DNA of 64,000 nt, taken from contig CAWCRS010000009.1 in NCBI GenBank assembly GCA_963798085.1, positions 128,001-192,000 on the forward strand, read 5' to 3'. A model generated the notes under the pieces. It made no database searches, had not been told where the DNA came from, and saw only the letters and a program-made list of their open reading frames with translations. Shown one piece after another: positions 1 through 64,000 of this stretch (its first letter is position 1; each line of letters opens with the position of its first letter). Source of the stretch: an uncultured Gemmatimonadales bacterium. GTDB lineage: Bacteria; Gemmatimonadota; Gemmatimonadetes; Longimicrobiales; RSA9. A program made the position numbers and the translations under genes.

Positions 1-548
1 ATGCCACCTCGCCAGCGACCACCCAGCGAGGTGAAGAAATCCGTGCGGTCGCGGTCCATGCCCGGCTCGTTGCTGGTGGTGGGCAGGCGGGTGCCGAAAC
101 GCAGCGCCACCATGCCGCGATCCTGACCGGCGAGCCGCAGCATGGTCCAGGCGAGGACGTCGCCGGCATCGTGTCGGGGCTTGCCGGTGGGCGCGTCAGT
201 GCCCTCGATCGGCGCCTGCTCGATCTGCTGATCGTAGTAGCGACGACTCATGGCGCCGGTGAATTCCACGCCGATGCGTCCCGAGCGCCACGTGATGCGC
301 AGGTTGCCCAGCTCGAGCAGATTGCCGTCGACGCCGGCGAGCGAGGCGCGCTGGTCGTCGAGAAAACCCAACCCCAGACCAACGGTAAAGGGCTCCGGCA
401 CATTGAAGATGTCCCACGGCATGGGTGAAGTGGGCCGCAACTGCGCGTGCGCTGGCGAGCGCATTGCGCCGCTGACGAGCAGGACGATGGCTGCGCGGGC
501 TGCGCCACGCATCACGCGCAACGCCCATGGCCGGAGCTGATGCCGCAT
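1..548 (-). CDS. Secreted hypothetical protein, possibly outer-membrane beta-barrel (runs off window start)
   Basis: Manually translated open frame MRHQLRPWALR...AHAQLRPTSP...FFTSLGGRWRGG. GGAG RBS, AxA signal-peptide site, amphipathic beta-like segments. Not in the ORF track because it is truncated. Confidence 0.6.
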   Translation of the reverse strand, partial: MRHQLRPWALRVMRGAARAAIVLLVSGAMRSPAHAQLRPTSPMPWDIFNVPEPFTVGLGLGFLDDQRASLAGVDGNLLELGNLRITWRSGRIGVEFTGAMSRRYYDQQIEQAPIEGTDAPTGKPRHDAGDVLAWTMLRLAGQDRGMVALRFGTRLPTTSNEPGMDRDRTDFFTSLGGRWRGG

Positions 549-622
549 AATCTCCTGTTATCCGTGCTGAAGGACGCGGTCGGGGCAATGCGCCACGGAC
601 GTCGCCCAAATGGAAACTGCAA

Positions 623-1429
623 TCACGGCGCGGGCCCCGTCCGGGGCACGCTGCCCCGGGCAACGAGCACGAGCCAGCCGATCACGGCGATGGCGGCAAA
701 GCTGAACCACTGGATGGCGTAGCCCAGGTGCGGGCCCTCATCGAGCGCGGGCAGCGGGGATCTGACAGGGAGCGCGGTTACGCCCGGCACGGGCAGCAGC
801 GACACGAGCGTGGCGCCCAGCGGATACGGAAACTGATTCCGCAGCGCAGTCTCGTCCATGGCGAACCACACCCGCCGGAAGCCGCCGCTGACCGGCGTGC
901 CGACGCGCGCGCTCGCGGGCAGGCTGCGACGCCAGGGTTCTTCGCCCGGGAAGCGCAGGACGATTCCGGGTGTCGAGACGAGTGTCGAATCCGGCAGGTG
1001 TTCGAAATCGACGGTGGCGCCATCCGCCGCCGGCATCCAGCCGCGATCGACGAGCACGGCCTCGCCATTGTCCAGTAACAGCGGTGTCAGCACGTGCGCG
1101 CCCGGCGTGCCGCGATACGCGAGTCCGGGGAGAATGATGCTGTGCGGTGTATCCAGCCGGCCGTGCAGCAGCACGCGGCGGTAGAGCCAGCCCGCGCTGT
1201 CGCGGGGCGCGCTGCCCAGCTCCACGGGGGGCGCCGCGAGCCTCGCCTGCAACAGTGTGTTACTTGCGCGCCGCTGGCGCAGCCGGTCGAGCTGCCAGAA
1301 GCCCAGCCGCACGCAGGCGAGGGCCACCAGCAGCACGCCAATGCTTGCCAGCAGACCGCGCGTAGTGATCGATACAGGACGTTGTGCGCCTTGCGTCACC
1401 CAGCGTGGTAACCGTCTGCCCTGCTTCAT
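623..1429 (-). CDS. SURF1/Shy1 family cytochrome oxidase assembly protein
   Basis: LGFWQLDR, VLVDRGW and C-terminal HLGYAIQWFSFA motifs with two TM helices. Start is approximate. Confidence 0.9.
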   Translation of the reverse strand: MKQGRRLPRWVTQGAQRPVSITTRGLLASIGVLLVALACVRLGFWQLDRLRQRRASNTLLQARLAAPPVELGSAPRDSAGWLYRRVLLHGRLDTPHSIILPGLAYRGTPGAHVLTPLLLDNGEAVLVDRGWMPAADGATVDFEHLPDSTLVSTPGIVLRFPGEEPWRRSLPASARVGTPVSGGFRRVWFAMDETALRNQFPYPLGATLVSLLPVPGVTALPVRSPLPALDEGPHLGYAIQWFSFAAIAVIGWLVLVARGSVPRTGPAP

Positions 1430-1669
1430 GTTCCGGGCGACGATGGGTGGTCCGGCGGCAATTCCGCTGCGCCATCCTTGCCGGGGCGTCAGGTTCCGCG
1501 TGAAGCTGAAGCCGCATCGTCGACTGCGATGAACAAAGGCACCGCCAGCGTGTGCCGTCCGCCGGTGGCGCATCCCCCGCAAGCGGGGAGCGAAGCGTGC
1601 AGCGCCATCACTCGTAGGGGAAGGCCGGACACCCCGGGCGTCCATCGACAATCACCCTGGAGAACCCGC

Positions 1670-2548
1670 ATGAGAACCGACGCGAAAACCGCCGCCGTTG
1701 TCATGTTCCTTTTTTCTGCCGCTTGCAGCCACCGCGCCGCAACGCCGGGCCCGAGTGCCGCATCGCCTGCGGCCACCCGCGAGCCGCCCGTCCTGGCTTA
1801 TGCAGTGCCCTCGCCCAATCCGCTGCTCTACGACGTTGCCGATACCGGTCGCGTCTCGATGAGCTTCTCAGGCACGGATGTGGACGTCGGGTTCATGGCC
1901 AGCGCGCGCATTGAAATGCAATTCGCCGCCCAGGAGACGCCGCCGTTGCACGCAACCGTTCGTTTCACTTCCTTCTCCGGCAGCTTCACCAATTCGATGG
2001 CCGGCGACGATCAGCTGTCCAATGCAGATGCGCCCGCACCCGTGCAGCTCGAGATTACGCCGCGCGGCGCGTTCACCATCATGGGCAGTCCCGAAGTCAG
2101 CACGCGGCTGCGCCAGGTGCTGGGTGGCGACCTGGGCATGCGCCGGCTGTTCACCCGCCTGCCCGCGCGCAGCATTGCCAACGGCACGACGTGGACGGAC
2201 ACCCTCACGACGCGCGACGCGAACGCCGGCCTGACCACGAGCCTGACCGAGATCGTCACATCCACGCTCGCGGGCGATTCCACCGTCGAGGGTAAGCGGG
2301 TCGCGGTCATCCGCTCGAGCATTGCCGGCACCACCGAGATCGTGGGACAGACGCAGGGCGTGGAGCTGCGCCAGACACTGCACAGCACCGCCACGGCGCT
2401 CACGCTGTGGGACTGGCAGAAACACGCGATTGTGGAGCGCACCTCGAGCGGCACCGCGACCGGCAGCATGGACATGCCGGCCATGGGCATGAGCAACCTG
2501 CCCGTGAGCGGTACGACCAGGGAATGGATGCGGCTGCGCCCGAATTGA
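1670..2548 (+). CDS. Hypothetical lipoprotein
   Basis: GGAG RBS before ATG 1670, lipobox-like SAAC, beta-rich mature domain. Confidence 0.7.
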   Translation: MRTDAKTAAVVMFLFSAACSHRAATPGPSAASPAATREPPVLAYAVPSPNPLLYDVADTGRVSMSFSGTDVDVGFMASARIEMQFAAQETPPLHATVRFTSFSGSFTNSMAGDDQLSNADAPAPVQLEITPRGAFTIMGSPEVSTRLRQVLGGDLGMRRLFTRLPARSIANGTTWTDTLTTRDANAGLTTSLTEIVTSTLAGDSTVEGKRVAVIRSSIAGTTEIVGQTQGVELRQTLHSTATALTLWDWQKHAIVERTSSGTATGSMDMPAMGMSNLPVSGTTREWMRLRPN

Positions 2549-2627
2549 CCGGTTCCGGCGGCAGGAGACGCGGTCAGCGGAGGTGTGCTCCGCCGACCGC
2601 GTGATTCACATTGCCAGTGCGGCTCGC

Positions 2628-5027
2628 TCAGATTCCGAGGTTGACGCGCAGCTGCACGGAGCGCGGCCTGCCGAGGGAAGCGCCGGAAAAGAATGCGCCC
2701 TTGAGCAGGTACTGGTTGTCGAAGACGTTATCCACGAATAACTGCGTGTTAACCGAAGTCCTGCCCACCCCAAAGGTGTAGCCCGCGGCGTTGTTCAGGA
2801 TGAAACTCGGCGCGACGTGGATACCACTGTTGAAATTGAACAGGCCCAGGCCGATCGGGCTCGTGATGTCGGCGCCGTTGGTCAGGCCACTGCCGTAAAT
2901 GCCGGTGGCGCTGAGATAGAAGCCGCGCGTCGAGTACACGGCCAATGCCAGAGCGGAAACGCGCTGGTCGTGATCAAGATCGAACCACGCGCCCGGAACG
3001 TCGGCAATGTCGGTGGGGAAGAAACCGCCCGTGACCGGACCGCGGCCGTACGCATGGTTGATGGCGAAATTGACGTAGCCGGACAGCGGGCCGGGCGGGC
3101 GGATTTCGATCGCACTCTCAATGCCGCGGATGCGCACCTGCGCCAGGTTGACCGATGTGGTGATGGCGGTTCCCGGAACCGTGTTGTCATCAATGCCGGG
3201 GGTGCTGTTCTTCGCATAGGCGGACAGCTTCGCCACCAGACCGAAAGCAAAGCGATGGATATAGCTGGCCTCGTAGAAGTGATCGCGCTCCGGCAGCGTG
3301 GGTGAGGTCGATGTCGTGTCGCCCTGCTCCGAGACCGTGGTGATCGCGCGCAGGTCCTCGATGTTGGTGGGGATGAACAGGCGGCCGTAGTAGACGTAGA
3401 ACGTGTTCGAGGCATCAGGCAGCAGTGTCAGCTTGATGCGCGGGCTCACCTGGTGCTGATTGCCGGCGAAGGGCGCGATATGCGAGTCCCAGCGCACGCC
3501 GCCGCGCAGCTCGAGCCACTCGACGGGCAGCCACGCCGACTGCGCATAGACACCCAGATCATGACCTGTCAATGCGCTGTTAGAGGCCGGCCCCGTACTG
3601 CCGCCGGCACTGCTGGTGACGAAGTCCTCGTGCCCTGATGTCACGGCAGCCTGCGTCCCCGCCTTGAAATCGAGTGCGTGACTCAGCTGCAGGTTGTAGT
3701 CGATCTTCGTGCCCCAGGTACTGAAGCTGCGGCTCTCGCTGAGATTGTAGGCCGTGGTATCGGGGAAGAAGATGAAGGACGGTTCGTCGTTCAGGCCGGG
3801 CATGTAGTCCAGACTGCCGTGCCGGAAATAGAAGCCGCTGAACAGGTCGGCGCTGCGTCCGGCGAGGGAGCCGTCCGCGCCGCCGAACTGGTGGCGCCAT
3901 GCCAGATTCACGAAGCTGTTGCCATCCTGCTGGCGATCGCGGATGATGCCTTCTGCCGAGTCGAAGGGCACATCGAACCTGGTGCGTGACCAGTTCGCAT
4001 TGAGCGTCAGCGCATCCTGCGAGGAAGGCACGAACTGCAGTTTCCCGAAGGTGAAGGCGTCCTGGCCGTAGTTGTGGAAGTTGAGCGCGTGGTTGGCGAG
4101 TGTGTCGAACACCACGGGTTCCTGCCGCATGTCCGATTCCTGACGCGATGCGGACACCAGCCAGCCCCAGCGACCGGCGTTCGAGCTGAGATCGAGCGAC
4201 TGGCCATCCGTGCCGAACGACCCGCCATACGTCGAGGCATTGAAGTGGAAGCCGCCCACGGGCACACGCGTCAGCACATTGACGACCGCCGTGTTCTTGC
4301 CGCCGTATTCGGCGTCCCAGCCACCCGTCTGGAATTCGATGCGGTTGGCGACAACGGGTGAGAACAGCTCGTTCAGGCTTCCCGAGATCCCGGCGGGTAC
4401 AGGGACGCCATCGATGTAGTATGTGTACTCGGCGTGCTGGCCCCGGATGTGGACCTCGCCCGTGGGCGCACGCGCCGCGCCCACAATCGACTGCTGCAGG
4501 ATCTGTGAGGTCGTGGCCGTGGGCGCGCCATGGTAGTTGTTCTGCTCGAACACCTGGTTACCACTGCGGCTGTCCACGGCAATGGGCGCGCGTGTGACGA
4601 CGCTGAGCGGGCCCAGGCCGACTGGCGCCGTGGCCAGCCGGAAGGCGACGCTCACGTTCCCGCCCGTGTCACCGATGGTCACGCTCTGCTCACTCACACG
4701 GTAGCCGATCAGCCGTGCGCTCAGCGTGTAGCGACCCGGCGGCAGGTCGTGCACGATCCAGCGGCCGAACTGGTCCGCCTCGACATTCGCCACTTCCTGA
4801 TCGCCTCGCCGGACGATGACATAGGCGGTGGGAAGCGGTTGTCCCGTAGTGCTGTCGCGCACGGTCCCGACGACATCGGCGTTGGGCGGGTCCAGATGTG
4901 TTCGCAGTCCGTGAATGTCAGGCGACGATGCGGTCGTCACCTTCGCGTCGGCACCCTGCGGCCGCAGCAGCGTCAGCAGGGACATGGCCAGCAGGATGAT
5001 GCTCCTGCGCAGATCATGAATGCGCAT
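2628..5027 (-). CDS. TonB-dependent receptor with N-terminal carboxypeptidase-regulatory-like domain
   Basis: Signal peptide, plug motifs (HIRGQ, YYIDGVP, RIEFQTGG...EYG), barrel ending DNVFDNQY...PRSVQLRVNLGI. Confidence 0.93.
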   Translation of the reverse strand: MRIHDLRRSIILLAMSLLTLLRPQGADAKVTTASSPDIHGLRTHLDPPNADVVGTVRDSTTGQPLPTAYVIVRRGDQEVANVEADQFGRWIVHDLPPGRYTLSARLIGYRVSEQSVTIGDTGGNVSVAFRLATAPVGLGPLSVVTRAPIAVDSRSGNQVFEQNNYHGAPTATTSQILQQSIVGAARAPTGEVHIRGQHAEYTYYIDGVPVPAGISGSLNELFSPVVANRIEFQTGGWDAEYGGKNTAVVNVLTRVPVGGFHFNASTYGGSFGTDGQSLDLSSNAGRWGWLVSASRQESDMRQEPVVFDTLANHALNFHNYGQDAFTFGKLQFVPSSQDALTLNANWSRTRFDVPFDSAEGIIRDRQQDGNSFVNLAWRHQFGGADGSLAGRSADLFSGFYFRHGSLDYMPGLNDEPSFIFFPDTTAYNLSESRSFSTWGTKIDYNLQLSHALDFKAGTQAAVTSGHEDFVTSSAGGSTGPASNSALTGHDLGVYAQSAWLPVEWLELRGGVRWDSHIAPFAGNQHQVSPRIKLTLLPDASNTFYVYYGRLFIPTNIEDLRAITTVSEQGDTTSTSPTLPERDHFYEASYIHRFAFGLVAKLSAYAKNSTPGIDDNTVPGTAITTSVNLAQVRIRGIESAIEIRPPGPLSGYVNFAINHAYGRGPVTGGFFPTDIADVPGAWFDLDHDQRVSALALAVYSTRGFYLSATGIYGSGLTNGADITSPIGLGLFNFNSGIHVAPSFILNNAAGYTFGVGRTSVNTQLFVDNVFDNQYLLKGAFFSGASLGRPRSVQLRVNLGI

Positions 5028-5153
5028 GAATTCTCCCATGATTGCAGGCGCGCGGCCCGAGCGGCCGTCGCGCGGTTTCGTCCTGTGATGGCGCACTCGC
5101 GCACCCGCACGGGTGCGTGCGCGCCGATCACGCGTTCGTTGTGGGCTTGTGGA

Positions 5154-5495
5154 TCAGGACGTGGGAGGATCGCGGGAGCGGGGCCGTGCGCGCTGCGCCG
5201 AGAGTTGCGTCGTCCGCGCACCGGGTACTTCGGCGACGCGCGTTGTTGCCGGGACCGAAATCGGAGCGGGCTGGCCCGCCAGCACACTGCTGGTCTGCAG
5301 ATGCTGGCAGATGACGCAGGAGAACGGGCCCTGTGCGGGCCCATCCGGTTCGTGGGAGGCGCTGTGGCTCTCCGCGGCGCGGCTGTGGATGATGGCATCG
5401 ACAGCCGGCGCAGCACCGGATACACACAGCTGGAACGCTGCGAACACCGTGGCCAGCAGGCGCCGCGGATTCTGGCGACCGGAAAGGCTGAACAA
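5154..5495 (-). CDS. DUF2946/CruR/CutF-like small protein (putative metal-responsive leader)
   Basis: TTG start with GAGGT RBS. N-terminal hydrophobic segment, His-rich stretch, CVIC motif, C-terminal RSRDPP. Lies directly upstream of the TonB receptor. Confidence 0.7.
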   Translation of the reverse strand: MFSLSGRQNPRRLLATVFAAFQLCVSGAAPAVDAIIHSRAAESHSASHEPDGPAQGPFSCVICQHLQTSSVLAGQPAPISVPATTRVAEVPGARTTQLSAQRARPRSRDPPTS

Positions 5496-5659
5496 CCCGT
5501 TTACCTCATGCCATTCACCAGGCGTGCGTTCTGCATCTCACCCAGCAGGACGCGCGACCGCCTGCAACCGTTGGCGCGCCCGATGTGCGCTGGAGACTGG
5601 CCGCGGCGGCCGCGCGAGAGAATCCACGTACACGCGGCCCGCGTCAGTGTTGCGAGCGA

Positions 5660-6292
5660 TCACGCCGGTTCCGTGGCGTCGCCGAGCGCGGCCCGGATGC
5701 CGGCTGGTTCCCAGTCATATTCCATGTAGTGCGCCGCTTCGGCGGCACAATCCCAGCCGTGATAGCGCGCCACCAGATAGAGCGCCGCATCAATGCCCGC
5801 CGCCACGCCGGCCGCCACGATGAGCGGGCCGTTGTCGAGCAGGCGGCGCTGGTCGTGCACGCGGGCGCGCGGCGCCACCTCGCGCAGCAGCTCGAGTGCG
5901 CCATGGTGCGTAGTAGCATCGCACTCATCCAGCAGGCCGGCCCGGCCCAGCAGCAACGCACCCGTGCAGATCGACAGCACCGTCTCCGCCGCCGCTGCGC
6001 GTTCGCTCAGCCACTGCAGGAGCGGCCTGTTGTCCATTTCCCGCCGCGTTCCGTAGCCGCCCGGCACCACGAGCACATCGAGCCGCGGCGCGCTGTCCAG
6101 CGAATGGTGGGGATTCACGCTCAGCCCACCCCGACAGATTACCGGCCGCTCATGCTCTGCAATCGTGACGGCCTGGAACAATGCCCGCCCCTCGCGTCGT
6201 CCCGCCACCGAGAAGACCTCGAACGGCCCGCAGAAATCCAGCACCTCCACTTCATCGAAGATCAGAATGCCGACCATTCGGGTGTCGCTCAT
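5660..6292 (-). CDS. DJ-1/PfpI family protein
   Basis: EVLDFCGPFEVF, VPGG, SICTG nucleophile elbow, AGVAAGID. Confidence 0.92.
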   Translation of the reverse strand: MSDTRMVGILIFDEVEVLDFCGPFEVFSVAGRREGRALFQAVTIAEHERPVICRGGLSVNPHHSLDSAPRLDVLVVPGGYGTRREMDNRPLLQWLSERAAAAETVLSICTGALLLGRAGLLDECDATTHHGALELLREVAPRARVHDQRRLLDNGPLIVAAGVAAGIDAALYLVARYHGWDCAAEAAHYMEYDWEPAGIRAALGDATEPA

Positions 6293-6391
6293 CGTTCCCC
6301 CTTTCCCCGCTGGTGGGCGGTCACTGGCGCCTGGCTGTGGACCGCGTTGCCTGGCCTGCGCTCGGCCCTGCTGGTTCAAGGATTCAACTGC

Positions 6392-6478
6392 GTTGCTGGC
6401 GCTCGCAACGGATCGGCGGCGTTGCTGGCGCTCCCATCGGGTCCCCGGTGTTGCTGGCGCTGGTTGCTCGGGAACGGA
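6392..6478. repeat. Three GTTGCTGGCGCT direct repeats ending in GCTGGTTGCTCGGGAACGG (member of a dispersed repeat family)
   Basis: Copies near 6392, 6421 and 6450. The terminal 19-mer is identical to the reverse complement of about 57995-58013. Confidence 0.6.
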
Positions 6479-6638
6479 TTTCGTAAGCAATATGCCGTCG
6501 TTTCTCCATACCTGCTTCTCTCGACCGGGTCACCGTCCCGCTGCTGAACCTGCGCCCCTCGGTGGCCCCTGCGGCCACTGTGTGATGATGAAGTTGTCCG
6601 TATCCGTGAATCCGTAGTGGCGGTTCGCCCCCGATCCC

Positions 6639-7283
6639 TCACTTCCCGAAGGCCCTGCCCCCTGCGCCCGCGTACACGAAGCGGAATGTGACGCACCCGG
6701 GTTCCGCACCGGGGCAGTAGTAGCTGAGGATCTGGAGGCGGGCGTAGCGGCCGTCGGCGGTGCGCACGATCCAGGTGGAGGGACGCGGCCGCAGAATATG
6801 GCTGGTCCAGCTGTAGGCGTACCAGTGTGCTATTGCGGTGTTAGTGGAATCGCCGCGCGCACTGCTGGCCGTGTAGCCGGTATCGGGCGCGACAGGCACG
6901 GAATCGAAGGGCGTGTGCTGCAACTCGCGAATGCCACCCTGGCCGGCGAAACCCGCCCCGCCGTTGGCAATGATGTGGAAGCGGCGGAACGCCAGGTCCC
7001 AGCCCAGCGGGTCGCCGGGGGGGACCACACTGCCGCGCGAGAAGTCGAAATACTGCCACACATCAGGCGACGACGCGTCGATCGTGTACGTCACCGGCCC
7101 CAGCAGGCGGTCGCCGATCTCGACTGGTTGCGGCGGTGTGGGTGTAAAGACGGGCACGGAAGGGCGGCGCAGTGTCGACGCCACGAAGATCACGACGAGC
7201 AGCAGCAGCACCGTGACGATCACGATGCGCGCGGTCCGCCCGGGCGCCGCGCCGGCCGCTGCGGGCGCCCCGGGCTCGCTCAC
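6639..7283 (-). CDS. HmuY family haem-binding protein, N-terminally membrane anchored
   Basis: WQYFDFSRG, WDLAFRR, WYAYS...H.L.P and VRTADGRYARLQILSYY motifs typical of HmuY-like proteins. Confidence 0.85.
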   Translation of the reverse strand: MSEPGAPAAAGAAPGRTARIVIVTVLLLLVVIFVASTLRRPSVPVFTPTPPQPVEIGDRLLGPVTYTIDASSPDVWQYFDFSRGSVVPPGDPLGWDLAFRRFHIIANGGAGFAGQGGIRELQHTPFDSVPVAPDTGYTASSARGDSTNTAIAHWYAYSWTSHILRPRPSTWIVRTADGRYARLQILSYYCPGAEPGCVTFRFVYAGAGGRAFGK

Positions 7284-7323
7284 TGCCCGCGCCCACCCGC
7301 GGTTACGACCCGACCCGCCTCAG

Positions 7324-7530
7324 TCAGCGATCGCGCTCGTAGCCGAGGATGCGATTCAGTCGGCTCAGGTAGAACGCCAGACCCACGGCGAGCACGCCGA
7401 AAACGAGTGAGAAGACGAGCACACCCGCCCCGCCCTCCGCGCGGAACGCACGCGCTTCGTACAGCGAGAACCCCAGGCAGAACGCGATCGCCGTGGCGAT
7501 CAGAAAGCGATGAAAACTGATCAGCGACAA
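7324..7530 (-). CDS. Small two-TM membrane protein
   Basis: 68 aa, two hydrophobic helices (FHRFLIATAIAFC...; YLSRL), in operon orientation. Confidence 0.7.
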   Translation of the reverse strand: MSLISFHRFLIATAIAFCLGFSLYEARAFRAEGGAGVLVFSLVFGVLAVGLAFYLSRLNRILGYERDR

Positions 7531-7540
7531 GACTCACCAT

Positions 7541-7699
7541 CCTTCTCTTCACCGCGGAGAGCGCGGAGGGCGCAGGTCAATGCTGGAGTAACGGATTGTC
7601 TTCAATGTACCACGCCATCGGTCGACGTTCTATGGGTGGGAACCGCCACAGAAACGCCATCAGCGCCTCGGCCCTCCGCGATCTCCGCGGTAAAGAAGG
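7541..7699. repeat. REP-like inverted repeat pair
   Basis: CCTTCTCTTCACCGCGGAGAGCGCGGAGGGC (7541-7571) versus the near-perfect reverse complement at 7671-7699. Confidence 0.7.
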
Positions 7700-7701
7700 G
7701 T

Positions 7702-8667
7702 CTAGTCGGTACCGACGAGCTCTTCTTCGAGGTCGTGGCTGAGGTGCTCGCGCAGTTCGGGATGTTCGTGCAGCAGATAACCGCCCATTACGAGCGCCGC
7801 GATGAGGTTGCCGACGATGATGGTCCACCACTGGATGGCATCCAGCAGCCAGGCGGCGACGATGGCGAGCAGGCCGATGAACATCACCTCGAGGGTGACG
7901 AAGAAGAGCACCATGCCCAGCAGCAGGGGCGGCTCGCGGCGGGCCGCTTCGGTCAGAGCGGACGCGATCAGGCCCACAGCCAGGAACGCGACCACGTGCA
8001 GGCCGGTGTAGCCCAGCACGGTCTCCAGGGTGATCTGCACTTCGTGCACGCCGCGGGCGCCGAAGAAGATCGCGGAGCCGAGGGCGCCGGGTGTGAAGAA
8101 CATGCGGCCGTGCACCAGGTCGAGCACGAGGAACCACACCATCACGGCAACGGCGCCCAGCAGACCGGCGACCAGGCCCTCGCGGATCGTGCGGTGCTCG
8201 CGCAGCGCATCGCGCAGCCGGGCCTTGGGCCAGGGCGATGTCATGTAGAGGTAGCGCATCAGCACGGAGCCGGCGATGAGGTTGCCCGCCAGCACGGCCG
8301 GCCAGCCCAGCTCGCGCACGACATTGGTGCCGGTGACGATCACACCTGCGTAGAAGATCATGTCGAACAGCAGGAACCCGAGCACCAGGCCAAGCAGGAA
8401 GTACGGCGGGATGTGGGCCCGGTCCAGCGTCCATGACACGGCAATGCCGACCAGGATGAACACCGTGAAGTGGAACGCCGTGTACATGGCGAGCAGCACG
8501 GCGCCCGGCTGCGCACCGTGCAGGTTGAGCAGTGCACTGGCGACGAAGGTGGGCGTGTAGAACGGCGTCGCGCGGGCCAGATCGATGGCCAGGAACCAGA
8601 GCGCGAGTGCTGCGGCGCCCACGAGTCCGGCAACGGCGCCCCGGGAAACGGATCCACTCCACTTCAT
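7702..8667 (-). CDS. Polytopic membrane protein with internal duplication, unknown function
   Basis: Two homologous halves (GAVAGLVGAAALALWF..D.....FYTP / GLVAGLLGAVAVMVWF..D.....FFTP), each with a Y-T-x-x-H motif. GGAGG RBS. Confidence 0.8.
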   Translation of the reverse strand: MKWSGSVSRGAVAGLVGAAALALWFLAIDLARATPFYTPTFVASALLNLHGAQPGAVLLAMYTAFHFTVFILVGIAVSWTLDRAHIPPYFLLGLVLGFLLFDMIFYAGVIVTGTNVVRELGWPAVLAGNLIAGSVLMRYLYMTSPWPKARLRDALREHRTIREGLVAGLLGAVAVMVWFLVLDLVHGRMFFTPGALGSAIFFGARGVHEVQITLETVLGYTGLHVVAFLAVGLIASALTEAARREPPLLLGMVLFFVTLEVMFIGLLAIVAAWLLDAIQWWTIIVGNLIAALVMGGYLLHEHPELREHLSHDLEEELVGTD

Positions 8668-8839
8668 GCTCGCCTCCGGGTCAGCACTCCAGCAGCATTC
8701 ACCGCGGCGGGCGCGGCGGATGCTGACAAAGTCGTGGAAACGACACGGCGCTGATTTCAACCATCTTTGCGTCCCGGCACCGGGGAACGCAATGCTGCAA
8801 TGAGACTGTACCCGCGCTTCCGCGTGCGCCGCGGCAGCG

Positions 8840-8998
8840 TCAGCGGTGCGGCGGAGTCGTGCTGGACTGCTGGCGGCTCAGGCGCTGCTGCTTGATGATG
8901 AACACGGCAATGGCCACACCCAGCGCCACGGGCGGCAGTGCCATGACGACGCCACCCCAGAACATGCCGGTCATCAGTGACTGCATCACGTCGTGCAT
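8840..8998 (-). CDS. Small single-TM protein (52 aa) downstream of oxidase subunit IV
   Basis: Manual translation MHDVMQSLMTGMFWGGVVMALPPVALGVAIAVFIIKQQR..., starting 7 nt after the subunit IV stop. Below the ORF-track size cutoff. Confidence 0.6.
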   Translation of the reverse strand: MHDVMQSLMTGMFWGGVVMALPPVALGVAIAVFIIKQQRLSRQQSSTTPPHR

Positions 8999-9005
8999 CG
9001 GATTC

Positions 9006-9317
9006 CTACCAGTGCTCGCGCAGCACGATCACCACGAGGATGACGGCGAGCGGGAAGGGTGCGGCCGCGAACAGCCAGAGTTTGCGCGGCTCGAACCTCA
9101 GGTGCATGTAGTACATCGCGACGAGCAGCGCCTTCCAGATGGCGAGCCCGACCAGGATGAGGATGAGAATGGTCTCGGGAAGTGCCGACAGGAACGCGAC
9201 ACCCAGTTCGGCCCCGGTCAGCACGCCCAGGATGACCCAGATCAGGTAGTAGTTGGGCGCCGCGTGTTTTGCCGGCTCCGCGGATGGCGAGCCATGATCC
9301 GACATGTTGGATGCCAT
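9006..9317 (-). CDS. ctaF: Cytochrome c oxidase subunit IV family (COX4_pro)
   Basis: Three TM helices, KALLVAMYYMHLRFE motif, follows subunit III. Confidence 0.88.
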   Translation of the reverse strand: MASNMSDHGSPSAEPAKHAAPNYYLIWVILGVLTGAELGVAFLSALPETILILILVGLAIWKALLVAMYYMHLRFEPRKLWLFAAAPFPLAVILVVIVLREHW

Positions 9318-9326
9318 GATCGCCTC

Positions 9327-9950
9327 CTAGATCAGGTAAACGATGGTGAACAGGATGATCCAGACCAGGTCCACGAAGTGCCAGTACAGTCCCATGATCT
9401 CGACACCGCCATAGCTGTTCTTCGTGTAGCCGCCTCGCCAGGCCTTGATGAGCGTGAACCAGAGGCAGAGCACGCCGATGGTCACGTGGGTTCCGTGGAA
9501 GCCGGTCATCGTGTAGAACGTGGCACCGTAGAGCGGTCCACCCAGCACGGTCTCGCCACCATGGCGGCCAACAGCGTGATAGAGCGACGCGACCGGGACG
9601 AAGCCTTCGTGCGCCAGCTTGTAGTACTCCACACCCTGAATGCCGAGGAACAGCATGCCGATCAGAGCTGTTGCCAGCAGGTATTTCTTCAGGCCGGCCT
9701 GGTTGCCCTGCTCGATTTCGGCGAACGCCTTCACCATGGTCACGCTGCTGCAGATCAGGATGAAGGTGTTGGCGGCGGTGAGCGCCACGTTCAGCACCTG
9801 GCCCGGCCGCGCGAACTGCTCGGGGTGCGCGAAGCGCAGAATGATGTACGAGCCGATCAGCGCCGTGAAGAACATCACCTCGGACAGCAGGAACACCCAC
9901 ATGCCCAGCTTCAGGTTGTACACACCGAAGCTGGAGTGTCCGCTCTCCAT
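9327..9950 (-). CDS. ctaE: Haem-copper oxidase subunit III
   Basis: KLGMWVFLLSEVMFF, NTFILICSS, FYTMTGFHGTHV, YWHFVDLVW. True start may be about 9975 (indel). Confidence 0.95.
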   Translation of the reverse strand: MESGHSSFGVYNLKLGMWVFLLSEVMFFTALIGSYIILRFAHPEQFARPGQVLNVALTAANTFILICSSVTMVKAFAEIEQGNQAGLKKYLLATALIGMLFLGIQGVEYYKLAHEGFVPVASLYHAVGRHGGETVLGGPLYGATFYTMTGFHGTHVTIGVLCLWFTLIKAWRGGYTKNSYGGVEIMGLYWHFVDLVWIILFTIVYLI

Positions 9951-10015
9951 TGTGGCCGCGGCTGCAGTGCGTCATTTCTTCGTGGCTCCTTTGCGTGAGT
10001 GCTGTGTCGCGTCCA

Positions 10016-11814
10016 CTAGTGGCCGCGTGGGGCACGGGCTGCCCCGTCGGCGGCTGCGTCTGCACAGGAAGTCGGCTTGTCCCGGGCGAGCTGTACTCGT
10101 ACGGGCCGCGATAGACCGTGGGCATCGCGTCGCCCCAGTTGCCGTGCGGCGGCGGCGAGGGCGTGGTCCACTCGAGCGAATTGGCTTCCCACGGATTCGT
10201 GCCCGCCTTCTTCCCGGCGAACAAGCTCCAGAAGAAGTTGAACACGAAGATGAACTGCGACAGCGAACAGCAGGAACGCGCTGATGGAAATGAACACGTT
10301 CGTGGCTGCATCGGCTTCAGGAAATGTGCGGATACTGCGTCGGATCGTACAGCCGCCGCATCATGCCCGCCGATGCCGAGCGAGTGCATCGGGAAGAACG
10401 TCAGGTTGAAGAAGATGAACGTGAGCCAGAAGTGGATCTTGCCCAGCGTGTCGTTCATCATGCGGCCGAACATTTTTGGGAACCAGTAACTGATCGCGCC
10501 GAAGATGCCGAACAGGCTGCCGCCGAAGAGCACGTAGTGGATGTGCGCGACGACGAAGTAGGTGTCGTGCAGTGGAATGTCGACCGGCGCTGCGGCCATG
10601 AAGATGCCGGACAGCCCGCCGATCATGAACAGCGCCGACGAAGCCGACAGCGCGTACAGCATGGGCGCGTGGAAGCGGATGTTGCCGCCCCACATCGTGC
10701 CCAGCCAGTTGAACATCTTGATGGCCGAGGGCACGGCAATCATCAGGGTGGTCACCATGAAGAGGCCGCCGAGCAGCGGGTTCATGCCGCTGACGAACAT
10801 GTGGTGGCCCCACACGATCCAGCCGATGAAGCCAATGCCGACGATGGCGCAGACCATCGGCGTGGTAGCCGAAGATCGGCTTGCGCGCGCCGTTGGCGAT
10901 GATGTCGGAGACGAAGCCCATGCGCGGGCAGGATCAGGATGTAGACCTCGGGATGGCCGAAGAACCAGAACAGGTGCTGCCAGAGCAGCGGCTGGCCGCC
11001 GCTGGCCGGCTTGAAGAAGCCGGTGCCGAGAGTCTGATCGAAGAACTGCAGGATCAGGCCGCCCGCGAGAACCGGCACGGCCGAGCAGCATGCAGCATCG
11101 ACGTGATGAACAGCGCCCACGTCGAGAGCGGCAGCCGGAACCAGGTCAGGCCCGGCGCGCGCATGTTGATCGAGCGTGGTGATGTAGTTCACCGAGCCCA
11201 TGAGCGACGAGAAGCCCAGAGGATCAGCGAGGCAGTTCCCACAGTCTGCTGCCCGAGGTGCACGCCGCTGTACTCGGGACTGACGCTGAGCGGCGCATAC
11301 GCCGGTCCAGCCCGGCATTGGCGGCACCGCCCACGCACGAACGAAGCTGGCCAGCATCAGCAGACCGGCCGGGCAAGGCCATCCAGAACGGACACCATGT
11401 TGAGCCGCGGGAACGCCATGTCGGGCGCGCCGATCTGCAGCGGGATCAGGAAATTCGCCCACACACCCGACAAGCAGCGGCATGATGGCGAAGAACACCA
11501 TGATCGTGCCGTGCATGGTGACCAGCGCATTGTAGAACTCCGGCAGCATCACGCCACTGGTCGACCATGGTCTCGGGGAACAGCTGGCGCCGGGCAGCGG
11601 ACGCGCGCGGATTGGACGGCCACGCCAGCTGCCACCGCATGGCCATGGCAAGCAGCCCGCCCACGAGCAGGAAGAACAGGCTCATGAACAGGAACTGGAT
11701 GCCGATGACCTTGTGATCGGTGGAGAAGATGTACTTGCGCAGGAACGGCATTTCTTCGTGCTCCCCGTGAGCGCCGTGGGGCCGGGACTCCTGCGCCATT
11801 GCGGCGGTGCTCAT
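10016..11814 (-). CDS. ctaD: Cytochrome c oxidase subunit I, A1-type (multiple frameshifts)
   Basis: Fragments in several frames give [73 protein letters not shown]. Confidence 0.95.
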
Positions 11815-12615
11815 GTTGTCGACTCCTCCGGTCTCTCGGTGCTCATGGCTGGTGGCTCGTCGTGGCCACCGCTGTGGGTGTAGCGGCTGGCGGGGGCGCG
11901 GCATTGCCTGCCGCGGCCAGGCGGGCGGCCTCGCTTCTCGGCGGCGGCCGCCGCCTGCTGCTGCGCGTTCCAGGACGCGAAATCGGCGGCCGAATGCACC
12001 GTCAACGCGCCCTTCATGCGGTAGTGACCCAGGCCGCACAGCTCGGCGCAGCCGATCGCGTAATCGCCGGTTTCCGTCGCCTGGAACCAGGCCTGGATGC
12101 GCATGCCCGGCACGGCATCCTGCTTCAGCCGGAAATTCGGCAGGAAGAAGGAATGGATCACGTCCTCGGACATGAGCGTGACCTGCACGGGCACACCCAC
12201 CGGCACGTGCAGCTGGTTGCGGCGCACGAAATCATCGGGCGTGCCCAGCTGCCCGTCCGCGCCCGGATACGTCACGTTCCACTCGAACTGCTTGGCAGTG
12301 ATGATCAGCTCGAGCCCGGGCGTGGGGAAATGCGCCGGATCCTTGATCCGCAGCCAGATGGGCCGGCTCAGGATGCCGATGTACACCATGATCAGCGCGG
12401 TGGCCGTGGTCCACAGGATTTCCATGCGGCTGTTCCCGTGCGTGTACTTCGCCCGCCGGCCGGGCCGCGCGCGGTACATGATCAGGAACGCGATCAGCAA
12501 CGCCTCGACGCCGAAGAACACGACCACCACGATCCAGTTGACCAGATGGAACAGGTGGTCAATGTCGGCGCCGAACGTCGAGACATTCGTGGGGAAAGTG
12601 CCAGAAGCGATCCAT
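11811..12615 (-). CDS. ctaC: Cytochrome c oxidase subunit II (CuA), no fused cytochrome c (frameshift near N-terminus)
   Basis: HGNSRMEILWT, KQFEW, DVIHSFF, CAELCGLGHYRM CuA motif. Confidence 0.93.
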
Positions 12616-12648
12616 GTCGCGTCTCCGTTGGCCTGGGTGCCGTGAGCG

Positions 12649-13531
12649 TCAGCGCTGCGCGGGCGAGGCGGGGACCGCCGCCGCCACGTGCCCGTGCCCG
12701 CCCGTCAGGTCGTGCAGGTCGATCGACTTTCGCCTTCGGCTCGACCGTCGCCATTGATGCGTTGTAGTCGAAGTTCACGGTAACAGTACCGTCAGGCGCG
12801 ACCGTGATCTGCCTGGTCTGCTTGCCGTACTTCTCGTGCCACGCCTCGAGTGTGTAGTCGCCGGGCGGCACGTTGCCGATGCTGAAGCTGCCATCATCGC
12901 CGCTCACCGCGAAGTAGGGATCGGACACGACATTGATCCACATGTGCATCCAGCCGTGCACGTCGCACTTCACGGCGAACGTCTCGGGCGAACTGAACGA
13001 CGTCGTGGTCACCATGGTCGTGGGCTGGCCGCGATTGAACTCGCGGTTGACCGTCGACTCGGTGTGGATGTTGTGCAGGATGCCGTCGCTGTTCTTGATG
13101 TCGACGTTCTCGCCCGCCATCACGCCCAGCACGTGCGGCACATAGATGCAGCCGTTCTGATCGATCGTGGTCTTGCCCGTGGGCGGGAACGTACCGGTCA
13201 GGCCCGCCGTGATGTGAATGAACACATTCTTGAGCTTGCCGTTGTTCGCGACCACGGTCTCTTCGGTCTGCGGCGTGGTGTGCTTGTCCGCGCAGGTCTG
13301 CTCGGCGCTCATGTCGATCGTCTTCATGGCCGGTGCCGTGCCCGCGAAATTGACGACACCACTGATGGTTCCGGCATTGGCGACTGCCGCCGGCGCTGCC
13401 GCTGCACCGCCCGCCGGTGCCGCGCCACCGCCCTGCGCTCCCTGCTGTCCACCACCGCCACCACCGCACGCCGTCAGTGCGCCCGCCAGAATCACTGCCA
13501 CCGCTCCGGTGGAAATGCGTGTATCGAACAT
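12649..13531 (-). CDS. Cupredoxin-like lipoprotein with carboxypeptidase-regulatory-like domains
   Basis: Lipobox LTAC, HNIH ... CDVHGWM putative type-1 copper ligands, PPGDYTLEAWHE. The 3' end is reconstructed across an indel. Confidence 0.8.
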
Positions 13532-13560
13532 CGTGCCTCCCGTCGAGGTGGTTGGAACCG

Positions 13561-15440
13561 TCATCCCTTGCGCCCGCCCTCGCGTTCCCGTCGCTGCGCG
13601 CGGCCCACGGCGAAAAGACCGAGGCCCGCGGTCAGCAAGGTGGCGAGGAGCGGCGTCGCATACAACGTCCTGGGCGCAGGTTGGCCCAGATACACGAAAT
13701 ACCAGGTGCTGAGCGAGCCCCTCGTGCCGTGCTCGCCATTGTCGCCGTCCCATGCGAAGAAGGCCACAGGAATGGGCTGGCCGGTGGCAAAGGTCAGCGA
13801 ATTCGTGGAATCCCCGGCCTGGAGCGGGCGCTTGAACACCACGCTCCACTGTCCCTGATCGAACTTCGACTGCGACGTGAGCTTGTTGCCGGCGCCCGGC
13901 AGCAGGTCAATGCGGCCCGGTCCCTTGCCCAGGTTCTCCGTGACCTGCCCGTTCATGGCCGTGCCACCCGCGGAACGGCTCTCCCAGCGCCAGAGGTACA
14001 CGGGCTCGCGCGTGTTGCCCATGAAGAAGTACGGCCGCTCCATGCCTGTGGGAATGCGCTGGGGGAACCAGAGTGCGAGCGCGTCCGGCGCAGGCGGCGC
14101 CATGGCCACGGCCCCTGCGGCAGCGGCGGCGGCCGGGCCCGCTGCGGCAGCCGAGGCGGCGGCGTCGCCTTCCTTCGGTTCCATGATCTCGGTCACGCGG
14201 TTGCGCCACTGCGACCAGATCGTGTCCGGGCTGTTCGAGCGATCGTCCCACTCGACACGGAGGGCGAGGTCGGTGCCGTTGTGGACGGCCTGCACCCAGA
14301 GCCCGGTGACGGCCGGCGAGAACCAGCGCGGCTTGACGATGACCTGGCCCACCAGCGGGATCCAGAAGCGCTCGGCCGCGTGCCATGCAGAATCATCAGG
14401 CGACGACGGGACCTCACCTTCGATCTTCTTCGCCTCGATCACTTCCTTCGGTTGCGGGGTGCCGGCGGGGGCGAGGCTGCGCACGTAGTAGGCAATGCCC
14501 CAGAGGTCCTCATCGGACACCACCTTGGCGTCGAGCGCGTCCGAGAAGGAAGGCATGGGCGTGCCGTCGAGGCCCGTGCGCAGGCGACGATAGATGTCCT
14601 CCACCGTGCCGCCGCCATTGAAGTACCAGGGCTGTGTCAGATCGGCGGGCCGGATGGGCCAGTTGTTGGCATCCTTCTGCGTGGGCGCGGACGGACCATC
14701 GCCGCGGCCCGCCTGGCCGTGGCACTTGAAGCACTGCAGCGTCTGATAGCCCTTGCGCCCTTTCTCGATCATGTCGGCGCTGCTGCCCGGCTGCTTGCTG
14801 AACTGCACGAGCTGCGGCTTGTCCGTCTGGAAGAAGTGCGAAAACGTCTTGATGTACGGCGACCAGGTTCTGCCGCTCCTGCGACGCTGAGCGCATCCTT
14901 CCAGCCGGGCATGGCCGTGCCCGGCATGCCGTTGTCGATGACGTGCAGGATGTCGTCATCGGTGGGCAGCGAGCCGGAGGCCGTGACGCGGATCTGGTAT
15001 TGCGCCTGCACGAAATTTCGGGGACGCGGCAACATGTAGTTGGAACCGGGCCCGTTGCCCGTGCCATCCACGCCATGGCAACCCGAGCACCATTTGTCGT
15101 ACGTCGCTTTGCCCGGGGCATCCTGGGCGGTGGCGCCAGAAACCAGGAGCGCAGTTCCTAACAGCATGGTAGACAGCGCGCGAGCCCCAGCAACGTTTCT
15201 CGGGCTGGGGCTGGGGCTCGGGCTGGCAATGACACGACGATTTGCGTTCGCGGCGTGATCCTCCGGCCGGCGCGACTCCGCGCGTGCGCAAACAGCGCCT
15301 GCGAACGCTGTCCGACCAACGGTGCGCTCAGACCGTTGCGCACTGGCTGAAGAGCCGCCCCCACGCGCGGCACTGCCGCAACGCATGTCCCAGCCCCAGC
15401 CCGAGCCCCAGCCCGAGAAACGCCTCTCAAGGTTGATCAC
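13561..15440 (-). CDS. Dihaem c-type cytochrome fused to ethylbenzene-dehydrogenase-gamma-like (EB_dh/DOMON) haem-b domain, C-terminal TM anchor (frameshifted)
   Basis: CSGCH and CFKCH haem motifs each with a PG/DG-TxMP axial Met. C-terminal domain with VEWDDRS, PYFFMG, WSVVFKRPL, AFFAWDG. GTG start overlaps the upstream TGA; alternative ATG at 15167. Confidence 0.8.
15194..15422. repeat. Palindromic element with about 33-bp terminal inverted repeats (GGGCT-hexamer rich)
   Basis: CGTTTCTCGGGCTGGGGCTGGGGCTCGGGCTGG at 15194-15226 versus the reverse complement of 15390-15422 (2 mismatches). Confidence 0.75.
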
Positions 15441-16243
15441 CTGGCGCCTCCCGCGGGCGCTGCTTCTTCCCACGTGCGCGGCGACCAGCCGGTCTGCTGG
15501 TAGAGGAAGATGATGACGGACCAGATCTCGTTTTCCTCAGGAAGTCTTCCCATGCGGGCATCGCGGAATTCCAGGGTGTGCCTTCGTGCGGCAGGCCGAC
15601 GCCGCCCTTGGCGATGCGCCAGAACACGAAGCTCTCGGTGAGCTGCGCGATGGTGCCGTTGTCCTGGAAGTTCGCCGGGGTGGGGCTGAAGCCGTGCGCG
15701 AAGTGACCCGTGCCGTCGAGATGCGTCGCCGTGGCAGGGCAGGCAATTGTGGTAGTAGATCTTCTTGCCGTCCTCGTAGTGCTGCTGCATGGCGGCGGCA
15801 TCGTTGCTGCGCAGCGGATTGGTCAGCCCGGCCAGCGTCATGGTCTTGCCGTGGAACGTGATCTGGATGCGGGCGGCGCCGGGTGGATCGAGCGCAGCGA
15901 AGGCGGCGCGGATACGGACGGGCGCACGCGACCGTACGTGATCCAGCCGACCAGCACCGGGATCAGCACCAGCAGCGCGGCGCGCCGGCTTGCGCTGTTC
16001 GGGGCGCACGAGCAGCGCGTGGATCGGCTCCTTGAACGTCGCGCCAGCGCTCTCGTCCGCGCTCACGTACAGCAGCATGCCCACGAATACGATCATGAGG
16101 TACTCGAACACGACGCTCGCGGGCGCGGGAGCGCTGTGCACGCCCAGCAGTGGCGGGATGTACGGGATCCCGAATTTGATGACGAGCCAGGCCAGCACCA
16201 GGACCATGACGGCCTGCCAGAACGGGTGCCGCAGCAGTTTCAT
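15437..16243 (-). CDS. Membrane-anchored monohaem c-type cytochrome (frameshifted)
   Basis: Three N-terminal TM helices (MKLLRHPFWQ...), CLPCH, FWRIAKGG..LP.EG.PWNSAMPAW. Confidence 0.85.
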   Translation of the reverse strand: MKLLRHPFWQAVMVLVLAWLVIKFGIPYIPPLLGVHSAPAPASVVFEYLMIVFVGMLLYVSADESAGATFKEPIHALLVRPEQRKPARRAAGADPGAGRLDHVRSRAPVRIRAAFAALDPPGAARIQITFHGKTMTLAGLTNPLRSNDAAAMQQHYEDGKKIYYHNCLPCHGDASRRHGSLRARLQPHPGELPGQRHHRAAHRELRVLAHRQGRRRPAARRHTLEFRDARMGRLPEENEIWSVIIFLYQQTGWSPRTWEEAAPAGGAR

Positions 16244-16260
16244 GGCCCGAGCCTCCGCCT

Positions 16261-17064
16261 CTATTTCCTGCTCGCCAGGAACTGCACGAGCGCCTCCAGC
16301 TGCGTCGCATTGAACTGCTGGCCGAAGTTGGTGGGCATGATGCCCGCCACGGCCTCGAAGCCCTTCGTCTTGTCCGACTTCGGGTCCAGGATCTTGTGCC
16401 GGATCGCGTCCGCGTTCCGGCGCGATCCCACGTGATCGAAGTTGGGCGCGATGGTCTGCCCTTCGCTGCCCAGCTTGTGACAGGACAGGCACGTTTGCCG
16501 CCTTGATCAGCTCCATCGGATCCGTCGAGCCGCCCGCGAACGCGGCGCCCGCGGCCGCGGGACCGCCCGCCGCGGCACCCGCATCACCGCCCGCAGGCTG
16601 CGACTTCGCTACATCATCGCCGGTCACCGTGACCTCGCCGCCCTGCGACTCGAGGTACGCGATGAGCGACCAGATCTGCGGACCCGAGAGCGGCTTGCGC
16701 ATGTCCGGCATGATCGGCTGATAGCCCGGCACCACGAACGCCGCGGGCTCGGTCAGCGAATGGTACAGGTACGCCTTGCAGTCCATCGCCCGCCACACGC
16801 TTGCCGCAACGACGCCAATGGTGCCCGTGCCCGCCTCATCCGTGAGCAGGTTGGGTGCGCGCGTGCCCAGCCCATGACACGCCGTGCAGCCGCCCGCCCC
16901 TGGAAGAGCTGCTCGCCCGCAGACACCAGCTGCTCGGGCGTCACGGTACCCTCGAAGCTCAGTTCCTGCGGCACCTCCGACTGCACCTGAGGGATGGCGT
17001 TCGCCACCAGCGTATACAGTCCGAGCAGCAGTATGACGATCGCGAAGACCTTGAGATTGACCAT
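16261..17064 (-). CDS. Dihaem c-type cytochrome (frameshifted)
   Basis: N-terminal anchor MVNLKVFAIV..., reconstructed CTACH and CLSCH motifs, YLYHSLTEPAAFVVPGYQPIMP, GIMPTNFG. Confidence 0.8.
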
Positions 17065-17206
17065 GTCGCCATCCAGTCGTTCTGGCTACAGAGAGAACGG
17101 ATCGAGCGGTCTCTCGCCCGCGACGAGTTGTCGTTTCTCGACCATCGACGGGCGGACCCTCCCGGCACTCGCCCGGTGAATGCGTGATCGCGGGCGAGTG
17201 AAGAGT

Positions 17207-19017
17207 CTAGTCGCCGCCGCCGGCGCCAACGCGGCATCTCAGCGCCACCATGCGTCATGGCCGGCGTATCGCCGGCTTCTCGACCAGTCCGCCCAGCCAG
17301 AAGATGAAGGCGATGAGGCCGAGGAAGATCAGCACGCACGTGCTGATCATGGTGGCCGCGTAGCCGAGCGCCGGCGTCGCCGCCTACGGGCTCGTGTCAC
17401 GCATCACTTCGTAGACGTGCCAGTGCTGGCGGATGCCGCTGCGTGCGAAGCCCATGAGCCCCATGAGCCAGGTGAACGTGACGACGAGCACGAACAGCGC
17501 GTATTGCGAACGCGCCGGCATCTCGACCCCAGCGGATCTCGCCGCGCGACTGCGCGCCCTGCCCATCAGCACATCGATCACCGTCACCATCACGATCGTC
17601 GAGATGACCGCACCGACCTGGTAGACGCTGAAGCCGATGCGCACGATCGCGCTAGACGAAGTAGCCGTAGACGCCGTAGAAGACCACGATCAGCGGCGGC
17701 CAGCCCATGAGCGCGCCCTGGATCAATGCTGCCCGTCCTCGCCCATGCCACGACCGGCGACTTGTTGGCGCGGCGGTACATCAGGAAGCGACAGGAAGGT
17801 CGTCAGGATCATGAGGTTGACGGCGGTGTTCTTCGCGCTCATGACGCCGAGTGCGCCGAGGAACGGGTGGTGTGTGCCGCCCATCAGCGCCAGCTCCTCG
17901 CGGTTGGCGATCATCGTGTGCGGCGTGGCCCACACAATGACGCCGAGCACGAGGACGCAGCAGCATCCACTTCGTGTAGGGGACGAAGCGTTCGCCGCCG
18001 GGGATCCGGCCCAGGCCGAGCCACAGGTAGTAGTTCGCGGCCAGGAAGAGGATGCCGATGAGGAACGCCTGGATGATCCACAGCCAGCTCATGAACCCGC
18101 CCATCATCGTGATGCCCATGGACTGGTTGTAGGCGTAGATCTCGCGGCCCAGCCAGTAGCCGGCGAAGGGCAGGACGAGCAGTGCGCTGATGGCGATGAA
18201 GTTGCCGATGTAGCCCATCCAGTCGTAGTGCGCGCGCTCCTCGTCGGTCTTCGCATTGAGGAATCGGACGGCTGCGTAGCCCGGCGGCGATCGCGCCGCC
18301 GAACACGACGTTGGCGATAATGCGGTGGATGTTGATCGGCATCCACGTGGCGTTCGCAATGGCGCTCCACAGCTTGACCGCGCCCGGTGACGGGTCGGGC
18401 ACGGCCTCCGGCGGCGGGCTCATCATGTAGCTGAGCCAGCTGTCCGCAATGAACATCACCGTCGTGCCCCAGATATTCAGCAGAATGCCGAGGCACAGGT
18501 GTACGATCTTCTTTCCGCCCTTCTTGCAGCGGTCCCAGCCGTAGTAGTAGAGGTAGAGGGTGCCCGATTCGACGAAGAACAGGCCCACGTAGATCCACAT
18601 GGTCAGCGAGAAGACGGCTGTCATGTGGCTCCAGAACTTCGGATACAGCGTGGTCAGGAAGAAGAGCAGCACGGCGCCCCAGATGGCGGTGGCGCTGTAG
18701 GCGATCACCAGCAGGCGCACGAATTCCTTGGCCAGCTTGTCGTAGCGTGGCTTCCTTCGTGCCAGATGCCGATGCCCTCGACCACGACCGCGAACATGGG
18801 CACACCCAGCACGAACGCGGCGAACATGAGGTGCAGCTCGGCCGCGATCCGAGATGGCGTTGCGAGCGCCGATCACGGGGAACTCGCGATAATCGGGCGA
18901 AGCGGCCTGCGCGGCCTGTGCCGCCTGCTGCGCCAGCAGCGGATCGGCCAGGATCACGATCAGCAGCAGCACCGCGGCGCTGCCGAGGACCAGAGCGAAT
19001 GTGCGTCGATTGATCAT
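17207..19017 (-). CDS. Cytochrome bd subunit I-like ('bd-like') membrane protein (frameshifted, one in-frame TAG)
   Basis: ELHLMFAAFVLGVP, FFVESGTLY, SYMMSP, NIHRIIAN and MGFARSGIRQHWHVY correspond to CydA motifs. No Q-loop KxAAxE motif and no cydB nearby. Confidence 0.82.
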
Positions 19018-19033
19018 GCGGGACCGGCTCCGT

Positions 19034-19267
19034 TCAGTGTCGCGTGCGCCGCCAGCGCACGGCGAAGAAAGCGGCCGCCAACACAAATCCGGTCGCAACC
19101 AGCGGCGCGTCGCGCCACATCATCCAGACCGCGCCATCAGCATCGAAGATGAAGAGAAACGACAGCGCGAAGCACACGAGCGCCAGCGCCAGCGAACCGT
19201 TGCCGCGGCCCACCCGTGACGTGGCCAACCCGTCGTCGCCTGCTCCATTCCGTGTGTGTGCCTGCAT
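19034..19267 (-). CDS. Small two-TM membrane protein
   Basis: 77 aa, AGGAG RBS, two hydrophobic helices, directly upstream of the bd-like gene. Confidence 0.65.
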   Translation of the reverse strand: MQAHTRNGAGDDGLATSRVGRGNGSLALALVCFALSFLFIFDADGAVWMMWRDAPLVATGFVLAAAFFAVRWRRTRH

Positions 19268-19320
19268 ACGCTCCTGCCTGCCTTTGTGTCCGCGCCGACC
19301 CGGGCGCGTCTAACCGGGCG

Positions 19321-20708
19321 TTACTGCCTGAGGAAGAACGGCATGCGCTTCGAGAAGTCCACCGGCATTTCGCGGCGCACCGCTTCCATCACTTCAGGCG
19401 TGACTGCGGTGTAGCCGCGGTCGCGCGCGAACTGCTCAATGCGGGCACTCACCACGCCCCGCACGAAGCCGGGCACGCGCTCCAGTCTGGCTTTCGCTTC
19501 CGCCGACCACGCCATGGACGGACTCGCCGGCGCCTCGCCGTACGTGACCGCACGCGCGGGCTGCACCAGCGCTGCCGTGCCGCTCGGCTGGTACGCGCAC
19601 GACGCGTCTTCCGCCATGAAGTCGCCGGTATCGGCATAGGCGCGCGCGCGGCAGCCGCCGCACACCAGGCGATACTCACAGCGCCCGCAACGACCCCCCG
19701 GCTCTTCGCCGCGCAGCCGCGCGAACACGGGCGACCCGTGCCACACATCAGCGAACGATTGCGCGCGCAGATCCCCGGCGACCACGGGCATGTAGGGACA
19801 CGGCGTGAGCTTGCCTTCGGGCGTGATGCGGCAGTAGTGCACGCCGCACGGGCAGCGCGTGCCGTAGTTGAGCAGCGGCGATTCCGCGTCGCTCTCGTAC
19901 GCGTGGCGCATCAGCTGCGGCTGGCACTTCGAGCGCACCAGCATGCGGCCGCGATACACGCGTTCGAGCTGCGCCAGCTCACGCAGCACCGCTTCGTTTT
20001 CTTCCGGCTCGAGTCCGTGCATGGCTTCGCCACGACCGGTCGCGACCAGGAAGTAGACGTTGAACGAGACCGCGCCGCGCTCCGCCGCCCACGCGGCCAG
20101 GGCGCCGATCTCATGGCGGTTCCCGCGTGTGAGCGAGGTCTGCAGCACGAAGTCGAGCTGCTCTTCCGCGAGCCGGTCGATGGCAGCAAGGTGTCGCGCA
20201 GCGCGCCGCCGCCGTGGCGGAAGCGATCGTGGTAGCGCTCGTCCAGCGAATCAATGCTGACGGCCACACCTGTGACCCCTGCCTGCCGGAGCGAACGGAT
20301 GCGCTCGCTTGTGAGGCGAGTCCCGTTCGTGCCCACCACCACGGTGGCGCATTGCCTGCTCGCGTGCGCCGCAATGGTCTCGAGATCGTCGCGCAGCAGC
20401 GGCTCGCCGCCCGAAAGGATGAAGAGCGGCGCGGGTGTGAGCGCCAGGATTTCGTCCGCAATGCGCAGGCACTCGCGGGTCTGCAGTTCGCCATCCGTGG
20501 CGTGCCATGAGCCTGCCGCAATGTAGCAGTGCGCGCAGGCGAGGTTGCAGCGTCTGGTGAGGTTCCAGGCGACGACGTGCGGCAGGAATTCCGTCGGCTC
20601 GCCGGTGGTCTGCAAGGCCGGCGCGTCGCGTGTCGCCGTGGCGGACGTGCCGAAGCCGAGGCGGGCGTCCGCACTCGCGGCGGGCAGCACGGGCAAGCCC
20701 GGCTTCAT
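19321..20708 (-). CDS. Radical SAM/SPASM protein, AhbD/AhbC/NirJ-like, with C-terminal PCP_red-like domain (frameshift about 20185)
   Basis: WNLTRRCNLACAHC, SGGEPLLR, SPASM cysteines (CPCG..YC...G...PCPY; CGRC...VCGGCRARA), tail WSAEAKARLERVPGFVRG. Confidence 0.88.
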
Positions 20709-22942
20709 GCCTGATGCTCCATTGCGCTGCGCATGCCGGGTGCGTCTGCGAATTGCGTCTCTTCGCTCAACGCGCATCGCCTCCCTGCGTGCTCATGAAC
20801 TGCTCGATGGCGGCTTTCGCATCGCGCAGGCGATGCGGTCTTGAAATCGACCGGGCAGGCGCTCGCCTTCTCCGCGACATCGCGGATCGGACAACGCGTC
20901 ACACCCGCCGCCTTCGCTTCCTCGATGAAGCGGCGCATCTCCGGAGTGAGGCCATCCACACCCTCCGCCGCGGCGCGCAGCTGCTTCGTCTGCAGCTCGC
21001 GGAACATCACGAGCATGGTGTCCATGTCGAATGTGTCGGCCTCGATCATGGCCTGCTTGTTCTCGTCCATCACGTGCGTGGTGACGCGCCAGAAGCTGTG
21101 CTCGCGCGCGAATTTCTCGACCGTATTGCGTGCCAGCGGCCGCGCGATGAGCGGTACCAGCTGCAGTCGCTCGAACGCTTCCCGCGTCCACACGACGGGG
21201 TCCGTGGCATTGCGCTCGCGCGTCTGCACGTGACCCGTGTACGGACACTTCACGGTGATCATGGGCGTCGCTGGCAGGGCGTCGTCGTCCAGACCTTCGA
21301 CCACGGTGCGCGTCATGGCCTGCTGCGCCTTCACTTCCGCGAGCGCCAGCTCCTCCGCCGTGCCAATGCCCATGATCAGCTGCATGTGTGTGGGCAGCAG
21401 CTTGCGGATCGCCTCATCGAGGCGCTCGTTGGTGACCATGGGCAGTGCCGCAGGTCCCGCGGCGCTCGCACCATCGGCCTTGTCGTGGGCGCCGCCGGCG
21501 AAGCGCCGTTGCCGTTCAACTGCGCACCGTTGCCGTTGCCGTTCTCGTGCACCGCGTTCGCCGAAGCGTTGTTGCCGCTCGTGCCGTTCGCGCGGCCGGC
21601 CGCCTCACCGGCGTAGGTGCCGTTCGCGCCGGCGCCGTAGTTGTCGAGCACGAACTCCTCGACCGCCTTGCGCGCAATACCCAGCGCGAAGGGCGGCACG
21701 CGCAGGATGCGCACTTCCGCTTCCGGCGCCCATTCGAGACCGGTCTCGCCGTCTTCCTCGATCCAGGGAATCTCGTCGGGGCGCACATCGGTGGTGCCGA
21801 TCAACAGCACGTTAGTGTCCGTCAGGCGGCACAGGTTCTCCGCCTGCGAGCCGATGTCCGTGCCCTCGATGCGGTGGCCGCCGTGGCGGGCCAGAATGAG
21901 CAGCGACGGCTGCACTTCCTCGACCCACTGCAGGATGCACTGGAACGGCTTGCCGATGAGGATCTGCGTCTTGAGCGGCACGGCGGGATGGCGCTCGTGC
22001 ATCACTTCGGCGCGCTTGAGATTCGCCTGGCAGAGACTGCAGCAGGCCCTTGTCGATGATGTTGTTGTGCAGCTCTTCCTGCTCCTCGAACTTGAACACC
22101 TTCGAGGCCTGCACGGAGAGCACATCCTTGATGTTGCCGAACACGGCGTGGTGGTACTCGACATCGAACGCGGAGCAGGCATAGAGCGTGGCGTCGTACT
22201 GCTCGGCCATCTCCAGCGCCACGCGCATGGCCTTGTAGGCGTAGGACGAACCGTCGATGCAGACCATCCAGCTTGCCGCCGCGCAGCGGCCGGTCGTTGC
22301 GCACGACCAGCACGTCCTTCTCCACATTGCGCAGCACGCGCGCGGTGACGCCGCCCATCTGCGACAGTGGCTGGCGGCCGATGCCGTGCCGCCAATGCAG
22401 AGCAGGTCGTACGCGCGGCCGCTCGCAGCCGGCCAGCTTCTCGTCCTGCTCTTCGTCTTCCGCGATGAGGCGGCCGTTCTCGCCGATCTTCACATCGCTG
22501 CGCACGCTTCGCGCCGCCATCGTACTTGTCCGCGATGTTGGGATCGAAGCCGATCAGGCTGGGCAGCCGGCCCTCGCCCGCGGTTCACTTCGCGGATGAT
22601 CTCCTCGTAGTTGATGCCCTCGAGGAGCTGCCGCGTCATGGGCACACCCGCCGCCTCGCACTTCTTCGACGCCTGGTCAGGAACGAGTCGGAGATGAGCT
22701 GCAGTCCCTTCTCGATCAGCTTGTCGTGGATCTTGCGCTGCTTCCGGATCTCGTCCGGCGTCTGGAAACGCGCGGGCAGCCCCGTCTCCAGCTGGCGGAA
22801 GCGGATGTCGTGCAGGCGGGCAGCGTATACGTGATTGGCGGTGATGCGGCCACCGGTGCGCGGTGCACAGCTCGATGGCGCGGTCGATGGCCAGCAGCGA
22901 CTCGGTCGAATTGTCGACCGGTACAATGACTTCACGATACAT
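20705..22942 (-). CDS. Tandem universal stress protein (USP) domains plus PCP_red-like domains and Cys-Pro motifs (frameshifted)
   Basis: MYREVIVPVDNS, VCIDGSSYAYKA, MGGVTARVLR, IGSQAENLCR, WAPEAEVRILRVPPF, WTREAFERLQLVPL. The 3' end is uncertain (20705-20841). Confidence 0.8.
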
Positions 22943-23327
22943 GACGCCTCGCGCTCGGAGTCAACGAAAGCTCGCCCCGAAAAACGCTGCACGGGCATAC
23001 ACACCACCCGCGTGGCGGCGCGGTCAACTCAACGCGCCGTCCGAGCGCTCCTCGAAGCGTCTATCCCGACAGTTGCGACGTGAACGAACCTCAGATTCCC
23101 GAACTTCCATATCGGTACCAGCGCCGCAGCGCCGGCCGGATTCACTCGAGCGCCTGACTCGCCCCCGTTTGTGCGGTTGGCGAGGCCGATTCGTGCCGGG
23201 CGTCAGAACGTCGTGCTGATGTCGGGAAAAACCCGGCGGCGAAGTCGGGGGTGAGAATACCGGGCCGCTTCCGCGAGTGTCAAGGCCACGCGCACGGTGT
23301 TTTCAGGGCGAAAAACGACATTGCGCG

Positions 23328-24056
23328 CTACCGTCCATCGGCGCGGGCAAGGCTGCGCTGCAGGCGGGGCGCAAGCAGAGCGGTGAGTGTGATTGCCAGC
23401 AGGATCCAGGCGACGAGTGCTCGTCCGTGCACCGGCCACGTTCCGGCCTGCGCGCGGAGTGCCTCGTGCAGCGCGCGGAACGGTGCGGCCGCCTGAACGC
23501 GCGCACCCATCGAGTGCGTGACGGGTGTGCGGAAGACGCCCGAAGCGTGCAGCAGCAGCAGTGCCGCCACCGCCGCGAACAACGCGCCCTCGCCCACGGA
23601 CCTGGCCAGCGCGGCGATCCACAGCCCGAGCAGGTTGCTGATGAGCAGCGATCCCAGCAGCACAGCGGGCAGGCCGATCCAGGCGATGCCGGATGCGCGC
23701 GCGGCGACCAGGATCAGCGCGCTGCCGGGAAGCAGCTGGACGAAGTCGACTGCGGCGCCCGCGAACGCCCGGCCCAGCAGCACGCCCGCCGGCGAGAGCG
23801 GCGTGAGTACGAGTCGTCGCACCAGACCGCGCTCCGCATCGCGCAATGCCGGGATGGCGGCGCCGAACGTGCCGAACAGCGTGAACAGCACCGCGTAGAC
23901 CGCGGACGCGTGCACCAGCGGCGCGCCGCCCAGCGCGAGCGCCGCAACCAGCACGGAAGGCACGAAGATGTTGAGCGCGAACAGCCGGCGCCGCCGTGCA
24001 CTGCGCTGCCATTCGACGCGCCAGACCAGCGGCAGCGACCGAACGCGTGAACTCAT
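23328..24056 (-). CDS. ABC-2 type transporter permease
   Basis: About 6 TM helices, DAERGLVRRLVLTPLS motif. ATG overlaps the ATPase stop. Confidence 0.8.
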   Translation of the reverse strand: MSSRVRSLPLVWRVEWQRSARRRRLFALNIFVPSVLVAALALGGAPLVHASAVYAVLFTLFGTFGAAIPALRDAERGLVRRLVLTPLSPAGVLLGRAFAGAAVDFVQLLPGSALILVAARASGIAWIGLPAVLLGSLLISNLLGLWIAALARSVGEGALFAAVAALLLLHASGVFRTPVTHSMGARVQAAAPFRALHEALRAQAGTWPVHGRALVAWILLAITLTALLAPRLQRSLARADGR

Positions 24057-25013
24057 GCGTGCCCGTTTGCTGCTGGCTTCGCGATTGCGTCGTCGGTCCC
24101 GCTGCTCAGCTCTTCGCCGGTGAGGCGGCGGAACACATCGGCCAGCCCGGGCTCGCGCACGCGCACGGACAGGATACGCGCACCCGAGCGCACGAGCGCG
24201 GCGCAGATGTCGGGGAGCACGTCGGCGCCGCGCGCACTCGCGAACACGAGCCCGGATTCGCCCGGCGATGCACGCACGCCAGCGGGCAGATCCGCGGGTG
24301 GCGGAACGGGTGATGTCCAGCTCCACATCGATGCGCGTCTCGCCTGCGACGGAGCGCAGCAGCGCCTGCGCAGGCGAATCCGCGACCTTGCGACCGCGAT
24401 GCAGGAACACAATGCGCGTGGCGAGCGCGGCCGCGGCCGCATCGTTCGTGGCCAGCACCACGGCCGCGCCAGCCTGTGTCCGAGATTGCAGTTCCGCCGT
24501 CAGCGCGAGCAGTGCAGCCGGGTCCAGCCCGATGGTCGGCTCGTCCAGGAGCAGCAGCGCGGGTGCATGCGCCATGGCTTCCACGAGCGCGAGCTTGCGG
24601 CGCATGCCGAACGAGTACTCGCCCGCCGCCACACCGGCATCCGCGGCCAGGCCGAACGCCGCGAGCAGCGCATCGACCGCGCGCGGGCCGGCACCGTTGG
24701 CACGAGCGAAAAAGACGGCGTTCTCGCGGCCGCTCAGCTCGTCGAAGTGGGCCGCCTCATCGGGCGCGTAGCCGAAACGACGCAGAGCCGGAGCGGCATC
24801 GTCGCCTGCAATCCGGTGCCGCGCACCACGCGACGGCGCCAGGTCACCGGCGAGGATGCGCAGCAGCGTGCTCTTGCCGGAACCGTTGGGTCCGAGCAGC
24901 GCCAGCGTTTCGCCCGCGTGCACGGTGAGGTCAATGTCGTGGAGCGCGTCGCGGCCGGAGGCAAAACGGAAGCTCGCGCGCGTGAGAGAGACGAGCGGGG
25001 AAGCCTGCGTCAC
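24053..25013 (-). CDS. ABC transporter ATP-binding protein (frameshift about 24310)
   Basis: GPNGSGKST, YSFGMRRK, LLLLDEPT, C-terminal VREPGLADVFRRLTG. Confidence 0.88.
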
Positions 25014-25052
25014 GGGTCCCGGCCGCCGGCCGCCTCGCCCGCCTGCACGGCG

Positions 25053-25583
25053 TCACATCCCTTCCAGGCCCAGCTCGGTGCGCGCGCGATCCATGACCTC
25101 GGGCGAGATCACGGCGATGCCGTGCTCTTTCGCGTAGTCCGCGTAGATGCGCTTCACCATGCCGCGCACGAAGCCGGGCACCTTCGCGAGTCGTTCCTGC
25201 GCAGCACCATCCCACGTGACGGACAGGGCAGGCGACGCCACGGTTTCCGTTGCCGGCGCCGCTGCGGGCATGGCCGCGGCCGCGGCAGCATGCGGCGCCA
25301 TCCCGCCCACTAACAGCTCGTGAGGCGACGACTCCGTGAACACATCGCTGCGCGCGTCCGCGAGCGTGCTGCGCGTCATTTCCATGGGCTGCTCGGGCAC
25401 GGCGCGCCCGCCAATGCGCACGCCCAGGCTGCTCACCAGCTGCGTTTCCATGGGATTGGTGAGCATGGCGATCTCGTGGCCGCAGCGTGGACACGCGAAG
25501 ACGGCGGCCAGTGTGCCATCACCCGGCACCTGGCGCTCCGCGAAGGCCATCACTTCGTCGCAACCAATGCAGAGGAATTTCAT
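25053..25583 (-). CDS. Zn-ribbon (CxxC...CxxC) plus PCP_red-like domain protein
   Basis: MKFLCIGC...CPRC; C-terminal WDGAAQERLAKVPGFVRGMVKR....YAKEHG....PEVMDRAR. Confidence 0.82.
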   Translation of the reverse strand: MKFLCIGCDEVMAFAERQVPGDGTLAAVFACPRCGHEIAMLTNPMETQLVSSLGVRIGGRAVPEQPMEMTRSTLADARSDVFTESSPHELLVGGMAPHAAAAAAMPAAAPATETVASPALSVTWDGAAQERLAKVPGFVRGMVKRIYADYAKEHGIAVISPEVMDRARTELGLEGM

Positions 25584-26476
25584 GCGGCGTTCCTGCCGCC
25601 GTTCTCGCGCTCGACGCGATCCGCGAGACGGGCGAAGGCGTGGGCCGCGGGCGAGCCGGGCGCCTGCAGCACGAAAGGTTGACCGCGATCCGTCGCCTGA
25701 CCCAGCGCCGGCTCGAAGGGCACATCGGCCCACACCTCGAGTCCCGTCTCTGCGGCCAGCGCGCGCGCGCCATCCGCATCGAACAGCACGCGCGTCTCGC
25801 CGGTGGAGTCGACGTACGCAACCATGTTGGCGACAATGCCGACCGGCGAGATGTTCGCATCGCGCAGCAGGCGAGCGGACTTGGACACGACGAAGCGCGC
25901 GATCTCGGCGGGCGTCGTGACCAGCAGCGTCTGCTGCGGCTGCGGCAGCAGATCGAGCAGCCGCGCAATGCGATCCGTGCCGGGCGGCACATCGAGCAGC
26001 AGATAATCCAGCTCACCCCACACGACATCGGAGAGGAATTCGCGCAGCACGCCCGTCTCCGCGACGCCTCGCCAGATGAAGCCGTCGCCCGTGGGCGCGC
26101 GCCAGCGCAGCGGCGCGTCGTCCTCCTGCAGCAGGTCCATCGACATCACGCGCACACCGCCCGTATTCACGGCCGGCTGCACGCCCTCCTCGTCATCGCG
26201 CAGCTGTGCGCCGGCCACCCCCAGCATGCGTCCCAGCGATGGGCCGTTGAGGTCGGCATCCAGCGCACCCACAAGCGCACCGCGACTGGCGAGCGCCGTG
26301 GCCAGGTTCGCGGTGATGGCGCTCTTGCCCACGCCGCCCTTGCCGCTGAGCACGGGAATGATGGCGCGCACGCCTTCCAAACGGCGTGTCAGGCGGGCGC
26401 GCTGATCCAGCACCTGCTCGAGAATCTGCGAGCCGGTCTCGTGCGCAACTTCGTGGTAGGTACGGATCTTTCTCAT
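25580..26476 (-). CDS. Mrp/NBP35/ApbC-like P-loop ATPase
   Basis: SGKGGVGKS deviant Walker A, DADLNGPS, WRG, WGELDYLLLDVPPGT, VTTP. Confidence 0.9.
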   Translation of the reverse strand: MRKIRTYHEVAHETGSQILEQVLDQRARLTRRLEGVRAIIPVLSGKGGVGKSAITANLATALASRGALVGALDADLNGPSLGRMLGVAGAQLRDDEEGVQPAVNTGGVRVMSMDLLQEDDAPLRWRAPTGDGFIWRGVAETGVLREFLSDVVWGELDYLLLDVPPGTDRIARLLDLLPQPQQTLLVTTPAEIARFVVSKSARLLRDANISPVGIVANMVAYVDSTGETRVLFDADGARALAAETGLEVWADVPFEPALGQATDRGQPFVLQAPGSPAAHAFARLADRVERENGGRNAA

Positions 26477-26736
26477 GGCACCAGCTGTGCGCCGCTCTCG
26501 TCGAACAGCGTCAACGCGGAAACCGGACAGGAGCGACACGATTCGAGCAACCGCTCGCGCTCGATGGTGGCATTGCCATCGCAGAAGACGACGACGCCTT
26601 CCACGCCCATGCGGAACGTCTCCGGCGCCAGGTCGACGCAGGTCTCGAACGCAACGCAGAGGCTGCGGTCAATGCGCACGAGCAGTCCGCCGATGCTGCG
26701 TTCCTCGAAATGCTCCACCGTCGCCTGGTCCGTCAA
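26473..26736 (-). CDS. Small monocluster ferredoxin
   Basis: IDRSLCVAFETCVDLAPETF ... CRSCPVSAL (C-x2-F-x2-C...CP). Confidence 0.85.
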   Translation of the reverse strand: MTDQATVEHFEERSIGGLLVRIDRSLCVAFETCVDLAPETFRMGVEGVVVFCDGNATIERERLLESCRSCPVSALTLFDESGAQLVP

Positions 26737-26764
26737 TGCGCGTGGCGAAGCGGTTCGCCCGCGA

Positions 26765-27073
26765 TCAGGTGCGCGAGCCGGGCTCCTCGAAGGGGAACGG
26801 CAATTCCGACTGGCGTGGGCGAGCGAGGGGCGGCACGCGCGGCTTCTCCGGACGTCGCGCCGGACCCTGCCAGCCGCAGTGCACGCAGAAGCGCCACTCC
26901 GCCCAGGGAAGCACCCAGCGCAGCCAGCGCTTGCGCTGCGGGAAGGTCGAACCGAAGCAGGCCGGGCACTCGACTACCGGCCGCAACAGCAGTGCTGCGC
27001 CCAGCGCGAGCAGCAACCCGCGCAGCAGCACGAGGCCGAGAAGCACGAGAACGGCGAGTTCGGAGGGGTCCAC
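26765..27073 (-). CDS. Small membrane-anchored Zn-ribbon-like protein
   Basis: N-terminal hydrophobic helix, CPAC...CVHC. GTG start after GAGG. Confidence 0.6.
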   Translation of the reverse strand: MDPSELAVLVLLGLVLLRGLLLALGAALLLRPVVECPACFGSTFPQRKRWLRWVLPWAEWRFCVHCGWQGPARRPEKPRVPPLARPRQSELPFPFEEPGSRT

Positions 27074-27246
27074 ATTCCACCTCGACGGCCACCGCACACG
27101 GTCGCGCGCGTGTGAGCGCGACCTTCAACTCGCGTACACCTTGCCGACGCGCTGCGTTCGGCGCGCATACGCACCGCACGGAACAACGGGCAAGGAGCGG
27201 ACCAGCACCCCTGGACCGACTCCCACGTTCCCGTGGCAGAGCTCCA

Positions 27247-27543
27247 CTAGTGATGCGCTGCCCTCATGATGCGCACGCCAACGATGCGGAACGCGATCTT
27301 CGCGAGCAGCGGCAGCAGCAGGACGGTCAGCGCGCAGGCGAAGATGACCGCGCCAATGGGCGGCACTACGGAGTTGAGTCCCAGGCGCAGGAGGTACCAG
27401 ACCACGAGGTACAGCACCAGCGTACCCGCCAGGCCGAGCAGATGACGCCCGCCGCCACCACCTTCGATCTGGATCGGGAACCCACCCAGGTACAGTGCGG
27501 CCACGCTCCAGAACAGCGCGAGCGGTGCGAGCCAGGCGACCAC
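27247..27543 (-). CDS. Small three-TM membrane protein
   Basis: GGAGG RBS before GTG, LFWSVAALYLGG... hydrophobic. Artificially fused to HemL in the ORF track. Confidence 0.7.
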   Translation of the reverse strand: MVAWLAPLALFWSVAALYLGGFPIQIEGGGGGRHLLGLAGTLVLYLVVWYLLRLGLNSVVPPIGAVIFACALTVLLLPLLAKIAFRIVGVRIMRAAHH

Positions 27544-27664
27544 GTTGACCTCCGTCAATGCGTCGGGTTGCGTTTGGTGTCGGGAAACGGCCCGCCGGAC
27601 ATGCCGCGGGCCGCGCGGCGAGGATCGTACGCGCTCGGCGCGCGCGTGACAAGCGGCGTGCGGG

Positions 27665-28950
27665 CTAGCGGGCCCGCACCATGGCTTCGCGGGCCGCAAT
27701 GCGGAACCGCTCCAGCTCGGCATCGCCGTGCGCAACCGACACGAACGCCGACTCGAAGGGCGATGGTGCCAGGTAATGCCGCCCTCGAGCATGGCGCGGA
27801 AGAAGCGCGTGAAGCGCTCCCGGTCGCATGCGGCCGCGCCCTCCCAGTCCAGCACCGGCTGCGACGAAAAGAAGAAGCCGAACATGGAGCCGATCGCGGA
27901 TACCACGATCGGCACACCGGCGTCGTTGGCCGCGGCCTCGAGCGCCTGCGCGGTGTTGCGCGCCGTGTCCTCGAGCGTGGGCCAGACGCCGGCCTTGTCC
28001 AGCGCCTCGAGCGTGGCCAGTCCCGCGTGCATCGTGACCGGATTGCCGGAGAGCGTGCCTGCCTGGTAGACGGGGCCGGCGGGTGCGACGCGCTCCATGA
28101 TCTCGCGACGCCCGCCGAACGCACCCACCGGCAGGCCGCCGCCGATCACCTTGCCCAGCGTGGTGAGGTCCGGGGTCACGCCATACCGCGCCTGGGCGCC
28201 GCCCGGCGCGACGCGGAAGCCGGTCATCACCTCATCGAAAACCAGCAGTGCGCCATGCTCGGTGGTAATGCGACGCAGCTCCTGCAGGAACGTGGGCCGG
28301 GGCAGCACCAGACCCATGTTGCCCGCGACCGGCTCGACCAGCACGGCCGCGATCTGACCGGGATTCGCCTCGCACAACGCACGCACGGAGTCCGCATTGT
28401 TGTAGCGCGCCACGAGCGTGTCCGCGACCGTGGCCGCGGGTACACCCGGCGAGTCCGGCAGTCCCAGCGTCGCCACGCCCGAACCTGCCTGCACCAGCAG
28501 CATGTCCGCGTGCCCGTGATAACAGCCTGCAAACTTGATGAGCTTCGTGCGACCGGTGAACGCGCGCGCCACGCGGATCGTGCTCATGACCGCCTCGGTG
28601 CCCGAGCTGACGAAGCGCATGCGCTCGAGACTGGGCATACGCGACTGGATCTTCTCGGCGAGTTCGATCTCCGCTGTGGTGGGCGCGCCGAAGCTGGTGC
28701 CGCGTCTGGCTGCGTCGGCAATCGCGCGCAGGACGGCAATGTGCGCGTGACCCAGAACGAGCGGGCCCCAGGACAGGACGTAGTCGACGAAGCGGTTCCC
28801 GTCCGCGTCGATCACATACGCGCCTTCGCCCCGCTGAATGAACAGCGGGTCGCCACCGACCGAACGGAACGCGCGAACCGGCGAGTTGACGCCGCCCGGA
28901 AACAGCGCGAGCGCCTTCTGGAAGAGGCGGGCAGAGGTCTCGGTCTTCAT
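27665..28950 (-). CDS. hemL: Glutamate-1-semialdehyde 2,1-aminomutase (frameshift near 3' end)
   Basis: PGGVNSPVRAF, SSGTEA, GCYHGH, FDEVMTGFR, TLGKVIGGGLP, YQAGTLSGNP. Confidence 0.96.
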
Positions 28951-29498
28951 GGGGGGAACTTAGCACCCGGACCGTCTTGGCGTTGTTGGGTTGCGGGCTG
29001 TTCCGACATGGGTGGGTCCCACCCTGCAGGTCGAACGGGCCTGGCGCCACGCCGAGCTGGGGCGTGGGGCTATTCCAGCGACTCCGCGTTGCATGGCCGG
29101 GCGCGAGGCCCGGCTCGTCCGATAGCAGGAGCGGCCGCAACCCACGAACGCCAAGACGGTCCGAAAACCGGCGTTCTGGCTCGTCTGCCCATTCCCCACC
29201 CGTTTCGCGCCATACCGCCATTCCGTTGGCGCACGTGCGCATGAAAACGGTTCCACAGCGCCACCCGGGCCCCGATTCCAGCATAGCTGCACCGGCCCTG
29301 AGGAAAGAACCGCGATCCGGCGCGGCCGCAGGCCCAACGCGGAGGCGTGGAGTAGGGCAGACCCGGACGCCGGGTGATCCGGTGAGGTGGAAGGATCAGG
29401 AACATCCCCACTGGCTGCGGAGCCATGCGCATCGAAAGCTCAGGGAGGGATACCGGAGGGGCATCAGGCGCCGCTTGTCACGGCAACGGGAGGTCCGC

Positions 29499-29990
29499 AT
29501 GCGAGGGCTGGCGATTGTGGTTCTGCTGCTGAGCGTGGGCGCGTGCGGCGAAAGCCGGGCCGCGCGCGCGGAGCGCGAGAAGGCCGAGCGCACGGCCGCG
29601 GCGCAGGACACTGTGCGCATGGCCCAGGCTGCGTACGACCCCGCCTTCTTCGATACCATCGTATGGTCGAGGCCGGTGCTCGCGCTGCAGCGCGGGGAGG
29701 TCGTTTGGCAGGTGAGCTGCATGAAGTGCCACGGCAAGGGAGGCAAGGGCGACGCAGGCCTCGTGCTGCACGGAGACACGCTGCGTCCGCCTTCGTTCCT
29801 GGCGCCCGACTGGCGCTTCGCCACCGACCTCGAGGGTCTGCGGAAGTACATCTACGTGGGCAACGACAAGGGCATGCCGCACTGGGGCCTGACGGCTCTC
29901 CAGCTGCACGACATCGACGCCGTCGCCCGGTACATCCAGCAGACGCTGCGCGAGCATGTGGTCAGCGCGAAGGGCGCAGCCGCGAAGTAG
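29499..29990 (+). CDS. Monohaem c-type cytochrome lipoprotein
   Basis: GGAGG RBS, lipobox VGAC, CMKCH, GMPHW axial Met. Confidence 0.85.
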   Translation: MRGLAIVVLLLSVGACGESRAARAEREKAERTAAAQDTVRMAQAAYDPAFFDTIVWSRPVLALQRGEVVWQVSCMKCHGKGGKGDAGLVLHGDTLRPPSFLAPDWRFATDLEGLRKYIYVGNDKGMPHWGLTALQLHDIDAVARYIQQTLREHVVSAKGAAAK

Positions 29991-30173
29991 ACTCACGCGA
30001 GCACCGCGCCCGCAGGCGCGCGGGCGCACCACGCCGGCAGACTCGCCTGAGCACCGCGCCCCCAGAGCTGCCATCAGGCAGGCATTCAGACGTCACGAGT
30101 GCGACGCCTCGCCTGAGGGTCCGGACACCGGATTCGCCGCCGATCGCGTCGACGCGAGACAGGTCCGCAATGG

Positions 30174-30645
30174 TCAGGTGTTGCCGTACAGCTCGCCGGC
30201 GCGCCGTTGCATCTCCTCAGGCGCGACATCCTCCACGTGCGTGGCAATCCACCAGTAGTGACCGAACGGATCCTCGAACTTGCCGCCGCGATCACCGTAG
30301 AACTGGTTCTCGACAGGCCGCAGCACCTTCGCGCCTGCCGCAACGGCGCGCTCCGCCACAGCGTCCACGTCATCCACGTAGATGTGCATGACGACGGGCG
30401 AGCCGCCGATGCTGCGCGGACTCAGCACGCCCATCTCCGGATACTCGATCGGAAAGCATGATGCCGGCATTGCCGATGGACAGCTCCGCGTGCCCGATGC
30501 GGCCGCCCGGCTCCGCCAGCCGGATCACTTCCGTGGCGCCGAACGCGCGCACGTAGAAGTCGACGGCGGCGGCGCCGTCGTTCACCGTGATGTAGGGCAC
30601 GAGCTGCGGGCGGTCCGTGGGAATGGGCTTCACCGGCGGCGTCAT
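30174..30645 (-). CDS. VOC/glyoxalase (PhnB-like) family protein (frameshift about 30450)
   Basis: PYITVNDGAAAVDFY, HAELSIG, QFYGDRGG.FEDPFGHYW. Confidence 0.9.
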
Positions 30646-30880
30646 TGCGGGCACCTCCGTCAGGGTTGCTGTTGCGTTGCGTCGAGTACACCGGCCGATG
30701 GAGATCGTGCGTCAGCGGGAGGCGGTCCTGCGCGCTGGCGTGAACGTTCCCCTCACAGGCCACCGGTTCGAGTCCCGGCGAGACGGCGGCCTGGTTCGGC
30801 CGATCCACCAGACCGGAAACTCCAGAGCCTGACGCTGAAAGTTGCATCTTCACGGTCGCAGCTGCGCAGTCGCGTTCAGT

Positions 30881-31038
30881 CGAGGGCAACCGCCGGATCC
30901 GCAGCACACTCCGGGCAGCGCGAGGGCAATCGCCTGAACCGCAGGACACCCTGGCAGCGCGAGGGCAATCGCCGGATCCGCAGGACACTCCGGGCAGCGC
31001 GAGGGCAACCGCCCGATCCGCGGGACACCGCAGCGCGA
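30881..31038. repeat. Tandem repeat, about 4 copies of 39-40 bp
   Basis: Unit CGAGGGCAAYCGCCGGATCCGCAGGACACTCCGGGCAGCG starting at 30881, 30921, 30960 and 31000. Confidence 0.85.
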
Positions 31039-31136
31039 GCGCAGTCGCAACTCCAGACGACGCGTCAGCGAAGCAGCGCAATGCCGCCGGAGTGACGGAA
31101 CAAACTCAGTGTCAGGATGAGCCCTGCGAGCCGCCG

Positions 31137-31427
31137 TCACCGCGCGCACACACACACGGCGTACAGCACGAACGGCGACCAGCGCCTGTGCACCAGCAGC
31201 GCGATGCTTCCTGCCGCACCGGCGATGGGCGACACCAGCGTGAGGAAGAGGAAGGCCACGGATTCGAAGCGGTTCGAGGGCCGCCCGGCAAAGGTGATGC
31301 ACAGCAAGCAGCCGGCAGCGACGACACTCAGCCAGAAGGGCGCGCGCCCCCCGCCGAAGCGGCGCCGCACCCATAGCGCCAGAGCGGGGGAAGACAAATA
31401 CGAGAGCAAACGGATGGACGGGCGCAA
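31137..31427 (-). CDS. Possible small membrane protein (may be frameshifted)
   Basis: Hydrophobic 96-aa ORF just downstream of the permease. Boundaries are uncertain. Confidence 0.35.
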   Translation of the reverse strand: MRPSIRLLSYLSSPALALWVRRRFGGGRAPFWLSVVAAGCLLCITFAGRPSNRFESVAFLFLTLVSPIAGAAGSIALLVHRRWSPFVLYAVCVCAR

Positions 31428-31458
31428 ACGGGATCCGTACCCAGGTGATCATGTCCAC

Positions 31459-32715
31459 TCAGAATGTCAGACGGGCGAGCGGTCCCGCGAACACCTGACA
31501 CAACAACGCACCCACCAGCGCCATCGACACACCCCAGATCAGCAGCCGGCGGAACAGCTGCGTGGCAGCGGGCCCATCGGGCACGGCGGCGAGGCACAGC
31601 GCGCCCAGTGTGCTGAGCGGCGACACGTCCACGAGCGCGGAGCCAACGTTGATGCTGAGCGCGACCGCCAGCGGGTCGCCGCCGCCCAGCTTCTGCACGA
31701 GGCCCGGCACCGTGGGCAGGAACGCGGGCAGCACCACGCCCGATGTACTGCTGTACGTCGAGATGGCGCCCGTGACGAATGCGATCACGCCGTTCACGGT
31801 GGCAGGCGACGCGAGACGGGAGAGGATGCCGGTGAAGAGGTCCATCCCCTTCGTCGCCTCCAGCAGTGCGATGAGCACGGTGACGCCGCTCACCATGATG
31901 ATCACGCCCCAGGGCACGCGGCGCATCGCGGTGCCATCCACCGCGGCGCGCGCGCCGATCAGCAGCGCCACCGCAGCGAAGGCGCTGAGTCCCACATTGA
32001 GGCGCAGCAGCAGCACGCCCGCGATCCACAGCACGATCACAGCGATGGTGATGCGTTGCGCGCGGTCCAGTTTCCCGGGCGGAGCGCTGGCACCATCCGC
32101 AGCAATGCGGCCGGACAGGCGACGCCCGCCTAACGCGAAGTAAGCAGCCACCGCCACCAGCAGGTGCGCCGCCAGGTTGGCGAAGAACACCTTGCCCTCG
32201 TGTCCGCCCAGTCCCGCCTCCGCCATCCGCGAATTGGCAATCACGCCCACCGCGCTGATGGGCGAGAGGTTCCCCGCATTGGCGCCGTTCGCGACCATCA
32301 GCGCCGTCAGGAACGGCGACACGCCGGCGCGCCCGCCAATCGCCATGGCCAGCGGGGCGATCAGCGCCACACTCGAGATGGCCCCCGGTCCCACACTCGA
32401 GACCAGGCAGGCGATCAGGAAGAAGACCGCGGGCAGCAGCCGCGCATCGCCCCGGGCCAGCTGCACCGCGCGCTGCGCCAGCCGCTCCAGTGTGCCGTTG
32501 GTTTCGGCACACGCAAACAGCAGTGTTATGCCGGTGAGCGTGAGGAACAGCGACGCGGGAAAGCCGCGCATCACGCTCTCCGCGCCCAGCTTCGCCAGGT
32601 ACACGCCGATCAGCCAGGCGAACGCGATGGCGATCAGGCCCACATTGATGCGCGTCGCGATGGACAGCGCAATGGCGACGATGAGCGCCAGCAACGAGGC
32701 GAGGGCAGGCGACAT
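31459..32715 (-). CDS. SLC13/CitMHS-like (dicarboxylate carrier) permease
   Basis: About 12 TM helices, INVGL, NGTLE, GANAGNLSPIS, DVSPLSTLGA. Confidence 0.85.
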   Translation of the reverse strand: MSPALASLLALIVAIALSIATRINVGLIAIAFAWLIGVYLAKLGAESVMRGFPASLFLTLTGITLLFACAETNGTLERLAQRAVQLARGDARLLPAVFFLIACLVSSVGPGAISSVALIAPLAMAIGGRAGVSPFLTALMVANGANAGNLSPISAVGVIANSRMAEAGLGGHEGKVFFANLAAHLLVAVAAYFALGGRRLSGRIAADGASAPPGKLDRAQRITIAVIVLWIAGVLLLRLNVGLSAFAAVALLIGARAAVDGTAMRRVPWGVIIMVSGVTVLIALLEATKGMDLFTGILSRLASPATVNGVIAFVTGAISTYSSTSGVVLPAFLPTVPGLVQKLGGGDPLAVALSINVGSALVDVSPLSTLGALCLAAVPDGPAATQLFRRLLIWGVSMALVGALLCQVFAGPLARLTF

Positions 32716-32936
32716 GGCCTTCGGATCGGTTCGGGCGAAAGGGCGAGGCTGGTGGCGGCCCACGCTACGCGCAGGCAGCCGCGCGGACAAGGGACGCCGT
32801 CACGACCGGCACGTCTGACGGCAGGCTGTTGGCCGGAATCAGCCGGCCGCGTGAAGCATCAGCCGAAGGCGGGTGCGCTTGGAGGCGGGATGGCCGCGTC
32901 GCGCGCAGAACGCGCACACGCAACCGCCACGCAGGC

Positions 32937-33266
32937 TCACGTGGCGCGCAGCACCTTGCTCATGGCCGCGGCATAAGCCGACCAGTCGCCGCTCTTGTCG
33001 CTCAGCGCGCGCTTGCCTGCGCGCGTCAGACTGTAGTAGCGCGCGCGCCGATTGTTCTCCGACAGACCCCACTCCGACGAGACCCAGCCGCGATCCTCCA
33101 GCCGGTGCAGCGCCACGTACAACGCACGATCCTCGACCAGGATCGTTTCATCCGTGGTCTCGCGGATCCAGCGCGCCACATCGTAGCCGTGTCGCGCATC
33201 AGTGCCCAGCGCCTTGAGCACGAGCAGATCGAGTGTGCCCTGCAGCAGATCGAGGTTGTCGCGCAT
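32937..33266 (-). CDS. PadR family transcriptional regulator
   Basis: LLQGTLDLLVLK, HGYDV, LYVALHRLE..GW, SENNRRARYY. Confidence 0.93.
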   Translation of the reverse strand: MRDNLDLLQGTLDLLVLKALGTDARHGYDVARWIRETTDETILVEDRALYVALHRLEDRGWVSSEWGLSENNRRARYYSLTRAGKRALSDKSGDWSAYAAAMSKVLRAT

Positions 33267-33386
33267 CGCTCCCCCGGAATCGTTCCGGGGAGGAACCTAC
33301 GCCTCGCTGCAGCGCTGCGGCAAGGACGAGGCGGCGCGAGGCGGCTGCGCTGTGCGCCGGCGTGGCGTCCGTGATGGGGCGATGGG

Positions 33387-33857
33387 TCAGAGTGCGCAGC
33401 TGCCGCTGCTCAGGTGGTGGCGCAGGCCTTCCTGACCCCAGCGCATGATCACATTGTGATTCCACGTGAAGACGGGGCGGGCAACGGGAGCGAGCAGGCG
33501 CATCCATTGTCGGGTGGCATCCACGCTCCAGTCGTAGCGCACGTGTGTGGTCTCGCCTTCTTCATGCATGGTCCAGCGGCCGGTGCCGCGCAGTTCGCCC
33601 ATGGCCTCGGCTTCGAGCAGCTGGTGCTGCACGACACGCGTGGTCCGCAGTTCGACGATGAGGCGATAGCGCAGGCGGCTGCGCCAGGTGAAGCGGCGGA
33701 TGCTGCCGAGGCCATCGGCATCGGCGGGCCTTGTCTCCACGACACTTTCCAGGCCTCGCCACCAGGCAGGCCAGTGGAGCGGGTGGGTGATCTCTTCCCA
33801 CACGGTGGCGAGCGGCGCGTCGAAGGCCCACCGGCTGATGAACGAGTATTGTGCCAC
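33387..33857 (-). CDS. SRPBCC/START-like family protein
   Basis: W.FDAP...VWE......WPAWW, FTWNHN.IMRWG. Confidence 0.85.
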   Translation of the reverse strand: MAQYSFISRWAFDAPLATVWEEITHPLHWPAWWRGLESVVETRPADADGLGSIRRFTWRSRLRYRLIVELRTTRVVQHQLLEAEAMGELRGTGRWTMHEEGETTHVRYDWSVDATRQWMRLLAPVARPVFTWNHNVIMRWGQEGLRHHLSSGSCAL

Positions 33858-33988
33858 GCGCGACTCCGGAGGCTGGTACTGGCGCCGATCGCGAGGAACG
33901 GCGTGCGCTCCGCCGGTTAATGTGCGCGATACCGGTACGGGCGCAAGCCGCTTGCCTTCCTTCTGGCCCCCGCCGATTCTTCCGCTCC

Positions 33989-35026
33989 ATGCGCAATCTG
34001 CTCGTACTGCTCGCCGCCCTGCTCGCAGTGCACGCGGCGCTGTTGTTCGCGCACCCGCGCGGCGCGTTGCCCTCGCCTGCGGCTGGCGACGTGCAGGTCG
34101 GCATTGTCTTCGATGTGGGCGGTCGCGGCGACAAGTCGTTCAACGACGGCGCCTGGCTGGGTGCAGAACGCGCGATCCACGATCTGGGCGCAAAGGTGCG
34201 TTTCATCGAGCCGGGGGAAGGGTCGGACCGGGAAGCGGGATTGCGGCTGCTGGCGGCCGAGGGCATGGACCTCGTGGTGGGCGTCGGCTTCATCTTCAGC
34301 GATGATCTCACGCAGCTGGCGCGCGAGTATCCTGACACGCGGTTTGCGGGCGTCGATTACGCGTTGCAGACCGACTCGCTGGGCAATGTGATTGCGCCGC
34401 CGTCCAATCTCGCCGCCCTGAAGTTCCACGAGGAGCAGGGTTCTTTCCTGGTGGGCGCACTGGCCGCGCTGGTGGGCAAATCGAAGAAAGTCGGGTTCGT
34501 GGGCGGCATGGACATCCCGCTCATCCACAAGTTCGAGGCCGGCTATCGCGCGGGCGTGCACGCGGTCTGCCCGGACTGCACGGTGCTGGCGCAGTACGCG
34601 GGTGTGACGCCGGAAGCGTTCCGCAATCCTGGCCGCGGCAAGGAGCTGGCGCTGAGCCAGTACCAGCAGGGTGTCAACGTGATCTATCACGCATCGGGCT
34701 CGACCGGGCTGGGCGTATTCGAGGCGGCGCGCGCCACCGGCAAGCTGGCGATCGGTGTGGACGCGGATCAGTACGCGGAAGCGCCCGGCTTCGTGCTCAC
34801 CTCGATGGTGAAGCAGGTGAACAACGTCGTCTATCAGGCCGTCCGCCTGGTGAAGGAAGGCACGTTCAAGGGCGGCATCTACGAGTTCGGTCTGGCAGAA
34901 GGCGGCGTGGGCTACATCTACGACGAGCACAATCGCGCGCTGATCCCGGACAGCGTGCACGCGCGGCTGGAGCAGCTGCAGGCCGACATCATTGCCGGCC
35001 GCATCCAGGTGCCGAGCACGCGATGA
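33989..35026 (+). CDS. BMP family ABC substrate-binding protein (nucleoside-type)
   Basis: GGRGDKSFND, FHEEQGSFLVG, AIGVDADQ, TSMVK. Confidence 0.93.
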   Translation: MRNLLVLLAALLAVHAALLFAHPRGALPSPAAGDVQVGIVFDVGGRGDKSFNDGAWLGAERAIHDLGAKVRFIEPGEGSDREAGLRLLAAEGMDLVVGVGFIFSDDLTQLAREYPDTRFAGVDYALQTDSLGNVIAPPSNLAALKFHEEQGSFLVGALAALVGKSKKVGFVGGMDIPLIHKFEAGYRAGVHAVCPDCTVLAQYAGVTPEAFRNPGRGKELALSQYQQGVNVIYHASGSTGLGVFEAARATGKLAIGVDADQYAEAPGFVLTSMVKQVNNVVYQAVRLVKEGTFKGGIYEFGLAEGGVGYIYDEHNRALIPDSVHARLEQLQADIIAGRIQVPSTR

Positions 35027-36664
35027 GTGCGGCGCAGCTTCCGCCGGCGCTGGCGGCCGAGGGCATCGTCAAGCGCTTCGGCGCAGTCGTCGCCAATCGC
35101 GAAGCATCGCTGGAAGTCGCGGCCGGCGAGATCCACGCCGTGGTGGGCGAGAACGGTGCGGGCAAGTCCACGCTGATGCGCGTGCTGAGCGGCATGTACT
35201 CGCCTGATGCCGGTCGCGTTCTCGTGAATGGCCGCGACGTTACCGGCTGGAGCGCGCGCGCTGCCATTGCCGCAGGCGTGGGCATGGTGCACCAGCATTT
35301 CATGCTTGTGCCCACGCTCACGGTGGCGGAGAACGTGATGCTCGGTCACGAGCTGCGCCGTGGCTGGCAGCTGGACCGTGCGGCGGCCGCCACCGCGGTG
35401 CAGCAGCTCAGTCAGCGCACCGGCCTTGCGGTCACGCCCACGCGACGCGTCGCGGAACTCTCCGTGGGCGAAGCGCAGCGCGTCGAAATCCTGAAGACGC
35501 TGTTTCGTGGCGCCCGCATCCTGATTCTCGATGAGCCCACCGCCGTGCTCTCGCCGCCCGAAGTGCAGGAGCTGTGGGCCGTGCTGCGGCGGCTGCGCGC
35601 CGACGGCGGCACCGTCGTGCTGATCACGCACAAGCTGGACGAGGTGATCGAGATCTCGGAGACGATCACGGTCATGCGCGCGGGTCGCACGGTGGAGCGC
35701 ATGAGGACGGCGGCTGCCACGCCCGCAGTCATTGCGCGCGCCATGGTGGGCCGCGACGTGGCGCTGGTGGGCGATGCGCTGGGCCTGCAGGAAGCCGCGC
35801 TCCCGGCGGCCTCACTAACACAGGGTTCAGGCGACGCCACGGCCGCGGGCGCCGGCGTTTCCGCTGGCAGCGGGGCGCCGCCGGTATCCGGAGCACACAT
35901 CGCGCCCGGCCAGGGCCTCGAGGTGCGCGAGCTGGTCGTAGCGAGCGCACGCCGCGCGCGCGAGGTGGATGGCGTGTCCTTCACCGTCCCGCCCGGCGAG
36001 ATCTTCGGCATTGCGGGTGTCGAGGGCAACGGACAGACGGAGCTGATCGAGGCGCTCGCGGGACTGCGCCCGGTCGCCTCCGGCAGCATCCGGCTGAACG
36101 GCCGCGAGTGCACGCACGCGAGTGTGCGCGAACGCGCGGATGCCGGACTCTCGCACATCCCGGAGGATCGCCACCGTCGCGGCCTGGTGCTCGATTACTC
36201 GGTGGCGGACAACCTGATCCTCGGCCTGCAGCACCGCTTCACCCGCCGCGGCCGGCTGGACCGTGCGGCCATTGCGGCGAATGCGCGCGAGCGCGTGCAG
36301 CGCTTCGACATCCGCCCGCCTGACAGCGCATTACCGGCGCGCGCTCTGTCCGGCGGCAACCAGCAGAAGATCGTGATCGCGCGGGAAATGGGCCGCGATT
36401 TCAGGGTGCTGCTCGCGTCGCAGCCCACGCGCGGCGTGGACGTGGGCGCCATCGAGTTCATCCACGAGCAGCTGCGCGGTGCGCGTGACAGCCGGCAAGG
36501 CGGTGCTGCTGGTGAGCGCCGACCTGATGGAAGTGCTGGCGCTGTCCGACGCCATCGCCGTCATGTACGGTGGCCGCATGGTCACGGTGCAGCGGCGAGG
36601 CGAGGCCACGCGCGAGTCGCTGGGCGCGTGGATGACCGGTGCGGCCAGGGCAGTCGAAGCATGA
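35023..36664 (+). CDS. Carbohydrate/nucleoside ABC ATP-binding protein, two NBDs (frameshift about 36495)
   Basis: GENGAGKST, DEPTAVL, GVEGNGQ, LSGGNQQK, QPTRGVDVG. The C-terminus continues in the 36479-36664 frame. Confidence 0.92.
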
Positions 36665-37812
36665 GCGCGCAGCCTGCGAACAGTCCGGTCAGCGCCGCGG
36701 AGAGCGGGCCCCGTCGTCGCCTGCAATACCTGGAATCCGTGCTGCCGCCGCTCGTCGCCATCCTGATCGCGGCGGTGATCGGCGACGTGCTGATTCTCGT
36801 CTTCGGCCAGTCGCCGGCGGAAGTGTATCGCCAGCTGTTCGAGGGCACGTGGGGCAACGCCTACGGTTTCGGGCAGGTGCTCTACAAGACGACGACCCTC
36901 ACCTGCACCGGTCTCGCCGTGGCCATCGGCATGCGCGCCGGTGTGTTCAACATTGGCGCGGAAAGTCAGCTGGCGGCCGGCGGCTTCAGCGCGGCCATCA
37001 TGGGGCTGGCGCTGCCGCCCGGCACTCCGGTGTTGCTCGCGGTGCCGCTGTGTCTGCTCGCCGCCTGCGCGGGCGGTGGACTCGTCGGCCTGGTGCCGGG
37101 CGTGCTCAAGGCCAGGTACGGCGCCAGCGAAGTCATCGTCACGATCATGCTGAACTTCATCGTGCTGGCGCTGCTCAACTGGATCGTGGCTTCGCACCTG
37201 CACGTTCCGGAAACGCTGCACACGCCGGAGATTCACGCAGGCGGTGTGGCGCGCCTGGCGGATGTCTTTGCGGCGTTCCACGGTTCCGCCGCCAACTTCA
37301 CGCTGCTCTTCGCGCTGGCCGCGGCCGCGCTGACCGGGTGGTACCTGTTCCGCACGCGTGGCGGCTACGAGCTGCGCGCCGCCGGATTGCAGCCCGATGC
37401 GGCCGAATACGGTGGCGTGAAAGTGGGGCGGGTCTGGCTGCGCGCGCTGGTGCTGGGCGGCGTCCTGGCCGGACTGGGTGGCGTTAATTTCGTGTCAGGA
37501 TACAAGCACTATTACGAGGAAGGCTTTGCCGGCGGCGCCGGTTTCCTGGGCATTGCCGTGGCGCTCGTGGGTCGCAATCACCCGCTGGGTGTGGTGCTCG
37601 CGGCGTTGCTCTTCGCCACACTGTCGCAGGGCGGGCTGGCGGTGGGCGCGCTGGTGCCCAAGCAGATGGTCGATGTGCTGACCGCGGTGGTGATCATTGC
37701 GGTGGTCACGGCCATGCCCGAAGTGCGCCGCCTGCTGCGTGCGCGCCGCGCGATCCCGCCGACGGCGTCGCCGAGCACGGGCGCACGCACAGCGCCGGCG
37801 GTGCAGTCATGA
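36661..37812 (+). CDS. Nucleoside-type ABC permease
   Basis: FNIGAESQ, SEVIVTIMLNF, GFLGIAVALVGRNHP. Confidence 0.9.
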   Translation: MSAQPANSPVSAAESGPRRRLQYLESVLPPLVAILIAAVIGDVLILVFGQSPAEVYRQLFEGTWGNAYGFGQVLYKTTTLTCTGLAVAIGMRAGVFNIGAESQLAAGGFSAAIMGLALPPGTPVLLAVPLCLLAACAGGGLVGLVPGVLKARYGASEVIVTIMLNFIVLALLNWIVASHLHVPETLHTPEIHAGGVARLADVFAAFHGSAANFTLLFALAAAALTGWYLFRTRGGYELRAAGLQPDAAEYGGVKVGRVWLRALVLGGVLAGLGGVNFVSGYKHYYEEGFAGGAGFLGIAVALVGRNHPLGVVLAALLFATLSQGGLAVGALVPKQMVDVLTAVVIIAVVTAMPEVRRLLRARRAIPPTASPSTGARTAPAVQS

Positions 37813-38690
37813 GCCTGCTGGCGTTTCTGGCGCAGACCATTCGCATCGCGACGCCCTACCTGTTCGCCGCGGCCGGCGGTGTGCTGTCGGAGCGCTCGGG
37901 GGTGATCGCGCTGGGGCTCGAGGGATTCATGCTGAGCGGCGCGTTCTGCGCGGTGCTGGGCAGCTGGGCCACGGGATCACCGATCGTGGGCGCACTGTGC
38001 GGCGTGGGTGGCGGCGCACTGGCCGCGCTGCTCTACGGCCTCACCGCCATCCGCTACCGCGCCGATCAGGTCGTGACCGGCATCGCCATCAATCTGCTGG
38101 CGATTGGCGTCACGCGACTCTTCCTGAAGATGGCATTCGACAGCTCGTCGAATTCGCCGCGCGTGGCGGGCTTCGGCGGACCCCAGAGCGGCTCCGGCCT
38201 GCTGGCATCGTTCAGCAACCCGCTCGTATGGCTGGGCGTCGGCGCTATCGTCTTTGTGTGGTGGCTGCTGGCGCGCACGCCTTTCGGCTTGCGCGTGCGG
38301 GCTGCCGGCGAAAAGCCGGAGGCCGCCGCGTCGGTGGGTGTGTCCGTGGCGAAGGTGCGCTGGATCGCGGTGACGTTGTCCGGCTTGTTCGCTGCGCTGG
38401 GCGGCGTGTACCTCTCGCTCGATCAGCACCAGTTCACGGACAACATGACGGCGGGACGCGGATTCATCGCGCTCGCAGCCGTGATCTTCGGCAAATGGGA
38501 GCCGGGGAAGGCGGCCATCGCGTGTCTCCTGTTCGCGGCGGCCGAAACGCTCCAGATTCAGCTGCAGGCGCTCGAGCTGGTGCCATCGCAATTCATCGAG
38601 ATGATCCCGTACGTGCTCACCATCATTGCCCTGGCCGGACTTGTCGGACGCGCCACCGCGCCCGCTGCACTGGGCCGGGTCACAGAATAG
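37809..38690 (+). CDS. Nucleoside-type ABC permease
   Basis: SERSGVI..GLEG, GLRVRAAGE.P, GRGFIALAAVIFG.W. Confidence 0.92.
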   Translation: MSLLAFLAQTIRIATPYLFAAAGGVLSERSGVIALGLEGFMLSGAFCAVLGSWATGSPIVGALCGVGGGALAALLYGLTAIRYRADQVVTGIAINLLAIGVTRLFLKMAFDSSSNSPRVAGFGGPQSGSGLLASFSNPLVWLGVGAIVFVWWLLARTPFGLRVRAAGEKPEAAASVGVSVAKVRWIAVTLSGLFAALGGVYLSLDQHQFTDNMTAGRGFIALAAVIFGKWEPGKAAIACLLFAAAETLQIQLQALELVPSQFIEMIPYVLTIIALAGLVGRATAPAALGRVTE

Positions 38691-38699
38691 AGTCGTCGC

Positions 38700-39059
38700 G
38701 TGCTCGACAATGTCCGCGCCATCATTGCCGCCATGGCGGGCAGCGCCGTGCGCGGCACGCCGCTCCGCAGCATCTACGACTTCAGGCGAGGGCGTTTCGT
38801 GGTCCTCCGCGGCGCGCTGTCCGCGGACCGCGCCTTCGCGTTCGATCAGGAGCGCGACTGCCAGGTGAACGGTGCGCGCGCCGGTGGCCGCTTCGAGCTT
38901 TTCGACTACGGCCGCATGGCGTACCTGAATTTCACACTCACGGGCAACCAGCTGGCGGGCTACGACTTCGGCTCCCACCGCTACTTTTCCGGCACCGTGA
39001 CCGGGGAATTCGTGCAGATCTTCGATTTCGAGCAGGCTGTTTACTGCCACTACGCGTGA
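38700..39059 (+). CDS. Hypothetical protein
   Basis: 119-aa ORF 9 nt after the permease, with GC3-biased codons and repeated aromatic-D motifs. Confidence 0.6.
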   Translation: MLDNVRAIIAAMAGSAVRGTPLRSIYDFRRGRFVVLRGALSADRAFAFDQERDCQVNGARAGGRFELFDYGRMAYLNFTLTGNQLAGYDFGSHRYFSGTVTGEFVQIFDFEQAVYCHYA

Positions 39060-39363
39060 CGCAAAGCTGACCGGTATCGGCGCGCGGTGATTTCGAGGTG
39101 GGGAACGGCTTGACGAAACGTTTCCGGGTTCTCGTTCGCCGCCTGGGTGACACGCGTCAAAAGCGATGTTCTGGAGCGTCCGCAGCCGCGTTTCGCCGGG
39201 CGCCGGCGCCCGAGGCGACGCGCGGGCGGGTGGGCGGGTGGGCGGGCGTGACGGTATTTTGTACGTGCCTGCGCAATGCAACCGTGGGATCGGCAATCCG
39301 TGTCGGGACAACTCCCCGCTCCGGCACGATCCGGCCCGGGCATCGACCAAAGGAGAGAAGACC

Positions 39364-39834
39364 ATGCGCCGCCTGCTCACGCTCACCACTGTACTGCTGC
39401 TGGCCGCCAGTGCCTGCAAGAAGGACTCGACCGGGCCGGATGGCAACAACGGCAACGGCAATCTGGCCAATGGTTCCATGAGTGCCACCATCAACGGCAG
39501 CGACTGGCGGGCGACCCTCTCCCTTGCCGGCACGTACAGCAGCGGAATCCTGGCCATCGCCGGCACCAACGGAACGAGTGGCACGCTGGGCATGGCGCTG
39601 TTTGCGTCGGGGACGGGTACGTTCCCGTTCACCGCTGCGAATGGCGGTAACGCCACGCTCACGGTGGGATCCAGCGCGTGGGTCGCGTCGGGAGTGACGG
39701 GCAGCGGCAGCGTGACCATCACCGCGCTCTCCTCGACAGGCGCGACCGGCACATTCACACTGTCCATGGTGCCCAGTGGCGCGGCGACGGGGAACAAGAC
39801 CGTGACCAATGGTGCTTTCAACGTCAAGTTCTGA
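39364..39834 (+). CDS. Hypothetical lipoprotein
   Basis: AGGAG RBS, lipobox ASAC, S/T/G-rich beta domain ending GAFNVKF. Confidence 0.75.
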   Translation: MRRLLTLTTVLLLAASACKKDSTGPDGNNGNGNLANGSMSATINGSDWRATLSLAGTYSSGILAIAGTNGTSGTLGMALFASGTGTFPFTAANGGNATLTVGSSAWVASGVTGSGSVTITALSSTGATGTFTLSMVPSGAATGNKTVTNGAFNVKF

Positions 39835-39861
39835 GCATCGTGAACTGACTCTGGAGGCGGC

Positions 39862-40362
39862 ATGTCGGCATGGACGGAAGCGGTGCACAACTGGGAGCGC
39901 TGTCGCAACGGGCTGGTGGCGGAGCTGCGGGCGATAGCACCGGGTTATCTGGATGTGCGCCCCGCGTCGGGTGCGCGCACGGCGAGGGAGATTGCGGAGC
40001 ACCTGTGGCAGGCGTCACAGAATCATGTGCACCGCCTCGAAACGAAGGCGCCGTTCGTGCCCGGCTCGCCTGCCCAGCACCAGCATCCGCCCGACACGGA
40101 TTTCGCCACACTGCTGGCCAATGACTGGACCGGCAACCTCAAGCCGCGGCTGGAGCGCATGGAGGCCGATGCCGGTGTGATGCTGGATGGCATGTTCGGC
40201 CCGCAGACCGTGCTGTCCTACGTCTGGTTCGCGCTCTCCCACGAGTGGTATCATCGCGGCCAGGTCGCCACCTACGTCCGCCTCTCCGGCAACGTGCCCG
40301 CACTGACGCAGTTCATCATGCAGCGCCAGGCGCAGGCTCAGGCGCCGCCGGCTAACAGCTGA
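39862..40362 (+). CDS. DinB family protein
   Basis: EIAEHL ... HEWYHRGQVATYVRLSG. Confidence 0.9.
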   Translation: MSAWTEAVHNWERCRNGLVAELRAIAPGYLDVRPASGARTAREIAEHLWQASQNHVHRLETKAPFVPGSPAQHQHPPDTDFATLLANDWTGNLKPRLERMEADAGVMLDGMFGPQTVLSYVWFALSHEWYHRGQVATYVRLSGNVPALTQFIMQRQAQAQAPPANS

Positions 40363-40467
40363 GCAGGAACCGCCTGCGGCCGGGAGCGGGGCGGCAGGCG
40401 GAGCGCCGCAGCCGCTGACGGGCGGGTCGTCGCAGTCCGCAGTACGGATTGCAGGCGACCCGCTCGT

Positions 40468-41133
40468 TCACGTTTCCGTCGCCACGCCTGCGGTCCCGCC
40501 GAGAATGCTGCGGGCGGCGCGCAGCGCTTCCACCACGCGCTCCCGATCGAGCAGGTCATCGAGTTTGAGCCGGCGTACGCGGCCGTCGCGCGCCACCACG
40601 CGGGCTTCGCGATCCTCAATGTCGATGCGATCAATGTCTGCCCACGCGCGCTTGAAGCGACGGAACGGCCGCCCGCCAATGACCATGAATTCGTCGTTGA
40701 TGCGCAGCGCGCGGCGCCGGCGGCCCCGATCGCCAATGCGGCCGTGCAGCAGTCCCAGGATCAGTGTGACAATGGCGAGTGCGATGGCAGGCCGGGTCAC
40801 GTGCTGGTGGGTGTACCACTGGTGCATCGCCTGCAGGGACAGCATCGCGGCGGCCAGTATGTCGTTCCAGTCGATGGCGTGCGGTGCGGCTTCACCCGCG
40901 TCTTCACCTCGCCGGACCGCGCGCACCGCGAAGAAGAGCGAGCGCAGCATGAGTGCGCCCACCAGCGCTTCGGCGGTGGCCAGCGTGAGGCCGGCGGCGC
41001 CTGTCGCGCCACCCCTGAGGCCGTGAATGCCCTGGGACAGCAGGGCGCCCGCGGGAATCAGGTCCTGCAGTTGCTGCACGAGCAGAGCGCGCTCGCGCCG
41101 GCGCGAGCGAAGCGGGACCACGATATCCGTCAA
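40468..41133 (-). CDS. Hypothetical membrane protein (C-terminal bacterial PH-like segment)
   Basis: Several TM helices followed by ...AWADIDRIDI beta segment. Confidence 0.65.
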   Translation of the reverse strand: MTDIVVPLRSRRRERALLVQQLQDLIPAGALLSQGIHGLRGGATGAAGLTLATAEALVGALMLRSLFFAVRAVRRGEDAGEAAPHAIDWNDILAAAMLSLQAMHQWYTHQHVTRPAIALAIVTLILGLLHGRIGDRGRRRRALRINDEFMVIGGRPFRRFKRAWADIDRIDIEDREARVVARDGRVRRLKLDDLLDRERVVEALRAARSILGGTAGVATET

Positions 41134-41163
41134 GCGCGGGCGGCCCTCCGCCGCAGGGCAGTG

Positions 41164-42834
41164 TCAGTTCGTGCGAACTTTCCCGTTAGCAACCTGCTCG
41201 GCCAGCTTCATGGCATTGTAGGCATTCACAATGCCGCCCGTGGCGGAGAGCTTGCCGAACGGAACCTTCTCGCCGCTCCGCGAGCCGGGCAGCAGTGCCG
41301 GATGGTCGGCGAGATTCGTGGCTGACTCCATGATGACGCGCTTCACCTCGGCTGCCGTAAGCTGCGGATAATACGCCATGATGAGCGCAGCCAGCCCGCT
41401 CACCACGGGTGCGGCCATGCTGGTGCCGTCTTCCCGCTTGGTGGCATTGCCGGGGATGGTCGAGAGGATGTCGGCGCCGGGCGCGAACACGTCGACTTCG
41501 TCGTGGCCGTAGTTGGAGAACGAAGTGGCCAGAGTATCGCCGCCCTTCCAGGAAGAGGCGCCCACTTCGATCCAGCTGGCGGCGCGGCCGCCGGCACGCA
41601 GCATCGGGTTCGGGAAGTTCTGGTTCTTCGACAGGTCCTCGCCGTCGTTGCCGGCGGCGTGAACCAGCAGCACACCCTTCGCTTCGGCATACTTCACGGC
41701 CTCGTCCACCGCAGGCTTGTACGGCGACCACGCCTTGCCGAAGCTCATGTTGATGATCTGTGCGCCGTTGTCCGCCGCGTAGCGGATGGCATTGGCCACA
41801 TCCTTGTCGCGCTCATCGCCATCGGGCACGGTGCGCACCGACATGATGCGGACTGCCGGTGCAATGCCGTCAATGCCGGTGCCGTTGCCGCGGATGGCGC
41901 CAATGATGCCGGCCACGTGTGTGCCGTGCAGTGCATTCGGACCGGTGACATCATTGTTCCCGTAGTGCCGCTCGCCGGTATCGCCGTAGTTGTCGCCCAC
42001 AATGCTGCGTGGATCGAAGCCCGCATTCAGGCCGTAGTCGTTCTGCGTCTGGTACTCCTTCTTCGCTTCGGCAATGTCATCGGGCGTGATGCCGTTGGCC
42101 GCCAGCTGCTGGTAGATCATCTTCGCCTGCTGCACATTGGCGGCGCTCGGATGCAGCGCATTGACGCGCTCGAGCGTGATCGAGTCCGTGCCCAGCGCCT
42201 GGCGCAGCACGGGCAGTGCGCGATCCAGGGCGCCGCCGATCATGCTGATCTGCGCGAGCGTCTGCGAAACCTCCTGCTTCTTGTCGGCGTAACTGGCGTT
42301 GATGCTGTCGCAGGGAAGCTGCGTGGCGGCGGCGCCGCCCTTCTGACACTGCACGTAAAGCCGTGTTACCTCGAACGTGTCCCAGTTCACGTCCTGCCCA
42401 TCCTTGCCGCCAATGAAGTTCCAGCCGTGCACGTCATCAATGTAGCCGTTGCCGTCATCATCCTTGCCGTTGCCCGGGATCTCCTTCTCGTTCGTCCACA
42501 GGTTGGCCCTGAGATCGACGTGCGCCGTGTCCACGCCGCCATCGATCACCGCCACCACCACCGTGCGCTTCGGCTGCCTGCCCGCCAGCAGCTCCTTCTC
42601 CGCCCGCTCCGCGCCAATGCCGTACACGTGATCCGTCACCGGATCCAGCAACTGCCAGTTCGCGGCCGCCGCATGCGCGGCAGGCGCAGCCGGCGAGGGC
42701 GACGCCGCGGGCGGCGTGCGTGCCGGCTGCGCTGTCGTCTCGGGCTGCGGCTGCGGCGCCGGATTCTTCGGCCCCGCCGAGGCACAGGCGGCCAGCACGA
42801 ACGGGAGCAACGCGATCAGAGTGCGCTGGGTCAC
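41164..42834 (-). CDS. S8 family (subtilisin-like) serine peptidase, lipoprotein
   Basis: Lipobox LAAC; catalytic VAVIDGG, HGTHVAG, AAGN, GTSMAAP. Confidence 0.96.
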   Translation of the reverse strand: MTQRTLIALLPFVLAACASAGPKNPAPQPQPETTAQPARTPPAASPSPAAPAAHAAAANWQLLDPVTDHVYGIGAERAEKELLAGRQPKRTVVVAVIDGGVDTAHVDLRANLWTNEKEIPGNGKDDDGNGYIDDVHGWNFIGGKDGQDVNWDTFEVTRLYVQCQKGGAAATQLPCDSINASYADKKQEVSQTLAQISMIGGALDRALPVLRQALGTDSITLERVNALHPSAANVQQAKMIYQQLAANGITPDDIAEAKKEYQTQNDYGLNAGFDPRSIVGDNYGDTGERHYGNNDVTGPNALHGTHVAGIIGAIRGNGTGIDGIAPAVRIMSVRTVPDGDERDKDVANAIRYAADNGAQIINMSFGKAWSPYKPAVDEAVKYAEAKGVLLVHAAGNDGEDLSKNQNFPNPMLRAGGRAASWIEVGASSWKGGDTLATSFSNYGHDEVDVFAPGADILSTIPGNATKREDGTSMAAPVVSGLAALIMAYYPQLTAAEVKRVIMESATNLADHPALLPGSRSGEKVPFGKLSATGGIVNAYNAMKLAEQVANGKVRTN

Positions 42835-43018
42835 GTGAGTATTCCTGAAGGAGTGGCAGTCACACCGGATGCCCGCCGGTCTCTACGGCCGCACAGCCCG
42901 GCGACAGGGTCGCCGACATAGCGCAGCGTTTGCGTGCTTTCGACCGGCGTGCCCCCGAATCTCACCCCCGCGCCCCTCCCCGACAAGTCCCGCCCTTCTC
43001 CACTCCCCACACGCCGCT

Positions 43019-44491
43019 TCACCACTCATTCTTCTGTACCGCAGCGGACGCAGAGGCGGGGGGCCGCCCTCCCCGCCCTCTGCGGTGAAGAGCGTAAAGA
43101 GCGATGCCGAGAAGCTGAGTGAAGAGCAGGACGATGATGATCTTGACGGCGAAGACCTGCCAGCTGGCCACATTGATGATGGGGAACACGGACAGCACGC
43201 AGTAGAGTGCGCTCATGAAGAGGCCGGACAGGGATGCGGCGCGCAGCCAGAGCGGCGGTTTCTCGGACAGGCGGCGGGCTGCGAACACGGGAATGGCGAA
43301 CAGCGAGAGGTACGTAAACGCGTAGAGGATTCCGCCCGCGTTTTCGAGCAGCTGAAACGCTTCCTGCACGCCTACGCCCACCTGGCCGGCCAGCGAGAAA
43401 CCGAGTGTTATGATGCCGACGAACAGAATGGAGTTGATCGGTGTGCGGAAACGCGGGTGCAGCCGCGTGAACCAGGCGGGCAGCAGGCCGTCCCAGCCGG
43501 CCACCATGGGAAGGCGGGTGTTGCCTGCGAAAATGAGCGTTACCGTACCGATCTGGCGGAGCAGCAGCAGGAAGATGAGCACGGGCACAATGAGGCTGGC
43601 GAAGCCCATGCCCTGGAAGCCGATGGTCAGCGTCTGCGGGATCGGGCTGACCAGGTCGATCCTGTCGTAGGGCACGAGCGCGAGTGTGCTGCTCGTGCCC
43701 AGGATGAACATCAGCGCAATGGCGGGCACCGCAATGAGCACGGAGCCGCGAATCGTGCGGGAGGGGTTGCGCGTCTCGCCCGCCAGGATGGCGACATACT
43801 CGAAGCCCGAGAGCGCACCCAGCGCCATCTTGCCGAAGATGTTCAGGCTCAGCGGTGTGAACGCGGGCAGTGATGCCTTCAGCGGGTGGTACGAAGTCAG
43901 CACGCCGCGACGCAGTGCGATGAGTGGCACCAGGATGAGCGCCGTGAACGTCAGAATGTGCGCCACCGCGCCCACATTCTGCAGCCATTTGCTGACGCGC
44001 AGTCCCAGCACCGACACGATGGTGACGCCCACGATGGCCAGCGTGCTGACGAGGGGCGTGTACCACCACGTGCCGGTGAACGCTGCGCCTGCCGGCCCGA
44101 TCAGGTAGGACAGGTTGTTGGCCACGATCACCGCGAACGTCGCCATGATGATGATCGTATAGGCCCAGAGATTCCACGCAGTGAGGAAGCCGAGAAACTC
44201 GCCCAGTCCCTCGCGTGCCCACTGATAGAGCCCGCCCTCGAGCGGCATCAGGCGGTTCAGGTATATGACGACAGCGGCCTGGGGCAGGTAGTACAGCGAA
44301 ATCGCCAGCAGCCAGAAGACGATGTGCGAAGGGCCCAGCTTGGCGGCCGTGCCCACCCAGCCCGAGCCCACCACGTAGAGGATCTGCGTCAGCGCCAGAT
44401 CCGTGAGACCCAGCTCCTTGCGGAAGCCGGCGCTCTTCGCCTGGACTTCCTCAATGCGATCCGCGGTGTGCTCCCGCGCGCTCTCGCTCAC
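43019..44491 (-). CDS. APC family amino acid permease
   Basis: 12 TM helices, EGGLYQW, GFEYVAILAGE, H.RFRTP. Confidence 0.92.
   Translation of the reverse strand: MSESAREHTADRIEEVQAKSAGFRKELGLTDLALTQILYVVGSGWVGTAAKLGPSHIVFWLLAISLYYLPQAAVVIYLNRLMPLEGGLYQWAREGLGEFLGFLTAWNLWAYTIIIMATFAVIVANNLSYLIGPAGAAFTGTWWYTPLVSTLAIVGVTIVSVLGLRVSKWLQNVGAVAHILTFTALILVPLIALRRGVLTSYHPLKASLPAFTPLSLNIFGKMALGALSGFEYVAILAGETRNPSRTIRGSVLIAVPAIALMFILGTSSTLALVPYDRIDLVSPIPQTLTIGFQGMGFASLIVPVLIFLLLLRQIGTVTLIFAGNTRLPMVAGWDGLLPAWFTRLHPRFRTPINSILFVGIITLGFSLAGQVGVGVQEAFQLLENAGGILYAFTYLSLFAIPVFAARRLSEKPPLWLRAASLSGLFMSALYCVLSVFPIINVASWQVFAVKIIIVLLFTQLLGIALYALHRRGRGGRPPASASAAVQKNEW
43038..43092. repeat. REP-like palindrome at the 3' end of the APC permease
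   Basis: ACCGCAG...CTCTGCGGTGAAGAG, related to the 7541-7699 repeat arms. Confidence 0.5.
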
Positions 44492-44600
44492 AGCGTGTTA
44501 CCACGGGCCGGAGCAGGGGCGGGCCCGCCCACGACCACGGCCCGCGGTGCCGCGAACACGGCTGTCAGCAGAGCGGCGCACGCCGGGCTGTCGCTGGCCA

Positions 44601-45899
44601 TCACTCCGCGAGGCGGATGCCGCTGGTGTCGGGGAACGCGAGAATGAGCAGCGCGCCCGCCAGAAAGAATGCCGACGTCAAGCCCAGTGCCGAGCCGATG
44701 CCGACGTGCGGAATGGTGGCGAGTACGCCGATGGTGAAAGGCGCGAGCGCGCCGGCGGCACGGCCGCCATTGTAAGTGAGGCCCTGCCCGGTGGCCCTCG
44801 CCGCGGTGGGAAACAACTCGGCCAGGAACGCGCCGAACAGGCTGAAGTAGCCGTGTCCCACGAAGCCCAGCACCGGCCCCAGCACCATCAGGATGATCGG
44901 ATTCCTCGCCATCTGACCGTAGATGGGCACGAGGATCGCCGCTGTAGTCAGAAACAGAATGAAGGTGAGCCTTCGGCCGATGCGATCCGCGATGAAGCCG
45001 AAGGACAGATAACCGAAATACGCGCCAATCTGCATCGGGATGATGAAGCCGATCGACTTCACCACGCTCATGCCGGCGCCGCCCTGCTCGAGGGGCCTGG
45101 CCAGGAACGACGGCAGCCAGAAGAAGAGGCCCCAGTAACCGAACTGCACACACGTGGTCAGCAATGTCGCCAGCACAGTCGTGCGCCAGAGCGAGCGACT
45201 GAACAGCACGGCGAAGGGATTGGCGCGCGCTTCCGCCTGCGCATCACGGCGGCGCCAGAGCACGGGCTCGGGCACTTTGCGCCGCACCCAGAACACGGCC
45301 AGTGCAGGCAGCGTGCCGGACAGGAACAGCCAGCGCCACGCATTCGGCCCGAGGTGCAGTGTGTCGAGGATCAGCGCCGAGAGCAGGGCCGCGAGTATGT
45401 AACCCAGCGCCCAGCCGGATTGCATGATGCTGATGGCCTTCGTGCGATGCTCGGGCGGCCACGTCTCACTCACCAGCACCGCGCCCGATGTCCACTCCCC
45501 GCCCATGCCCAGGCCCAGCAGCGAGCGCCACAGCATCAGCTGCAGCAGACTCTGCGATGTCGCGGCGCCGGCGGAGCAGAAGGAGAAGATCAGGATCGTC
45601 GCCATGAGTGCGCGTGTGCGCCCCACGCGATCCGCCACCACACCGAACAGCAGGCCGCCTGTCGCTGATGTCAGCAGTGTTACCGTGCCCAGCAGACCCG
45701 CGGCCGCATCGTCGAAACCGAAATACGTCTTGAGTCGCCCGATCGCCATCACATAGATCAGGAAATCCATGGCATCGAGCATCCAGCCGAGCTTGGCGGC
45801 GATCAGCGTTCGCCATTGCTCGCGCGTGATCGTGCGATACCACGGAACAGCAAGGGCCGGGGCGGCGGAGTGCAGCGTCGAAGGTGGCGCTTCGCTCAT
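44601..45899 (-). CDS. MFS transporter
   Basis: GWMLDAMD, ADRVGR, GLGMGGEW, ELFPTAARATG. Confidence 0.94.
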   Translation of the reverse strand: MSEAPPSTLHSAAPALAVPWYRTITREQWRTLIAAKLGWMLDAMDFLIYVMAIGRLKTYFGFDDAAAGLLGTVTLLTSATGGLLFGVVADRVGRTRALMATILIFSFCSAGAATSQSLLQLMLWRSLLGLGMGGEWTSGAVLVSETWPPEHRTKAISIMQSGWALGYILAALLSALILDTLHLGPNAWRWLFLSGTLPALAVFWVRRKVPEPVLWRRRDAQAEARANPFAVLFSRSLWRTTVLATLLTTCVQFGYWGLFFWLPSFLARPLEQGGAGMSVVKSIGFIIPMQIGAYFGYLSFGFIADRIGRRLTFILFLTTAAILVPIYGQMARNPIILMVLGPVLGFVGHGYFSLFGAFLAELFPTAARATGQGLTYNGGRAAGALAPFTIGVLATIPHVGIGSALGLTSAFFLAGALLILAFPDTSGIRLAE

Positions 45900-46058
45900 G
45901 ATTGCAGTCTCCTGCCGCGCGGGAGCAGGCACCGGGCGGGGCGATGTCGGTGGTTACCGGCTGCCTAACCTGCGCGCCGGCCCGCAATGGGGCAAGACGA
46001 GAGCGACGCTGGTCCAGCTTCGCTCAGCGCACGCAACGCGCTGGAGCACAGCAGCGGA

Positions 46059-47525
46059 TTACACGGATTGCAGGCGACGATTCTCGATCCAGCTCTGCAC
46101 CGCGGCCGCGGCCCGTGTGGCCGAGCCGATGGTGTCGGGAATGCCGACACCATGATACGAGCTGCCGGCCAGGAACAGGCCCGGCAGCGCCGCAGCCTGC
46201 TGCTCCACGGCCGCCACGCGCTCGAGATGTCCGGGCGAGTACTGTGGCATCGCGTGCGGAAAGCGATACAGCCGGTGCCAGCGCGGTGAGGAGCCGATGC
46301 CGCTCGCCGCACGCAGCTCGGCCCGCACGAGCCGCAACGCATCCGGCTCGGCAATGTCTGCCACGCCATCGCCGGAGAGAAAGGCGCGCATGAGGAACGC
46401 TTCTGCTGGCGCGCGGTCCGCGAACTTCTGCGATGTCCATGTGCAGGCGGTCACGCGCACGCCCTCGCCGCGCCCGTTGAGATAGCCGTGACCCGGCGGC
46501 AATGCGCGCAGCGCGTCGCGATCGAATGCCAGGTGCAGCACGGCCGCCGAGCCGAATTGCACTCCCGCCAGCAACGCCGCAAGCCCGGGCGCAACGTCGC
46601 GCAGCATGCCGGCCGCGGTGTGCGCAGGCAATGCCAGCACGACGGCATCAGCGCAGATCGTGGCGCCGCGTATCGTGCGCGCATACCAGCCATCGTCCGC
46701 GAGGTCGAGCGACTGCACGGCCTCGCCGGCGCGCACGTCGCAGTCCGTCAGGGCCGCGCTCAGCGCATCAATGAGGCGGCCCATGCCGCCGCGCAGTGTG
46801 AGGAACGCGCCCAGCGGATGCGCTGTCGCGGCGCCGCCCCGGTTGCGGGCGAGACGCAGGCCGCGCAGTACGCTGCCCGCGCGCTGCTCTGCTTCCACGA
46901 GCGCGGGAAACGTCGCGCGGATGCTGAGGTTCTCGCCGCTGCCGCCGTGAATCCCGCCCAGCAGCGGCTCGATCAGCCACTCGCTGGCTTCGCGGCCGAA
47001 GCGGCGCCGGGCGAACGCCGCCACACTCTCATCACCGGTCGGCGCGCCCCGCGGCAGCACCAGGTCCAGCGCGGCGCGCAGCCGGCCCGGCCAGGAGAGC
47101 ACGCGTGCCCCTAACCACGCGTCAGGACTGGCCGGCACCACGCCACTCATGCCCTCGGGCAGCGGAAACAGCTTGTTATCGCGCCGGATGCAGCTGCGCC
47201 GCCGGGCCGGCTGTGTGCCCTGCAGCGCGGCCTCGAGCCCCAGCCGGCGCAGCAGCGGCAGGATGTGCGGGCGCGTGCCCAGGAAGCTGTCCGCGCCGGC
47301 ATCGACGACGAAGCCATCGAAGCGTTCGGTGACAATGCGCCCGCCCAGGCGGGTGTCCGCCTCGGCGATGACCACACGCGGCTGATCGGCAGATGAGGCC
47401 GCGGCGTGACGCAGCGGTGGTGAGGCCGTGTCGTCGCCTGCATCATGCCCGTGCAGCAGCCGATACGCAGCGGTCAGGCCGGCCAGGCCGCCGCCCACCA
47501 CGAGCACACGCGGCGCTTCGCTCAC
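46059..47525 (-). CDS. hemY: HemY-type protoporphyrinogen/coproporphyrinogen oxidase
   Basis: VVGGGLAGL FAD-binding, RLGG, GADSF, EPLLGGIHG, MPQY..GH, GVGIPD. Confidence 0.92.
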   Translation of the reverse strand: MSEAPRVLVVGGGLAGLTAAYRLLHGHDAGDDTASPPLRHAAASSADQPRVVIAEADTRLGGRIVTERFDGFVVDAGADSFLGTRPHILPLLRRLGLEAALQGTQPARRRSCIRRDNKLFPLPEGMSGVVPASPDAWLGARVLSWPGRLRAALDLVLPRGAPTGDESVAAFARRRFGREASEWLIEPLLGGIHGGSGENLSIRATFPALVEAEQRAGSVLRGLRLARNRGGAATAHPLGAFLTLRGGMGRLIDALSAALTDCDVRAGEAVQSLDLADDGWYARTIRGATICADAVVLALPAHTAAGMLRDVAPGLAALLAGVQFGSAAVLHLAFDRDALRALPPGHGYLNGRGEGVRVTACTWTSQKFADRAPAEAFLMRAFLSGDGVADIAEPDALRLVRAELRAASGIGSSPRWHRLYRFPHAMPQYSPGHLERVAAVEQQAAALPGLFLAGSSYHGVGIPDTIGSATRAAAAVQSWIENRRLQSV

Positions 47526-48436
47526 AGCCAGCCCGCGTTCTGCATTTCCTCGTGCACCAGTCGCGCCAGGCCGCGCATCATGCGCGCATCATCGTTCATC
47601 ATCGCGATGCGCTCGAGCTGCATGCCCAGCGCCGCGGCCTGCTCGCGGTACTCGATGTCGATGTCGAACAGGATCTCGACGTGCTCGGAGGTGAAGCCGA
47701 TGGGCACGAGCAGCACGGCGTTCCCGCCGGCCGCCGCGAGCTGGTCGATGATTGCGCCCGCATCCGGGCCCAGCCACGGCTCGGGCGTCATTGCGGCCGA
47801 CTGGTAGGCGAAATGGCAGGCGTGTCCGGGGAAGCGCGCGCGCACGGCCTCGAACGTGGCGCGCAGCTGGTCCGCGTAGGGATCGTCCTCCGCGAGGATG
47901 CGCTGCGGCAGGCTGTGCGCCGTGAAGACGAGCGGCACGCGATTGCGCAGATCGGCGGGGAAGCGCTGCAGCGCATCGAACACGCGCGCCTGCACAGTCT
48001 CGATATATTCGGGCAGCAGATGCCACGACTCGATCATGCGCAGATCCACGGTGGTGCCAGCCGCTCTCGCCTTGCGCTCGTAGGCGCCAATGCTCATGCG
48101 CGAGAAGTGCGGCGCCATCACCAGGCCAATGGCGCGTTCCACGCCATCCGCTTCCATGCCGTGCAGCGTGTCCCCGATGTAGGGACGCCAGTGGCGCATG
48201 CCAATGTACACGCGCGCCGGCACCGCCAGTTCGCCCAGTGCCCGTTCGAGCGCGGCGGCCTGCGCGCGCGTGCGCTCGAGGATGGGCGAGCGCCCGCCAA
48301 TGCGCGCGTAGCGCTCGCGCATTTCCTCGATCACGGCGGGCGGCGTCGGGCGGTGATTGCGAACATCCATGATATACGGCTCGACATCCTCGAGGCAGTC
48401 CGGCCCGCCGTACGCCATGACCAGCACACCGATCAT
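47522..48436 (-). CDS. hemH: Ferrochelatase (coproporphyrin ferrochelatase, CpfC-like)
   Basis: MAYGGP, GMRHWRPYI, FTAHSLP, YQS...PWLGP, EHVEILFDID. Short, with no C-terminal extension. Confidence 0.93.
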   Translation of the reverse strand: MIGVLVMAYGGPDCLEDVEPYIMDVRNHRPTPPAVIEEMRERYARIGGRSPILERTRAQAAALERALGELAVPARVYIGMRHWRPYIGDTLHGMEADGVERAIGLVMAPHFSRMSIGAYERKARAAGTTVDLRMIESWHLLPEYIETVQARVFDALQRFPADLRNRVPLVFTAHSLPQRILAEDDPYADQLRATFEAVRARFPGHACHFAYQSAAMTPEPWLGPDAGAIIDQLAAAGGNAVLLVPIGFTSEHVEILFDIDIEYREQAAALGMQLERIAMMNDDARMMRGLARLVHEEMQNAGWL

Positions 48437-49577
48437 GCGTCGTCCTGCACGCCGGAGGACTCGTAGTGCCGCACCGTGTCGACCAGCGCCTGCACGTTCT
48501 CCAGCGGCGTTTCCGGCAGCAGGCCATGTCCGAGATTGAAGATGTGGCCGGGCCGGCCGGCGGCCTGCGGCCAGAATCGCCCGCACCCGCGCTCCACCTC
48601 GCCGCGCGGCGCGAACAGCGCGGCCGGGTCGAGATTGCCCTGCACGCCGCGGTCGTCGCCCGACGCGGCGCCAGCCTCGGCAAGCGGGACGCGCCAGTCC
48701 AGGCCGATCACAGCGCCGCCCGCCTCGCGCATCAGCGCAGCAGGCCGCCCGCGCCCACGCCGAAGTGGATGGCCGGCACGCCCGTCGCCCGCACGGCATC
48801 GAAGACGCGTGCGGAGTGCGCGAGCACGTAATCGCGATAATCATCGGGTCCGAGCCAGCCCACCCAGCTGTCGAACAGCTGGACCACGTCTCGCGCCCGC
48901 CCGCACCTGCGCCACCAGATAATCCGCTGTTACCGTGGCGAGCTTCTCGAGCAGCACGTGCAAAACCGCGGGCTCGCGATAGAGCAGTGACTTGGTGCGC
49001 AGGAACTGCCGCGACGTGCCGCCCTCGATGAGGTAACTCGCCAGCGTGAAGGGCGCGCCGGCAAAGCCGATCAGCGCCAGTTCGGGCGGCAGGCTGGCGC
49101 GCACTGGCGCAACGCCTCCAGGGTTGGTGCCAGTGCGCTCTCGATATCGACGGGCCGGAGCGCGCCACATCGCGCGCACAGCTGATGGGGTTGCGGATCA
49201 CCGGTCCCTCGCCGTCGCCGAAACTCCACCTCGACGCCCATGGGCACGAGCGGCAGCAGGATGTCGGCGAACATGATGGCGGCATCCAGGCCCGAAGCGG
49301 CGCACTGGCTGGAGCTGACCTCAGTCGCCAGCTCGGGCAGCGCGCAGATCTCGAGCAGCGAATGACGGGCGCGCATGTCGCGGTATTCCGGCAGGTAGCG
49401 GCCCGCCTGTCGCATGAGCCATACCGGCGTACGCGGCAGCGCGCGCAGCCGGCAGGCATCCACCAGCAGCGGCGTCGCGGGCACTGGCATGACGGTATCG
49501 TCCATCGATACAGCCCCGCCGTTCGCCGCCAGCGGCATGCGACCGGCGCCATTGCGTTCCGGCGCGCTGTCGCTCAC
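48433..49577 (-). CDS. hemE: Uroporphyrinogen decarboxylase (frameshifted)
   Basis: [52 protein letters not shown]. Confidence 0.93.
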
Positions 49578-50279
49578 GGCCAGAGCGTTTCGATCCGCAG
49601 GATTGCGCAGAATGGCGGTGTGCACGGGCGTGTCTCCCTTCGTGTAGTGGCGGGCTTCGTTCAGCGCAGATCGTTGACCAGATCGAGAACTGCGCCAGAT
49701 CGTCCGTCTCGTACACCACCACGAACTCCTGATCTTGCAGTCCGAATCGAGTAGAGCAGCAGCTGGCTGATCTCGCGATACTGCTTGCCGATGCGGATGT
49801 GCTCGTTCATCATGCCCTGGCGCGCGTCCCGGCTCATCAGGTACCAGTCGTCGGTCTTAACGAACGGGTACATCACCAGATACGGCTGTCGCGCGCTTCG
49901 GAAAAGGGATCGATCTCCTGGCGCGAGCGCGTCTTGGTGTACTGCGAGGGCCGCGTGTAAGCCCCAGAGCACGTCGCGCCGGTGCGCAGGTAGCGGCCGG
50001 AACGGGCGGTAACGCGCGACCATAGGCATTCGAAGAAGCGAGGCGTGGCCTGCAGGTCGCCACCGGCCAGCGCGCTCCAACGACCAGGATATCGCTCCTC
50101 TCCGCCGGGAAGCTGGTAAGGTGCACGCCGCGGCCGCCGGCGCGCAGGCCGTCCAGCCCACGGTGCGGCGCAGATCGGCGCGCGCCGCCGGCGACGAGGC
50201 CCAATAAGCTTCCGTCAAGGCGTGAGCGCGAAATGATTGAGCGAGCGCGTGCCGGCGACGACCGTTTCTGCCGGCTCGG

Positions 50280-50298
<19 letters not shown>
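49574..50298 (-). CDS. chdC: Chlorite dismutase family protein, probably coproheme decarboxylase ChdC/HemQ (frameshifted)
   Basis: YPFVKT.DWYLM...[29 protein letters not shown], located inside a hem operon. Confidence 0.8.
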
Positions 50299-51332
<1,034 letters not shown>

Positions 51333-51336
<4 letters not shown>

Positions 51337-52133
51337 GATCGGGCCTCCTGCGCCATCGCATCCGCGGCGTGCGCGAGCATGGCGCGCACCAGTCCCGCGG
51401 TGGTGTGTTCAGCAGCCTCGACGTGTACGGCGAGGTCCGCCGCGCGCGCGGCGGCGCTGGTAACCGGGCCAATGCTGGCAATGCGCGCGTCCGCCATCGC
51501 GACGCGCCACGCATCACCCAGCACACGCTGCAGCCCGCGCACGGTCGATGGGCTCGTGAAGGTGATCCAGTCGACACCATCGTGCAGCAGGCCAGCGGCG
51601 GCGCGGGCATCAATGGCGCGTTCCACAGTCCGGTAGGCAGCGACCTCGTCGACATGCGCGCCCTGCGCGCGCAGCCGGCGGGGCAGCGCATCACCGGCAA
51701 TGTCCGCACGCAGCAGCAGGAACCGCAGACCGCGCACGCGGCCCACCGCATCGGCAATGCGCTCGGCCAGATACTCGGTGGGCACAGCCGCGGGCTGCAC
51801 GTGCCACGCGTCGAGCGCCTGCGTCGTAGCCGGGCCGATGGCCGCCACACGCACGGATCCAAACAGCGCATTCGCACGTCCGTCATGCAGTCCCAGCGCT
51901 TGCGCCCTCGACATGACGCTGCGCACGCCGTTCGCGCTGGTGAACACGACCCAGTCGTACGCGGCAAGGGCCGCGAGCGACTGGTCCAGCGCACGCCACG
52001 ACAGGGGCGGGGCGATGTCGATGACCGGCAGCCGAACCGGCTCGGCGCCGGCGGCGCTGAGCAGCGCGCACAGCTCGCCGGCCTGCGATTCCGGCCGCGT
52101 GACCAGCACGCGAAGCCCGCGCAGATCGCTCAT
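51333..52133 (-). CDS. hemD: Uroporphyrinogen-III synthase
   Basis: VLVTRP, FTSANGV, AIGPAT, FTSPSTV, SIGPVT. Confidence 0.93.
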
Positions 52134-53053
52134 GGCAGCAGCGCCGCCGCGCCTTCGCGCAGCGCCTCCGTCGCAAGGCGCCGGCCCAGCGCTTCCGCCT
52201 CAGCGACCGCACCACGGCCGTGCACACGCACGCGTACGCTGCCATCCACCGCCGTGACTTCGCCACGCAGCAGGATGATACCGTCCTGCGCGCTGGCGTG
52301 AGCCGCGACCGGCAGCGAGCAGCCACCGCCCAGTCCAGCGAGGAAGGCGCGCTCGGCGGCGGTACAGGCGCGGGTGAGCGGTTCGTCAATGGCGAGCAGC
52401 TGGCCACGCACGGCATCGTCGTCCGCACGGCACTGCACGGCCAGCGCCCCCTGGCCGGGCGCGGGCAACACGAGTGCCGCGTCTAACAGCTCTGTTATGC
52501 GGGCGGCCAGACCGAGGCGCATCAGGCCGGCAGCCGCGAGAATGGTGGCATCGTACTCGCCGGCATCCACGCGGGCCACCCGCGTTTCGACATTGCCGCG
52601 GATCGAGCGGGTGACGAGATCGGGCCGCAGCGCGCGCAGCTGGGCGCTCCGCCGCGTACTCGATGTGCCCACGATCGCGCCGCCGGGCAAGGCAGCGAGC
52701 GGCGTGCCCGTGCGCGCCACCAGCGCATCACGGGCATCGGCGCGCAGGCACACGGCCGCGATGACGAGATCCTGCGGCGCCTCGACAGGCAGATCCTTGA
52801 GCGAGTGCACCGCGGCATTGATCTCACCGGCACGCAGCGCGTGTTCCAGCGCTTCGGTGAATACGCCTTTGCCGCCGATCGCGGGCAATGGGGAATGACG
52901 ATCCTGATCACCGCGCGTGTGGAAGGTGCGTTCTTCGGTGCGGCAGCCGGCTGCAGTTGCGAGGCGGGCGGCGACCAGCCGCGTCTGGGCCAGAGCCAGA
53001 GAGGAAGCGCGCGTTCCCAGCCGCAGCAGCTGCGTGGCCGGGAGCGCCGTCAT
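52130..53053 (-). CDS. hemC: Hydroxymethylbilane synthase
   Basis: GTRASSLALAQ, GGKGVF, VHSLKD, GTSSTRR, IRGNV, GGGCSLP. Confidence 0.96.
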   Translation of the reverse strand: MTALPATQLLRLGTRASSLALAQTRLVAARLATAAGCRTEERTFHTRGDQDRHSPLPAIGGKGVFTEALEHALRAGEINAAVHSLKDLPVEAPQDLVIAAVCLRADARDALVARTGTPLAALPGGAIVGTSSTRRSAQLRALRPDLVTRSIRGNVETRVARVDAGEYDATILAAAGLMRLGLAARITELLDAALVLPAPGQGALAVQCRADDDAVRGQLLAIDEPLTRACTAAERAFLAGLGGGCSLPVAAHASAQDGIILLRGEVTAVDGSVRVRVHGRGAVAEAEALGRRLATEALREGAAALLP

Positions 53054-54366
53054 GATGGCGTCGCGGGGGGCGGGGGCGCATCGTCCAGCGCGAACAGGTC
53101 GCGCACGACACGCGCGTAATCGGCAGCGCGCTCACCCTCCGCCGCGCGCAGCCGCGTCGTGGCCTCGTGCAGCAGCTGCGTGATGAGCGACCGTGAGAGA
53201 TGCTCGACGCGCGCGCGCGCCTCTTCATCGAGCCGGTCGAGTCCGCGCAGCGCGCGCTCCAGCTCCCGCCTGCGGATCAGCTCCGCGCGCCGGTGCAGAT
53301 CACCGATCAGCGGCAGCATGACCGTGTGATTCTGCTCCAGCGCTTTCAGCTCTTCCTCGATGATGGTCTCGACGCGCGGCGCCTCATCGCGGCGCTCATC
53401 GATGTGGGCCGCAACGCGACTGCGCAGATCATTGATGCCCAGCAGCTGCAGGCCCGCCGCCGCCGCCGCCGCCGTGTCGATATTGCGCGGCACCGCGATG
53501 TCGACGAGCAGCGGCAGCGCGGCGGCGCCGCCAACGCGCGCGGCGGCAGCCAGCGTGTCGTGCGTGATGAGCGGCGCATCGCTTGCGGCGGCGGTGAACA
53601 CGACTTCCGCCGCGGCCAGCAGGGCGGGCAGCTCGGCGAGCGGAGCAACGCGTGCGTCGATGCGCGCGGCCAGCGCGGCGGCACGCTCATGCGTGCGATT
53701 CGCGATCGTGATGACGGCATGCCGGCTGGCGAGTGCCTCGGCCGTGAGTGCGCCCATGCGGCCCGCGCCCACCACGAGCACACGCCGTCCCGCGAGACCG
53801 TTGACGCGCTCCGCGGCGAGGTGCACTGCGACCGTGCTCACGCTGGCGGGCTTGCGACTGATTCCGGTTTCGGCGCGCGCGCGCCGGCCGGCAATGCGCG
53901 CACTGCGTGCGATCGCTGCAAGGCGAGGCGGGCCGCCATTGCGGTGCAGCACGTCATCGAAGGCGCGCGCCACCTGGCCTGCGATCTCCGGTTCGCCGAC
54001 TACCAGCGATTCCAGGCCCGCCGTCACGCGACAGAGATGCCGCGCCGCCGCCTCGCCGTGGTGCAGGTAGACGTGCGCGCCGGCGCCCTGAGCGACGTCG
54101 TCGCCTGAAAGAGTCTGTTCCAGCACGCGCTGCGCATCCGGCAGCACCGCGGACGCACACAGCGCGTAGACTTCGACGCGGTTGCAGGTGGCGAGCACGG
54201 CCAGCTCGGCGAAGGGCGGCAACGACTGCTGCTCTGCGACTGCGTGCCGGAACAATGCGCGCAGTGCAGCACAGCGCCGCATGGCCGCTTCCAGGAACGC
54301 GACGGGTGCCACGTGATGGCTCGTGCCTGCGCACAGAAGGCTCAGCGGGTCCTGCTCGGATGCCAC
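53050..54366 (-). CDS. hemA: Glutamyl-tRNA reductase
   Basis: TCNRVE, GLESLVVGEPEIAGQV, VGAGRMG, DIAVPRNID. Confidence 0.95.
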   Translation of the reverse strand: MASEQDPLSLLCAGTSHHVAPVAFLEAAMRRCAALRALFRHAVAEQQSLPPFAELAVLATCNRVEVYALCASAVLPDAQRVLEQTLSGDDVAQGAGAHVYLHHGEAAARHLCRVTAGLESLVVGEPEIAGQVARAFDDVLHRNGGPPRLAAIARSARIAGRRARAETGISRKPASVSTVAVHLAAERVNGLAGRRVLVVGAGRMGALTAEALASRHAVITIANRTHERAAALAARIDARVAPLAELPALLAAAEVVFTAAASDAPLITHDTLAAAARVGGAAALPLLVDIAVPRNIDTAAAAAAGLQLLGINDLRSRVAAHIDERRDEAPRVETIIEEELKALEQNHTVMLPLIGDLHRRAELIRRRELERALRGLDRLDEEARARVEHLSRSLITQLLHEATTRLRAAEGERAADYARVVRDLFALDDAPPPPATPS

Positions 54367-54547
54367 GTGCGTTCACCTCTCGTCTGGACAGCGCGGGCGG
54401 GTAGGCTAACGGCGCATCGCCTGGCGTTGCAAGGCCCGTCGCTGCCTTGCGGCGGCCTTCCGTCCGAGGCGAACGCCGGGCGCTCTTCCACGGTAATAGC
54501 TGACCGCGCGCACGAAATCCGTATTCCACCGGTCCGGAGATTCCCAG

Positions 54548-54885
54548 ATGACGCGATCCGTGATGTCCGGTTATGCGGCGCGCAGCTTCTTCCTCTGGAT
54601 CCTCGTGCGCCTCACGGTGACCGCAGGCATCGCCCTGGCAGCGGATCCGGCAGCACGGCTCCCCGCCGCGGGCGCCGGGAGACTCGCGTGGGTCGGCATT
54701 ACGCCGGCCACCGCTTTTCTCGTGGCCGCTCTCGTCGCCGCGCTGATCCTGCTCGATGTGCGCGCCCTGCGTGAGCGCACGTTCATGGCCAACATCGGCG
54801 TGGGGCTGCACGAAATCGCGGGACTGGCGTTCCTGGTGTCCGCGGCGCTCGAAGTGGTGGTGGCATCCGTGGCCAGGTTGTTCGC

Positions 54886-54889
<4 letters not shown>
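54548..54889 (+). CDS. Small three-TM membrane protein
   Basis: Hydrophobic ORF whose stop overlaps the next GTG (GTGA). Confidence 0.6.
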
Positions 54890-55614
<725 letters not shown>

Positions 55615-55852
55615 CGCCTGCCCCTGCGCATGAAACGGCGCGGCGGCGCAGAGCGTTGGCGGGACTGGCGTACCCAAACACGCAGCTTGCGCCGCCGCGA
55701 ACGCTTGCCCCGGACGCTGGTGTTTCGCCATCATCCAGGCACGCAGAAGGGCCAACTCCGCTGACACACCGCATCGCGCGACGGCACAATGCAACAGACC
55801 GGGCGCTCACGCAGATGCAGAACGTGTACGCCCATCAATCGGGAGGTTTTTC

Positions 55853-56524
55853 ATGCACGCCAAACGCTGCCTGGGTGTCCTCGCCGGGATCGCGATGCTG
55901 CCCGCAGCCGTGGTCGCGCAGAGCAACTTCGAGGGCGTGGTCAGCTACACCATGAGCACCGCCATGGGCATGTCCATGGACGTCACGACCTACGTCAAGG
56001 GTGAGCTGGTGCGGCAGGAGATCAACATGAACATGGGCGGCATGGGCCCCATGGTCGCCATCACGGACACGAAGGCGGGCGTGACCAGGCTGCTGCAGCC
56101 CGCGATGAAGACCTACACCGTGATGGACATGAGCAAAATGATGCCGGGGCAGGAAGACCCTGATGCACAGATCGAAACGACCGATCGCAGCGAGACCATT
56201 GCCGGCCATTCCTGCAAACACGTGCTGATCCACACCACGAACAACGGCAACAAGGCCGACATGGATGTCTGCACCACGGGTGACCTGGGCGTATTCCTCG
56301 GTTCCAGCGTGGGCGGCGGCCGGCAGGGTGGCGCGATGATGGGTGAGAAGCTGCGCGCGGAACTGCGCAAGCGCTTCGCCAATGGCTATTTCCCGCTGAA
56401 GACCACGCTTTCGGTGGGTGGCAATGAAGTCATGACCATGACGGCGACGAAGGTCGAGAAGAAGTCGGTCAATGCCGACCTGTTCAAGGTTCCTGCGGAC
56501 TACAAGGAAACAGGCGGCGGCTGA
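55853..56524 (+). CDS. Secreted protein, DUF4412-like
   Basis: GGAGG RBS, signal peptide, FEGVVSY, ETIAGHSC, LFKVPADY. Confidence 0.75.
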   Translation: MHAKRCLGVLAGIAMLPAAVVAQSNFEGVVSYTMSTAMGMSMDVTTYVKGELVRQEINMNMGGMGPMVAITDTKAGVTRLLQPAMKTYTVMDMSKMMPGQEDPDAQIETTDRSETIAGHSCKHVLIHTTNNGNKADMDVCTTGDLGVFLGSSVGGGRQGGAMMGEKLRAELRKRFANGYFPLKTTLSVGGNEVMTMTATKVEKKSVNADLFKVPADYKETGGG

Positions 56525-56593
56525 GCCTTCGCGAAGTCAATGGCTGCGCGGGCCGCACCCGCCCGCCATGTCAGGACCCCACCAAAGCATGGA

Positions 56594-56630
56594 AAAGCGG
56601 GCCGTTCGCATGACGCGAACGGCCCGCTTT
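56594..56630. terminator. Bidirectional intrinsic terminator-like hairpin
   Basis: AAAGCGGGCCGTTCGC-ATGAC-GCGAACGGCCCGCTTT, a perfect 16-bp stem between convergent genes. Confidence 0.75.
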
Positions 56631-56649
56631 ACGATTGACGGAGTCGGAT

Positions 56650-57609
56650 TCAGTTCGAGCCGCGGCCACCCTTGGCGCCCGGAGGCGTCGGGATGGGGAA
56701 GGGCAGGAAGCCGTCATCGGGTTCCTGCTGCGGCGGGTGCTTCACGCCGAACTCGAGTGCCAGGCCGATCGTGGCGCGCACGTTGTGCACGGCGCTGACG
56801 CCCAGGTCGACTTGCTGGAAGGAATTGTCACGGCTGAGTGTGCCGCTGCTCAGCCGGGTGAGTCGGACGCCCAGCGGTGACTGCGACATGTGGTCCGCCA
56901 CCTCGAAGCGCAGACTGAGCCCGCCCGGCCCGACCGGCAGCCGCAGATCGGTACCGGCACCCATCGATACGGCGAAGCGCGTCTCGAGACCGGCGCGATC
57001 GACGCTGAACGCGAACTCGTCGAGACCGCCCCCGAGCAATGTGACGGTGCCCAGCTGAGCCCCGCTGGCTGCGAGGAACAGGGGAATCGACTCGGACGGG
57101 TCGAAGGTCACGCCGCCGGCGCCCACCATGAAGTAGGGCCGGAACCACTGCTTCCGTGAGTACTCCATCATCCCGACGATGCCCTCGACGCCGTAGGAGT
57201 ACGTCTTGAGCGAGACCTGCGTCGGGTTGGTCGAGGGCGGGCCGCCTGCCGTGGGATCGCCGCGCGAAGGACCGCACCGCGGTTCGGCCGTGAGGCAGGA
57301 CTCGTTGTAGGAGCCTTCGGCGCGGAAGCCCAGGCGGCCCTTCCAGTACGTGATCGCTGCGGTGGCGCCCCGGCCCGGCGCCGCTCTCAGCTCGGGCAGC
57401 AGCACTCGCCTCGCCTCCGGGCCGGTCACGCCCAGCGACTCGAAGAGGACGAGATTGCTCCAGTCCGAGGACCAGAAGTAGCCCGCCGTCGCACTGATCT
57501 CCAGACGGCGAGGTCCATCATAGGGAGTGAACAGGTCGCGCTTCTGCGCGGCAAGGGGCGCTGCGATCAGCAGCAGCGCCGCGGGTACGAAACGACGTGC
57601 GTACTGCAT
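56650..57609 (-). CDS. Outer-membrane beta-barrel-like protein
   Basis: GGAGG RBS, signal peptide, RPYFMVGAGGVTF, GAGTDL, LRFEVADH strands. Confidence 0.7.
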   Translation of the reverse strand: MQYARRFVPAALLLIAAPLAAQKRDLFTPYDGPRRLEISATAGYFWSSDWSNLVLFESLGVTGPEARRVLLPELRAAPGRGATAAITYWKGRLGFRAEGSYNESCLTAEPRCGPSRGDPTAGGPPSTNPTQVSLKTYSYGVEGIVGMMEYSRKQWFRPYFMVGAGGVTFDPSESIPLFLAASGAQLGTVTLLGGGLDEFAFSVDRAGLETRFAVSMGAGTDLRLPVGPGGLSLRFEVADHMSQSPLGVRLTRLSSGTLSRDNSFQQVDLGVSAVHNVRATIGLALEFGVKHPPQQEPDDGFLPFPIPTPPGAKGGRGSN

Positions 57610-57840
57610 GGCGGGGTCCTCCGGGGAAGAGGGAAACCTGCGGCAGTCGCGCGACCCCTGTGGTCGCGTGGGCCGCCCAGTTACTGCGGCGGTCCCGACT
57701 TCCCTGTCGGGGAACACCCCACCAAGGTTGCGCAACCGGCACGACCACGGCAAGTCCCGGCTTCGGCGATCCTTCCCGTCTGGCGCTATCTCGGGCTCTC
57801 GGTGGCCGAGGCTTTTGGGGTGGGGAGGGCAGTGAACGGC

Positions 57841-58042
57841 GTTGCTCAGGCCGGGGCTCGGGCTGGTTGCTGGGGAACCGGCGTAAACTACCAACGTGCG
57901 TTTCTGGGGCTCGGGCTTGGGCTGGTTGTTCGGGAACAGATGAACGGATCGAACGACGCCGGCTGCAAACGCACCTGCGTCGTTGCTGTTGCGCCGTTCC
58001 CGAGCAACCAGCCCGAGCCCCGGCCCAGCCCCAGCAACGGCG
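57841..58042. repeat. Three copies (two direct, one inverted) of GTTGCT(GGGGCT)nGGTTGCTCGGGAACGG-type element
   Basis: Copies at about 57841, 57900 and (inverted) 57992-58042. Confidence 0.7.
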
Positions 58043-58078
58043 TTCCATTGCTTACGACAAGCCGCGCAGGTGACCTGC

Positions 58079-59737
58079 ATGGGACCTGAGGAAAACGATG
58101 CACTGCGTCTGCCCTCGCGCGGCGTGGCTCTGCTGCACGAGGCTTCGCGCAACAAGGGGACCGCGTTCACGCGGGAAGAGCGCGATCTGCTGGGGCTGCG
58201 CGGGTTGCTGCCGCCGCGCGTGCAGAGCATGGAACAGCAGTGTCAGCGCGTCCTCGAAAACCTGAACCAGAAGACGACGGATCTGGAGCGCTACATCTTC
58301 CTGGTGTCGCTGCAGGATCGCAACGAGACGCTGTTCTATCGCGTGGTGGTGGACCACCTGAAGGAGCTGATTCCCATCCTGTACACGCCTACCGTGGGCG
58401 CGGCGTGTCAGGCGTTCGGACACATCTTCCGGCGGCCGCGCGGGCTCTTCGTGTCGGCGGAAGATCGCGGGCAGGTGGCGGACGTGCTGCGCAACTGGCC
58501 GCACCGCGATGTGCGCATGGTCGTGGTCACTGATGGCGAGCGCATCCTCGGCCTGGGCGACCTGGGCGCTTCCGGCATGGGCATTCCCATCGGCAAGCTC
58601 TCACTCTACACGGCCTGCGCCGGCGTGGCGCCCACGCAGTGCCTGCCCGTCACACTGGACGTGGGTACCGATAACACGGCATTACACGACGACCCGCTCT
58701 ACCTCGGTCTGCCGCGTCCGCGGCTGCGCGGCGAGGCCTACGAGGAGCTGGTCGACGAATTCGTGGACGCCGCGCATGACGTCTTTCCCCACGCCGTGCT
58801 GCAGCTCGAGGACTTCGCCACGGAAAACGCGTTCCGCCTGCTGGCGCGCTACCGCGAGCGCGCGCCCGTGTTCGACGACGACATCCAGGGCACCGGTGCC
58901 GTGATCCTGGCCGGACTCCAGGCCGCGGGCCGCATCACCGGGCTCCCGCTCGAGCGCAACCGCTACCTGTTCCTGGGTGCAGGGCAGGCGGCCGTGGGCA
59001 TTGCTGACGCCATTGTTACGGCGCTGATGGCGGAGGGCCTGCCCGAGGCGGAGGCCCGGAGCCGCTGCTGGTTCTTCGACATTGACGGGCTCGTGGTGCG
59101 CCACCGCGTACCGCTGCCGGAGTTCGTGCGACCGTACGCCCACGATTACTCGTGGACGCGGGATCTGCTCGCGGCGATTCGCACGCTGCGGCCCACCGCG
59201 CTGATCGGCGCGACGGGAACGCCGCGCACGTTCTCACGGCCGGTCGTGGAGGCCATGGCGGGGCTGAACGAGCGACCCATCCTTTTCGCGCTCTCCAACC
59301 CGACATCGCGCGCCGAGTGCACGGCCGAGCAGGCCTACGGCTGGAGCGGCGGCCGCGCCATCTTCGCCAGCGGCGGTCCGTCCGACGCGGTCGATTTCGG
59401 TGGACGCACGTTCATGCCCGGACAGGGCAACAACGCCTGGATCTTCCCGGGCGTGGGGCTCGGCGCCATCGCAGCGGGCGCGACGCGCATCACCGACGAG
59501 ATGTTCCACGCGGCCGCGAGCACACTTTCGGCCGAGGTCAGCGATGCCGACCTGGCGCTGGGTCGCATTTATCCGCCGCTCACGCGCATTCGCGAAATCT
59601 CCGCGAAGATCGCGACCGCTGTCGCGGAGCTGTGCTGGGAGCGCGGCCTGGCGCGTGACCCGCGGCCCGCCGATCCCGCGGCGCACGTGCGCGCGCTCAC
59701 CTGGGAGCCGGACTATCCGCCCGTCCCCTTCGACTGA
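58079..59737 (+). CDS. maeA: NAD-dependent malic enzyme
   Basis: NKGTAF, YTPTVG, VTDGERILGLGD, FDDDIQGTG, LSNPT, QGNN. Confidence 0.93.
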   Translation: MGPEENDALRLPSRGVALLHEASRNKGTAFTREERDLLGLRGLLPPRVQSMEQQCQRVLENLNQKTTDLERYIFLVSLQDRNETLFYRVVVDHLKELIPILYTPTVGAACQAFGHIFRRPRGLFVSAEDRGQVADVLRNWPHRDVRMVVVTDGERILGLGDLGASGMGIPIGKLSLYTACAGVAPTQCLPVTLDVGTDNTALHDDPLYLGLPRPRLRGEAYEELVDEFVDAAHDVFPHAVLQLEDFATENAFRLLARYRERAPVFDDDIQGTGAVILAGLQAAGRITGLPLERNRYLFLGAGQAAVGIADAIVTALMAEGLPEAEARSRCWFFDIDGLVVRHRVPLPEFVRPYAHDYSWTRDLLAAIRTLRPTALIGATGTPRTFSRPVVEAMAGLNERPILFALSNPTSRAECTAEQAYGWSGGRAIFASGGPSDAVDFGGRTFMPGQGNNAWIFPGVGLGAIAAGATRITDEMFHAAASTLSAEVSDADLALGRIYPPLTRIREISAKIATAVAELCWERGLARDPRPADPAAHVRALTWEPDYPPVPFD

Positions 59738-59823
59738 CATCGGATTACAGTCCCTGGTCGTTGCTGCCGCGATCGCATTCCGGCCATCCATCCATGCCGC
59801 CGGGACCACGCAATGCGCACGCG

Positions 59824-60207
59824 CTACTTGTGGATGTGCAGCGTGCCCGCGCTGGAGGTGAAGGTCAGGTCGTCGAGGTCATCGGTGGGCATGTCGGCTG
59901 TGTACTTGACGTTGCCCGCGCTGCGCTGGACGGTGAAGCTGATGCGGCCACTGGCCCAGCTGCCCGTGAGCGGAAAGCCCGTGAAGTCGTTCTCGTTCAC
60001 GTACTCCGTGCCCGTGAACTGGCCGGAGGTGCCGCCATCATCGTTGGAGAACAGATCGAACGTGTGGTTGGCATTGGCGACATCCTTCCAGAGGTTCGTG
60101 ATGCTGATGAACGTGGAGGTCAGGCCGGCGGCATCGCCGCACGAGGCGACGGTGCCGGTGGCGAAGGCGATCGCGAGCACGGCAGTGATGCGTCGAAGCA
60201 TGGGCAT
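59824..60207 (-). CDS. Hypothetical lipoprotein
   Basis: AGGAG RBS, lipobox VASC, small beta domain. Confidence 0.7.
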   Translation of the reverse strand: MPMLRRITAVLAIAFATGTVASCGDAAGLTSTFISITNLWKDVANANHTFDLFSNDDGGTSGQFTGTEYVNENDFTGFPLTGSWASGRISFTVQRSAGNVKYTADMPTDDLDDLTFTSSAGTLHIHK

Positions 60208-60231
60208 GATGGAACTCCTCGGAGTCGGGTG

Positions 60232-61212
60232 TCAGCGTGGGCGCAGCTGCTCGATCGTGCGGTTCAGCCGCACGTCGGCTGCATCGAGCGCCCGCGCATA
60301 GTCGGGCAAACGCCGCGTCAGCTCGGCAATCGCGTTGTGGGCACGGGCATCATTCGTGTGCTTCGTGGCGGCGGCCTGAATTGCGATCAGCTGCTCGTTC
60401 AACGGCAGGATGTGCTGCTGGTGCAGCGGCAGCAGCACGTTGTCCAGCAGATCGGCCAGGTCGCGGCGCGCGCCCGCGCCATCAGGCCAGTCCTGCTGCA
60501 GCGCAGTCTCGAACTGCTCGCGCTTCGGCACGACAGCCGTGTAGGCGTCGTTATAGTCGCGCACGGCGCCTTCCAGCGCATCGAGCAGCTCCTGCTTCGG
60601 TTTGTCCAGGATCGTCAGTGCCAGGCGGAACTTGGTGTTGAGATCTCTCGCCATCTGTGACCAGTGGCGCAGTGCCTCCGCCATGGCGGGATACTCCACC
60701 GCCTGGCGCTGACCGCGCGCGGTCTCATCGATCAGGTCCTCCCTGCGCAGGCGCAGCAGCTGCAGGGCTTCATCCATCTTCTGCTCAATGTGTCCGGTCT
60801 GCTCGCTCTGCACGCCGAGCTGCTGCAGCAGCTGCAGCGATTCGCGCCGGCGCTCGGCGAGGGCGCGCGTAATGGTGCGTTCGACCGGTTCACCCACGAC
60901 GAGCACGACGGTCTCGTTGCCGCGCGGCACCACGATGCGCGCATCGGGCGGGTACACGACACTCCAGGGCGTGTCCTGCGGCACCAGTGTCACGGCATCG
61001 ACACCCGCCGGTATCTCGAGGCGGAACTCGCCACTGCTGGACACCGTCGCGGTACCGTACTGCACGGCGCGCAGGCGAAGGCCGGTGACACTGGCCTGAC
61101 CGAGGGCGACCACGCGGCCGCGCAATTGCGTTGTGCCCTGCGCGTGGGCGGAGGAAGCGGAGCAGAGGCCGAGCAGTGTCGTCGCCCACCACGCACCAGC
61201 GAGGAAACGCAC
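60232..61212 (-). CDS. Secreted protein: N-terminal beta-sandwich plus C-terminal helical/coiled-coil region
   Basis: Signal peptide ending AHA-Q, LRGRVV...SSSGEFRL, long helical C-terminus. Start is approximate. Confidence 0.65.
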   Translation of the reverse strand: MRFLAGAWWATTLLGLCSASSAHAQGTTQLRGRVVALGQASVTGLRLRAVQYGTATVSSSGEFRLEIPAGVDAVTLVPQDTPWSVVYPPDARIVVPRGNETVVLVVGEPVERTITRALAERRRESLQLLQQLGVQSEQTGHIEQKMDEALQLLRLRREDLIDETARGQRQAVEYPAMAEALRHWSQMARDLNTKFRLALTILDKPKQELLDALEGAVRDYNDAYTAVVPKREQFETALQQDWPDGAGARRDLADLLDNVLLPLHQQHILPLNEQLIAIQAAATKHTNDARAHNAIAELTRRLPDYARALDAADVRLNRTIEQLRPR

Positions 61213-61240
61213 GACGGCGGGCAGCGTGCGAGGCTTCCGG

Positions 61241-62479
61241 TCAGCCGCCGGGTACGAAACGCACCTCGAGCGGGCCTGCGGGAACCGTGATCGTGTCATC
61301 GTAGCCTGTGGTGCCGTTGCGGGTGGCGCGCAGCTGCAGGACGGTGCCGACCGGCACGGGCAGCGGTAACGCAAAGTTACCCTGCTCGTCGGTATCCGTG
61401 CCCGCCATGCCGTTGCCGAAGTCGAGATGCACACCGGCGAGGGGGTGGCCGGCGCGATCGAGCACCGAGCCATGCACCGGTGTGCGGTACTCCCGCTTCA
61501 CCGCCTGGAACACGACGACGTGGCTCGGTGGCACTGCGACTCGCTGGGGCTGCTCGTCATAACCTGCAATGCGCGCCAGCAGCGTCACCGTGTCGCCGGA
61601 AAAGCGACCGGGCACGGCTGCGAACACCGCGTCACCGCCGCGATTGATCGGCTGCTGCTTTCGTTCACTGCCCAGGTCCAGCACCATTTCGCCCTGTGCG
61701 AGGGAATCGCCTTCGCCGACCGGACCGTGCACGCGCACGGTCAGCGTGAAGGGCGGTCCCGGCCGGTTGCGCGCGAGGCCGCCCAGCAATACGAGCGCGA
61801 ATGCGACCGCGGACAGGCCAGGCGCCAGCACCCTCGCCTGTGAGGCACGCCACACGCGCGACCGCGCAGCGACGAGAACGCTGACAGCGGCCAGCAGGGC
61901 GAGCGTCACGAGGAGCGCGGTGTAGTGAGCCCAGCGGTGCAGCCAGAGGACGCAGGGCAGCACCAGCAGGAGAACGGCCAGCACGGGCAGCAGCGCGCGC
62001 GCCCGGCCGCGGGCAGGCTCGAGGGCGCGCAACAGGTGGTCGACGTCGCTCTCGAACCGCTCGTTAGTGATGGTGACGGCATTGCGGTCGGCGAGTGCGC
62101 GCAGCTCGACGGGCAGTGCCGAGGCGGCGGGCATGGTGGCGCCTTCCACGAGCACCGGTATGATGCGGACAGCCTGCGCCAGCGCGGTCGTGATCTCGAG
62201 GCGCACGGCATCGGCGGGATCGTCGAGACGGGCATGGCCGGTGTCACCCAGCCAGTGCGGTCCGATCACGACGAGCAGTGCTTCGCACTGCGACACGGCG
62301 AGACGCAGCCGTTCGCGGAAATCCGCACCGGCCTCGATCGTCTCGACATCCAGGAAAATGCGCGCCTCGCCGAAGCGGTCCACGAGCCGCTCACGCAGCG
62401 CGCGCGTGAAGCCGGCGCTGTCGGCGCGACGGTAGCTGATCACGATCACGGCTGTGCGGGGGCTCGACTCAGACCGCAA
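61241..62479 (-). CDS. TIR domain - transmembrane - carboxypeptidase-regulatory-like (Ig-like) domain protein
   Basis: ISYRRADS, FLDVETIEAGADF, VVIGPHW, VRLEITTAL, IPVLV. Three TM helices, then VHGSVLD..G.PLAGV...TDEQGNFAL. Confidence 0.85.
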   Translation of the reverse strand: MRSESSPRTAVIVISYRRADSAGFTRALRERLVDRFGEARIFLDVETIEAGADFRERLRLAVSQCEALLVVIGPHWLGDTGHARLDDPADAVRLEITTALAQAVRIIPVLVEGATMPAASALPVELRALADRNAVTITNERFESDVDHLLRALEPARGRARALLPVLAVLLLVLPCVLWLHRWAHYTALLVTLALLAAVSVLVAARSRVWRASQARVLAPGLSAVAFALVLLGGLARNRPGPPFTLTVRVHGPVGEGDSLAQGEMVLDLGSERKQQPINRGGDAVFAAVPGRFSGDTVTLLARIAGYDEQPQRVAVPPSHVVVFQAVKREYRTPVHGSVLDRAGHPLAGVHLDFGNGMAGTDTDEQGNFALPLPVPVGTVLQLRATRNGTTGYDDTITVPAGPLEVRFVPGG

Positions 62480-63437
62480 CGCGCGCGGGAGGACGGCCCG
62501 TGCGGTTCACCTGCGCGCGCTGGAATTCGTAGGCGGACAGGCGAGCCATGGACGCGCCGGCGCCCAGCAGCGCGCCCGTCGCCTGCGCCACGAAATCCAC
62601 GGCGAGACCGAGCACGACGCAGGGGAGCGCCGTCACGATTCTGCGCGCTGACACGCCATTACGGTGACCATAGCGCACGACGTGCGACAGCCGGACCAGC
62701 GGAATCGCGGGGCTGGCGGCAGCGAACGCAACGCGCTTGAGCGGCGACCAGCCGGCGGCGCGCGTGGCGGCAAAAACGCGGCCCAGATGCCACTGCACAT
62801 CGAGCCACACACCGAGCCGGGAAAAGTTGGTGTGCGCCGTGGTGGCGGCGGGTTCGAAGAGGAGCGTGTGGCCGCGTCGCCGCAGATCCCAGAGCAGTAC
62901 CGTTTCCGCCTCCATCAGCCGGTCGAGGTGCGCGTCCTGCTCGAGCAGAACGCTGCGTTTGTAGCTGACGTTGTGACCCGGCAGCAGATTCATGATGGCA
63001 CGGCGGCCGGGCGCCAGCCAGCGGCCGTAGCCGAGGAAGAGGTCGGCCCAGCTCACGACCGTCTCGGGATTGGCGTTGCGGATGGCGGGCGCCACCGCGG
63101 CGTGCGGTTCCCGGTGCGCCTCGAGCAGCGCTTCAGCCCAGCCCGGGTCGGGGAAACAATGATCCTCCGTGAAGGCGACCACGTCGGCCCGTGCTTCCCG
63201 GATCGCCCGCGCGCGCGGCGGTCCGGATGTGGTCAGGTCGCCCGCTTCGAGCACACGCACACTGTGCAGCGCCGCGACGGCAGCGGCGTCGACCTCGAAG
63301 CGGTCAGCGCCGGGCGCGCAGATGAGCAGCTCGATACGGTGCGCGATCGTCTGGCGGCAGAGATGCGCGACGGTGGTGCGCAGCGAATCGAACGTGTCCC
63401 AGGTGGGCAGCACGACGCTGATCGCGGGTTCTTCCAT
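62469..63437 (-). CDS. Glycosyltransferase family 2
   Basis: ISVVLPT, VAFTEDH (DxD-like), PGHNVSY. Confidence 0.85.
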   Translation of the reverse strand: MEEPAISVVLPTWDTFDSLRTTVAHLCRQTIAHRIELLICAPGADRFEVDAAAVAALHSVRVLEAGDLTTSGPPRARAIREARADVVAFTEDHCFPDPGWAEALLEAHREPHAAVAPAIRNANPETVVSWADLFLGYGRWLAPGRRAIMNLLPGHNVSYKRSVLLEQDAHLDRLMEAETVLLWDLRRRGHTLLFEPAATTAHTNFSRLGVWLDVQWHLGRVFAATRAAGWSPLKRVAFAAASPAIPLVRLSHVVRYGHRNGVSARRIVTALPCVVLGLAVDFVAQATGALLGAGASMARLSAYEFQRAQVNRTGRPPARVAV

Positions 63438-63453
63438 GCTTGTGCGCGCCGTT

Positions 63454-64000
63454 TCAGTTCGGGTTCCTGCGCGGCCCCGCCGCCGAGGGGGCTGGCGTCG
63501 CAGTGAACGCGCGGCGCAGGCTCGCACCCGCGAGTCCCCCAAGATACGCGGCGTGCGCCGCCACGGTCAGCACCATCAGTGCGGCGCCGCGCCGACGGGG
63601 ACGATGCTGCCACGCGTAGCGCAGCGAGCCCATGTAGAACGCGGGGTCGACGCGGACCGGGCTGCCGTCATGGCGGCGAGCGGCGCGGAAATTCTGCGCG
63701 CCCCGGCCATACGCGAAATGCTGGCGCAGGAACGAGGTCGCCCGCAGACGGTGCGCGTGGTACACGAGCGCCAGGGGCTCGCTGCGGGAAGGCCGGCCCT
63801 GCGCGTGCCAGCGCGCACAGAATTCGCGGTCCTCGCCGGCCTTGACGCCGAAGCCGGCATCGAAGCCGCCCGCGGCCCGGAACGCGGCCGTCCCTAACGC
63901 AATGTTATTGGAAGTGAAGAAGCGGTCGCGCGCGCCCTGTCCGTCGAAGTAGCGGGCCGTGTATGCCGCCAGGGCCTGGCTCGCTTCGCTGAAGAGATTG
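63454..64000 (-). CDS. Glycosyltransferase family 2, C-terminal part (runs off window end)
   Basis: FFTSNNIAL, GFDAGF...AGEDREFC, VYHAH, RQHFAYGRG. Confidence 0.75.
   Translation of the reverse strand, partial: NLFSEASQALAAYTARYFDGQGARDRFFTSNNIALGTAAFRAAGGFDAGFGVKAGEDREFCARWHAQGRPSRSEPLALVYHAHRLRATSFLRQHFAYGRGAQNFRAARRHDGSPVRVDPAFYMGSLRYAWQHRPRRRGAALMVLTVAAHAAYLGGLAGASLRRAFTATPAPSAAGPRRNPN

Follow-up and report, generated by a model that had tools for sequence, protein, structure and literature searches.

Gene content of the locus

Within the window, the whole stretch of 64,000 nucleotides that was analysed, a soil Gemmatimonadota genome carries genes for a bd-like protein, for three cytochromes c and for a blue-copper protein immediately 5' of those for an ordinary aa3 oxidase. 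The surrounding minus strand (Table 1) was annotated by a Pfam scan of all 123 stop-to-stop frames between positions 5647 and 31105 and by tblastn with intact orthologues. Read 5' to 3', HemL, a small unassigned protein, a ferredoxin, an Mrp/NUBPL ATPase, a PCP_red protein and a fused ABC transporter are followed by Usp-PCP_red, radical-SAM/SPASM/PCP_red, the bd-like CydA homologue, a dihaem and a 3-TM monohaem cytochrome c, and then by the dihaem c + EB_dh protein, the cupredoxin, CoxII, CoxI, CoxIII, CoxIV, an unassigned membrane protein and a HmuY-like protein. The core order proposed in the earlier note, from the CydA-like protein over cytochromes c and cupredoxin to CoxII-I-III-IV, is therefore correct, while its "about 25" genes became approximately 20 on recounting. 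All flanking genes it named (hemL, ferredoxin, Mrp, USP, radical SAM, HmuY) were found, but the HmuY-like gene is a flank that is not conserved with the cluster; genome G025, which carries intact bd-like and CoxI orthologues, has a DUF192 gene there instead. A motif search located five CxxCH haem-c motifs in the window copy of the block.

Table 1. Features of the minus-strand gene block, with positions counted in the window.
Feature	Position	Strand	Evidence
hemL (glutamate-1-semialdehyde aminomutase), upstream flank	27247..28950	-	ORF; TIGR00713 559.8 bits vs cut-off 527.3
Small 4Fe-4S ferredoxin	26473..26736	-	Fer4_13
Mrp/NUBPL-type Fe-S cluster carrier ATPase	25580..26539	-	PF10609, 222.6 bits
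Small protein, C-terminal PCP_red (BchB C-terminal-like) domain	25053..25733	-	PF08369, 48.4 bits
Fused ABC ATPase + ABC-2 permease	23328..25013	-	PF00005, PF01061
Usp-domain protein, C-terminal PCP_red, three frames here	20705..22945	-	Pfam, tblastn
AhbD/NirJ-like radical-SAM/SPASM + C-terminal PCP_red, two frames here	19321..20777	-	Pfam; CNLACAHC at 20526-20549
bd-like CydA homologue (OR-N type), at least three frames here	17267..19100	-	PF01654 59.2 bits, profile positions 34-197 only
Membrane-anchored dihaem cytochrome c (cytc1), three pieces	16264..17064	-	CTACH at 16874, CLSCH at 16477
3-TM monohaem cytochrome c (cytc2)	15437..16243	-	CLPCH at 15731
Dihaem c + EB_dh (NxrC-like haem b domain) + C-terminal TM anchor	13561..15160	-	PF09459 68.2 bits; CSGCH, CFKCH
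Cupredoxin lipoprotein	12494..13545	-	CDVHGWM at 12947-12967, HNI at 13067
CoxII, CuA site, without fused cytochrome c	11811..12610	-	PF00116, PF02790; CAELCGLGHYRM at 12015-12050
CoxI, A1-type, at least four pieces here	9990..11790	-	PF00115 pieces; GHPEV at 10944-10958
CoxIII	9327..9968	-	PF00510; 68% identity to G025
CoxIV (prokaryotic subunit IV)	9006..9317	-	PF03626, 53.1 bits
Conserved multi-TM protein, 3' of cox	7702..8760	-	44% identity to G025 neighbour
HmuY-like haem-binding protein	6639..7283	-	PF14064, 60.3 bits

Upstream of the core, the ferredoxin orthologue keeps its position in G025, as it does at most of the 80 loci compared, the Mrp/NUBPL ATPase is 57% identical to its G025 neighbour, the small PCP_red protein has a 227-aa counterpart in L028, and the Usp-PCP_red orthologue is present at 79 of 80 loci; the fused ABC transporter is absent from the corresponding position in G025. 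Downstream, the multi-TM protein, without a match in Pfam or NCBIfam, recurs at 32 of 80 loci and is probably a separate transcription unit, with a gap of about 500 bases after CoxIV in G025.

At least seven genes (bd-like, cytc1, c+EB_dh, CoxI, radical-SAM, Usp-PCP_red and the hemL 3' end) are spread across two to four frames each, which could be taken as decay of a pseudogene array that no longer works in this genome. We consider this highly improbable. Genes unrelated to the block are split elsewhere in the genome as well (a second CoxI on contig C3, hemE, hemB, ActB), third-position GC is high across every piece, and all catalytic motifs are intact. In addition, two single bases of the c+EB_dh gene, at 14857 and at 14887, are missing from an independent short-read contig, and deletion of both restores a single continuous frame, so that the breaks look like single-base assembly errors. 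The hemL 3' end is probably frame-shifted, the TIGR00713 match ending at residue 396 of a 570-residue frame, and the cupredoxin 3' end is probably over-extended via an indel. The intact CoxI orthologue of G025 scores 497.5 bits.

Conservation of the block across Gemmatimonadota

Adjacency of the bd-like and cox genes is neither limited to one genome nor due to chance. At 55 of the 56 loci (of 80) long enough to judge all nine genes, the bd-like gene, two membrane cytochromes c, c+EB_dh, the cupredoxin lipoprotein and CoxII-I-III-IV are colinear. In G025 these nine genes overlap or are separated by gaps of at most 91 bases, and terminator-like sites between them on the coding strand do not exceed chance (5 found, 5.6 expected). 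Our phylum sample comprised 151 Gemmatimonadota genomes, 41 with and 110 without the bd-like gene. In 39 of the 41, a cluster-type CoxI lies about 7 kb away on the same contig, while in the remaining two the contig ends first; the module is always accompanied by a cluster-type aa3 oxidase in the same genome (41/41). This CoxI forms a separate clade, with 66-100% identity within and at most about 55% to all other CoxI, and of the 43 genomes that carry it, 39 have it beside the module, two without the module and two at contig ends. The bd-like module and cox are nevertheless separable halves: a paralogous module that includes two cupredoxins has no cox beside it in G100 and in the complete genome G157, and in G107 it is the cluster-type cox that lacks the module.

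Such a layout, mirroring operons of alternative complex III (ACIII) followed by an oxidase, might suggest a role for the module as electron-input device of the aa3 oxidase, as put forward in the earlier note, i.e. a quinol:cytochrome c/cupredoxin oxidoreductase of a third kind, possibly in a supercomplex. A site built from the helices that replace the Q-loop would oxidise menaquinol, and electrons would run through five c-haems, on to the EB_dh haem b and the cupredoxin, and finally to CuA; the co-encoded CoxII that bears this site lacks the fused cytochrome c found in the genome's other A-type oxidase. This scheme gives every gene of the island one non-redundant role, draws on the colinearity, tight spacing, own CoxI clade and constant aa3 companionship described above, and agrees with a suggestion already published for the homologues in Nitrospina and anammox bacteria (in passages of PMC3578206). 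We regard it as possible but rather unlikely, since the module also occurs without cox alongside, in G157, G100 and a Nitrospirales-like contig (L112), and for further reasons that concern the protein itself and its distribution.

The bd-like protein and its partners

The intact bd-like orthologue of G025 has 613 aa, and the window copy retains the motifs WMPINIHR, HHP and HWH. Similarity to CydA is confined to helices 1 to 5 (Pfam positions 3-248 of 418; residues 6-208 aligned to 5doq_A, E 3.9e-12). Past helix 5, no alignment with CydA was obtained, and the protein shows no recognisable quinol-binding feature, contrary to what a quinol-oxidising module would lead one to expect. H71, E158 and H239, equivalent to His19, one channel glutamate and His186, are invariant in 9 sequences, whereas the other of the two canonical proton-channel glutamates is a tyrosine. 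A pure electron relay would not need the His19-type haem site, yet it is retained, and these N-terminal helices have been described as the oxygen-reduction site common to the whole superfamily (in parts of the preprint 10.1101/2021.01.16.426971).

While AlphaFold modelled the bd-like protein alone too poorly for a haem site to be examined (pLDDT 49.2), its complex with cytc2 reached an ipSAE of 0.73 (median of 3 runs) compared to 0.00 for the best control, with at least 53% of contacts in agreement between runs and a partner pLDDT of at least 76; 116 of 157 solved complexes attain that ipSAE mark, as do 2 of 215 mismatched pairs. The 3-TM cytochrome is thus predicted to be a subunit of the bd-like protein, its helices packing against bd-like helices 7-8 in the model. 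Natural fusions of bd-like protein and cytochrome c also exist (P0002, P0004, P0016).

The cupredoxin domain is set within a CarboxypepD_reg-like beta-sandwich. Its orthologue model (pLDDT 83.9) matches amicyanin, plastocyanin and pseudoazurin, and 17 sequences show no variation in the ligands H, C, H and M. The full-length radical-SAM orthologue scores 272 bits against AhbD and 271 bits against NirJ2, both below the cut-off of 500. Its gene lies directly 5' of the bd-like gene at 77 of 79 loci and occurs, always adjacent, in exactly the 41 bd-like genomes of the 151; both cox-only genomes of that sample lack it.

The c+EB_dh protein has matches in the gamma-subunit family (PF09459 at 60.9-68.2 bits, TIGR03477 at 86.8 bits), and its one TM helix and two haem-c motifs are those of the alternative NxrC of Nitrospira (described in part of PMC6606698). 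The module could accordingly be imagined as membrane anchor and electron sink for a periplasmic type-II DMSO-reductase-family dehydrogenase encoded elsewhere, with EB_dh docking the catalytic subunits like NxrC and electrons passing to aa3 or the bd-like protein. This appears very unlikely to us, given that the window, G025 and the paralogous clusters contain no molybdopterin subunit in the cluster and that the TIGR03477 score of 86.8 bits is far below the cut-off of 169.85.

Co-occurrence with other respiratory complexes

The earlier observation that neither bc1 nor ACIII is encoded in the window holds, but both are present elsewhere in the genome, which carries, besides ACIII and a Rieske/cytochrome b complex, both a caa3 oxidase and a canonical bd oxidase (CydA on contig C5); the first three of these count against the electron-input scheme. 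The anticorrelation with ACIII or bc1 that had been proposed as a test of a complex III substitute is absent, and this idea thereby fails: the ACIII marker ActD occurs in 41/41 cluster genomes compared to 101/110 others, and cytochrome b in 22/41 compared to 56/110. A negative association was instead observed with an oxidase, not with a quinol oxidiser. The cbb3 marker CcoO was found in none of the 41 cluster genomes but in 35 of the 110 others of the phylum sample, with no genus shared between the 24 and 20 concerned. After addition of the relatives set, counts were 2/56 and 39/125 (Fisher 1.3e-5, phylogeny ignored), and at genus level, among 108 genera, the groups of 38 and 26 had 2 in common (p 7e-4, phylogeny likewise ignored). 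Exclusion is not absolute, since G003 carries both and G008 a partial CcoO-like match, and the association may stem partly from shared ancestry; it nonetheless points to an oxidase-like role of the bd-like block.

Discussion

We tentatively favour, at somewhat less than even odds, a model in which the bd-like block is a cytochrome-c/cupredoxin-fed oxygen reductase that shares its carriers with aa3. The row of genes would then encode two separable membrane machines in operon-like arrangement, an A1-type aa3 oxidase and an OR-N-type bd-like module, the latter combining a 14-helix haem b protein and two membrane cytochromes c with an NxrC-like dihaem-c/haem-b protein and with a blue-copper lipoprotein. 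The source of electrons would be a periplasmic c-haem/copper pool that receives them from ACIII or from the Rieske/cytochrome b complex, whose genes lie elsewhere, and they would reach the bd-like protein through the module's own cytochromes and cupredoxin. O2 would be reduced at the conserved N-terminal four-helix haem site, providing the cell with a cbb3-like high-affinity branch, while electrons from these carriers would go to the co-transcribed aa3 oxidase as well. The AhbD/NirJ-like radical-SAM-PCP_red enzyme may make or tailor the module's haem.

Several lines of evidence suggest this oxygen-reductase function. The His19 and His186 equivalents and one channel glutamate are kept; a paralogous copy of the module stands as its own unit in G157 and G100, as cox does in G107; the negative association with cbb3 has no counterpart for ACIII or cytochrome b; c-haem association is indicated by the cytc2 complex model and the natural fusions; and the strict co-occurrence of radical-SAM-PCP_red argues for dedicated maturation. 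Moreover, the nearest named relatives outside the phylum are Nitrospirales proteins, found in an equivalent unit without cox nearby, and OR-N types are the only oxygen reductases of some cultured aerobic Nitrospira (reported in part of PMC12342949).

Against this reading, one of the two proton-channel glutamates is a tyrosine, and O2 reduction is an activity that we infer for the bd-like family, of which, to our knowledge, no member has ever been purified. Two oxidases in one operon are furthermore an unusual design, a donor complex followed by its oxidase, as in ACIII-cox, being the usual one. The asymmetry between the module, never seen without cluster aa3, and the aa3 clade, seen without the module in two genomes, would suit a donor as well. 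In addition, the four-gene unit is reported from strictly anaerobic anammox bacteria, for which quinone-linked or reverse electron flow was proposed (in sections of PMC6606698 and PMC3578206). Of the earlier interpretation as a whole, the conserved adjacency of bd-like and cox genes stands, whereas the undescribed status and the ACIII/bc1 anticorrelation do not; the two parts, moreover, are separable.

Comparison with known systems

The module had been put forward as a candidate for an undescribed system. However, a unit of a bd-like protein, two membrane cytochromes c and an NxrC-like dihaem/EB_dh protein that has a single TM helix is already on record for Nitrospira, Nitrospina and anammox bacteria (in passages of PMC6606698 and PMC3578206), and the bd-like family is catalogued as OR-N (in part of 10.1101/2021.01.16.426971). 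In this cluster (bd-like_2/NIDE0901-type and bd-like_3-type; TO_1 in Manganitrophaceae), the order of the four proteins matches that of the block, including a 14-helix CydA homologue without Q-loop and a singly anchored dihaem-c + EB_dh protein, and cupredoxins are also reported for the Nitrospina/Kuenenia cluster. The Nitrospirales-like contig carries the bd-like/cyt c/cyt c/c+EB_dh unit but lacks cox in its vicinity, at 46%, 40% and 33% identity to Gemmatimonadota proteins; its bd-like protein, at 46%, is 58-64% identical to named Nitrospira proteins. In contrast to the Nitrospira-type cluster, the Gemmatimonadota block has no nitrite oxidoreductase and is joined to aa3, a cupredoxin lipoprotein and radical-SAM-PCP_red, in hosts that are likely aerobic heterotrophs and also carry ACIII.

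OR-N1 and OR-N2, as characterised by Murali, Gennis & Hemp in the portions of 10.1101/2021.01.16.426971 that concern them, share with the block the missing Q-loop, the His19 equivalent, about 14 TM helices, c-cytochromes in place of CydB and, as stated for OR-N2, no second CydA in the operon. The main text of that preprint does not contain "Gemmatimonad", and an OR-N subfamily label for the block is a candidate assignment. Canonical CydAB is homologous in the N-terminal haem-binding helices, whereas the bd-like protein has no Q-loop, no CydB/CydX, nine further unrelated helices and c-haem partners. ACIII-caa3 operons and their supercomplex, with a multi-haem membrane module directly 5' of an A-type oxidase, offer a model of how the block might work, although homology is absent and the Pfam scan found no NrfD, molybdopterin-like or ActD subunit in the block. 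The cbb3 oxidase likewise combines a catalytic membrane subunit with membrane-anchored mono- and dihaem c subunits, and rarely shares a genome with the cluster; its CcoN has no sequence relationship to the bd-like protein. Overall, the block belongs to an already known family but shows a new operon arrangement, with a predicted function.

Results

With a G+C content of about 67%, open frames alone carry little meaning in the window, and genes were called from third-position G+C, from Pfam searches of the complete set of 123 stop-to-stop frames that the minus strand has from 5647 to 31105 and from tblastn with intact orthologues. The minus-strand row comprises about 20 genes (Table), fewer than the roughly 25 counted in the earlier note, whose core gene order was confirmed by both the Pfam frames and tblastn. 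In the following, bd-like denotes the CydA homologue, cytc1, cytc2 and c+EB_dh the three cytochromes c, cluster the genes from bd-like to CoxIV, and module the cluster without cox.

Features of the minus-strand row, from upstream to downstream, and of other parts of the window and further loci (lengths are those of the orthologue in the complete genome G025)
Feature	Coordinates	Strand	Length (aa)	Description
hemL		-
Small gene		-		Unknown
Ferredoxin		-
Mrp/NUBPL ATPase		-
PCP_red-domain protein		-
ABC transporter		-		Fused
Usp-PCP_red protein		-
Radical-SAM enzyme		-		Radical-SAM/SPASM/PCP_red
bd-like		-	613	CydA homologue; no CxxCH
cytc1		-	267	Dihaem cytochrome c; N-terminal membrane anchor, two CxxCH
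cytc2		-	267	Monohaem cytochrome c; three TM helices, one CxxCH
c+EB_dh		-	525	Dihaem cytochrome c fused to EB_dh domain; signal peptide, two CxxCH, C-terminal anchor
Cupredoxin		-	294	Lipobox-like N-terminus, C-x2-H-x2-M
CoxII		-	229	CuA ligands, without cytochrome c domain
CoxI		-	585	GHPEV
CoxIII		-
CoxIV		-
Multi-TM protein	7702-8760 (L024, another cluster locus: 8069-9025)	-		Unknown; downstream of CoxIV, internal repeat
HmuY-like protein		-
Row proteins ending in PCP_red	19321-20777, 20705-22945, 25053-25733	-		Three proteins; no chlorophyll genes nearby
SURF1	623-1651	-		Oxidase assembly
Cytochrome c-domain protein	28977-29990	+		337 aa in the window; C-terminal cytochrome c domain, divergent from hemL
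Glyoxalase	30177-30711			Split by single-base indel
Haem biosynthesis row	46059-54366	-		hemA, hemC, hemD, hemB, split hemE, hemY-like oxidase
TIR/CarboxypepD_reg protein	61241-62479	-		N-terminal TIR, C-terminal CarboxypepD_reg domain
Multihaem cytochromes	L121 (G000:C10:104000-116999) 2-7504			Several, one of them with an MtrC/MtrF-like domain; precede Rieske/cytochrome b pair
Paralogous module	L108 (G157:C1:2104000-2123999) 6183-15530; L110 (G100:C8)			Tandem cupredoxin-type genes, extra cytc2-like + c/EB_dh pair upstream

In G000, the genome from which the window is taken (contig C9, 128001-192000; 6.23 Mb, 12 contigs, 90% complete), two to four frames are needed to read each of the genes for bd-like, cytc1, c+EB_dh, CoxI, the radical-SAM enzyme and the Usp-PCP_red protein as well as the end of hemL. 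Breaks are likewise observed far from the row, where a second CoxI on contig C3 lies in pieces, hemE and hemB inside the window are split or cut, and ActB on contig C10 is split. A short-read-derived contig from a public soil metagenome run covers 14755-15118 with six other letters and one base fewer at 14857 and at 14887; upon removal of those two bases both pieces of c+EB_dh merge into a single frame matching residues 3-516 of the G025 orthologue. It was the one DNA run listed for the window, with no RNA run listed; available in contig form, it contains 0.12 of the sampled words and reaches the window in short pieces only. We used from it this 362-base record, the only one clean enough, leaving out the CoxI indels, which lie there on more divergent contigs. 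Third-position G+C is high throughout every piece, and the window retains every catalytic motif. From the third-position G+C, the intact motifs, the breaks far from the row and the short-read contig without the two bases, we treat the frame breaks as probable assembly indels, and a decay of the cluster to pseudogenes in G000, which would break frames as well, appears very improbable. Genome-wide, single-base indels split many genes of G000, the glyoxalase gene among them, and the assembly should be polished before one of its genes is taken for a pseudogene. The window is also rich in haem genes outside the limits of the row.

The cluster is unbroken in G025, which belongs to the same order as G000 and to a different family. 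Its genes overlap or are separated by at most 91 bases, with a gap of about 500 bases after CoxIV. A simple scan returned 5 terminator-like sites on the same strand between the cluster genes, where 5.6 are expected, and promoters and terminators in the cluster gave nothing above chance, so that co-transcription is neither supported nor excluded by it. CoxI and subunits II, III and IV have the features of an A1-type haem-copper oxidase (aa3): GHPEV, which assigns CoxI to the A1 type, is present in the window as in G025, and the G025 protein scores 497.5 bits with PF00115 and 632.2 bits with TIGR02891, slightly below the cut-off of 670.75. The CuA ligands C-x-E-x-C-x3-H-x2-M of CoxII, found in the window and in G025, identify a cytochrome c oxidase and not a quinol oxidase. 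A cupredoxin model built from 17 sequences (pLDDT 83.9) matches amicyanin, plastocyanin and pseudoazurin with a Foldseek probability of 1.0 and target TM-scores of 0.55-0.74, and H157, C194, H197 and M200 are invariant in these sequences. Fold and His, Cys, His, Met ligand set make the assignment to the type-1 copper cupredoxins solid, with copper binding putative. The EB_dh domain scores 68.2 bits (window) and 60.9 bits (G025) with PF09459 against a cut-off of 33.3, and 86.8 bits with TIGR03477, below the cut-off of 169.85; across 18 sequences including paralogues, the domain has no invariant Met, Lys or His that could serve as haem b ligand. Pfam detected no Rieske, cytochrome b or ActB/C/D-type subunits within the block, these being located on contig C10 instead, an absence which speaks to family membership and not to whether the module works similarly. 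The multi-TM protein downstream of CoxIV is present in 32 of 80 loci and has no Pfam or NCBIfam match; its nearest ESM Atlas clusters are unnamed and stem from Binatota, Methylomirabilota and Gemmatimonadota.

CydA homology of bd-like is confined to the N-terminal haem-binding helices. The G025 protein matches PF01654 with 76.2 bits over profile positions 3-248 of 418 and, among solved CydA chains, aligns to residues 6-208 only of the Geobacillus enzyme (5doq_A, E 3.9e-12). H71, which does not vary among 9 Gemmatimonadota sequences, corresponds to His21 in the Geobacillus enzyme (His19-type ligand), E158 takes the position of one of the two channel glutamates, the second being a tyrosine, and H239 sits next to the His186-type ligand. 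The His19 equivalent is present in L112, a metagenome contig, and absent from P0029, a distant homologue. Past helix 5, no alignment to solved CydA chains is obtained, and hydrophobic helices occupy that stretch, the Q-loop region. The Q-loop and the quinol-binding residues of CydA thus appear to be absent from bd-like, a quinol site of another kind lying beyond the reach of sequence. Averaged hydropathy yields 13 hydrophobic segments and one N-terminal segment, and an AlphaFold2 model from a 9-row alignment contains 14 long helices; with a pLDDT of 49.2 and a pTM of 0.34 it was too poor for fold search or haem placement and was used to count helices only. Hydropathy and this low-confidence model agree with the approximately 14 TM helices of OR-N1/OR-N2, and judged from sequence bd-like fits the 'bd-like' descriptions of OR-N1/N2 in the Murali, Gennis and Hemp preprint and in the Nitrospina genome paper PMC3578206. 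'OR-N2' is used here as a putative label, taken from the literature description. In a 50%-identity protein library, 239 representatives match bd-like at E <=1e-30, one of which (40% identity) is listed under both Nitrospira sp. and Candidatus Manganitrophaceae. Three library proteins of 784-889 aa (P0002, P0004, P0016) combine bd-like with one or two C-terminal cytochrome c domains; they could be natural fusions, each known from a single metagenomic record in which a read-through call is possible.

A one-genome-per-species scan yielded at least 595 loci with a bd-like relative, and the best 80, all with Gemmatimonadota-type titles, were analysed. Among these best 80 of at least 595 loci, 56 extend at least 9.8 kb past the bd-like start, and in 55 of the 56 the whole nine-gene cluster is colinear on a single strand, the exception being without a match only for the 88-residue CoxIV. 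The joining of bd-like, EB_dh cytochrome and cox that the earlier note had seen in the window therefore holds beyond this genome. Directly upstream of bd-like, 77 of 79 loci carry the radical-SAM gene, and median identity to G025 is highest in the row for bd-like (75.8%, compared with 70.7% for CoxI). An even sample of the phylum (151 genomes, 83 genera) contains the bd-like gene in 41 genomes and 24 genera. In a separate set of relatives, where matches in 24 of 41 genomes include weak ones to canonical CydA, strong matches (E <=2.5e-69) were found in 14 of 24 other genomes of the same family, 3 of 8 of family f2 and 1 of 8 of family f3. Full-length c+EB_dh is present in the same 41 genomes, about 3 kb from bd-like, with partial dihaem matches only elsewhere. 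CoxI at 66-100% identity follows about 7 kb away on the same contig in 39 of the 41, the remaining two ending at a contig edge first, and all other CoxI in the sample are at most about 55% identical.

Both halves were also found on their own. Cluster-type cox without any bd-like gene occurs in two genomes of one genus, G107 and G158; in G107 a divergent amino-acid permease precedes CoxII and ctaA stands after CoxIV. G157, a complete genome, and G100 each contain a second module, a paralogue without any cox gene in the 20 kb analysed, made up of bd-like at 52-54% identity and cytc1-like, cytc2-like and c+EB_dh-like genes, with two cupredoxin-type genes upstream. On L112 (51% G+C) bd-like, two cytochromes c and c+EB_dh are followed by metK, again without cox, and a second, divergent bd-like gene is present. 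Its module-type bd-like is 46% identical to that of G025 and 58-64% identical to proteins of Candidatus Nitrospira bockiana, Nitrospira sp. Kam-Ns4a and Nitrospirales. A single-protein metagenome scan with the library protein P0021 gave 9 loci, with the full unit in L112 only.

Modelling of bd-like with cytc2, both supplied as alignments, gave an ipSAE of 0.73 (median of three runs) compared with 0.00 for the best control; 116 of 157 solved complexes and 2 of 215 mismatched pairs attain this ipSAE mark, counts that apply only roughly because own alignments were used. Contact agreement between the runs is at least 53%, with a partner pLDDT of at least 76, and the predicted interface brings residues 28-69 of cytc2 to residues 322-394 of bd-like, including the conserved HHP loop. 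The model supports, but does not show, binding of cytc2 by bd-like, and a search against solved CydA chains found no solved complex resembling the pair.

PCP_red is the C-terminal domain of protochlorophyllide reductase BchB; in this row it may be a tetrapyrrole-handling domain serving haem. The radical-SAM enzyme scores 272 bits with AhbD and 271 bits with NirJ2, both below the cut-off of 500 for an AhbD/NirJ equivalog, and belongs in a broad sense to the AhbD/NirJ radical-SAM/SPASM family, extended by PCP_red. An orthologue that has PCP_red and at least 58% identity occurs in exactly the 41 bd-like genomes of the 151, always adjacent, and is absent from the two cox-only genomes; the remaining radical-SAM matches are 33-48% identical and without PCP_red.

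The earlier note had suggested that the bd-like block may feed the aa3 oxidase as a complex III substitute or supercomplex partner and had proposed a test for anticorrelation with bc1 and alternative complex III (ACIII). Such an anticorrelation is absent: the ACIII subunit ActD (PF11821) is encoded in 142 of 151 genomes, comprising 41 of 41 cluster genomes and 101 of 110 others, and cytochrome b (PF00033) in 22 of 41 and 56 of 110, respectively. G000 itself has no need of a substitute, since contig C10 encodes an ACIII row and, 40 kb further, a Rieske/cytochrome b pair beside multihaem cytochromes. Contig C3 additionally encodes ctaA, a caa3 oxidase whose CoxII carries a fused cytochrome c, and another haem-copper oxidase, and contig C5 a canonical CydA.

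A relation was observed with cbb3, whose marker CcoO (PF02433) occurs in 35 of the 151 genomes and in 0 of the 41 with the cluster (Fisher 4.8e-6, relatedness ignored); of 83 genera, 24 have the cluster, 20 have cbb3 and 0 have both (Fisher 4.6e-4, relatedness ignored). In a set of relatives, 15 further cluster genomes include one with full-length CcoO (G003) and one with a partial match (G008), and 15 further genomes without the cluster include four with a CcoO match. Pooling both sets gives 2 of 56 cluster genomes against 39 of 125 others (p 1.3e-5, relatedness ignored) and, among 108 genera, 38 with the cluster, 26 with cbb3 and 2 shared (p 7e-4, relatedness ignored); as the tests ignore relatedness, these p-values overstate the relation. 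It is a near-exclusion and not absolute. G003, the sole genome with both the cluster and full-length CcoO, is an 830-contig MAG and possibly a mixed bin. Canonical CydA displays a weak trend only (9 of 41 cluster genomes against 43 of 110 others) and co-occurs freely with cbb3, the two being found together in 17 genomes.

Discussion

The module had been put forward as undescribed, but both its protein family and its four-gene unit have been published (PMC6606698, PMC3578206 and the OR-N preprint). Two bd-like units of Nitrospira moscoviensis are described in PMC6606698. In the first, two cytochrome c genes lie between the bd-like oxidase and an alternative NxrC, and a terminal oxidase was proposed from putative haem and copper sites. 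The second consists of the bd-like gene, two c-cytochromes bound to the membrane and an alternative NxrC, which has a single transmembrane helix and carries two motifs for haem binding; the unit is kept in Nitrospina and anammox bacteria, and reverse electron flow was proposed. Elsewhere a bd-like unit was named TO_1, 'with a periplasmic cytochrome b' (PMC9040806). In PMC12342949 and PMC10839748, OR-N enzymes are treated as putative cytochrome c-oxidising O2 reductases and are the sole oxygen reductase type of three cultured Nitrospirales. Both functions weighed here, O2 reduction and electron input, are thus already published as hypotheses. A literature search found no publication on bd-like in Gemmatimonadota, and a search on cytochrome bd, aa3 and alternative complex III in Gemmatimonadetes gave none on the cluster by title or abstract. 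'Gemmatimonad' is absent from the main text of the OR-N preprint (10.1101/2021.01.16.426971), whose supplementary phylum tables may list it. Neither the near-exclusion with cbb3 nor the radical-SAM/PCP_red co-occurrence was found in the literature searched, the supplements of the OR-N paper lying outside that search. The new part is the union of a known unit with aa3, a cupredoxin lipoprotein and a radical-SAM-PCP_red gene, to which we add the separability of the halves, the failed ACIII/bc test, the relation to cbb3, the strict co-occurrence with the radical-SAM gene and the interface predicted between bd-like and cytc2.

We tentatively read the module as an oxygen reductase, at slightly short of an even chance. 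This function is suggested by the conserved N-terminal haem core, in a superfamily whose members tested so far all reduce O2, by the argument by elimination from Nitrospira, by the independence of the module from cox and by the near-exclusion with cbb3, with none towards any quinol oxidiser. A role as electron-input device for the aa3 oxidase, against which the same independence from cox would count, is less probable, although the operon position, a private cox clade without fused cytochrome c and the homologous unit in anaerobic anammox bacteria argue for it; moreover, no sampled genome with the module lacks that aa3, whereas aa3 occurs without the module. Still somewhat less probable, the module could constitute a third type of quinol:cytochrome c/cupredoxin oxidoreductase, one related to neither bc1 nor ACIII and coupled directly to an aa3 of its own. 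Its haem would be supplied by the dedicated AhbD/NirJ-like radical-SAM enzyme, whose PCP_red domain would bind tetrapyrroles, and the cluster would form a self-contained quinol-to-oxygen branch. An anchor for an unseen periplasmic dehydrogenase, in the style of NxrC, is improbable.

The natural occurrence of modules beside cox, of modules lacking it and of cox alone opens a direct comparative and heterologous-expression route to distinguish an oxygen reductase from a quinol oxidiser. Two leads for experiments are the near-exclusion with cbb3 and the radical-SAM/PCP_red enzyme of haem type, which co-occurs strictly with the module. Since they were first noted in genomes, the 'bd-like oxidases' of nitrite oxidisers and anammox bacteria have had putative roles only, and their hosts examined to date are slow-growing autotrophs, where the module is bound up with nitrite oxidoreductase. 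Gemmatimonadota offer a clean context, being likely heterotrophs with ACIII present, no NXR and a standard aa3 oxidase adjoining the module.
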